A stretch of DNA of 30,249 nt from Candidatus Melainabacteria bacterium 17Bon1m (GTDB taxonomy: Bacteria > Cyanobacteriota > Vampirovibrionia > Obscuribacterales > Obscuribacteraceae), in assembly GCA_032128875.1 (NCBI GenBank), contig JAVLKG010000023.1:1-30249 (forward strand). The letters run 5' to 3'. The translations under genes were made by a program, and so were the position numbers. How positions within the stretch are numbered: position 1 is the first letter of the stretch; the number at the start of each line of letters is the position of its first letter. Positions 1 to 30,249 of this stretch are shown here, piece by piece. Under the pieces are notes generated by a model. The model was not told where the DNA came from. It saw only the letters and a program-made list of their open reading frames with translations, and did no database searches.

Positions 1-137
1 TCGAAAAGCGAAAATGGCAGAGGTTTTAGCTCGTTCTTTTGAGCAGGACCTGCTACATGGTTTAGTGAAGTCATACCTTAAAGTCAATCGGATAAGCTTG
101 ATAAGCTATTTTTAGCGCCGCTTCTTGAGGTCCCCAA

Positions 138-599
138 TTGGAAAAGCTCACAGAAGAGATTTTGCCGAAGGGCTTTAGCACCGAATTCGACGAGCTTGGA
201 TTGAAGGCGCGTTTTTATCCTGACGGTCAGTTATCCGAGTACGGCTATTACTGGGAAGGCGAGCATCCCGCGTGTGGATGGATTCTTTATCTCGGTCACA
301 AGGACATGCAAGCGCGCGTCGTGCGGCGCAAACGCTACGCGTTTCCGGAGGACGAAGAGGGTCGGTTTGATGCTCAAGATCCTGAAGAGCTGGAGAAAGC
401 CTGGGCTGAGTGGTTGGATGGATGGCTGGACAGCATAATTGAGAAATCTCACAACCCATCTACATGCAGCTTCTGCTACAAGGGACGTGATGAAGTCGCC
501 AAACTAATCGCCGGGCCAGTTGCAATGATTTGCGATCGGTGTGTGGGATTCTGCCAGGATTTGGTGGCTGAAGAAATTCCAAGTGATGGTACCGAATGA
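138..599 (+). CDS. Protein with C-terminal ClpX-type C4 zinc finger and a MORN-variant-like N-terminal segment
   Basis: C-terminal [30 protein letters not shown] matches the ClpX zinc-binding domain pattern (CSFC..KLIAGP..ICDxC); no AAA+ domain; TTG start after GAGG. Confidence 0.85.
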
Positions 600-1033
600 A
601 AAAACTCACCAAAGAAGATCTTCCGAATACCTGGCAATCGGACAAAAAAGACGGTGTTTATGCCGAGTTTGATAAAGTTGGGTTTTTAACCCACTATGGA
701 TTTTATGGTGAAACCAATGACATAGTTGAGCATTTCTCAATATCGATCGACTACGAGAAATGCAGGTCGGTTGTGGAAAAGTATGACGAGAGAAGGTTTC
801 TTGCTTTTGATCCAGCGCTGGATGTTGATGACAAGCTTAGTATTGATGAGGCTTTGAGCGCCTTTGTCAAAAAATGGGTAGCGGTCATCAGCGAAGAGGG
901 TTCGCATTCACCACCTGATTGCTCCTTTTGCGGACGTAGTTCTACCGAGGTGCAAAAACTTGTGGCCGGTCCGCGCAGCTATATTTGCAACGATTGCATT
1001 GAAGTCTGTGCGGACATGGTGAAAAACAGTTGA
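596..1033 (+). CDS. Paralog of 138..599 with C-terminal ClpX-type C4 zinc finger
   Basis: [31 protein letters not shown]-terminus [10 protein letters not shown] aligns with [14 protein letters not shown] overlap with the upstream stop. Confidence 0.85.
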
Positions 1034-1140
1034 CCGACGAGGACGTTTTTTTGGTTTGCCTTTCTGCATGGGCGTCTTCCAGGCGCTATCCTACTTCTTC
1101 CAGTTGCTACGAGCGCATATAGCAGAAATGTGGAAATGAC

Positions 1141-1179
1141 AAAAAGGGAAGAGTGCATCTTGCAATGCGACTCCTCCCT
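1141..1179 (-). terminator. Intrinsic terminator after the FMN reductase gene
   Basis: Minus strand AGGGAGGAGTCGCAT-TGCAAG-ATGCACTCTTCCCT followed by TTTT, about 15 nt after the stop codon. Confidence 0.65.
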
Positions 1180-1194
1180 CCGTGCCAGGCGTTA

Positions 1195-1725
1195 TTACTT
1201 CTTGTCGGGCAAGCTGGCGCCATTCAGCTTGACGGCTTTATCCACGAGCAGCTGGATGCGGTCGTTGGTGAACGCTTCCACAATCTGCTCGCCTTCGAAT
1301 GCGCCTTTGTCAGCGACAACGAAAGTGGGGATGATGAGGCAGCCGAAGTCCATCATCATGCTGTTGGACAGTCCAAGGAAAGCCATGCGAGCTCCCTTGC
1401 CACCTGCCGCACACATGAAGCCGACCGTCTTGTCTTTGAAGGCATCGCCTGTCAATTCGATCAAGTTCTTCGCCGCCGCACCCACGTCATAGTTGTAGAC
1501 GGGAGCCGCGATGACGATAGTGGTGGCGTTTTGGATCTTCTGCTTGACGCGCTTCGCTGCCCTTGACTGAGCGGTTTTGCCGCCGTCGAAGAGAGGAAGG
1601 CGTGCCTTGCGCAAATCCAGAAGTTCAGCTTTGCCCTTCTGGCTCAGGAGGCGGTGAGCCTCTTTCGCCAGCAGGAAGCTGCGACTTTCTGGATTCAAAC
1701 TGGTGCTAATCACGAGATATGACAT
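1195..1725 (-). CDS. NADPH-dependent FMN reductase (SsuE/ArsH-like flavodoxin fold)
   Basis: ISTSLNPESRS FMN-binding loop; APVYNYDVGAAAKNLIE (PxYN motif); AAGG loop. Start placed at ATG 1725 because GGAG precedes it (alternative start 1737). Confidence 0.88.
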   Translation of the reverse strand: MSYLVISTSLNPESRSFLLAKEAHRLLSQKGKAELLDLRKARLPLFDGGKTAQSRAAKRVKQKIQNATTIVIAAPVYNYDVGAAAKNLIELTGDAFKDKTVGFMCAAGGKGARMAFLGLSNSMMMDFGCLIIPTFVVADKGAFEGEQIVEAFTNDRIQLLVDKAVKLNGASLPDKK

Positions 1726-1842
1726 TTTTGTCTCCATATTCGGCGAAACACCGAGTGCAAGCTGTTTTCACAACCTGCACCCGGTGCTGCCGGCAAATCG
1801 CAGCTTGCACGCGCCGGAGGATTTCCAGACGCGTGCTGCCGC

Positions 1843-2277
1843 TTACTTCTTGATGGCGTCCTTGATGAACGCCTTGAGCGCCGCCTCGGGCATGAATCCC
1901 GAGTGCAACTTCAGGGCACCGTTGGCGGTGCCGGGAATGTAGACGCCCGTGGTGGGGATACCGCGGAAACCGTAGCGGCTCTTGATCGCCTTGTCGTTGT
2001 CGGTGTTGATCTTGACGAACTTCACCGCCGGCGACATTTCCTTGGCGACCTTCTCATACACCGGCGCCTGCTTCTCGCAGTACGAGCACCAGGGCGCGGA
2101 GAAGAGAACGACCACAGGAACGGTCGACTTCAGAACTTCCGAATCGTACGTGGCTTCGCCAGTGACGACGATGACCGAGCTCTTGCCGGTGGCGGCAGGC
2201 TTGGCCGAGCCCGTTTCAGCGGGCTTCTTGTTTCCGTTGATGGCATCCATGATTTTTCTGATGAGCTCCTTAAACAT
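1843..2277 (-). CDS. Thioredoxin-family protein (WCSYC active site) with N-terminal extension
   Basis: VVVLFSAPWCSYC, FVKINTD, GIPT cis-Pro loop; AAGGAG precedes ATG at 2277. Confidence 0.85.
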   Translation of the reverse strand: MFKELIRKIMDAINGNKKPAETGSAKPAATGKSSVIVVTGEATYDSEVLKSTVPVVVLFSAPWCSYCEKQAPVYEKVAKEMSPAVKFVKINTDNDKAIKSRYGFRGIPTTGVYIPGTANGALKLHSGFMPEAALKAFIKDAIKK

Positions 2278-2379
2278 AGGTGGACTCCTTTGGAATCGTA
2301 GAGTTAGAGAGAGCAGCTGAGTGCTCTCTGACAGGAAGGAAGGAGGGAAGCGCGACAATCGCGCTCCCCTAAGATGGGC

Positions 2380-4098
2380 TTAGAGGCCGGCGAACTTGTC
2401 GGTCGCGGCAACGAGCGCGGCGGTGATGCCGGGCTCATGCGCCGAGTGACCGGCGTCCGCAATCAAGTTGAACTCCGCCTCCGGGAATGCGCGGTGCAGA
2501 TCCCAGGCGCTGGTCATCGGGCAGACCACGTCGTAGCGGCCCTGCACGATGACAGTCGGGATGTGCCGAATCTTCTCCACGTCGTCCAGCAGCTGCGAGT
2601 CATTGAGCATGAACCCGCGGTTGATGAAGTAGTGGCACTCGATGCGCGCGAATGCTTCAGCGAAAGTGGCGTCGCCAAAGCGGTTGAGCAGGTTGAGGTC
2701 CGGGAAGAGCTTGCTCGTCGAACCTTCCCAGATTGACCAGGCGCGGGCGGCAGCCACACGCACTTCCGGGTCTTCACTGGTGAGACGCTTGTAGTAAGCG
2801 CCGACCATGTCGTCGCGCTCGTCTTCCGGGATGTGGTCGAAGTAGGGCTCCCAGGCATCCGGGTAGATGTAGGAAGCACCCTCCTGGTAGAACCAGTCGA
2901 TTTCCTTCTTGCGCACGAGGAAAATCCCGCGCAAGACGAGCTCGCTGACATGCTCCGGATGCGTCTCGGCGTAGGCAAGCGCCAGGGTGGAACCCCAGCT
3001 GCCGCCAAACACGAGCCACTTTTCGATGCCGAAGTGCTTGCGCAGCTTCTCCATGTCCTCGACGAGATCCCAGGTTGTATTGTCCTCGAGCGAAGCGTAC
3101 GGGCGGCTCTTACCGCAACCGCGCTGGTCGAAGAGAATGATCCGGTACTTCTCGGGATTGAAGAACTGGCGATAGTTCGGCGATGTGCCGCCGCCCGGGC
3201 CGCCGTGGACGAAGACCACAGGCTTGCCTTCGGGATTGCCGCTCTCCTCGAAATAAATTTCGTGGACGTCGGACACCTTGAGGTGCCCTGTGCAGAACGG
3301 CTCCACCGGCGGGTAGAGCGCAGTTTTCTTTTCGTTGCTGGACATCTTTGCTCCAGTCGTTTTTGTTTTCTCCGCCGACGCCTTGGGCGCGACGAAGTAG
3401 AGTTTGTCGAGAACCATCGAGTCGAAAGGCTTGGCGCCTTCGGCGGTCCGGTAGGAGATGACGCCGCAGTTGGGCACGCCAATCTCGTCATCCAGACGCA
3501 ACAGTTCATCGACCGAGAGCTCTTCCTCCATCAAGCGCCAGCACTGCACCACCACCTGGTGGGCGAAGATGGCGACGCGCTTGCCGGGGAAACGAGCACG
3601 AATGTCTTCTCGCACTGAACGCAGGCGGAAGAGCACGTCCACCCAGGCTTCACCGCCGGGCGGCTGGCAGTAGAACTTACCTTCCAGCTTGAAGCGTTTG
3701 GCTTCCGCCGGATGGTGCTTCTTGATGCCGGTTTTGGTGAGATTGTCGAGAATGCCGTAGCCCTTTTCGCGCAGGCGTTCGTCGACGATGAAGATGAGCT
3801 TGCTCTTGTCGAAACCAGCGGCTTCGACGCAGTCGTCGCGCGTTTCCATCGCTCGCAGGAAAGGCGACGCGATGATTACTTCGGGGCGTTCGTTCTCGGG
3901 AAGGCTGGCAAACCAGCGACCCAGATCGGACGCCTGTTCGTGGCCCAGTGGCGCGAGCGGCACCTTGGCGTTGGCGATATCGATATCGAGCTTGTCCGAT
4001 AGGGAGCCTTTGGCTTCCTCGTGGGCGACGTTAGACAAGCTCAGACCGTGTCTGATCAGCCACAGAATGCTGGGGCCGTATGGTTGAGACGTCATCAT
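2380..4098 (-). CDS. pip: Histidine phosphatase (phosphoglycerate mutase family) fused in frame to proline iminopeptidase
   Basis: N-half: LIRHG, SPFLRAMET, LRE, GGE, FAHQ. C-half: LYPPVEPF, VHGGPGGG, DQRGCG, GGSWGS nucleophile, QGRYD, AGHS. AGGAG RBS before ATG 4098. Confidence 0.9.
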   Translation of the reverse strand: MMTSQPYGPSILWLIRHGLSLSNVAHEEAKGSLSDKLDIDIANAKVPLAPLGHEQASDLGRWFASLPENERPEVIIASPFLRAMETRDDCVEAAGFDKSKLIFIVDERLREKGYGILDNLTKTGIKKHHPAEAKRFKLEGKFYCQPPGGEAWVDVLFRLRSVREDIRARFPGKRVAIFAHQVVVQCWRLMEEELSVDELLRLDDEIGVPNCGVISYRTAEGAKPFDSMVLDKLYFVAPKASAEKTKTTGAKMSSNEKKTALYPPVEPFCTGHLKVSDVHEIYFEESGNPEGKPVVFVHGGPGGGTSPNYRQFFNPEKYRIILFDQRGCGKSRPYASLEDNTTWDLVEDMEKLRKHFGIEKWLVFGGSWGSTLALAYAETHPEHVSELVLRGIFLVRKKEIDWFYQEGASYIYPDAWEPYFDHIPEDERDDMVGAYYKRLTSEDPEVRVAAARAWSIWEGSTSKLFPDLNLLNRFGDATFAEAFARIECHYFINRGFMLNDSQLLDDVEKIRHIPTVIVQGRYDVVCPMTSAWDLHRAFPEAEFNLIADAGHSAHEPGITAALVAATDKFAGL

Positions 4099-4472
4099 TT
4101 TGAGTTCTCCTGGCGAGCACGCGAAAGCGGCTCACTTGCTACAGCGCAGGTGCGCGATACAGAAGCCCAAACAGGACCGGAGAGGTCGTTTCACAATGCC
4201 CGTGCGGATTTGCCTCTTCAGGTGAAGAAGTAAAAACTCAAAAAGTCGCGGGAATTGGCTTGTTCGGAGGTTCCAGTTCGATAAGGGGTAGGTAATACAA
4301 TCGAGATAGAAGCATCACCGATCCCTCTTCTTGAAAGCTAGGAATGAAACAGGCTCAAGAGCTTTGAAAACGCTAAAGAAGCCCAAGAAATCAAGATTTC
4401 TAAGTCTTATAGGTTGTCAGAGCTAAATTATCTTGACTACGTAAAGAAAGCTCTAGGCTTTTAACTTATCTA

Positions 4473-4500
4473 TTGCAATGTTGTCAAGAATAAGTATAAT
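4473..4500 (+). promoter_or_regulatory. Candidate sigma70-type promoter for 4578..5789
   Basis: TTGCAA-N16-TATAAT in an AT-rich divergent intergenic region, about 77 nt before the ATG. Confidence 0.5.
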
Positions 4501-4577
4501 GCCGAAAGCGTTTCGCGTATTGTTCAAAACCTGCTTGCACCGAATATGGTGGCACGCGGGTATCTCATGAGATTCCG

Positions 4578-5789
4578 ATGAATTCAATTCCCAAGTGCAA
4601 GACAGCTTTGAAAGCCGCAGTCCTTCTCGCGTTTTCACTGTTGATGCCGGCCGCAAATGCGGCTAACGGACTGGATGATGACACGCTTGCTCTGATTACA
4701 AAGCTTTCTACAAATCCGCAACTGCTTGATGAAACATACCTTTCCACTGTCCTGGGTAAGCCAACATCGGTTGCCGGTCAGCCTGGAGCGCCATCCAACA
4801 AATATTGGTACAAGCAGGGCTGCAAGGGTCCTAAGTACGAACTGACCAACTACGATGAAGCTGATGGAAAGCACACCAAGACGTTTCTCATCAACGACGC
4901 CTCGCGCGAACTGGATTTCGAAGATGTAGAGCAGCTTTTCGGGAAGAACCCCCTGCGCCGTTTTGATCAGCAAGCGCGGCCGATGGCTATTTATTCTTTC
5001 ACTCCTAACACCTCGCTAATTTTCACAAAGCCGCAGAATACCTTCCGCGTCGAGAAGATTTCCGTCAATTATTCCGGTCCGCCTTTGCCACCACCTTCGG
5101 TGTTCGATGTGCAAGCTGCCTCCGATGTGCGTAAGCAGCAAATTCTCGACATGCATCAGAAAGGTCAGCACTGGCAATCACTTCCCAGCCTTGTGCAGCA
5201 TGTGAAAGAAAATCCTGGCGATGCTGAAATGCACTATCATCTTGCTCGCGCATATAAGCAGTCCTGTTTCATAAACCAGGCGGTAGCCGAATATTCCAAT
5301 GCGCTCTATCTGTGCCAGCCAGGAACTCAAGAAAATCAAGAATTGGCTCAAAGATGCATGGACGGGCTTGCGGAGCTGAAAATGCATCCACTTTCTCCGG
5401 AGCAGCTGCAGCAATATCACAATTATGCGATGTTCCAAAACGAACAGCGTATGAAGGAAGGGCGAGAAATCGCCAGCAAGTTTCCGGGTATCAAGCACCC
5501 CAAAGTCGGTCCGTATGACGCGATAGCACCCCTGGACCCACCTGCAACTCACTTCGTGCCCGGTACCTTAATTCCGAAAGCCTCGTTGCCTGACGGCGGT
5601 TTGATGCCGCAAACAGCTCCCGCTTTCCGGCAGGTTGAGCTGCGACCCAACACAGGAATGCTCAAATTAGAGGACGTAGTGTCCCCAGGCAAAGGCGCAT
5701 CGGCAATTACTGCGAAGTCTACTACTATGTATTCTTCTGGTCCCAGCTCGGCAGGTGTTACGCTATTGCCGAACGGTGAGCCCTTCTAG
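4578..5789 (+). CDS. Secreted hypothetical protein with a TPR-like region and Pro-rich tail
   Basis: Signal peptide (KTALKAAVLLAFSLLMPAANA); TPR-like NPGDAEMHYHLARAYKQSCFINQAVAEYSNAL; 403-aa open frame. Confidence 0.75.
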   Translation: MNSIPKCKTALKAAVLLAFSLLMPAANAANGLDDDTLALITKLSTNPQLLDETYLSTVLGKPTSVAGQPGAPSNKYWYKQGCKGPKYELTNYDEADGKHTKTFLINDASRELDFEDVEQLFGKNPLRRFDQQARPMAIYSFTPNTSLIFTKPQNTFRVEKISVNYSGPPLPPPSVFDVQAASDVRKQQILDMHQKGQHWQSLPSLVQHVKENPGDAEMHYHLARAYKQSCFINQAVAEYSNALYLCQPGTQENQELAQRCMDGLAELKMHPLSPEQLQQYHNYAMFQNEQRMKEGREIASKFPGIKHPKVGPYDAIAPLDPPATHFVPGTLIPKASLPDGGLMPQTAPAFRQVELRPNTGMLKLEDVVSPGKGASAITAKSTTMYSSGPSSAGVTLLPNGEPF

Positions 5790-5801
5790 GAATTTTTTTT
5801 G

Positions 5802-6221
5802 ATGTCGACTCCGGAAACGCGGACTCTTGATCCGGCGCTCTGCAGACAGCTGGTCGCCTCTGCAAAAGAGGCCGCCGAAAAAGCTTACGCTCCGTATTCT
5901 AATTTCCTTGTCGGAGCTGCCTTGCTGACCGCCGACGGTCAGGTCTATACAGGCTGCAACGTTGAAAATCGGGTTCATGGTGGTTCTATCTGCGCCGAGA
6001 GGACTGCCATCGTTAAGGCTATTTCGGACGGACACAGAAGCTTTCAAGCGATAGCAGTTTTCTGCAAAGCGGGCGAGGGTTGGCCTTGCGGGGTTTGCCG
6101 TCAGTTTATCTCGGAATTTGGTCCGGAAATCATCGTAATAGTAGAATCCGAAGGCGGAAATTTAATCTGCCATCCTATGTCCCACTTGCTGCCAGAGATG
6201 CCCGCCAGCGCGACTGTCTAA
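5802..6221 (+). CDS. cdd: Cytidine deaminase (homotetrameric type)
   Basis: AYAPYSNFLVGAA, GCNVEN, ICAERTAI and PCGVCRQ zinc/catalytic motifs. Confidence 0.93.
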   Translation: MSTPETRTLDPALCRQLVASAKEAAEKAYAPYSNFLVGAALLTADGQVYTGCNVENRVHGGSICAERTAIVKAISDGHRSFQAIAVFCKAGEGWPCGVCRQFISEFGPEIIVIVESEGGNLICHPMSHLLPEMPASATV

Positions 6222-6233
6222 GATAAAATGTGC

Positions 6234-6261
6234 TTGACAATCCATTGCAAAATGGTCTAAT
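6234..6261 (+). promoter_or_regulatory. Candidate sigma70-type promoter for 6318..6752
   Basis: TTGACA-N16-TCTAAT with an extended -10 TG (TGgTCTAAT). Confidence 0.5.
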
Positions 6262-6317
6262 TGATAAACCGGCGAGGTCTATCTCGCACATTTACTACAA
6301 ACATCCAAGGCGTTTTT

Positions 6318-6752
6318 ATGGCTCACGGCAACAACGTATTTGAATCTTTTCCTTTAGATGCGCCGCTCAGAACGAGCGATGCCGGAATGCAAAAGATGAG
6401 TTCCGAAACCCACTTGAGCGTTTTGGACGATTTGCATGACGCTCACAAAAACTTAGTGCCATCCTTCGCGCACGCAATGCCCGGGATGAGAGAGTCCTTT
6501 GAGAACGCACAAAAGCATCTTCCTGAAATCGGTTTTGGAGCCTCTGATGCAGCCAGCCTGATGGCTCTCTCCAATGCTGGTCAGCGTGGTGGAGACAATC
6601 GGGACGTCATCAATAAATTCCTTAATGGCGGACACACCGAAGAGGTAGCCAGCAAGGTTGATAAGTCCTTCGAGGATTTCGTCAGCGGCGCTTCGACTGT
6701 AGCTGCTAACAATCTTGATAAGTCCAAATTCAGACAATTCGGTCAAGCTTAG
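6318..6752 (+). CDS. Hypothetical protein
   Basis: Open frame filling the gap between cdd and the TPR gene; ATG at 6318 after AAGG; upstream promoter candidate; no recognised motif. Confidence 0.65.
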   Translation: MAHGNNVFESFPLDAPLRTSDAGMQKMSSETHLSVLDDLHDAHKNLVPSFAHAMPGMRESFENAQKHLPEIGFGASDAASLMALSNAGQRGGDNRDVINKFLNGGHTEEVASKVDKSFEDFVSGASTVAANNLDKSKFRQFGQA

Positions 6753-6799
6753 TTTATTTGCCAATTTCAAGACGCATTTCTGGCAGAATGTCTGATTAG

Positions 6800-8356
6800 A
6801 TGCGCATTCGTTCTGTAACTATCGCTGCATTGGTGACTTTGCTGTCGGCTTCGTTGGGGCTGGCGGCGGATAGTACTGCACCGATAAGCAATCCAAATTT
6901 CGCAAGCTCCCTTGCAGAAGGTGTGTCTTTCCTGCACCGGCATCGCTTCAATGAGGCATTGGCGAAATTTGAAGAAGCTTTGGCCATAAAGCCGAAATCC
7001 GCACATGCCATGAGCCTCAAAGCCAGAACCTTGCGAAATCTCAATCGTACTGACGAAGCAATGGCTGCCGTTAAAAAGGCGATGGCGAGCGAGCCGAAGT
7101 CTGTTCAGCCATATTTGGCTCTGGCAAGTTTCAGCATGAAAGACAAAAACATAGCCAAAGCAAAAGAGTATCTTACTCAAGCAGAGCGAATCGAGCCGCA
7201 TAATGCCGAGGTCGCCGGGCTAATGTCCTCTTGCTTGGTCTTGGAGAAAAACTATAAAGGTGCTCTGATTTATGCGAATGAGGCTGTGAAAAGGCAGCCT
7301 GACGCATTAAGATTCGCGCAAAGAGCCGCAATTTATCGAATGTTGGGCGATCGTGCCAAAGAGCTGAAAGATTACGATAAAGCGGTTGCGCTCGAACCGA
7401 AGAGTCCAAATTTTGCCACCGAACGCGCCACCACTTTATTTTATGTTGCTAAATACCAACAAGCGATGAATGAAGTCAACAGGGCGCTTTCGCTCGATGT
7501 TAAATTCGCTCCTGCGTACTATATTCGCGGCAACATAAATTGGATTCTAAAGCGAGGACAGAGTGCTTTTTCCGATTTGAATAGAGCGCTTTCCATGGAG
7601 GAGAATGGCAGTTGGTATCATTTTAGAGGTTCAATGTATGAGGTCAACCGTGACTATAGAGCAGCTCTCAATGACCAGCTCAAAGCCGATAAACTGTTGC
7701 CCGATCAGCCACACATCAAGTATTCAATCAGTCGCTTGTATCAAGATTTGCTCGAGCCGAAACAAGCACTTCGTTATATCAACGAGGCGATTAAGCTAGA
7801 TTCGAAAAATTCGGAGTATTACGATCATCGCTCTGCAATCTATCGAACCATGATGGAATACGAGTTGGCGACTCGTGACGACAGCAGGTCTATCGAGTTC
7901 TCGAAAAAACCTCCTATAAATGCTCTGATCAATCGAATTCGCTACAACCGATTCAACAAAAAATTTGATCTTGCCCTCAAAGACCAAAACCGCATCATTA
8001 GCTATTTTCCGAACCGCGTCGGACTAAAAGAAGGACGCGCTCTTATCTATTTGGAGCGAGCTGATTTCACGCACAATCTAGCGGACTACCAACACGCCAA
8101 AGAAGACTTGGACGCAGTGATAACCAAGTTTCCTAATGACCATAATTATGAATTCCGTGCCAAGGCGAATTTGAAGCTCGGCAATTTGAAAGCCGCGCTT
8201 GCCGACATCAATCAGGCGATTGTAAAACAGCCTGGAATGAGCAGCTATTATCAATTGAGAGCTGATATTCACAAGTCCATGGGTAAGCCGGATGAAGCAC
8301 GCAAAGACCTGTCCGCAGCGAAAGCTGCAGATGATGCTGCGATGCCGCCGCATTAA
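6800..8356 (+). CDS. Secreted tetratricopeptide repeat protein
   Basis: Signal peptide, then many roughly 34-aa TPR units (EALAKFEEALAIKP, DYDKAVALEP, AYYIRG, ALADINQAI). Confidence 0.9.
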   Translation: MRIRSVTIAALVTLLSASLGLAADSTAPISNPNFASSLAEGVSFLHRHRFNEALAKFEEALAIKPKSAHAMSLKARTLRNLNRTDEAMAAVKKAMASEPKSVQPYLALASFSMKDKNIAKAKEYLTQAERIEPHNAEVAGLMSSCLVLEKNYKGALIYANEAVKRQPDALRFAQRAAIYRMLGDRAKELKDYDKAVALEPKSPNFATERATTLFYVAKYQQAMNEVNRALSLDVKFAPAYYIRGNINWILKRGQSAFSDLNRALSMEENGSWYHFRGSMYEVNRDYRAALNDQLKADKLLPDQPHIKYSISRLYQDLLEPKQALRYINEAIKLDSKNSEYYDHRSAIYRTMMEYELATRDDSRSIEFSKKPPINALINRIRYNRFNKKFDLALKDQNRIISYFPNRVGLKEGRALIYLERADFTHNLADYQHAKEDLDAVITKFPNDHNYEFRAKANLKLGNLKAALADINQAIVKQPGMSSYYQLRADIHKSMGKPDEARKDLSAAKAADDAAMPPH

Positions 8357-8376
8357 TGAGAAGCGCAACAGCTCCG

Positions 8377-9540
8377 CTACTGTTTCAAAAGCTTATCAAC
8401 GCACGGTTTTAGCATGTCGGCGAGGAATTCATGACCTTTGCGCGAGAAGTGATACTCGATGATCAAGTCTCGTTTGCGTTTGTGTTGGATAAACGGCTTG
8501 GAGAGATCTAGGTACTCAAAACCATCTTCATTAGCCATTTTGCTGAAGAGCGCTTGCTGGCGTTTTAGATCTGCATAAGGAACTGTGTTGGGAAACATCA
8601 TCAAAATGAGGTGCCCACCATTTGCCTTAACATCATTGTTTAACCGCTCCAGCAGCTTGCAGCCGACAGCCTCGATGTTTTGAGGTGGGTAGGCGGCGGG
8701 AGCGACAGTGTGTTTGTTTTGCCTTGTGAACCAGTGTTTTAGTTTTACGAAGCGCTTGTCGCTAATTGATAGGGAGAAAATAGTTTGGTTGATGACGCCA
8801 TAAATGCGGCTGTTTCGGCGCAGCCAATCGAGAACGGGGCTTGGTTTTAACTCGCCTGCGTGCGCTTCCAAAATCGAGTTGTCCAGCTTCAATTCGCCTT
8901 CCGGCGTTAGGTAGCAATAAGGTTTTGGCTCTGCAAGCGAGCGCATAGAATTGTCGATTACGCTTTCCGCTGCGTCTCTGTGGTTGTAGAAAAGCACGAC
9001 TATATCCGGGGCGAACTTCCCAGTCTGTGTCTCGTATTGCAAAACTTCTTGCAATTGCGAGTAACCTGCACATCCGAAATTGAGGACCTCGAAGCGCTGT
9101 TTGGAGCCTTTCGCTGCGGCTTCTGCATTGAGCTTGTTTTGCAGCACTATCGTAAATGTGTCTCCGAGCGCCACTTGCATCCCTTCGGCAGCGGAATCGC
9201 CGAGCACTGCAATTCTTGTCGTGTTTGCAGGTTTTGTTAAAGAACGCTTGTAGTCTCGCATTCCGAATGAATTGAAACTGTCGCGCGAAAGGCCTTCCAT
9301 CCGCCAGGTCACTTGTTTTGATGGAATATGGCGCGCTCCAAGAACTTGATCCGGTTCTAAGAATTCTTGCTGCCCAATTCCTGCAAAGTTGAAAAACGAC
9401 TCTAGCAGTGTGATCGCAACGGTTGCAGCGACAACCGTTTCGCCGATCGCGCGTAACACTGATTTTTTCTTGCCGGGCAAAAGCTTCTTGCTCTGCGGCA
9501 AGGCTTGCTTTCTTTCGGCTCGGTTCAGTGTTTGCGTCAT
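8377..9540 (-). CDS. Membrane-anchored SGNH/GDSL-family protein (AlgJ/AlgX/PatB-like O-acyltransferase partner)
   Basis: N-terminal TM segment; IAVLGDS (block I), LNFGCAGY (block II), YHFSRKGH (block V); directly downstream of the MBOAT gene. Confidence 0.82.
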   Translation of the reverse strand: MTQTLNRAERKQALPQSKKLLPGKKKSVLRAIGETVVAATVAITLLESFFNFAGIGQQEFLEPDQVLGARHIPSKQVTWRMEGLSRDSFNSFGMRDYKRSLTKPANTTRIAVLGDSAAEGMQVALGDTFTIVLQNKLNAEAAAKGSKQRFEVLNFGCAGYSQLQEVLQYETQTGKFAPDIVVLFYNHRDAAESVIDNSMRSLAEPKPYCYLTPEGELKLDNSILEAHAGELKPSPVLDWLRRNSRIYGVINQTIFSLSISDKRFVKLKHWFTRQNKHTVAPAAYPPQNIEAVGCKLLERLNNDVKANGGHLILMMFPNTVPYADLKRQQALFSKMANEDGFEYLDLSKPFIQHKRKRDLIIEYHFSRKGHEFLADMLKPCVDKLLKQ

Positions 9541-9558
9541 CTATGTTTGCTTGGTGTT

Positions 9559-11043
9559 TTAGAACTGGAAGTAAATGAAGGGAGAAACGCGCATTGGTGC
9601 AAAGCCGAGAATAATTAGCGCAACGCTTGTGTATGCGACAACCTGCGTACCTAGTGACTGTTCGAAGAAAAGGCGGAGTGCCGTAAGTGTTTTGCTCAAA
9701 GAATTGTCAGAACCAGAAGCTTTGTCCGCTAATGAGCGCGCTGCCAGAAAAGCGACATAAAGGGAAAGAGTGACTGGCAGAGTTGAATTCAAGAACATCC
9801 ACGTCACTTCACCACCCGTTTCCAAAGTTATGAGCTTGTGGGCGATTCTAAGCGCCTTTGGAATGGTTTCAGCTCTAAAGAGAATTCCTGCCATGAAAAG
9901 AAAGAGCATGGTGATCGCTACGCCCGACCAGTGCCAAATTGGGTGGGGGCGCAGTTTGGCAAGGAAAGGTGTTCGTGCTGCAAAATCTGTCCACTCTTTG
10001 GAGAGTACCAGTCCGATGCCGTGAAACGCGCCCCAGATCACATAGTGCCAGGCCGCACCGTGCCACAAGCCGCCCAAGATCATCGTCAGCATCGTATTGA
10101 AACGCGCTCTGTTCGGACTTACTCGCGAGCCACCCAGCGGAATGAAGAGGTAATCGCGCAACCAGGTAGACAGCGAAATGTGCCAGCGACGCCAGAATTC
10201 GGTGAGATTGGCAGCAAGAAACGGCCAATTGAAATTTTCCGGAACTTTGTATCCCAGGAGTAAAGCGGAGCCTCTGCCGATATCTGTGTAGCCGGAAAAA
10301 TCGAAGAAAATCTGGAATGTGAAACCAGCAACCGCGATCCACGCGTCCACGAGCCCCAGTTGCGCCGGGCGATCAAAGCCGTTGTTTACGACGAATCCGA
10401 GATTGTCACCCAGAACGATTTTTTTGAACAGTCCCTGCAAAATGAGGAAAATTCCCTCGCGGAAATTGGCGCTGGAAAAAACCGGCTTTTCCAGTAACTG
10501 GTGTGTGAAGTCTTGAAAGCGCTTGATGGGACCGGCGATTTGTGATGGGAAAAAGGCGGCGAAAAGCGCAAAATCACGGAAGTTTTTGACGGCTGCACTG
10601 CCGCGATATACGTCGACAATGTAATGGATGAATTCGAAAGTGAAAAACGAGATGCCCAAAGGCAGAATGATTTTCAGCGCCGGGCTTGCCCATGCGTCAG
10701 CATGACCCGGAGCGACCAGCGCGTTGAGTCCATGTAAGCCTGAAAAAATCGACTGGAGAAGGAAGTTGGCGTACTTGAAAAAACACAGGCAGCCGAGATT
10801 GAAAACCACGCCAGCAATGAGAATGGGCTTTTTCTGAGTTTTGAACTTTTCCAGCGCCAAACCAATCAGGTAGTTGATGATCGTGAGCGCGAGGATAAGC
10901 AGACCGTAGGTCGGCTTCCAGTTCATGTAGAAGATGTAGCTTGCTACCAAAAGCAACGTTGTTCGGTAGCGGTTCGGAATGCCCCAGTAGAGAGACACAA
11001 CCGCCGGCAAAAACAGCATGTAGGTGAAGCTGTTGAACAACAT
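9559..11043 (-). CDS. MBOAT family O-acyltransferase (AlgI/PatA/DltB-like)
   Basis: MLFNS start, LPLGISFFTF, AGPI.R, DFSGY.D, FWRRWHISLSTWLRDYL, GLWHGA catalytic His, FIYFQF C-terminus. Confidence 0.95.
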   Translation of the reverse strand: MLFNSFTYMLFLPAVVSLYWGIPNRYRTTLLLVASYIFYMNWKPTYGLLILALTIINYLIGLALEKFKTQKKPILIAGVVFNLGCLCFFKYANFLLQSIFSGLHGLNALVAPGHADAWASPALKIILPLGISFFTFEFIHYIVDVYRGSAAVKNFRDFALFAAFFPSQIAGPIKRFQDFTHQLLEKPVFSSANFREGIFLILQGLFKKIVLGDNLGFVVNNGFDRPAQLGLVDAWIAVAGFTFQIFFDFSGYTDIGRGSALLLGYKVPENFNWPFLAANLTEFWRRWHISLSTWLRDYLFIPLGGSRVSPNRARFNTMLTMILGGLWHGAAWHYVIWGAFHGIGLVLSKEWTDFAARTPFLAKLRPHPIWHWSGVAITMLFLFMAGILFRAETIPKALRIAHKLITLETGGEVTWMFLNSTLPVTLSLYVAFLAARSLADKASGSDNSLSKTLTALRLFFEQSLGTQVVAYTSVALIILGFAPMRVSPFIYFQF

Positions 11044-11628
11044 CGGGTCTAAGTCGATCCTGTGCTTTTAGCTATTCAGCAGGCTTCGGAGGTCGGTGAA
11101 TCTGCTGATTGCGGCTCGCGGAGCCGCTTTTGCTTGCAAGGGTTGGAAATCAAGCGACGCAGATAATATCACGAGCTCTTCAAGAGATACCTGTATTAAT
11201 TCCAATGAGATCTATGAGCTTCTACTTAGTTGTGCTTTTACTGCTTTGATCTGGTCCACTTTTCATCTGTTTTCATGAGCTTTGCAAACCCGCGCAAAGT
11301 GTCACCGAGTGGACCGATGTCAAGCACAAAAAGCTTGCAAAGATGCCCGAATTCCTGGTTCGCGTAGCGATTACATCTTGGCGACCTCCTTTAATTAGTG
11401 CACTTTAGTGTGAAGTCTCTTGAGTACGTCTCTGGGGTTTAGATAACGTGTCCCAGCATCCTCCATTTCTTCCTTCTTCTCGTTTTGCCCCAGTAAGTCC
11501 ATTCCCATCCGGTTTTCGCTTCTTTCTCAGCGTTTACATCGCGCTGAAGACGGACACGTGAATTTGATGGGAGTAGTTCTGCGGGCGATTTGGAGAGTGT
11601 GAGCTAGTTTGTGGTTCCGGAGGTATCT

Positions 11629-12372
11629 ATGAGACGCAGACTCCCACGCGTCATCGCTCACCGCGGTGGCAGAAAGTGGGGACCCGAAAACACACTTGCT
11701 GTTTTCAGAAAGTGTGTTGATGCTGAGTGTTATGGCATCGAGCTCGATATCCATCGGGCAAAGACTGGAGAACTGGTTGTTTTGCACTTCGATGACTTGA
11801 CCAAAACCACAAGTGGCAAAGGTCTCGTCAAGGACAAAACCCTGCGGCAGTTGAAGAGACTGAGCGCCGGAGCCTGGTTTTCCCCTGAGTTCGCCACCGA
11901 AAAAATCCCGACTTTGAAAGAAGTCCTGGACATCATCGATGGTCAGCTCATGGTCAACGTGGAGGTGAAAAACGCGCCTGATGCCTATCCTGGCATCGAA
12001 GACGATTTGATTGAGTTGCTGGACGCTTACGGCTACAGCACCACAATCATTGTCAGTTCGTTCGATCATGCCTTTCTCAAGCGCTTCAAAGAAAAGACTG
12101 ACGCCTACAAGACGGGTTTGCTGGTGAATGGCTTGTTGCTCGACCTTCCCGCTTATGCGGCGCAAGTCGGCACAACGGCCTGGCATCCGCAATTCGTCAA
12201 CTTGCGAGCTGACCAGGTCAAACTGGCGCAGCAAGCGGGTATCGAGGTGAATGTCTGGACGCTCAACGAGGTGTCGGAGTGGAATTCTGCAGTCCATATG
12301 GGTGTCGATGGCATTGTCACCGACGACCCTGAAGGTCTGGAGGAGTATCTCGCCAAGCTGCGCAGCAAGTGA
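11629..12372 (+). CDS. Glycerophosphodiester phosphodiesterase (UgpQ-like, cytoplasmic)
   Basis: IAHRG, PENT, IELDIH, IPTL.EVL, NVEVK, SSFD, VWTLN, GVDGIVTD; GGAGGT RBS before ATG 11629. Confidence 0.92.
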   Translation: MRRRLPRVIAHRGGRKWGPENTLAVFRKCVDAECYGIELDIHRAKTGELVVLHFDDLTKTTSGKGLVKDKTLRQLKRLSAGAWFSPEFATEKIPTLKEVLDIIDGQLMVNVEVKNAPDAYPGIEDDLIELLDAYGYSTTIIVSSFDHAFLKRFKEKTDAYKTGLLVNGLLLDLPAYAAQVGTTAWHPQFVNLRADQVKLAQQAGIEVNVWTLNEVSEWNSAVHMGVDGIVTDDPEGLEEYLAKLRSK

Positions 12373-12648
12373 CTGCAGGGGCGCTGCCATGCATCGCCCG
12401 GTCGGCGTCGACCCTACAGCAAAAGAAAGCCTTTGAGGAAGTCAATGTAAGTTTGCGTCTCTGGCGAGCGCCTGAGTGGCGATGAGGAGGTTGAGGCGTG
12501 CACGTGTGCATATGCCTACGCCTCTTCCGGCGGCTCAGGTGTCAGGGGTTTTGGACTGCTGAGGCGGTAAAACGAAGAAAAGGCAAAGGTTAGTCGGCGC
12601 CCCTGCGTTCTGCGAGTAAACTCGCTAGAACTAAGGGAGCGTTTACTA

Positions 12649-13647
12649 ATGCCGATGCCAGCCAAAGCGGTACTTCTGGTACATGGAGGAGCGGGTGTCA
12701 TCAACCGCGATTCCATGAGTGCAGCACTGGAGGCGCGATACAAGAACAAGCTCGGCGACGCTCTTGTTGCCGGGCACAAGGTTTTGAAAGCGGGAGGAGC
12801 CAGCCTGGATGCGGTTGTTGCCGCAATCAAGGTGCTGGAAGATTCGCCGCTTTTCAATGCCGGCAAGGGCGCCGTACTGACCAGAGATAAGCGCATCGAA
12901 CTCGATGCTGCCATCATGGACGGTGCGAGCTTGCAGGCTGGTGCGGTTGGCGCCATCACCAACGTGAAAAATCCAATCACCGCTGCTCGAGCGGTTATGG
13001 AACACACCGAGCACGTCATGCTCATCGGCAAAGGTGCCGAAGTGTTCTTGCGCAACATCGCGAAGAAAATCGGCTTGACTCTCGTCGAGCCCGACTACTT
13101 CGTGACGCCGCGCCGTCTGGAGCAACTCGAAGATGCCCTCGCTCGGGAAGTGGAGAATTTCGATTCCGCTTCGCGTTCGCACAAAGGTTCGAAGCTTCGC
13201 AAGAGGCGTCGGGCTGTGGGTTTTGACGAGAACAAGTTCGGCACGGTCGGAGCAGTCGCTCTCGATGAAGCCGGCAACCTCGCTGCGGCCACCTCCACAG
13301 GTGGTATCACCGCAAAACGTTATGGCCGAATTGGAGACTCGCCTCTCATCGGCTCTGGGACCTACGCTGACAACAATACCTGTGCTGTTTCGTGCACCGG
13401 TCACGGCGAATATTTCATCAGGCATGTCGCCTCATACGATGTGGCAGCGCGCATGAAGTATTTACGCGAACCGGTGTCCAAGGCAGTCGAGCAGGTGATT
13501 TCGTCGCTCGGCAAAGCGGGTGGTGACGGGGGCATGATTGCACTCGACCGCCATGGCAATGCCGTCATGTCGTTCAATACGTCCGGCATGTTTCGCGGCG
13601 CAATTACCGCTGAAGGTGAAGTCAGCGTTGGCATATATTGTGACTGA
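12649..13647 (+). CDS. iaaA: Isoaspartyl peptidase/L-asparaginase (Ntn hydrolase)
   Basis: VHGGAG, LEDSPLFNAGKG, ELDAAIMDG, G|TVGAVALD autoprocessing site, ATSTGG, GRIGDSP, SCTGHGE. Confidence 0.93.
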   Translation: MPMPAKAVLLVHGGAGVINRDSMSAALEARYKNKLGDALVAGHKVLKAGGASLDAVVAAIKVLEDSPLFNAGKGAVLTRDKRIELDAAIMDGASLQAGAVGAITNVKNPITAARAVMEHTEHVMLIGKGAEVFLRNIAKKIGLTLVEPDYFVTPRRLEQLEDALAREVENFDSASRSHKGSKLRKRRRAVGFDENKFGTVGAVALDEAGNLAAATSTGGITAKRYGRIGDSPLIGSGTYADNNTCAVSCTGHGEYFIRHVASYDVAARMKYLREPVSKAVEQVISSLGKAGGDGGMIALDRHGNAVMSFNTSGMFRGAITAEGEVSVGIYCD

Positions 13648-13749
13648 GCGTCCTGAGAATGGATTGCTCGATTTGCACGCCGGGCTAGGGGCTTCCTGCC
13701 TCGGCGTAGTCTGAAGCGTATACAACAAACTTCCGCCTGCCGCTCAGTG

Positions 13750-13777
13750 AGCGCTCCTGCATAAGGTGCGCTTTTTT
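13750..13777 (+). terminator. Probable intrinsic terminator downstream of iaaA
   Basis: AGCGCTCCT-GCATA-AGGTGCGCT followed by TTTTT. Confidence 0.45.
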
Positions 13778-13885
13778 CGTGCGCGTGGGCGAGCGAGTTT
13801 GGTGTGCTTCAGAGGACGTGCGGAAGCTACTTCAATCCGCGGCGTTCGCTTCGTGCGATCAGCTGCTAGAAAACGGAGACTGGTT

Positions 13886-15667
13886 ATGAATCAGCCCAAG
13901 ACTTCAATGTGGCGAAAGATCTTCGCCCTCTGCGCACCGTATTGGTTCGCGAACGATAAGCAGGCGGTTCCGCTGCCGTTTATCGGTTCTGTCAATGTGC
14001 CGGCCAAGTGGGTGGGGCGCTCTCTGCTCGCCCTCCTGCTCGTCGGTCTCGTCAGCATCAACTACCTCAACGTGGGTCTGAACTTCGCGTGGGGTGACAT
14101 CATGAACTATCTGCAGGATTTCGCCGCCAACCAGGCGACGGACCCTGCCAAGGCGCAAGCCGCGAAAGATGGCTTCATGGCGGCGATTTTCGGCATCGGT
14201 AAGGTCTTCCTTATCGGTACCTTTATCGTCGTGGCGTACCGCTGGATTCGGGCCAAGCTGCAGCTCTCGTGGCGCACTTGGATGACCAATGACTTCATGC
14301 GGCGCTACCTGAACTCCGACGGCGCTCACTATCGCGTCGGCAACAACGCCAGCATCGACAACCCTGACGAGCGAATCCATCAGGACATCGACGCGGTTGT
14401 CGCCCAGACCCTCGGTCTGGCACTGACCTTCATCGATTCCGTGGTGACGCTGATCTCGTTCTCGGCGGTCCTCTGGGCCATCTCGCAGAACCTGACCTAC
14501 ATCGTCGTCGGCTACTCGCTGGTCGGCTCGCTGCTCATCCTGCTGTTCGGTCGTCGCCTCGTCGCGCTGAACTTCATGCAGCTCAAGCTGGAAGCGGACT
14601 TCCGATACTCGCTCATCCACGTTCGTAACCACACCGAAGCGATTCGCTTCTACCGTGGTGAAGAGCGCGAGCTGGGCACCGTCAAGGGCCGCTTCGGTCA
14701 GGCTGTGGAAAACAACCACAAGCTGATCAACTGGACCGCCAACGTCGGCTTCTTCCAGACCGCCTTCGACTACTTCGTCACCATCATCCCGTACCTGATC
14801 ATCGCGCCGCTCTTCTTCGCCGGCGCCGCCAAGCTGGGCACGTTCCAGCAGGCGTCGATGGCTTTCGGCCAGATTCTTGGCTCGCTCGCCATCGTGGTCA
14901 CGTCGTTCCAGTCGCTTGCGCAGTACGCTGCGAATATCAACCGTCTGGGTGGCTTCGACGAAGCCCTGAAGGAGAAGCACAACGCCGCCGGCAAGCCGAC
15001 CATCAAGACGGTCGTCGAGCCGCGCATCGAGATGAAGGACATGACCCTTCAGACTCCGGACTACGCCCGCACTCTGATCGCCGGCCTCAACCTGGCGGTC
15101 AAGGAAGGCACCGGCGTCATCGTCATGGGTCGCTCGGGCGTGGGCAAGAGCTCGCTTCTGCGCGGTCTTGCCGGTCTCTGGGACAGCGGCACCGGCACCA
15201 TCGTGCACCCGGAACTGGGCGACATGATGTTCTTGCCGCAGACGCCGTACATGCTGCTCGGCAGTCTGCGTGAGCAGTTCACGTACCCGCGTTCCAACGC
15301 CACCGACGCTGAAATCGCGGCGATGGCTGTGAAGGTCGGTCTGCCCGAGAACTTCATCGCTCTCAAGGGCGGTCTCGATGCCGAGGCTAAGGGCCTGTCG
15401 CTGGGCGAACAGCAGCGTGTCGCGTTCGCGCGACTGCTCCTGGCGCGTCCGCGCTACGCCATCCTCGACGAGGCCACCAGCGCGCTCGATATCCCGCTGG
15501 AAGAGCGTCTCTACACGCTGCTGCGCAACTCGGGCGTCACCTTCATCAGCGTCGGTCACCGCCCGTCGGTGATCAAGTTCCATGACGGCGTCCTCACCCT
15601 CACCGGTGAAGGCGGCTGGACCATGGCTCCTGTGACCAAGGAGTTCATCGAGGACCACTCGAAGTAA
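13886..15667 (+). CDS. ABC transporter, fused permease/ATPase, ABCD/YddA/BacA(Rv1819c)-like
   Basis: IDNPDERIHQD, EAIRFYRGE (EAA-like), Walker A GRSGVGKS, signature LSLGEQQR, Walker B ILDEATSALD, SVGHR; GGAG before ATG 13886. Confidence 0.92.
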   Translation: MNQPKTSMWRKIFALCAPYWFANDKQAVPLPFIGSVNVPAKWVGRSLLALLLVGLVSINYLNVGLNFAWGDIMNYLQDFAANQATDPAKAQAAKDGFMAAIFGIGKVFLIGTFIVVAYRWIRAKLQLSWRTWMTNDFMRRYLNSDGAHYRVGNNASIDNPDERIHQDIDAVVAQTLGLALTFIDSVVTLISFSAVLWAISQNLTYIVVGYSLVGSLLILLFGRRLVALNFMQLKLEADFRYSLIHVRNHTEAIRFYRGEERELGTVKGRFGQAVENNHKLINWTANVGFFQTAFDYFVTIIPYLIIAPLFFAGAAKLGTFQQASMAFGQILGSLAIVVTSFQSLAQYAANINRLGGFDEALKEKHNAAGKPTIKTVVEPRIEMKDMTLQTPDYARTLIAGLNLAVKEGTGVIVMGRSGVGKSSLLRGLAGLWDSGTGTIVHPELGDMMFLPQTPYMLLGSLREQFTYPRSNATDAEIAAMAVKVGLPENFIALKGGLDAEAKGLSLGEQQRVAFARLLLARPRYAILDEATSALDIPLEERLYTLLRNSGVTFISVGHRPSVIKFHDGVLTLTGEGGWTMAPVTKEFIEDHSK

Positions 15668-15836
15668 TTCCGGTCGCTCGACTGAGCCGACTCGCTTGAT
15701 GTAAATCGAGCGGTCATCAGTGTCTGGAGTTGCCTGCCTGGGTTGCTGAAAGGCGCTCAGGCAGGCGCTTCAGGCGTTCTTCACCAAACCCGAATTTCGA
15801 CCGAAAGGTCTACAAAACCAAGTTGGAACTTCCCTA

Positions 15837-16412
15837 ATGAACAGAGGAAGACGCGAGAAAACCCTCACGGTTGCGAAGATCCTCCAGCTGCTGAAACCCG
15901 CTGGAAGCAACCCTCGCCTGGTCCTGTTTGCCGGCTTGCCTGCATCGGGCAAGAGTACGTTTTCCGACGGACTGGTCGAAGCCGGTGCCACGCGCATCAG
16001 CCTCGACGAGATCCGCAAGGAGATCTACGGCGACGCCAACATCATCGGTGACTGGAAGGTCACGCGCAAGCGCTTCGACGAGCTCTACAACGCTGCTCTG
16101 GCGGCGAAGCAGAACATCGTCCTCGACAACACTCACTTCATGCGCAAGCAGCGTGAGCGCGTTATCGAGATGGCCCGTGCCGCCGGTTACGTCGACATTC
16201 ATGTCGTCGTGATGGACGTGACGCTCGAGGAATGCCTCAAGCGAAACGCCAAGCGCGAACGCGTCGTCAAAGAGGAAATCATCCGTGACATGCACAATTG
16301 GCTGTACGGATCGCAGTTCCCCAATGACAGCGAAGGGCAAGTGACCGTGCTGGCTCCCACCGATGTGCGGACGAAGTACAAGGTGTCAGGATACGTTGCT
16401 TCGGCTGCGTAA
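15837..16412 (+). CDS. P-loop kinase, AAA_33/polynucleotide-kinase-like
   Basis: Walker A GLPASGKST, ISLDEIR (DxxR), VLDNTH, lid CLKRNAKRER; exact start uncertain. Confidence 0.85.
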   Translation: MNRGRREKTLTVAKILQLLKPAGSNPRLVLFAGLPASGKSTFSDGLVEAGATRISLDEIRKEIYGDANIIGDWKVTRKRFDELYNAALAAKQNIVLDNTHFMRKQRERVIEMARAAGYVDIHVVVMDVTLEECLKRNAKRERVVKEEIIRDMHNWLYGSQFPNDSEGQVTVLAPTDVRTKYKVSGYVASAA

Positions 16413-16430
16413 TCGCATCTTGGGTTTTTT

Positions 16431-16475
16431 AAGAAGCGCCCAGGGAGAGCAATTTCCCCGGGCGTTTTCTTTTTT
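16431..16475 (+). terminator. Intrinsic terminator after the kinase gene
   Basis: GCGCCCAGGGAGA-GCAA-TTTCCCCGGGCGT followed by TTTCTTTTTT. Confidence 0.75.
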
Positions 16476-16592
16476 GAAGCATTTGATACTGTGTCGTGTA
16501 GTAACAGGTCAATGCCATGCGTTGACCCTACATCAGTGAACTTGTACCAATTTTCTAAGCGCATTTATGGTGTTTTTTCTGGGTAAGGGCGC

Positions 16593-16770
16593 GTAACAAA
16601 AATCTAGAAAAACATTACAATGCCTACTGTTTGAGAGCTCCGTCATTCTGTACCTTTTTTGCGATTTCGTTATGCGATTTCGCGTTTGAGGTGTTAATTG
16701 GCTTTCAAGTAATAATGCTGTTGTTGCTCTCGAACTTTCAACGTGTAATAAAAATCTAGAAAACTGTTAC
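16593..16770. repeat. Two copies of a 26-bp dyad (GTAA..AAAATCTAGAAAA...TTAC), 152 bp apart
   Basis: 16593-16618 GTAACAAAAATCTAGAAAAACATTAC and 16745-16770 GTAATAAAAATCTAGAAAACTGTTAC. Confidence 0.75.
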
Positions 16771-16795
16771 ACGGAGAATCCGTCAATCTTGTGGC

Positions 16796-18433
16796 TTAGC
16801 CATTCTTGAAAAACAGAATTACGCGCAGTTCGTTTGGTTGTAGTTCGAGTTCCAAATCTTTTGCGGAAACAAACTCAGTGTGCGGTTTTGAATCGGCGCG
16901 AAGTTTCTCGATTTGCTCTCTAGTCGGATAGGTGGGAGAGCCCATGGCTTGCCACTTTCTATAAGACGAACCATGTTCTTTGTTGATCGTGTGGCAAGTG
17001 CCTTGATCGTATTGCTCTGCGTTTTTGATATCGAATTTGAACCGCCGCACTTTTCCTTCGTTTTTTTCGTTGCTCTTTTCGCCCGTATAATTCCACACTG
17101 CCAAAATGAGCCAACCATCATCTTTTTGCGTAGCCAAAACTGGCGCTGCTTCTGGTTCTACAGGCAAGCGCTTGTCGCCTAATCTTTTCAATAGATTGAA
17201 TGCGTTGAACGATGCTTTGGGAATTCCGCCTGGTGCAATAAGACCAAAGCCGCCGTAAAACGGTTTTTTATAAACGCCCTGTTCTTCAAATACATCTGAG
17301 AATGTCCAATATGCAATTTCGTCTGCCAGTCCGGCGCTTAGTTTAATGTGATTGGCTATCCAGGGCGCCATCATCTCTGAGTCTGTGACTTCGGGATGGT
17401 TAGCGAAACTCGCGTTGTATTCACTCCAGATAATTGGCAGCTCGGGTCGCGCTGAATGTTTCACTTGTTCGTGTACTTTTTTCATTGCCGCAGCCACCAT
17501 CTCATCTCGACCGATGATGCGGTTCTTGGTGGAGCGGTCTTCTGCCAGGACGTCCTTCGCGCTGTCGTCACCGTATACATGTGTAGTGACGAAGTCGACC
17601 GGCGTTTTGTTTTTAGTGCAGTACTCAATAAAACGGTCTACCCAGGCTGCCTGAGCTGTAGCCGGACCACCTACTTTAAGAAGCGGGTTGACGTTCTTCA
17701 GGGCTCGCGCAGTTGCGTCATAAAGCTCATAGTAAGTTGCTTCTTTCGGCTCACCGCCCCAGAAGTCGATATTGGGCTCGTTCCAAACTTCGAAATACCA
17801 GTTCGAAACCTCTCCGATTCCATAACGTTCGACAAGATGGTTTGCAAATGCTGAAACCAAATCCTGCCACTTCTTCATGTCTTTAGGAGGGGCGACACTT
17901 TGTTTGTACCAAAAAGCGTGTAAAAGTTCTTTGGATGCCATTTTTTTCGGCATGAAACTAAGTTCTATAAACGGGCGCACGTTTTGCGCAAGCAGCCCGT
18001 CGTAAATTTGGTCTACGTATGAGAAGTTGTAAATTGGCTTTCCATCAGGCGTTTCGTCGTAAATGCCAACTTCATCGTGAAAGATTGCGTGAAAACGAAC
18101 ATAGCGAATATCGAAGTTTTGTTTGCAGGTTTTGAGGTCCTGGCGATAACTGTCTCTGAGGCTAAGAATCGCACGCCCAGAGCCCAATATGTGTTCCCAG
18201 AAATGTGGAAATGGCTCTGACTTTTTGTCGGTGTCGATTACTACCTTTTCCGTTCTTACGACGCTTTTCGTTTTCTTCTCACTCTGTTTTTTTTCTGTGC
18301 TCGCCGCTTTTAAGTTACTCTCTGTATTCGCTTCTGCGCTTGTTGCTGGTGTTTGTGAGAGTGCGATCATCAGCGCCAATGCGCCTGTTTGTGCGCGTCT
18401 TGCCTGTTTCAAAAAAACGTGTCTGGAAAACAT
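16796..18433 (-). CDS. Secreted glycoside hydrolase family 39 (beta-xylosidase-like)
   Basis: YVRFH, YNFSYVDQIYD, PFIELSFMP, FEVWNEPN (acid/base), VGGPA, WSEYN (nucleophile), WTFSDVFEE, GGFGL; N-terminal signal peptide. Confidence 0.92.
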   Translation of the reverse strand: MFSRHVFLKQARRAQTGALALMIALSQTPATSAEANTESNLKAASTEKKQSEKKTKSVVRTEKVVIDTDKKSEPFPHFWEHILGSGRAILSLRDSYRQDLKTCKQNFDIRYVRFHAIFHDEVGIYDETPDGKPIYNFSYVDQIYDGLLAQNVRPFIELSFMPKKMASKELLHAFWYKQSVAPPKDMKKWQDLVSAFANHLVERYGIGEVSNWYFEVWNEPNIDFWGGEPKEATYYELYDATARALKNVNPLLKVGGPATAQAAWVDRFIEYCTKNKTPVDFVTTHVYGDDSAKDVLAEDRSTKNRIIGRDEMVAAAMKKVHEQVKHSARPELPIIWSEYNASFANHPEVTDSEMMAPWIANHIKLSAGLADEIAYWTFSDVFEEQGVYKKPFYGGFGLIAPGGIPKASFNAFNLLKRLGDKRLPVEPEAAPVLATQKDDGWLILAVWNYTGEKSNEKNEGKVRRFKFDIKNAEQYDQGTCHTINKEHGSSYRKWQAMGSPTYPTREQIEKLRADSKPHTEFVSAKDLELELQPNELRVILFFKNG

Positions 18434-18990
18434 AAGTCCTCTGGTCTTGCGTTCGTGATGTTCTATTGTTCACTGCCTTCAAAAGAATCGCATTAGCTAG
18501 TGCGAGGTTTTGATCTGTGCTGTTTATTTGTGATTGGTGGAAAGGCAATATTCATGAGCTTTTTCGCGAGTTAATCAAAAGCTTAGCGGTGGCTAATTTG
18601 TGCTCTTGACTTTTCCTTAGCAAAGCCAAAGGTTTGCTATTTCAATTCACATTGGGCCATTCAGTTTTCGAAAAGTGGACTGGTCTTGCGAGATGCGCCA
18701 GCGGCGAGCGTCTTGCGCCGTGATGTAGAAACGTTACGCGCTAAGCTGTTTTCATCACTTTATGTAAACGCTTGCCAAGTAGTCGGTGTTTTTGCCAGTT
18801 TGAGGAGCAACTTCATCCTTCACCTTCGATAAATCGCGCACAACCTCACAAGACAGCCCCACACAACCACACCGGTTACCTGTCTCCATCTTCATGATGG
18901 TATGTGAGCACGTGTATGCGAAAACGAGGTCTGGATCGAGGTTTTCTTCAACCACCGTCAAACGTGACACACGTAGAAGGAAGCATAGCT

Positions 18991-19305
18991 ATGCTCGTAT
19001 CCGCATTCGGGTTCTTCAAGATCCTCTACCTGATCGGCGCCATTGCGTTCGGTGTGGACATCTACAATTTCCTCATCAAGCGCGGCATGACCGGACTCAA
19101 GGCGTTCTTCAACACGCTGCTCGCCGTCGTCATCCTCTGCGCCATCGTCGAATTCCCGCTCGGCTTCATCGTGACGATCCCCGCGGTCGCCTACACCGTT
19201 GCCGGCCTCGCGGTCATTCTCATCGGCCGCGCCGTCTGGAAGCTGTTCCGCCTCATCAACGGCGACGGCAAGTCCAACAACACCACCACGCCTCCGAAGA
19301 GCTGA
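18991..19305 (+). CDS. Small membrane protein (about 3 TM segments)
   Basis: Hydrophobic segments; strong C/G third-position bias; AAGGAAG before ATG 18991. Confidence 0.75.
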   Translation: MLVSAFGFFKILYLIGAIAFGVDIYNFLIKRGMTGLKAFFNTLLAVVILCAIVEFPLGFIVTIPAVAYTVAGLAVILIGRAVWKLFRLINGDGKSNNTTTPPKS

Positions 19306-19503
19306 CGCCGACGGCGGTGGCTCTAAGCGAATTCCCAGCGCAGAAAGCGCTCTCGCTCAGCCACCGCTGAGGTGCCTGAAGTAAAGCTCGGTTCGCTGAA
19401 TCTCTTGCTTGGGTTCAGCATCAAAACGCCTGGTGCGAAGACTGGCGATGCGTTCGCAGCTTCCACCAGGTTCGTGAAACCCAGACTCAGAAGGAATTCC
19501 AAC

Positions 19504-19950
19504 ATGTCTTTCCTCGACAAACTCCGTGCCGGTGCCGCCTCCGTCAACGCCGACCTGACCCGCCGCGTGGGCCGCTTCAAGAACAGCACGTTCCTGCAGG
19601 CCGCCATGGCCGCCTCCGCGCTCATCGTCGCGGCCGACGGCAAGGTCCAGGACTCCGAAGTGGAGGCCACCTCCGAGTTCATCAATTCGCACCCGGCGCT
19701 CGCCTGCTTCGAGCCCGGCGAGAAGGCCAAGCTCTTCCAGGACTACGTCGTGAAGGCCCAGGGCGCCATGACGAAGATCGAGCTCAACGGCCTCATCGCC
19801 AAGGCGAAGGGCAATGCCGAGATGGCCACCACGCTCATGGAGCTGGTGCTCGCTCTCGCCGCCTCGGATGGCGATTTCGCCGACTCCGAGAAGGCCGTTG
19901 CTCGCAAGATCGCGACCAACCTCGGCCTGAACCCCGCGGACTACGTCTAA
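19504..19950 (+). CDS. terB: TerB-family (tellurite resistance/stress response) protein
   Basis: KNSTFLQAAMAASALIVAADGKVQDSE and LAASDGDFADSEKAVARKIA..LGL, the duplicated ADG/SDG..E motifs of TerB; AAGGA before ATG 19504. Confidence 0.85.
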   Translation: MSFLDKLRAGAASVNADLTRRVGRFKNSTFLQAAMAASALIVAADGKVQDSEVEATSEFINSHPALACFEPGEKAKLFQDYVVKAQGAMTKIELNGLIAKAKGNAEMATTLMELVLALAASDGDFADSEKAVARKIATNLGLNPADYV

Positions 19951-20102
19951 GTCGCCGGCGGCTCCTGCCGCAAGTGACTGACGGAACAAAGACGGTGGGG
20001 GCATTCGCTCCCACCGCCTGAGTGCTTCGGTGTTCTAGCCGAGCGGAGGCCGGGCGCAAGTGCACAATCCCGTGTACTTGAACGGAAACCGCAAGGGTAA
20101 AG

Positions 20103-20423
20103 ATGACCAAGCAAGAAATAATGGATGAAGAAGCGCGCCTCAGGGAGCGCTACGGAAACCTCGTGGATGAGGTGTCCGCCATCATGTTCCGGCATGACAC
20201 CGAAGGGCTGGCCAAGTTCGGCTGCCCCGACGATGAATACATGCCGGAGGTGCGCCGCGTGCTCCAGCAACTGGACACGGTGAAGAGCGCTGATGACATG
20301 CGCAACCTGGTCAGCCGCGTGTTCGCTGAGATGTTCGACGAGGCGCTCGACGCCACGAACGAACAGCTCAACGCACTGGCTGATGACGTGTACGCGCAAG
20401 TGACCAGCGCTACCGCGCGGTAA
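20103..20423 (+). CDS. Small acidic helical protein, possibly DUF1871/YugE-like
   Basis: HDTEGL....PDDEYMPEV resembles the D.xG...DEY..E pattern; codon bias like terB; followed by a terminator. The family call is tentative. Confidence 0.65.
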   Translation: MTKQEIMDEEARLRERYGNLVDEVSAIMFRHDTEGLAKFGCPDDEYMPEVRRVLQQLDTVKSADDMRNLVSRVFAEMFDEALDATNEQLNALADDVYAQVTSATAR

Positions 20424-20429
20424 CCCCCT

Positions 20430-20481
20430 GGGGGCTGTGTCGCAGCATTCACCTGCTGGCGCCGCAGCCCTCTTGTTTTTT
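20430..20481 (+). terminator. Intrinsic terminator closing the terB cluster
   Basis: GGGGGCTGTGTCGCAGCA-TTCACC-TGCTGGCGCCGCAGCCCTC then TTGTTTTTT. Confidence 0.65.
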
Positions 20482-20614
20482 GCTGTCCGAAAACGACAAA
20501 AGATAGTAGAAGGTGGTGTTTTTAAACAGCTCTAGATAAGTAAAACTGATCGGCGGCTGTCAGTTGTTCTCATGGACAGCATCGAACACACTTGCGTGGG
20601 TTGCGCTCTATGTT

Positions 20615-21478
20615 TTACGCCTTAGTCGTTTTGACCACCGATTGATAGAGGGCGTCGGTTGCTTTCTGTCCTTGTCTGAGCGCTGCGTTCATTTCCATCT
20701 CTGTGAAAACACCGCGTCCTTCCAGGACTTGTCCCGGCATGAATTTTGCGAAGCGGTTGCCGTCTCTCAGCGTTGCAGTTGCGAAATCTGTGCCCAGCAT
20801 GGAATTTGCTTCGTACTTCAGATCAAAACCGCGAATCGGTCCTTTGCCTACAGTAGATGTGAATGAATGGACACCGTCCGAGCTTCTCAAGAATTGTGCG
20901 GCATCGCCATATCTGTTGATGGCGTTGATGGGATTCAAACCAAGGAATTCGCTCTTTGTGGTGGAAACGACGGTGGCGTCAGCGCCCATGAATACTTTGC
21001 CGTTCTTGTCGATAAACTCGCCGCCCAACCTCAGCGAACCGCGTAGCCGGTCAGCCATTTCAGTACCCAGTGTTTCGGCGTTGCGTGCGGCGACTTTCGC
21101 ATAAGGGGAAAGATCGGCAACTCCTGTAGCTGCTGTCTTGAGTGTTTCGATACCACGTCCTGCAGCCGCTAGAACTTGTCGGTTGATGCCATATTTTTGC
21201 AGTCCGGCTCCCGCTGCGAAAAGTCCTACACCAAGCACATAATCGGCGGTGGAAAAGCCGGCCGAGTTTTCAGCCTCGGCAACTTGTGCCTGAACCTGCG
21301 CTTCTTCTGCTTTGGTGCCGGCTACTTGTGTTTGAGTCGACTCAAGAAGAGTTGCGGAAGGATCTTTGGTTGCTAAATTTTCCGCTTGTCCGTCAACATT
21401 CTCGGTCAGCGCTGCGCCGTCTTTTGAAGCAGCTTCAGCGGCCTTACCGGTCTGTGCCGGATCAAAGTTTTCAACCAT
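20615..21478 (-). CDS. Hypothetical protein (acidic low-complexity N-terminus, one hydrophobic segment)
   Basis: 287-aa ORF with AGGAG RBS; YVLGVGLFAAGAGL hydrophobic stretch; no recognised domain. Confidence 0.72.
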   Translation of the reverse strand: MVENFDPAQTGKAAEAASKDGAALTENVDGQAENLATKDPSATLLESTQTQVAGTKAEEAQVQAQVAEAENSAGFSTADYVLGVGLFAAGAGLQKYGINRQVLAAAGRGIETLKTAATGVADLSPYAKVAARNAETLGTEMADRLRGSLRLGGEFIDKNGKVFMGADATVVSTTKSEFLGLNPINAINRYGDAAQFLRSSDGVHSFTSTVGKGPIRGFDLKYEANSMLGTDFATATLRDGNRFAKFMPGQVLEGRGVFTEMEMNAALRQGQKATDALYQSVVKTTKA

Positions 21479-21715
21479 GTCTTAGCTCCTGGGGTGACGA
21501 GATTCGAAATCTCGCATAGGTGGGGAAGCCCTATTAGAGCGGTTTTGAATAAGTTTTCTGTGGAGGAATTGAAGACATTGTGGCAGCGTAGTCTTACGCC
21601 GTCATTGGGGAAAATACGTAGGCGTGGATTAAATGATGCAACTACGCCATGTAGCATGAATGGTGAAAAACAAAGGAGAGCGAGGTTTTGATACCCCACT
21701 CTCCAATGAATTTGG

Positions 21716-22108
21716 TTATTTATTCGGCGTGGAGTCGTCGTCCTTGTTCTTCGGAGTCTTGTTCTTGGGGTCGAAGAATCGGATCATGCGCCACATTTCG
21801 ACGCCAAAACCCAAACCGCCCAGAAGAAGCATGAAAGTCATCGACCACAACCCGCCGCCCAAAAGCGAACCGATCCAGTTGCCGATCCATCCAAAGACGA
21901 GCGCAGAAATCACGAGCGTGTAGGCAAACTGCGAGCCTACAAGCATCCTGTTTCTGTTCTTGCGCTCTTCTTCCGGGTCCGGCTTCTTCGGCTCGGTGGG
22001 CGTCTTGCCTGCATTCTGCAAGTCTTGCAGTTCCGGAAGGTCTTTTAGCTCCTCCGGCAACTCAGGCAAATCCAGGTCGGGTTTATCATTCTTGTTATCG
22101 TCCGCCAT
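21716..22108 (-). CDS. AtpZ/AtpI-family (ATPase_gene1-like) two-TM membrane protein
   Basis: GSQFAYTLVISALVFGWIGNWIGSLLG...W...MLLLGGLGFGVEMWRMIR matches the two-helix Gly pattern of this family; charged N-terminal tail. Confidence 0.7.
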   Translation of the reverse strand: MADDNKNDKPDLDLPELPEELKDLPELQDLQNAGKTPTEPKKPDPEEERKNRNRMLVGSQFAYTLVISALVFGWIGNWIGSLLGGGLWSMTFMLLLGGLGFGVEMWRMIRFFDPKNKTPKNKDDDSTPNK

Positions 22109-22132
22109 GGCGGTTCCCTTTTCTCATTCAAT

Positions 22133-22181
22133 GGGAGCGCATTAACTGCGTTCCGCATAGGGAGCGCACTGTGTGCGTTCC
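22133..22181. repeat. Tandem pair of 22-bp REP-like hairpins
   Basis: GGGAGCGCA-TTAAC-TGCGTTCC (22133-22154) and GGGAGCGCA-CTGTG-TGCGTTCC (22160-22181). Confidence 0.7.
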
Positions 22182-22269
22182 TCGTGGTGCTGCGAAGATC
22201 CCGCGGTGATGTTGTGCATCGCTGATAGCAGTTTCTCCGCAGCCTGTGGATTTGAGATTTAGAACGAAA

Positions 22270-23013
22270 TCAGCTCTGCGCGTCGGTCGCGAAAAGCTTG
22301 CGCGCAGCTTCGATGGCGGCGGTGCGCTCGGCTTCGGCCGGTTGCATCACTTCCATGAGGCGCTGCTTGGCTGCGGCGGTGTCAGCGATGAAACGCTGCA
22401 CTGCCGTCTGCACGAGTTCGTCGTGCGTTTGCTGGTTGATGTCGCCGCTGAGCAACTTGTTGGATGCGTCGATGCGAGCGGTTTCCAGACGAGCCTGGTC
22501 GGGCTCGATTTCGTTTTCGAAGCGTTCGGTCGCTGGGCCTGCCTTGGCGAAAAACGCCTGGTCGGCGGCTTCGACAGCGGTGGCGAAGTCGGCTTCTTTG
22601 GTGTCGGCAGCAGTCGTGTCGCCGGCGTCGCCTGGAGCAGGGCACTGCTCAGTCAGGCTGCGCTCATAGAGCGACTGGAAAAGCTGCCGGAACTCGGGGT
22701 AGGGGCGCGCACCAGCCTGTCGGCTCAGTTCGTTGCCGCAGTGATAGGTGGTGATCAGGGGGACTGAGCGTCCGCCCATCTCGAAGAAACGCTCCTGGTG
22801 GTCAGCGACGTTGACCGTCACGACCTTCACCTTGCCGTCGTATTCCTCAGCGAGTTTGTCGAGGAACGGTTTGATCATGCGGCAGGGTGCGCATGTGGGC
22901 GAATAGAAGTCGACGACGACTGGAATCGGTGATTCCAGGACCTCGCTTTGGAAGGTCGCGTCAGTCGCTTCCACAAGCCTGCTATGCGAGCCTGAGGTAT
23001 TTTGACCGGACAT
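22270..23013 (-). CDS. Thioredoxin domain (CAPC) with long Ala-rich helical C-terminal extension
   Basis: TDATFQSEVLESPIPVVVDFYSPTCAPCRMIKP, VKVVTVNV, RSVP; GAGG RBS. Confidence 0.85.
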   Translation of the reverse strand: MSGQNTSGSHSRLVEATDATFQSEVLESPIPVVVDFYSPTCAPCRMIKPFLDKLAEEYDGKVKVVTVNVADHQERFFEMGGRSVPLITTYHCGNELSRQAGARPYPEFRQLFQSLYERSLTEQCPAPGDAGDTTAADTKEADFATAVEAADQAFFAKAGPATERFENEIEPDQARLETARIDASNKLLSGDINQQTHDELVQTAVQRFIADTAAAKQRLMEVMQPAEAERTAAIEAARKLFATDAQS

Positions 23014-23166
23014 GTAGTTTTTCCTCTCGAGTTTTTGGAAAATTCCGGACTATTGAAATTTAGCCTGCAGGGGCGCGTTTGCAACCCCTGCAAGCTGGTG
23101 AAAGAAGCGAACAGCGTAGAAGCTGGGACAGCTTCATGTTCGAGAACCGCTGCTCGAGAGACTTCC

Positions 23167-23634
23167 TTAGCGGAAGTTTTTGTGACGCGGCGGCACCGGA
23201 TCCGGTTCGCGCCCAGGAGGCACCACCGGCGGTATCGTGCCGGGGTTGGGTCCTGCGCCGGGCGGCGGAGGCGTGTTGGGTCCGGGCTCGTAGATGGGCT
23301 GCACGGGCGGCGTCGGCACGATCGGCGCCGGCGGCGTGTAGGGCGGCCGCGGCGGGCGCGGAGTGTGCGTATTGTCGATATTGGCAGCAGTAGCGGACAG
23401 CTTCTGCGCTTCGGCATGCAGCTCGACGTTCCAACCGGAACCTTCGAACCGCCCGATCACAGCGTTCACCACTTCAAGGCTGACGCCTGCGCAGGGAACT
23501 TCGATGGGGACTTCATTGGCATTGGGCGCCGATTCGATCGCTTCGACAACGGCGAAGTACAGGGCGTTGACCGCCTCCCTCTTCGCACGACGCTTCTGAT
23601 CATGATGGCCCTTGGGCCGCTTATGTTCTGACAT
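23167..23634 (-). CDS. Hypothetical protein with proline-rich C-terminus
   Basis: AAGGAG RBS; codon bias matches neighbours; PRPPRPPYTPPAP... tail. Confidence 0.72.
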   Translation of the reverse strand: MSEHKRPKGHHDQKRRAKREAVNALYFAVVEAIESAPNANEVPIEVPCAGVSLEVVNAVIGRFEGSGWNVELHAEAQKLSATAANIDNTHTPRPPRPPYTPPAPIVPTPPVQPIYEPGPNTPPPPGAGPNPGTIPPVVPPGREPDPVPPRHKNFR

Positions 23635-23791
23635 AGTGTTCTCCTTACAGTGCCCTCATTCGCGAGAGCATGCGTGCAAGCCGCCATTACCGGTCAGGCG
23701 AATTGCACTCGTTGGCTGATACATTGCGTGCACGAACACCGGCTAGATCCAATGCTGTCCGTACACACCTGCTGCGATATCAAATCCAGGA

Positions 23792-24241
23792 TTAATGAAC
23801 CTGGTCGAATAGCTGCTTTAGCCGCAAGCGGCTGCCGAAGCCATCGATGGGGAAATACTGCGCTCCGTCACCTGCCGCCATGCCGCGCATGTCTGGCGGT
23901 GTCGGAGTGATGAGCACTCCGGACGGTGTGCCGTGCACACCCAGAATGCTTTCAGCATCGGGAACGTCCTCGACAAACACGCGCAAGAACTTGATCTTGC
24001 CGCGATATTCGGAGGCCAGTTCGGCGACGATTTTGTGATTCTCGGCGCATTCTACCGAGGTGTGGCTCACAACTTCGACGTAAATCGGAGTTTGAGCGTT
24101 GGCTAATTCGCTGGTGAGCTCTTGCTTTCCGACGGTCGTCACATCGATGTCGGAGTGGAAATTCTCAACCAGGAATGACAGCGGCAAGAGAACCACTGCC
24201 ATTAGCACGAGGGCAAGCAGATACTGCTTTCCAGTTAGCAT
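23792..24241 (-). CDS. Membrane-anchored or exported thioredoxin-like protein with SxxC site
   Basis: N-terminal hydrophobic helix; PIYVEVVSHTSVEC, LASEYRGKIKFLRV, GVHGTP; start at ATG 24241 inferred from AAGGA spacing (alternative GTG 24256). Confidence 0.75.
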   Translation of the reverse strand: MLTGKQYLLALVLMAVVLLPLSFLVENFHSDIDVTTVGKQELTSELANAQTPIYVEVVSHTSVECAENHKIVAELASEYRGKIKFLRVFVEDVPDAESILGVHGTPSGVLITPTPPDMRGMAAGDGAQYFPIDGFGSRLRLKQLFDQVH

Positions 24242-24813
24242 AAGCATTTCCTTCACTTCCGCTGCAGGGTACTCGCCGTTGTTTTTCTCTCGGTGATATG
24301 CGGAGCATATCGATTTGTGGATGCGGCTGTCTTGTACGTTGCAGCAGAGATCGAGTCAGGGTCTGAGTCTTCGGAACACGCGTTCAGCACCGGCACAATT
24401 AGCGGTCACGATTCATTCACCTGGAAGGAGGCGAAAGAGACATGAGCGCTATGGGGGAAACGTGTGCGGGGTGTGGGTTAGAAGCTGTTTTTGAAAGAAG
24501 TGAACGCGTGGAAGATCGAACGGAGCCTATAAAACCTGAGCTGTGAAAAGCGAGCCTGATAAATAACAACTTCACACAAAAGCGGCTTTTTGAGGAAGTT
24601 TTAAACGCGATGTTGTCAGTAGTTCTTATCCATGCGCGCAGAATCGCGCAACAGTTCGTTTTTTCTTAACAGGCTCTGCGCGAGGGTTTCGCAATTTCTT
24701 AATGCACTCTACGCTAAGAACGAGCGCAGTAAGAATTCTGAGAAAAACCATCCGAGGCTTGTCGAACTTCAATTCGACTGCCGTTCAATCGGTCTGCGAG
24801 TCTCTGGAAACTG

Positions 24814-25239
24814 TTATTTCTTGATCGGCATAACGCGCAAATTATGGATGCCACAACCTGCAGCTGCGTCCATGACTGCGACTACGAATTTTTGTCTGGC
24901 ATCGCCTTCAGCAGTAAGCATGAGCGGAATGTCTGTTTTTCCGGCTTTCGCTTGCTCGGCTTTGATCACGGTGGAAACACCGGCCGAATCAGGTGGATTT
25001 GCAGGCACGTTGTTAATGCGAATTTGTCCTGCGGCTGTAACTTCGACGTTCAGCTTCGGTCCTTTGTCGTCGTCCTTCGCCTTAGATGGTCCGGCACTTG
25101 GCGGATCGACCTTCAGAACGGTCTGATTGACGAGCGGTGCAATCAGAATCATGATGACCAGAAGCACGAGAAACACGTCAGTAAGCGGGGTTACGTTGAT
25201 TTCTGTGAATGATTCACCGGCGCGACCACCTATTGCCAT
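24814..25239 (-). CDS. exbD: ExbD/TolR family biopolymer transport protein
   Basis: EINVTPLTDVFLVLLVIMIL with the conserved TM Asp; VVAVMDAA..G C-terminal motif; AAGGAGG RBS. Confidence 0.9.
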   Translation of the reverse strand: MAIGGRAGESFTEINVTPLTDVFLVLLVIMILIAPLVNQTVLKVDPPSAGPSKAKDDDKGPKLNVEVTAAGQIRINNVPANPPDSAGVSTVIKAEQAKAGKTDIPLMLTAEGDARQKFVVAVMDAAAGCGIHNLRVMPIKK

Positions 25240-25759
25240 GTGAACAGCCTCCTTACCCGGGCGTCGTGTTCTAGTTTTGAGGACCAGATTTCTAGTCTAA
25301 GGTCATATAGTACCTGCAAGTGGCAGGGCGTGCCACATGGTAAACCCTGACCTTCACACAAGGCAGTTTTCGCCCGCTAGCATAGCCGCGCTAGATCCTG
25401 GTTCTAGCGGGTTTTCGGGCTTTAGTATTAGAAATTTACTCGCCTGCGCGAGCGTAGCGATATAAGCCTTAGCTAAGACTATGAGTCTGTGGGCTTCTAA
25501 CGGTTTTAGCCTATTGAGTTTGTCAAGTGGGTCTTGTTAGGCTCAAATCCCATTTCTTTTCAATTCTCAGGAGCTGAAAACACAGACTAGCGCGATAAAT
25601 TACCTATTCGGTTCTTTACTGATTCACCTTGATGGGGGTGAAGCGAACACACCGGATGTGTTCTCGCATAGACATTCTGTGGCTTTTCTCCTCGATTGGT
25701 TCAGACGTTTGCGCTGACCACATTTAGCCAGGCGTTTTCGCCAAGAACTAGGAGTTACT

Positions 25760-26899
25760 ATGACCAACATGAACAAGATCAATGGCCTCTGGGTACCCCA
25801 GCACGCCAACGTCGTAAATCACACACACTTGGACTGCGTCCTGCGTCACAGCGATGTGGTGCGGCTCGCCGCCCAGGCCGGTTTCGACACCTTCAAGGAG
25901 CCGTTTCCGAAGCTGACCGAAGACCTCTGGCGCACCGCCGAGCTCCTCGCCAAGACCGGCACCGTGAAGGACCGCGCCCTGATTGCCCGGCTGCAGCGCC
26001 GTGCCGTTTCCGCCTACCGCGAAGACTGCTTCGCTCGTGGCGGCGACCTGACGGCATACGTGGCTGCCATCGCCAATCAGCTCGTTCCGCTCATGCAGAC
26101 GGTCGAGAACATCAAGCTCTTCACCAAGCACTACATCGAAGACCTCGTCGCCGACCACACCATCGGTGCACAGATTCGCTTCGCCCCGCACCTGCACATC
26201 TTCGGCGGTCTCTCGCTCGAAGCTGTCGTCGAGGCGGTTGCCGAAGTGACTGCCAACGCGCCCATTCCGATCAAGCTCATCCTCTGCGCCCTGCGTGGAC
26301 CGGACGGTGAAGCGAAGCGGAAGGAAGCGAGGGAAGTCGCGGACCTCTGCATCAAGTACAGCGCCGAAGTCGGTGCCATGGACCTCGCGGGTGCCGAAGC
26401 CCTTTGGGGCGGCGTTCCGCAGTGGTGGTGGCTCGAAGCCCTGCGCGCGCGCGAGGCTTCCGGCGGCGAGTGCGGCATTACGCTGCACCTGGGCGAAGTT
26501 CAGCCGGCCACGCCGGAGGAAATCGCTCTGCTGAAGGAGAACGGCGTGTTCGTCGTTGGGCACTTCCTGCACAACGATGACCCCGACCTGTATCAGGAGT
26601 GCTGCCCCCACTCGAACCTGACGCTGCATGCTCACCCGAGCCTGCAGAGCGGCCAGTTCCGCTGCCATTCCATTGGGCGTAAGCTCAAGGAAAAGCAGCA
26701 CGTCATGCTCTCCACTGACGGCACGACCCTGATCAAGACCAGCATGCGCATGCAGATGTCCCTCGGGCGTCGCGCTTTCGGCTGGACTGGCAAGGACCTG
26801 CATCAGCTGAGCCTGAACGCCATCAACGGCGGCTTCTACAACGAGGCCGACAAGAAGAACATGCGCAAGCAGCTCAAGCTGGCGTATGGCGCGAAGTAA
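25760..26899 (+). CDS. Adenosine deaminase-like metallo-amidohydrolase (divergent)
   Basis: HTHLD, IRFAP, DLAGAE, TLHLGE, VGH, ECCPHSN, LSTD match the ADA-family motifs in order; AGGAG RBS. Confidence 0.85.
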   Translation: MTNMNKINGLWVPQHANVVNHTHLDCVLRHSDVVRLAAQAGFDTFKEPFPKLTEDLWRTAELLAKTGTVKDRALIARLQRRAVSAYREDCFARGGDLTAYVAAIANQLVPLMQTVENIKLFTKHYIEDLVADHTIGAQIRFAPHLHIFGGLSLEAVVEAVAEVTANAPIPIKLILCALRGPDGEAKRKEAREVADLCIKYSAEVGAMDLAGAEALWGGVPQWWWLEALRAREASGGECGITLHLGEVQPATPEEIALLKENGVFVVGHFLHNDDPDLYQECCPHSNLTLHAHPSLQSGQFRCHSIGRKLKEKQHVMLSTDGTTLIKTSMRMQMSLGRRAFGWTGKDLHQLSLNAINGGFYNEADKKNMRKQLKLAYGAK

Positions 26900-27218
26900 G
26901 GCTTAAGGTTCCAGTCGCAAGACTAGAATTTTAGGCTAGCTTCAACCCAGTCGCGTTGGGCAGTTCATTAGCATCTTCACGCTGTGAGGTGCTGCTGAAC
27001 TGTCCATCTGCTCTTTGGCAGGCACGCTCTCGGGCGTGTCGCGACAGGGGATTTCCTCCAGTCGTGCGCGTAATTCTGTGCGTACGACTTCAGCGTGTCG
27101 ACTCCACCGGTGGTGCTAGGGAGTCGGGCACGGTCAGTGTGTGCAGCGTCGGATACGTTGCACCAGGTTGCTTCGAGTGTCCACTGCTCTCGAAGACACA
27201 AACACGGAGCGTAAAAAC

Positions 27219-27494
27219 ATGAAATTGGTCAACAGCCTCGAAATCATCGGTGAACCCACTCGCGTCGACCAGCAGGTCGCCTGTCCCGGATGCAGCGCTC
27301 GCGCGATGCTCTTCAACGACGGGTCGGTCCTCTGCATCGCCGAGGGCGGCAAGTGCTATGCGCCGGAGCCGACCGACGGAGAGAAGTGGCAGATGCGCCA
27401 GGAGTTCGACGCGAAGAACGGCATCACGCCTTCCGACCGTCTGCTCATCCCGGCTCGCCTGCAGAGCGAACTCGCCGAAAGCCTGCAGGACTAA
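27219..27494 (+). CDS. Small Cys-containing (putative zinc-ribbon) protein
   Basis: GGAG RBS and ATG 27219; CPGC...C-x6-C; strong C/G third-position bias. Confidence 0.7.
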   Translation: MKLVNSLEIIGEPTRVDQQVACPGCSARAMLFNDGSVLCIAEGGKCYAPEPTDGEKWQMRQEFDAKNGITPSDRLLIPARLQSELAESLQD

Positions 27495-27653
27495 CAGTTC
27501 GGTATCAATCCACCGAAGACTTGCGCAAGGATCGTCCTAGGCGTTTCATCGTCTAACAAGCCCTATCAGCACTTCACGGCAGCTCTTGTGAAGTCCTGTT
27601 GAGCTTGAGTATCTCGCCTGGTTTCCGGTAGATCGAGAATCCAAACTGTTTTC

Positions 27654-27699
27654 GAGAGCGGCGGGTGTAATCACCTGATTCCCCGCCGCTCTCATTTTT
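27654..27699 (+). terminator. Intrinsic terminator closing the deaminase cluster
   Basis: GAGAGCGGCGGG / CCCGCCGCTCTC 12-bp perfect stem followed by ATTTTT. Confidence 0.7.
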
Positions 27700-27842
27700 G
27701 AAACCATTAATACTATAATAAACAGTAAGATCGAAAGTGGCTGAACGAGGGCTTTTCAGCTCCGTTGAGTTTGTCTGATTTGCGCTCAGTTTTGCGGTGA
27801 GTGTTGCAGCGTTTTTTGAAAGTGTTTCGAATTAGGCTGCTC

Positions 27843-28631
27843 CTAGTACTTCCGTACAGCGCCACCATCGATGGTGACAGTTGTGCCGGTAATGAACTCG
27901 GCTTTTGGTGATGAGAGAAACGCGACCAGAGCGCCTAGATCTTCAGGTTTGCCAAAGCGTTTTACTGGTGAATACTTTTTCCAATCTTCCAAGACTTCCG
28001 CTCGCGTGGTCTTCTGTGCATTTGCATATTGAAGCGCAAGGTTCTCCACGAGCGGCGTTTCGAAATACCCTGGGCAAATGACGTTTACTGTTACACCGTC
28101 TTGTGCAACTTCGGTGGCTATGCACTTTGCCATTGCGTTCAAGCCTGTTCTCAGCGTACTTTGAACGACTGATGAGCTTTCTGCTTCCAAGCCGAAAATG
28201 GAACCTATGAAAATAATCCGTCCGAATTTTTGCTGTTTCATTGCAGGCAAAACCAATCTACTCAGAACGATTGGCGGGCGCAAAACGAGTTCTTGCCCCA
28301 GTTTCCATTGTTCGTCAGTTGCTTGGGAAAATGGGTAAGTTGGCGGGTGCCCAGTGCTCACAACCAGAATGTCTATCCCATTGAGAAACTTGTGCGCCTC
28401 ATGGAACACGCGCTGTAAGTCGGCTTCGTTTGTCAGATCTGCGTTGATTCCGATTGTTTTCGCGCCTGTACGCTCGGCAATCTGCGAGGAGGCATTCCTC
28501 ACTTTCTCCTCATCGCGCGAACATATCGCGACCGATGCGCCTTCCTCTGCCAGCGACTGTGCGCAGGCAAATCCGAGCCCATAGCTGGCTCCTGTGACAA
28601 GCGCTTTCTTACCTTGCAGTTTTAAATCCAT
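27843..28631 (-). CDS. SDR family oxidoreductase (BKR-like, atypical active site)
   Basis: MDLKLQGKKALVTGASYGLG, GRIIFIGS, VTVNVICPG..T, RFGKPED, FITG...IDGG. Confidence 0.92.
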   Translation of the reverse strand: MDLKLQGKKALVTGASYGLGFACAQSLAEEGASVAICSRDEEKVRNASSQIAERTGAKTIGINADLTNEADLQRVFHEAHKFLNGIDILVVSTGHPPTYPFSQATDEQWKLGQELVLRPPIVLSRLVLPAMKQQKFGRIIFIGSIFGLEAESSSVVQSTLRTGLNAMAKCIATEVAQDGVTVNVICPGYFETPLVENLALQYANAQKTTRAEVLEDWKKYSPVKRFGKPEDLGALVAFLSSPKAEFITGTTVTIDGGAVRKY

Positions 28632-29031
28632 TTCAAACGCCTCGATGCCGTGGATGAATATTTTAGCGCTCCGTACTAAGTTGCGTTGTCACTCGCGTTG
28701 TTCGCGGCGAAGGTGCACGATCTGAGTAAGTTCATATTTCGGCACAGGCCCATTTAAAGCTCTTGATAGGCGTTGATTTGGCCAAGTATACGCAATTAGA
28801 CTAAAACTCTATTTGCACTTTTCCATTTGCGCCACGAGAACACTTTCCCGCACCAGAGCAAGGCTATTGCACGAGAAGAATCTGTTTCCACCGAGTCATG
28901 ACTTGGTCGCTGAAACATCGTCTGTCCAGCTCTCTGTGCGAGAAAGCGCGTTTGTTAATCGACTTATGTTCTAGGTTGAACGAATCAGTCAGAACATTAC
29001 TTGCTTAGCAATTCTCAAAGCGCATACGGTA

Positions 29032-30072
29032 ATGCAGAACAAAACTATTCATCACCGCCGTATCGCAAAAAACAATCGATCGGCACAAATCATGCAATTT
29101 ATGGTGTCAAATGCAGACCAAATCATCCCACAGGGAGAGATTCGCCGTTTTTCTTCAGGTAGCGTACACAAAGAAGTTTTAGAGCAAATTTTTGGAGAGT
29201 GGCCGTCCAACTTCGCGGAAAAGGATGATGACCCAAGGCGCGCAAGAGCGTTCGCAGTTGTTCGTCAAATCTTGCATTTTTACTACCACGAGCACGTTTT
29301 CGACAGGTTTGTTTTCGAGGGTTACATAGACGGTCTTACGCACATGGATCGTTTGCTGTCGTTTTACTCCTACGAAAACGCTGTCAACAAGGCGCATTCC
29401 CTGGTGCACGAACGGCTCAGCTTGCTCAATCACATCGAAGCTGTTTTCTTCAACACGACCGACCAGGGAGATCGCCAGCGCAAGCGCGTTAATCAATCAG
29501 GACAGGCAGTTTCAGAGAATGAATCCTACGTTTTTGCACTTCGTGAAGGGTTGAGGTACGGTTTACTTCTAACTCTTGCGCAGACAGCTGATGGGTTTCA
29601 GCAGCCGGAAGTCGCGAAGTTCTACTCTGCGGACCTCGACTTCATGGTCAACGAACAGCCACGCATGAGTGTGAAACACGTCGATCGCCTTCACGTGCCC
29701 ACGTGCGATGCGTCCGCTAACGGACTGAAACAAGCGCTCGAATTCATCCGCATCGTGTCGATGGTTGAGGTTTGGAATCGCCACGACAAGTCGCTCTACA
29801 ACCCAATCAGCGACCCTCTCTGCAATCGTTTCAAGCGCATACTTACAAGCGATGACTTGCAAGTTTTGTTCGTCAAGGCACTGCGCGCAAACAAGCAGAT
29901 GTTCCACTTGTTCCGCTTGGGCTGTGGCAATGAGTCATGTGTGCCAGCAATAGGCAATTTCATTTTCTACCTGGACGTGCCCGCTCACCAAGTCCCCAAA
30001 TGCCATATCGCAGCTGTGTTGCAGCCGCTTGAGATAGTGGCCAGTCAGGACAACAACTGGAAAAATAGGTAG
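29032..30072 (+). CDS. Hypothetical protein
   Basis: 346-aa ORF followed by a terminator-like hairpin; no recognised motif; start uncertain (alternative ATGs at 29092 and 29101). Confidence 0.7.
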   Translation: MQNKTIHHRRIAKNNRSAQIMQFMVSNADQIIPQGEIRRFSSGSVHKEVLEQIFGEWPSNFAEKDDDPRRARAFAVVRQILHFYYHEHVFDRFVFEGYIDGLTHMDRLLSFYSYENAVNKAHSLVHERLSLLNHIEAVFFNTTDQGDRQRKRVNQSGQAVSENESYVFALREGLRYGLLLTLAQTADGFQQPEVAKFYSADLDFMVNEQPRMSVKHVDRLHVPTCDASANGLKQALEFIRIVSMVEVWNRHDKSLYNPISDPLCNRFKRILTSDDLQVLFVKALRANKQMFHLFRLGCGNESCVPAIGNFIFYLDVPAHQVPKCHIAAVLQPLEIVASQDNNWKNR

Positions 30073-30097
30073 TTTGAGTATCACAATTGACCGAAGT

Positions 30098-30130
30098 AAT
30101 GGCACCGTAATTGGTGTCATTCTTCTTTTT
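30098..30130 (+). terminator. Probable intrinsic terminator
   Basis: AATGGCACC-GTAATT-GGTGTCATT followed by CTTCTTTTT. Confidence 0.55.
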
Positions 30131-30249
30131 GATTTTGCAATACTAAAATAGATAGTATAGTGCTCAAAAAGCTGTATGACCTCAGTGAACCATGCGGAGC
30201 TGGTCGGGTTCGATTGTTTTCCACGGCAGAAACGATGACAAATCCTCGG

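Follow-up and report, generated by a model that had tools for sequence, protein, structure and literature searches.

Interleaved GC-rich and ordinary genes in a Candidatus Melainabacteria genome: possible old, imported operons with hairpin-rich spacers

The window analysed here, a stretch of 30,249 nt from Candidatus Melainabacteria bacterium 17Bon1m, carries genes of two compositional kinds side by side. Does the GC-rich kind belong to an undescribed system, to a distinct expression programme or to a dispersed pool of acquired genes, as the original prediction had suggested?

Two gene classes in the window and in the genome

Thirteen of the 30 called genes of the window have a GC3 of 0.71-0.85, and the TPR, SGNH, MBOAT, GH39 and SDR genes have a GC3 of 0.48-0.60, in agreement with the two interleaved classes seen by eye. 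Three genes (11611-12372, 12649-13647 and 23792-24256) show intermediate values (0.63-0.66), and GC along the window ranges from 0.42 to 0.65. The C/G-rich spans listed originally are confirmed as clusters, except that the first cluster also includes 1195-1737 (Table 1).

Table 1. Gene clusters, genes and folded spacers of the window
Feature	Position	Strand	GC3	Basis or remark
High-GC3 cluster 1	1195..4098	-		three genes; GC3 and Pfam/NCBIfam
FMN reductase-like gene	1195-1737	-	0.71	cluster 1
Intercistronic spacer, two long near-perfect hairpins	1738..1842	-		z -8.73 sense, -2.90 antisense
Thioredoxin-domain protein with N-terminal extension	1843-2358	-	0.79	cluster 1
Histidine-phosphatase + prolyl-aminopeptidase fusion	2380-4098	-	0.79	cluster 1
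Intermediate-GC3 gene pair	11611..13647	+		upstream of and co-oriented with cluster 2; GC3, domain matches
Glycerophosphodiester-phosphodiesterase-like gene	11611-12372	+	0.64	
Asparaginase_2 gene	12649-13647	+	0.63	
High-GC3 cluster 2	13766..16412	+		two genes; GC3 and domain matches
ABC transporter, SbmA/BacA-type membrane domain	13766-15667	+	0.81	cluster 2
Intercistronic spacer	15668..15836	+		cluster 2; z -6.64 sense, -2.81 antisense
P-loop PNK-like kinase	15837-16412	+	0.76	cluster 2
Hairpin then T-run	16413..16500 (hairpin ~16433-16480)	+		end of cluster 2; z -3.50
GH39 glycosidase	16796..18433	-	0.48	ordinary class, between two high-GC3 clusters
High-GC3 cluster 3	18904..20423	+		three genes; GC3 and Pfam
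Small membrane protein	18904-19305	+	0.78	cluster 3
Hairpin-rich spacers	19306-19504, 19951-20102	+		inside cluster 3; folding z
TerB	19372-19950	+	0.85	cluster 3; conserved part from ~19438 (residue 23)
106-aa orphan	20103-20423	+	0.79	cluster 3
Hairpin then T-run	20424..20520 (~20427-20480)	+		end of cluster 3; z -3.23
High-GC3 cluster 4	21675..24256	-		four genes and terminator-like site 21704-21675
130-aa membrane protein	21716-22108	-	0.72	cluster 4
247-aa thioredoxin-domain protein	22270-23013	-	0.74	cluster 4
155-aa orphan	23167-23634	-	0.73	cluster 4
Thioredoxin-like gene	23792-24256	-	0.66	cluster 4
High-GC3 cluster 5	25760..27494	+		two genes; GC3 and domain matches
Adenosine-deaminase-like (ADA-like) protein	25760-26899	+	0.83	cluster 5
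117-aa orphan	27141-27494	+	0.78	cluster 5

Residues 266-569 of the fusion protein match NCBIfam TIGR01249 at 483 bits (cut-off 259.75), and the full-length fusion occurs in only 4 genus records among the 80 loci kept. The TerB gene matches Pfam TerB at 57 bits (cut-off 24.4). The true start of the ABC transporter gene probably lies near 13886 rather than 13766, because congeners have stops upstream. The contig end is a multi-copy repeat.

Across the 7.55-Mb genome the GC3 distribution is bimodal, and two mixture components (means of 0.512 and 0.747; weights of 0.91 and 0.09) describe it better than one (BIC -12508 vs -10352). Two GC3 classes in one genome recall the isochore-like structure of grasses and vertebrates, but this is a bacterium, and its minor class makes up 9% of genes, is clustered in operons and keeps to one territory. 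We defined the high-GC3 class as genes with a GC3 of at least 0.68 from an ORF-based gene caller. The class comprises 481 of 6740 called genes in 210 runs (453 kb in total) inside about 1.5 Mb of mosaic contigs; its share of genes is 16-43% on C5, C7, C8, C13, C15, C18, C19 and C23 and 0-0.3% on the core contigs C1, C2, C4 and C6 (4 among 3031 genes in 3.4 Mb). Paralogues of the window's ABC transporter stand on other mosaic contigs, with 37-41% identity on C13, C8 and C7 and 29% on C15. The clusters are small and co-oriented, as described originally: 94% of 271 adjacent high-high pairs share an orientation, the figure for low-low pairs being 60% (419 and 2793 pairs). The alternation of the two classes takes place inside single contigs and down to single genes. 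The two interleaved kinds of gene are real and extend far beyond the window.

Composition is shifted everywhere and not at third positions alone, since GC1, GC2 and spacer GC are raised too. GC1/GC2/GC3 are about 0.607-0.613/0.429-0.430/0.770 in the high class and 0.552/0.414/0.511 in the remaining genes, and spacer GC is 0.564 vs 0.45-0.47. The high-GC3 class is compositionally foreign and has its own dinucleotide signature, with a delta* of 0.091 between its genes and core low-GC3 genes; the low-GC3 genes of the mosaic territory show a delta* of only 0.011 to the core.

The bias is not an ordinary expression bias, because ribosomal-protein genes have a GC3 of 0.44-0.65 and prefer other codons. 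They favour GAA, CAA, TTG, AGA, GCT and GGT, whereas in the high-GC3 class C- and G-ending codons are both increased, including GCG, ACG, CAG and GAG, which ribosomal-protein genes avoid. SD-like motifs stand upstream of 57% of 243 high-GC3 genes and 35% of 2739 low-GC3 genes, and the upstream motif search that had been proposed, here a crude k-mer test, found nothing shared beyond this stronger Shine-Dalgarno site. No dedicated tRNA set is found in the mosaic territory: 2 of 68 tRNA genes lie on high-GC3-rich contigs (C5 and C7), and another 18 are at unchecked positions on C3, of which just the first ~130 kb is mosaic. The only RNA-labelled sequencing runs found behave like DNA.

Folded spacers between the GC-rich genes

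We compared the folding of spacers with that of shuffles, using the strand asymmetry of z-scores in place of single counts of G-U pairs. In a random 55 of the 139 high-high spacers, sense z averages -4.04 and antisense z -2.54; the corresponding means for 55 of the 1158 low-low spacers are -1.72 and -1.15 (sense z of the two groups, Mann-Whitney p=6e-7). The sense value is the lower one in 42 of the 55 high-high spacers (Wilcoxon p=4e-6), so the hairpin-packed, sense-strand spacers of the original prediction are borne out. Sense z in the 12 spacer pieces of the window spans -1.2 to -8.7 and is lower than antisense z in 8 of them. Sense and antisense values are -4.14, -2.29 and -3.60 against -2.89, -2.36 and -1.78 in cluster 3, and -5.15 and -4.96 against -4.12 and -3.95 in cluster 4; 26900-27040, in the cluster 5 spacer, has a sense z of -6.01.

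Orthologous spacers fold strongly throughout despite turnover of sequence and length. Some within-cluster spacers are 56-68% identical beside coding sequence that is 90-97% identical, and the cluster 5 spacer varies from 264 to 514 nt among eight species. The spacer 15668..15836 is 60-68% identical to that of G007, and its seven-species alignment gives a consensus structure of 20 pairs, four of them with changes on both sides; the hairpin at ~15730-15775 is kept in all seven species compared, and a second one upstream occurs in this genome only. The TerB/106-aa spacers of seven species fall into two mutually unalignable groups, yet every one has a folding energy of -0.44 to -0.50 kcal/mol per nt. 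The sense-strand bias, the seven-species hairpin with two-sided changes and the folding kept despite turnover indicate that the hairpins behave like RNA elements, with a presumed function at the RNA level.

Known stem-loops between cistrons that affect mRNA decay or transcription termination include REP/BIME-type elements and the U-less 'I-shaped' terminators of GC-rich bacteria. The hairpins resemble such elements in being stable, intercistronic and sense-biased, with compensatory changes in one and a putative function here; unlike them, they are mostly unique sequences, two or three per spacer, with no repeat family (a shared repeat in only ~9 of 139 spacers). A hairpin followed by a T-run, as in terminator stem-loops, is seen by eye at three cluster ends (~16433-16480, ~20427-20480 and, on the minus strand, 21704-21675), and GC content falls sharply at 16413..16500. 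To that extent clusters end in a terminator as described originally; a simple terminator scan found no enrichment (28 vs 24.6 +/- 4.4 in shuffles), and 1.2% of high-GC3 genes, compared to 2.6% of low-GC3 genes, pass a strict hairpin-plus-T-run test.

Conservation and substitution within the genus

Eight of 12 congeners carry the mosaic region in synteny. Collinearity with G007 extends over the entire window and with G008 over a part, and the GC3 class of each gene is unchanged there. Along the collinear stretch of C7, G011 retains 60 of 60 high-GC3 genes and G007 47 of 48, compared to 115 of 168 and 76 of 132 low-GC3 genes. Since the mosaic is syntenic across congeners and its high-GC3 genes show better retention than their neighbours, the class is not a recent insertion but is old and fixed across the genus.

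The synonymous rate of high-GC3 genes is about half that of their neighbours. Their synonymous p-distances between G000 and G007 are 0.06-0.42, and those of core-region C1 genes and low-GC3 neighbours are 0.37-0.58. In the window, cluster 1 is 91-92% identical to G007 at the nucleotide level and the flanking low-GC3 genes 65-79%; the p-distance to G007 is 0.06-0.10 in cluster 3, 0.24 in the gene pair 11611..13647, intermediate between the two classes, and 0.44 in the GH39 gene, like the core-region genes sampled on C1. Parsimony polarisation, which is approximate, gives 798 S>W and 305 W>S changes in 37 high-GC3 genes (G007 as outgroup), whose GC3 was 0.813 ancestrally and is 0.79 at present, with an estimated equilibrium (GC3*) of ~0.62; 62 low-GC3 genes have 1244 S>W and 1110 W>S changes and a GC3* of 0.47. 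Per site, the S>W rates in high and low genes are 0.038 vs 0.077, and the W>S rates are 0.064 vs 0.068.

Origin of the GC-rich class

Outside the genus, the ADA-like protein has best matches of 34-36% identity in 3 of 5 sister-genus genomes, a Ter C-C lyase is present in 1 of 5, and the ABC transporter reaches 46-50% identity, compared to 55-62% for a core control protein (best matches, two of five). For the 106-aa orphan, a search of 5.8 billion proteins gave only 24 homologues, none of them below 56% identity, and 28 viral contigs, many of 126-360 kb, encode relatives of a gp30.3-like high-GC3 gene at 48-60% identity. These distant, patchy or viral relationships argue that the class was not inherited from the family ancestor. 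In small samples, the delta* of the class is 0.068 to G018, 0.098 to an Acidobacteriota sample and 0.143 to G017, none of these sampled lineages being a good match as donor.

Our leading, though tentative, reading is that the high-GC3 clusters are old, fixed, compositionally foreign operons that ameliorate slowly and carry transcript-level hairpins. The operons would have been acquired from GC-richer donors before the genus radiated and then fixed, and the donors may in part have been phage- or plasmid-borne gene pools, as the phage relatives of one high-GC3 gene suggest. About 210 short, co-oriented, operon-like clusters would thus alternate with native-type genes (GC3 ~0.51), having kept their own expression architecture: G/C-ending codons for all amino acids, Shine-Dalgarno sites that are often strong, and long spacers between cistrons folding as stable transcript stem-loops, which may serve as terminators or attenuators or protect 3' ends. 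Their products would be useful in stress, redox and nucleotide functions, so that purifying selection would retain the genes and hold synonymous sites to about half the neighbours' rate, with GC3 declining only slowly towards the host level.

The amelioration of horizontally acquired genes is described by Lawrence and Ochman's model, and the clusters share with such genes an atypical composition at all codon positions and in spacers, a net flux to host composition (798 vs 305 changes) and a patchy distribution beyond the genus. Islands of foreign DNA tend to be where a genome varies, whereas these clusters are the most stable part of their region; they are also GC-richer and not AT-richer than the host, and limited to one territory of ~1.5 Mb. 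Domain-profile searches matched no integrase or transposase family in the window, as stated originally, and no tRNA flank was seen there, which together with the missing donor match counts against import. So many interleaved clusters would also imply either a great number of insertions or extensive rearrangement, which is at odds with the stable gene order across the genus. GC1 and GC2 (0.61/0.43) point to a donor of only ~58-62% GC and therefore to little fall in GC3 since uptake, which sits badly with uptake before the radiation, as neutral sites are saturated, unless decay was slowed. The clusters do decay more slowly than the neighbours' neutral rate, and a halved S>W rate with an equal W>S rate per site is not predicted by plain neutral amelioration.

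These halved rates would also fit a separate, selected expression regime, in which codons, Shine-Dalgarno sites and hairpins are maintained for a dormancy- or stress-type state in which it would be an advantage for polycistronic mRNAs to be stable or stored and to have their 3' ends protected. Near-complete retention, frequent SD-like motifs, sense-biased folding with one covarying hairpin and a GC3 that, by GC1 and GC2, has barely decayed are consistent with it, as is the cargo: TerB, thioredoxins and FMN reductase in the window and a complete Ter cluster (GC3 0.88-0.94), Usp and MoxR-VWA elsewhere. We consider this regime unlikely, because codon preferences differ from those of ribosomal-protein genes, W>S shows no increase and GC is lost on balance, few tRNA genes accompany the class, the crude k-mer test gave the Shine-Dalgarno site as the sole shared upstream motif, and codon selection does not explain the GC richness of spacers.

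Raised spacer GC is expected instead if clusters are still exchanged between species of the genus and enriched by GC-biased gene conversion, with exchange keeping them similar. Some later exchange is indicated by incongruent closest species pairs, found in 3 of 37 high-GC3, 3 of 18 intermediate and 0 of 60 low genes; the PNK-like gene, at a synonymous p-distance of 0.42 to G007, moves from nearest to farthest relative beside the ABC gene at 0.13. The low p-distances in the class and its deep/shallow divergence ratio (1.65 vs 2.21 for low-GC3 genes) point the same way. Recombination has been proposed to be linked to GC3 in bacteria (PMC4450053), and the GC3 heterogeneity independent of optimal-codon selection, the GC-enriched spacers and the incongruence confined to GC-richer genes resemble that case; the contrast here is far larger and bimodal (0.51 vs 0.75). 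Recombination as the source of the class is nevertheless doubtful, and slightly more so than the selected regime: there is no W>S fixation bias (S>W exceed W>S 2.6 to 1), class boundaries are sharp and lie at operon ends, divergent spacers adjoin conserved coding sequence, and 34 of the 37 high-GC3 genes agree with the species tree.

Sister genera are GC-richer genome-wide (GC3 ~0.72 in nine 20-kb regions of G017, ~0.66 in G018 and ~0.60 in G014, with GC-richer ribosomal-protein genes too), and the GC-rich genes of G017 (GC1/GC2/GC3 0.616/0.439/0.741) match the high class. The slowly evolving class could thus be a relic of a GC-richer family ancestor, lagging while the genus drifted to 50% GC. 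This is improbable, because the slowest core genes, such as those for ribosomal proteins, show no lag, the core contigs hold almost no such genes, a rate ratio of ~0.5, calculated from substitution rates, is too small for 0.79 against full equilibration, and the sister genera lack close orthologues and, in G017, a similar dinucleotide signature.

Integron-like cassette arrays without integrase (CALIN-type), promoterless ORFs each followed by a folded recombination site, would account for the co-orientation, the single structured spacer after most ORFs, the many small orphans and the presence of a Fic/Doc gene, but are very improbable: the best integron-integrase model match (88.7 bits, cut-off 265) is on a core contig, the hairpins form no attC-like family, proteins of 570-630 aa with several domains are included, and integrons are hypervariable, whereas these arrays are syntenic between species with saturated neutral sites. 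An assembly or binning mix of two organisms has next to no probability: G000 is a draft (estimated contamination 4.49%, contig GC 0.43 to 0.54), but single-gene alternation within contigs and the same order in other species' assemblies refute it, and depth stays flat where Logan contigs (15-17.6 kb) pass over four class boundaries; these contigs come from four runs of a single sample that may itself be the source of the window, and so are not independent.

The original interpretation is therefore supported in part. The three results named beforehand as speaking against it (unimodal GC3, a bias like that of ribosomal-protein genes, and spacer folding no stronger than in shuffles or without strand asymmetry) did not appear. 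Its acquired gene pool agrees with the foreign composition and the lack of close orthologues in sister genera; the pool is not dispersed, being confined, fixed, syntenic and kept better than its neighbours. An undescribed system is not warranted, as known processes cover most observations. To us the GC-rich kind looks, tentatively, like a set of operons that were imported long ago and have become permanent, with hairpins filling their gaps, and not like a new molecular system.

Two gene classes in the window and in the genome

The 30 genes called in the window differ widely in third-position GC (GC3). GC3 lies at 0.71-0.85 in 13 genes (high class, GC3 ≥ 0.68), at 0.63-0.66 in three (intermediate) and at 0.40-0.60 in the remainder, while GC along the window ranges from 0.42 to 0.65 at gene scale. 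Genes were called with a home-made ORF-and-codon-likelihood script that takes the longest ORF, yielding 6740 genes that make up 89% of the draft genome (G000; 7.55 Mb in 35 contigs, estimated 93% complete with 4.5% contamination). Because of the longest-ORF rule, starts, spacer lengths and SD counts are approximate, and some short low-GC3 ORFs may be false. The original prediction had picked out five groups of genes by eye from their C- and G-ending codons. GC3 of our own gene calls recovers all five, and adds the stretch 1195-1737, which had been omitted.

High-GC3 gene clusters in the window
Feature	Positions	Strand	Arrangement
High-GC3 cluster 1	1195-4098	-	co-oriented
High-GC3 cluster 2	13766-16412	+	co-oriented
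High-GC3 cluster 3	18904-20423	+	co-oriented
High-GC3 cluster 4	21716-23634	-	co-oriented
High-GC3 cluster 5	25760-27494	+	co-oriented

The 13 high-class genes encode an FMN reductase-like protein, two thioredoxin-domain proteins, a histidine-phosphatase and prolyl-aminopeptidase fusion, an SbmA/BacA-type ABC transporter, a PNK-like P-loop kinase, TerB, an adenosine-deaminase-like (ADA-like) protein and five small proteins without any family. The full-length form of the fusion (2380-4098, minus strand) is found, among the 80 loci compared, in four genus records only, and its peptidase half alone has best matches of 59-74% identity in Bdellovibrionota, Acidobacteriota, Cyanobacteria and Gammaproteobacteria. 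TerB scores 57 bits against its Pfam model (cut-off 24.4), with no further Ter gene within the window, and the 106-aa orphan beside it has 24 homologues among 5.8 billion proteins, each at least 56% identical, and no relative on viral contigs. A Protein Atlas look-up with the ADA-like protein yields generic adenosine-deaminase clusters only, from several phyla. As originally stated, no integrase or transposase occurs among the Pfam and NCBIfam matches in the window, and it holds no tRNA genes or Rfam families.

Several other features of the window were also observed. Two tandem proteins of ~150 aa at 138-1033 (plus strand) can be recognised only by a ClpX-type C4 zinc finger at the C-terminus. 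Upstream of the GH39 gene, the divergent spacer carries, within 16590-16775, two copies, 150 nt apart, of an AT-rich motif of ~22 nt (AAAAATCTAGAAAA..TTACA), and this spacer is not alignable with that of congener G007. A short GC-rich palindromic element at 12373-12420, with ends CTGCAGGG...CCCTACAG, has copies 78-97% identical over ~30-55 bp on many contigs of the congeners, in at least 7 of the 12, and assembly contigs from the sequencing runs end at it; it resembles a REP or MITE repeat belonging to the genus. The last 76 bases of the contig (30174-30249) recur at 98-100% identity at the ends of contigs C35, C3, C7, C14 and C8 and at one site in congener G011, and in the sequencing runs they open a contig of 1733 nt whose depth is 4-5 times that around it. 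They mark a multi-copy element at which the assembly breaks. Contig C35 carries a gene for a 738-aa Ser/Thr kinase.

The bimodality expected from the window holds genome-wide. The GC3 distribution has a trough near 0.65, with 481 of the 6740 genes at or above 0.68, and a two-component Gaussian mixture (0.512 ± 0.052, 91%; 0.747 ± 0.075, 9%) is better than a single component by ~2150 BIC units. GC3 is also bimodal inside mosaic contigs, where the classes alternate, taken alone. High-class genes are scarce on contigs C1 (1/1029), C2 (3/980), C4 (0/670) and C6 (0/352), abundant on C5 (92/570), C7 (105/348), C8 (113/283), C13 (46/120), C15 (18/85), C18 (16/76), C19 (25/71) and C23, the window (13/30), and restricted to one end of C3, C5 and C12. 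They form 210 runs of 1-10 genes each, amounting to 453 kb within a territory of ~1.48 Mb, and 94% of 271 adjacent high-high pairs are co-oriented, compared with 60% of low-low pairs. Contigs C24 (22 kb) and C26 (18 kb) gave zero closed genes with our ORF caller and may hold giant open-ended ORFs or repeats.

The high class has a GC3 of 0.77 versus 0.51 for other genes, and its GC1 and GC2 are shifted as well. Its dinucleotide-signature distance (delta*) from the host's low-GC3 genes is 0.091, whereas the territory's own low-GC3 genes cannot be told apart from the core (0.011). Ordinary expression bias, which the original prediction had set against a distinct programme, is ruled out by the ribosomal-protein genes. 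The 25 genes of the ribosomal-protein cluster on contig C10 have a GC3 of only 0.44-0.65 and prefer GAA, CAA, TTG, AGA, GCT, GGT and CGT while avoiding GCG, ACG and CAG (RSCU: GAA 1.41, CAA 1.37, TTG 1.90, AGA 1.26, GCG 0.43), whereas the high class prefers every G- or C-ending codon (GAA 0.89, CAA 0.42, TTG 0.60, AGA 0.18, GCG 1.27). The contigs richest in high-GC3 genes carry only two tRNA genes. RNA-labelled runs X1-X4 from one sample yield the window as contigs of 15-17.6 kb at flat depth over genes and spacers; these runs behave like DNA and give no information on transcription.

Translation starts and intercistronic spacers

An SD-like motif precedes 57% of 243 high-GC3 genes versus 35% of 2739 low-GC3 genes, as approximate counts, and a crude k-mer test of upstream regions found the SD motif and GC-rich words, and nothing else. 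Folding was applied to 55 spacers drawn at random from the 139 co-oriented high-high ones that are 80-330 nt long, and to 55 of 1158 low-low spacers. The mean z-scores of high-high spacers are -4.04 in sense and -2.54 in antisense, compared with -1.72 and -1.15 for low-low spacers (p=6e-7 between classes), and the sense value is the lower in 42 of the 55 high-high spacers (p=4e-6). The results bear out the proposed excess of folding over shuffled controls and its strand asymmetry. Within the window, 12 spacer pieces have sense z-scores of -1.2 to -8.7, the sense strand being more negative in eight.

High-high spacers have a median length of 94 nt (versus 57-80) and a GC of 0.564 (versus 0.45-0.47), and each contains two or three long, near-perfect stem-loops, mostly without a U-run. 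The claim that clusters typically end in a terminator stands in part: three of the five window clusters close with a hairpin and T-run, but simple scans find no enrichment of terminators (28 versus 24.6 ± 4.4 in shuffles), and the internal spacer hairpins lack a U-run. In an all-versus-all comparison of the 139 spacers, made without an attC model, one palindromic family of ~55 nt occurs in about nine and the others are unique sequence. Members of this family (for example at G000:C8:213875-214047 and C13:66637-66849) share a core of ~20 nt that matches in both orientations, and one copy lies immediately upstream of an ABC-transporter paralogue.

Orthologous spacers from four to eight congeners fold at -0.32 to -0.54 kcal/mol per nt, with one 41-nt exception, although their lengths vary, in one case from 264 to 514 nt. 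Seven species retain one hairpin of the spacer that follows the ABC gene, 4 of its 20 pairs having changed in both bases, and the spacer between TerB and the 106-aa orphan exists in two mutually unalignable forms, each of them hairpin-rich. Strong folding despite this turnover of length and sequence indicates that the folding property is conserved while the sequences are replaced.

Retention and substitution of the high class

The entire window is collinear with congener G007 at ~82% nucleotide identity, and part of it with congener G008, every gene keeping its GC3 class. The region is present in 8 of 12 congeners and wholly absent, with both classes, from G011, the nearest relative by core genes (80-88% in a core region). 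Contig C7 is collinear with G011 (contig C4) over 267 kb and with G007 (contig C16) over 208 kb. Here 60/60 high-GC3 genes are present in G011 and 47/48 in G007, compared with 115/168 and 76/132 low-GC3 genes, and the blocks absent from G011 consist exclusively of low- and intermediate-GC3 genes, never of the high class. Genus-wide synteny and this retention rule out recent insertion. A dispersed acquired gene pool, offered by the original prediction, agrees with the atypical composition (delta* 0.091) but not with a class confined to ~1.48 Mb, syntenic and retained in 60/60 cases. The locus G000:C7:20001-40000, rich in high-GC3 genes (a MoxR-VWA-DUF58 set, two S41 peptidases and a rhomboid), matches G007 and G008 at 83-98% identity over most of its length, with one 0.9-kb piece at 74%, and has no match in congeners G011, G003 or G002, indicating that large blocks of the territory are patchy within the genus.

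Synonymous distance was taken as uncorrected third-position differences, counted at codons that agree in amino acid and in their first two bases. Between G000 and G007 it is mostly 0.43-0.57 in low-GC3 window genes, with two lower values of 0.28 and 0.33, and 0.37-0.58 in one 20-kb core region on contig C1; high-GC3 window genes give 0.06-0.42. Among 195 C7 orthologues shared with G011, it is 0.19-0.25 at GC3 < 0.60 and 0.10 at GC3 ≥ 0.75. Pooled over 133 three-way orthologues, the high class has distances of 0.122 to G011 and 0.200 to G007, compared with 0.207 and 0.418 for the low class, and its amino-acid distances are ~0.6 of the low-class value.

The direction of change on the G000 and G011 branches was polarised by three-taxon parsimony with G007 as outgroup and is therefore approximate. 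The high class shows 798 GC-losing (S>W) versus 305 GC-gaining (W>S) changes (2.6 to 1), with an ancestral GC3 of 0.813, a present GC3 of 0.79 and an equilibrium GC3 of ~0.62; the low class shows 1244 versus 1110 changes and an equilibrium of 0.47. W>S rates per W site are alike (high 0.064, low 0.068), while the S>W rate per site is halved in the high class (0.038 versus 0.077). The high class is thus losing GC, more slowly than neutral neighbours would. At the level of species, G000 and G011 are the closest pair in 60/60 low, 34/37 high and 15/18 intermediate genes, so that 6/55 high and intermediate genes are incongruent compared with 0/60 low genes. A minority of the GC-rich genes has probably been exchanged between species.

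Origin and meaning of the high class

Of the 112 genes annotated in five further stretches rich in the high class, many are orphans; the others include a complete Ter cluster, a MoxR-VWA-DUF58 set, S41 peptidases and a Usp-cation-efflux fusion. The Ter cluster (G000:C5:117000-131000) encodes four strong TerD matches, TerC, ATPgrasp_Ter, a C-C bond lyase, StiP-PELOTA and PRTase_2-TRSP at a GC3 of 0.71-0.94, its TerD block (0.88-0.94) being the genome maximum. A fifth, weaker TerD match lies on contig C19, where 22 co-oriented high-GC3 genes, most of them orphans, follow one another in G000:C19:1-19000. These include the TerD-domain protein, a tyrosyl-tRNA synthetase gene, a T4 gp30.3 homologue, Fic, a RapZ C-terminal domain and a PD-(D/E)XK nuclease. 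Relatives of the gp30.3 homologue, 48-60% identical to it, occur on 28 viral contigs, of which many are 126-360 kb long.

Our best reading, held tentatively, is that the high class consists of old, compositionally foreign operons. They would have been taken up before the radiation of the genus, possibly in part from mobile-element gene pools, and would now be fixed and useful. We propose that their composition decays only slowly towards that of the host because synonymous sites are partly constrained, and the predicted intercistronic stem-loops would act in the transcript. Three facts sustain the rivals of this reading: GC1 and GC2 imply little fall in GC3; the S>W rate is halved while the W>S rate is not raised; and no other part of the region is as stable as the high class.

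A selected expression regime, which we consider unlikely, would account for the high class being stable and for its SD sites and RNA hairpins, but would leave the GC-rich spacers, the non-ribosomal codon set and the net loss of GC unexplained. Somewhat more doubtful is a second, actively maintained 'expression compartment' of ~480 genus-wide stress, redox, nucleotide and orphan genes, in which G/C-ending codons, strong ribosome-binding sites and multi-hairpin RNAs might be selected because transcripts are kept stable or stored for stress or a resting state. On that view, composition would mark function instead of being a fossil of transfer. Recombination with biased gene conversion would explain both the incongruent genes and the GC-rich spacers; that recombination and GC3 are linked in bacteria is proposed in PMC4450053. 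This reading is likewise doubtful, and it would leave unexplained the missing W>S bias and the sharp borders at the level of operons.

The remaining readings are largely excluded. GC3 is higher throughout in sister genera of the family (G017 ~0.72 over nine regions, ribosomal-protein genes included; G018 ~0.66; G014 ~0.60), and GC1, GC2 and GC3 of the high class are similar to those of G017 genes. A vertical relic of the family is nevertheless improbable; against it stand the distant sister-genus matches, core GC3 that does not lag and a separate dinucleotide signature (delta* to G017 of 0.143). Close sister-genus orthologues are missing for the four high-class proteins compared: the ADA-like protein has matches of 34-36% identity only, the Ter-cluster C-C lyase occurs in one of five sister-genus genomes, and the ABC transporter reaches 46-50% compared with 55-62% for a core control. 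In G013, a 58%-complete genome from the family, the stretches that match a core RND-type transporter are broken by many in-frame TGA, TAA or TAG codons on several contigs (one match has '7 TGA, 1 TAA'), which could be pseudogenes or an alternative reading of stops. Integron-like arrays are very improbable, given the missing integrase (best G000 match to TIGR02249 88.7 bits, cut-off 265) and the missing shared site family. An assembly or binning artefact is scarcely credible, being ruled out by the same gene order in congeners and by Logan contigs of 15-17.6 kb from four runs of one sample, which cross class boundaries at flat depth.

In the literature covered, on Obscuribacter GC content and horizontal transfer and on bacterial bimodal GC3, no description of the pattern was found. 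The high class shares its atypical composition and codon usage with classical horizontally acquired genomic islands. It differs from them in having no mobility-gene matches or tRNA in the window and in not varying among close relatives (60/60 and 47/48 in collinear C7). Whereas compositional islands of bacteria tend to be AT-rich, mobile and variable, the atypical class described here is GC-rich, fixed and slower-evolving than its neighbours, with its own style of translation start and intercistronic RNA. Composition-based binning, gene calling and island detection will flag ~9% of the genes as alien or as contamination. The host lineage belongs to the little-known non-photosynthetic relatives of cyanobacteria, and the genus offers a clean natural case for asking how long foreign composition can persist, whether selection holds synonymous sites and spacer structures in place, and whether interspecies exchange or biased gene conversion acts on a subset of operons.

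Follow-up and report, generated by a model that had tools for sequence, protein, structure and literature searches.

The window analyzed here is an entire contig (30,249 nt) of a 7.55-Mb assembly made up of 35 contigs. Its source genome and the relatives with which it is compared belong to the family Obscuribacteraceae (Candidatus Obscuribacterales, Melainabacteria); the Melainabacteria, or Vampirovibrionia, are non-photosynthetic sisters of cyanobacteria. At the locus under study, a spacer of 319 nt (26900-27218) extends from the TAA stop codon of a deaminase-like ORF to the ATG of a small gene at 27219 (Table 1). The deaminase-like gene is present in a single copy in its own genome. Its product scores 113.5 bits against the NCBIfam adenosine deaminase equivalogs, which is far under the cut-off of 412, has mammalian ADA as its best solved relative (E 5e-11), and gives a weak ADA-domain match alone in PADLOC (E 4.3e-06).

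No family was found for the product of the small gene in Pfam, NCBIfam, or PADLOC. This protein ends with two C-terminal helices, and a protein search identified 23 homologues, every one of them unnamed or annotated as "hypothetical protein." It was modeled by AlphaFold2 with a pLDDT of 93.3; comparison of the fold with the PDB gave no match at E <= 0.001, and look-alikes in the Atlas, with scores of at most 0.86, are all unnamed. A complex prediction for the deaminase-like and small proteins scored 0.00 against a mark of 0.32, a result that is uninformative either way. The terminator of the unit, which has the intrinsic form used by this genome, was missed by our consensus scan because its loop is 16 nt long and the scan is limited to 8 nt. 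A short-chain dehydrogenase gene converges from the opposite strand.

Table 1. Genes, predicted RNA features, and signals at the locus (window coordinates)
Feature	Position	Strand	Basis
Upstream gene, divergent adenosine-deaminase-family amidohydrolase, 379 aa	25760-26899	+	Pfam A_deaminase, E 6.7e-25
H1, 16-bp hairpin (4 G-U), right after the stop codon	26900-26937	+	MFE fold
5' domain, four-way junction	26946-27049	+	MFE fold
P1, closing helix of the junction	26946-26955/27040-27049	+	MFE fold
P2, 22-bp junction arm	26957-27006	+	MFE fold
P3, small junction arm	27008-27021	+	MFE fold
P4, junction arm	27022-27039	+	MFE fold
H4, 11-bp hairpin	27060-27089	+	MFE fold
H5, hairpin with large conserved loop	27092-27134	+	Model R1, alignment A4
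H6, G+C-rich hairpin between H5 and H7	27138-27165	+	Covariation count
H7, hairpin with 3' half of the proposed kissing loop	27167-27199	+	Covariation count
Shine-Dalgarno (SD) GGAG (27206-27209), A-rich spacer, ATG (27219-27221)	27206-27221	+	Read from sequence; conserved in alignment A4
Downstream gene, 91-aa zinc-ribbon-like protein, four conserved Cys	27219-27494	+	ORF with SD
Intrinsic terminator, 12-bp perfect G+C-rich stem (27654-27665/27682-27693), then ATTTTT	27654-27699	+	Read from sequence

Predicted fold and stability of the spacer

In the MFE fold, the region 26900-27219 forms 114 pairs, of which 96 are Watson-Crick and 18 are G-U. A preliminary description of this DNA had listed seven back-to-back hairpins as a candidate novel structured RNA. 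All seven are present, both in the sequence and in the MFE fold, the second and third as two arms (P2 and P4) of one four-way junction. Downstream of this junction lie H4, H5, H6, and H7, the last of which ends ∼10 nt ahead of the SD.

The plus strand of the spacer is predicted to be much more stable than expected from its composition. Its MFE is -148.9 kcal/mol, compared with -112.0 +/- 5.3 kcal/mol in 100 dinucleotide shuffles (z -6.94), none of which was as stable, whereas the minus strand has a z of -2.87. Because such shuffles are blind to genome-wide hairpin richness, random windows of the same genome were folded as well, and the MFE of 2008 random 320-nt strand-windows was regressed on G+C. 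Against this background, the plus strand of the spacer lies at -4.2 SD, with only two of the 2008 windows as low, and the minus strand at -0.3 SD. With a separate sample of 1818 windows, some of them tiling the contig itself, the plus strand lies at -3.84 SD. The cores of 10 homologues, defined below, gave z values of -4.9 to -10.7 against shuffles for the plus strand, and in all 10 the MFE of the plus strand is under that of the minus strand by 15-35 kcal/mol. Folding scores for both strands, the check proposed in the preliminary description, thus reveal an excess of stability that is strand-specific in every homologue. The other highly stable windows sampled in the genome are intergenic clusters of strong hairpins without Rfam matches, and part of the stability signal may be a general habit of the lineage.

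A plus-strand fold maintained by selection within one genus

When the spacer was searched by BLAST against 41 related genomes (its own included), five matched, all from the genus of the window. A search with the small protein was more productive, with matches in 35 of 101 family genomes. Among 30 loci examined, 20 have a deaminase-like gene upstream on the same strand. Eight of these 20 are from the window's genus, where the deaminase is 81-100% and the small protein 82-100% identical and the spacers measure 270-520 nt. The remaining 12 are from other genera, with deaminases ∼30-36% identical and spacers of 84-268 nt. Eleven of these 12 spacers are 84-200 nt long and contain one or two strong hairpins, several of which are followed by T runs; the 268-nt spacer of genome G018 has more hairpins than the other 11. 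The spacers of other genera resemble that of the window in separating the same gene pair by strong G+C-rich hairpins, with an SD and an ATG close behind, but show no detectable similarity to its H5-H7 module. Because hairpins separate the same gene pair in other genera, an intercistronic hairpin element is older than this genus.

Metagenome contigs provided two further distinct sequences (L037 and L040), and a third contig encodes a small protein that is 72% identical, with neither the deaminase-like gene nor the element. Our comparative set therefore consists of 10 distinct sequences (eight genomes, L037, and L040), which all belong to a single genus and cannot be taken as independent. A covariance model, R1, was built from the RNAalifold alignment of these sequences, which were then realigned to R1 to give alignment A4. 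In 104 family genomes, R1 yielded eight strong hits (89-121 bits), all at this locus and all in this genus. Three weak hits in other genera (26-34 bits) are partial matches to the model, none ahead of a homologue of the small gene: one precedes a 501-aa ORF, and two precede open frames of 22 and 4 codons. In a sample of 151 genomes of the class, the two genus members carrying the locus were the only ones recognized by R1, apart from two weak hits (24-26 bits). The three weak hits in other genera and a 23.7-bit hit in genome G187 were not counted as members. Altogether, the element and its gene pair occur in eight of 13 genomes of one Obscuribacteraceae genus, once per genome, and in the other five (64-93% complete) no close homologue of the small gene was found with this query. 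The element is thus a narrowly distributed new RNA motif, the general kind of which, a structured mRNA leader or intercistronic element, is familiar.

Across the 10 sequences, H4, H5, H6, H7, the SD, and the ATG are always present, with number, order, and spacing kept, and the conserved block extends without interruption into the small gene's SD and ATG. The place of H4 is occupied in all 10 folds by a hairpin of varying sequence at the same relative position. The 5' part, on the other hand, is labile. Six of the 10 sequences, a single clade in the flanking-gene tree, have a four-way junction of the window's type. In G002 the four-way junction is unrelated in sequence, and G009, G004, and L040 have a single long hairpin instead. 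G006 carries 252 extra bases that are unique in its own genome. H1 is specific to the window's genome, where it has no second copy, and the other nine homologues have other sequences and hairpins at its place. As counted from the dot-bracket structures, each of the 10 folds contains at least one hairpin of ∼20 bp or more.

Base pairing in the 3' module (H5-H6-H7) is preserved in spite of extensive sequence change. RNAalifold predicted 32 pairs from the 10 sequences, 17 with compensatory change. When pairs were counted on A4, using the structure including the pseudoknot, 93.0% of 345 pair cells were paired; shuffling gave 82.8%, and sliding the partners 36-57%. Both sides were changed in 19 of the 35 pairs, and none of 500 shuffles reached any of the five measures used. 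Each helix contributes to this signal: H5 has 11 pairs (six changed on both sides, 87.9% of cells paired), H6 has nine (four, 96.6%), and H7 has nine (seven, 91.1%). Since these counts are of sequences rather than events, pair states were also mapped by parsimony on the gene tree. This gave 24 two-sided and 36 one-sided pair-preserving changes, as well as 20 pair-breaking changes, five restorations, and 10 gaps. Pairwise comparison of the eight genomes (28 pairs) gave a mean identity of 0.65 for paired and 0.42 for unpaired columns; the two flanking genes gave 0.67 at their four-fold degenerate sites. No conservation is seen in the sequences of the junction and linkers, which change faster than these sites. 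As paired columns are no more identical than four-fold sites and yet pairing is kept, selection acts on shape. These findings show that the plus-strand RNA fold, fixed ahead of the small gene, is maintained by selection. The 5' junction is less well supported than the 3' module: in the six close sequences that share it, 92.9% of cells are paired (35-46% with slid partners), and four of 45 pairs are changed on both sides.

In this shallow alignment of one genus, few unpaired columns are identical in nine or 10 of the 10 sequences apart from the SD/ATG and two hairpin loops. These near-invariant bases include T27090, C27091, C27105 (9/10), T27114, and a few more. The two loops are complementary to each other, 27108-27113 in H5 (CGGTGG; consensus CRGYGG) matching 27181-27186 in H7 (CCACTG; consensus CCRYYG). 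The resulting loop-loop helix would have 6 bp, and all 60 cells are paired in the 10 sequences. Three of its six pairs vary, two are changed on both sides, and every non-Watson-Crick cell is a G-U. The predicted energy of the duplex is -8.0 to -12.9 kcal/mol in the 10 sequences, a value that shuffled H7 loops reach in 0-18% of 300 trials per sequence. Taken alone, the loop-loop helix shows modest covariation, with 26 of 500 shuffles reaching the observed score. We propose, as a well-founded hypothesis from sequence comparison, that the H5/H7 kissing loop is a candidate tertiary contact. This candidate kissing loop would be the novel feature of the element.

Known RNA families and rival readings of the spacer

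The spacer does not correspond to any element type for which we searched. Rfam 15 covariance models gave no match at gathering score in the whole window, and a permissive search of 26850-27300 returned five rows with 13.7-17.3 bits (gathering scores 31-100) and E values of 1.3-9.9, of which four were animal miRNA precursors placed on P2 and the fifth was a minus-strand match to a plant-virus xrRNA. ARAGORN detected no tRNA or tmRNA gene in the window, and no direct-repeat family was found in 26850-27250, hence no CRISPR-type array. The absence of a tRNA, riboswitch, or CRISPR consensus, initially a matter of recognition, is therefore borne out by dedicated tools. The same applies to the hairpins, described as lacking U-tracts and unrelated in sequence: the consensus scan detected no terminator-like site, and no U-tract terminator, on the plus strand of 26900-27218; there are no direct repeats, and seven pieces of the spacer, searched in their own genome by short-word BLAST, matched only themselves, with next best exact runs of at most 18 nt. 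The initial inference of a novel structured RNA, as an ncRNA or an mRNA architecture element, is supported by the lack of an Rfam match, by strand-specific excess stability, by compensatory change, and by loop-loop pairing in all 10 sequences. Searches of one literature library turned up no paper joining "Obscuribacter" with "riboswitch," and among the 12 best matches to a wider search on Melainabacteria or Vampirovibrionia and structured or non-coding RNA, none named either taxon.

Two simple explanations were rejected. A REP- or MITE-like repeat family is incompatible with the whole spacer matching only itself in its genome. A small ORF or other coding function is contradicted by the homologues, as no frame is open throughout all 10, the frame of the small gene has 1-5 stops upstream in each of them, and indels are not multiples of three. 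The consensus scan, limited to sigma-70-type promoters, detected no promoter-like site on the plus strand of the spacer, and a weak match on the minus strand (27101-27073).

Two classes of regulatory RNA are partly matched by the spacer. P2, with 22 bp, provides the near-perfect duplex of about two helical turns characteristic of RNase III sites, and the 3' module provides a conserved, covarying folded domain in a leader, as in riboswitches. A riboswitch-type expression platform, that is an SD-hiding pairing or a terminator, appears to be absent from the predicted structures. For the SD, the probability of being unpaired is predicted at 0.08 to 0.85 in the 10 homologues, with no common partner, and the MFE fold pairs the SD with 26939-26943 in the window's genome alone. 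Because accessibility varies in this way and no shared alternative pairing masking the SD was predicted in the 10 homologues, a simple SD-masking switch is not supported.

These observations bear on four rival readings. The spacer might not harbor an RNA feature at all, and represent instead chance palindromes, protein-bound inverted repeats in DNA, or the remains of a coding region. The loop motifs CCAGTGG/CCACTGG do form an inverted repeat in DNA, and the weak promoter-like match lies on the minus strand. However, 18 of the 114 pairs are G-U and would be A-C mismatches on the other strand, the plus strand folds better by 15-35 kcal/mol in all 10 homologues, the imperfect loop-loop positions are all G-U, the z is -6.9 against shuffles, and a coding origin is at odds with the indels and the lack of a frame open in all homologues; we regard this reading as extremely improbable. 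A separate trans-acting ncRNA of ∼250-300 nt, with its own promoter or cut from the operon transcript, is also improbable, though less radically so. There is no promoter-like site on the plus strand and no terminator after H7, no break separates the conserved block from the SD and start codon of the small gene, the element was never found away from this gene, and its 5' boundary is not conserved. Nevertheless, stable ncRNAs typically show such size, stability, and covariation, and the long duplexes of the element could direct excision by RNase III, the gene for which is present.

Hairpin accretion is a more serious rival, although still an unlikely one. It holds that the spacer has accumulated independent stable hairpins of kinds common in this Rho-less lineage (attenuators without U-tracts, 3' stabilizers of the deaminase mRNA, or RNase sites), with neither a specific tertiary fold nor a regulatory logic particular to one gene, and that the complementarity of the loops is incidental. 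Consistent with this, intergenic clusters of hairpins that lack Rfam hits make up the other most stable windows sampled in the genome, and in other genera the same genes are separated by one or two strong hairpins, several of them with T runs behind. In addition, 5' hairpins turn over (H1 being unique to the window's genome and G006 having 252 unique extra bases), linkers are unconstrained, and no Rho domain was found. Accretion does not readily account for the constant number, order, and spacing of H4-H7 in the 10 sequences, nor for H5 and H7 loops that are the most conserved unpaired stretches, complementary in all 10 with two-sided change at two positions, and matched in duplex energy by 0-18% of shuffled H7 loops (300 trials per sequence). 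The last rival, a riboswitch-like sensor, would have H5-H6-H7 or the junction bind a small molecule or ion, perhaps purine-related, and alter the loop contact and translation of the small gene. What speaks for it is a folded, covarying RNA immediately upstream of the SD, with conservation focused on the loops of two hairpins, covariation in the stems, and variable linkers, a combination seen in tandem-hairpin riboswitches such as guanidine-II. The few invariant unpaired bases named above and a neighboring gene of a nucleobase-acting family point the same way. On the other hand, no Rfam riboswitch family matches even at weak score, no platform is predicted (neither a terminator nor consistent sequestration of the SD), the junction and linkers are unconserved and outpace four-fold degenerate sites, the 5' domain is replaced in four of the 10 homologues, the element is confined to one locus in one genus, and the gene that would be regulated encodes a small protein that is neither a transporter nor a biosynthetic enzyme. 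On balance, a sensor of this kind is rather doubtful.

A possible role in expression of the small gene

The reading that we prefer, and to which we give about an even chance of being correct, is that the spacer is a cis-acting intercistronic leader, which would uncouple expression of the small downstream gene and set its stability or translation. Both genes would be co-transcribed, and the spacer would be the non-coding, highly folded middle of this two-gene mRNA. In support of such an mRNA, the folded strand of the spacer is the strand of both genes, and a terminator is found only after the small gene. The element would act in cis after transcription, setting the amount of small protein relative to the enzyme. 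Its long duplexes are assumed to serve as RNase III-type processing sites and as barriers to decay. The loop-locked H4-H7 module could form a compact, nuclease-resistant 5' end of the downstream cistron and keep the initiation region of the small gene apart from the folded part; that this end would be protected from RNase J is an assumption. The genome contains genes for RNase III (104.8 bits, above cut-off) and RNase J, and no Rho RNA-binding domain was found in this 93%-complete genome. The presence of these nuclease genes without a Rho domain is in keeping with a lineage in which operon expression depends on RNA structure and nucleases.

There are precedents for intercistronic stem-loops that act as stabilizers or RNase III processing sites, such as the REP hairpins in malEFG and the sites in the T7 early region. 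In the S. aureus met operon, an RNase III-cleaved leader is reported to set mRNA stability (PMC7913692). The spacer resembles these elements in having stable hairpins without U-tracts that separate two co-directional cistrons, in having duplexes of ∼20 bp or more in a genome with an RNase III gene, and in its presumed role, unequal expression of neighboring genes. The likeness to RNase III sites is one of predicted duplexes, cleavage here being putative. Unlike REP hairpins, the element is single copy and belongs to no repeat family. Moreover, it has seven to 10 helices rather than one or two, and in addition its loop-loop pairing is conserved and four hairpins form a fixed module before the SD, unlike in the intercistronic stabilizers.

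Loop-loop contacts are best known from riboswitches. In cobalamin riboswitches, the aptamer loop L5 kisses loop L13 of the expression platform. This regulatory kissing loop is treated in three reports (PMC5028336, PMC10327014, PMC7367189). The spacer is similar in that an intramolecular loop-loop helix of ∼6 bp would join two leader hairpins near a ribosome binding site, but it matches neither the cobalamin nor any other Rfam family, and H7, which ends at 27199, excludes the SD (27206-27209). The guanidine-II (mini-ykkC) riboswitch consists of tandem hairpins, the loops of which are two copies of one tetraloop. It shares with the spacer conserved loops, covarying stems, a variable linker, and, if the proposed kissing loop forms, loops in contact just upstream of a start codon. 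In the spacer, however, the H5 and H7 loops are mutually complementary (CRGYGG with CCRYYG), a third hairpin (H6) lies within the linker, and the element is restricted to one genus with no Rfam match. The purine riboswitch (RF00167) has kissing-loop hairpins, a closing P1, and a three-way junction. Here too, kissing-loop hairpins would adjoin a purine-metabolism gene, but there is no RF00167 hit at any threshold, H5-H7 has no closing P1, three-way junction, or conserved junction bases, and the element lies downstream, not upstream, of the deaminase-like gene.

We also see a small chance that the H5-H6-H7 module is a new sensing domain, i.e. a riboswitch with a ligand at the kissing interface, or a bacterial counterpart of exoribonuclease-resistant RNAs. 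In the sensing variant, a ligand at this interface would control the zinc-ribbon partner of the divergent deaminase; in the protective variant, the module would keep RNase J, a 5'-to-3' exonuclease, from attacking the downstream cistron in a lineage without Rho. A functional tie to the adjacent deaminase, suggested in the preliminary description, is only indirect, as the element stands ahead of the small gene and the deaminase-small gene pair occurs in other genera without it.

The spacer would thus encode an RNA of ∼280 nt in which shape rather than sequence is under selection, with a candidate tertiary contact, tied to a conserved and uncharacterized gene pair. Should the element adjust how much of one product is made relative to the other, as in the leader reading that we prefer, it would illustrate cleanly, in a natural Rho-less lineage, how RNA architecture works between cistrons. 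If it senses, it would define a new regulatory RNA class and offer a way to approach what the gene pair does. Either claim is bounded by a narrow distribution of one genus and 10 sequences.

The locus can also be traced in sequencing runs: four that are labelled as RNA, all of one sample, contain 100% of the words sampled from it. In these runs, the locus lies on contigs of 7-18 kb that span several genes on both strands, and the material may be DNA. One such contig, a single case to which we attach no weight, stops at 27688 inside the stem of the terminator, with an adapter-like loose end.

The deaminase-like gene and its small Cys4 partner

A deaminase-like gene followed by a gene for a small Cys4 protein, which is the arrangement found here (25760-26899 and 27219-27494), is a conserved pair that was seen in 20 of 30 loci (L006-L035) belonging to several genera. 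Because the pair is maintained across genera even where, outside the window's genus, the deaminases are only about 30-36% identical, these sequence comparisons suggest a functional partnership between the two proteins. The genome also encodes a paralogue of the small protein, which is part of a longer open frame, lacks the Cys pairs and is not adjoined by a deaminase-like gene.

Alignment of the deaminase-like protein with 13 homologues (loci L007-L033) showed that H21, H23, D25, H243, E246, H268 and D320 are all kept, and that D320 is followed by an invariant G321. In canonical adenosine deaminases the position matching G321 is occupied by a second Asp and, as judged from this replacement, the substrate of the deaminase-like protein may therefore differ from theirs.

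Boundaries of the unit and neighboring features

The 520 nt preceding the deaminase-like gene, in which there is no Rfam match, presumably provide the deaminase-like/small-gene unit with its promoter and 5' UTR. A canonical intrinsic terminator lies 3' of the small gene; it was missed by the consensus scan because of the length of its loop. One contig of X3, an RNA-labelled run whose contigs (7-18 kb) may be DNA, ends at position 27688 inside the terminator stem, with an adapter-like loose end. Across the whole contig, G+C content varies from 0.42 to 0.66 in 500-nt windows.

Features of the contig and of the same genome (positions with the prefix C8 or C19 are on other contigs of the assembly)
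Feature	Position	Strand	Remarks
Two very stable hairpins	1546-1985	-	located in a spacer (about 1738-1842) flanked by ORFs 1843..2358 and 1195..1737
ORF, 287 aa	20615-21478	-	no Pfam or NCBIfam family
Stretch without long ORF	25240-25759		between divergent ExbD-like gene (24814-25239, minus) and deaminase-like gene
Intrinsic terminator	27654-27699	+	12-bp perfect stem, 16-nt loop, then ATTTTT
ORF, 346 aa	29032-30072	+	no Pfam, NCBIfam or PADLOC match
Strong-hairpin cluster, top-ranking stable window (among L061-L063)	C8:106155-106594	+	
Strong-hairpin cluster, top-ranking stable window (among L061-L063)	C8:263642-264081	+	
Strong-hairpin cluster, top-ranking stable window (among L061-L063)	C19:11956-12395	-	
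Small-protein paralogue	C19:43454-43648	-	37% identity over 68 residues

Other hairpin-rich intergenic regions

In a sample of windows of this genome whose folding energies were corrected for G+C, the most extreme value (-4.63 SD) belonged to the window starting at 1606. The two minus-strand hairpins found there separate co-directional ORFs and are followed by GGAG and an ATG. An Rfam search of the entire contig found no family. Three further hairpin clusters (L061-L063), placed within or after apparent gene ends, are likewise devoid of Rfam matches (0/3). Intergenic RNA rich in hairpins may be a general trait of the lineage.

Like the Synechococcus control, this 93%-complete assembly gave no match for the RNA-binding domain of Rho. 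The genome does encode RNase III and RNase J.
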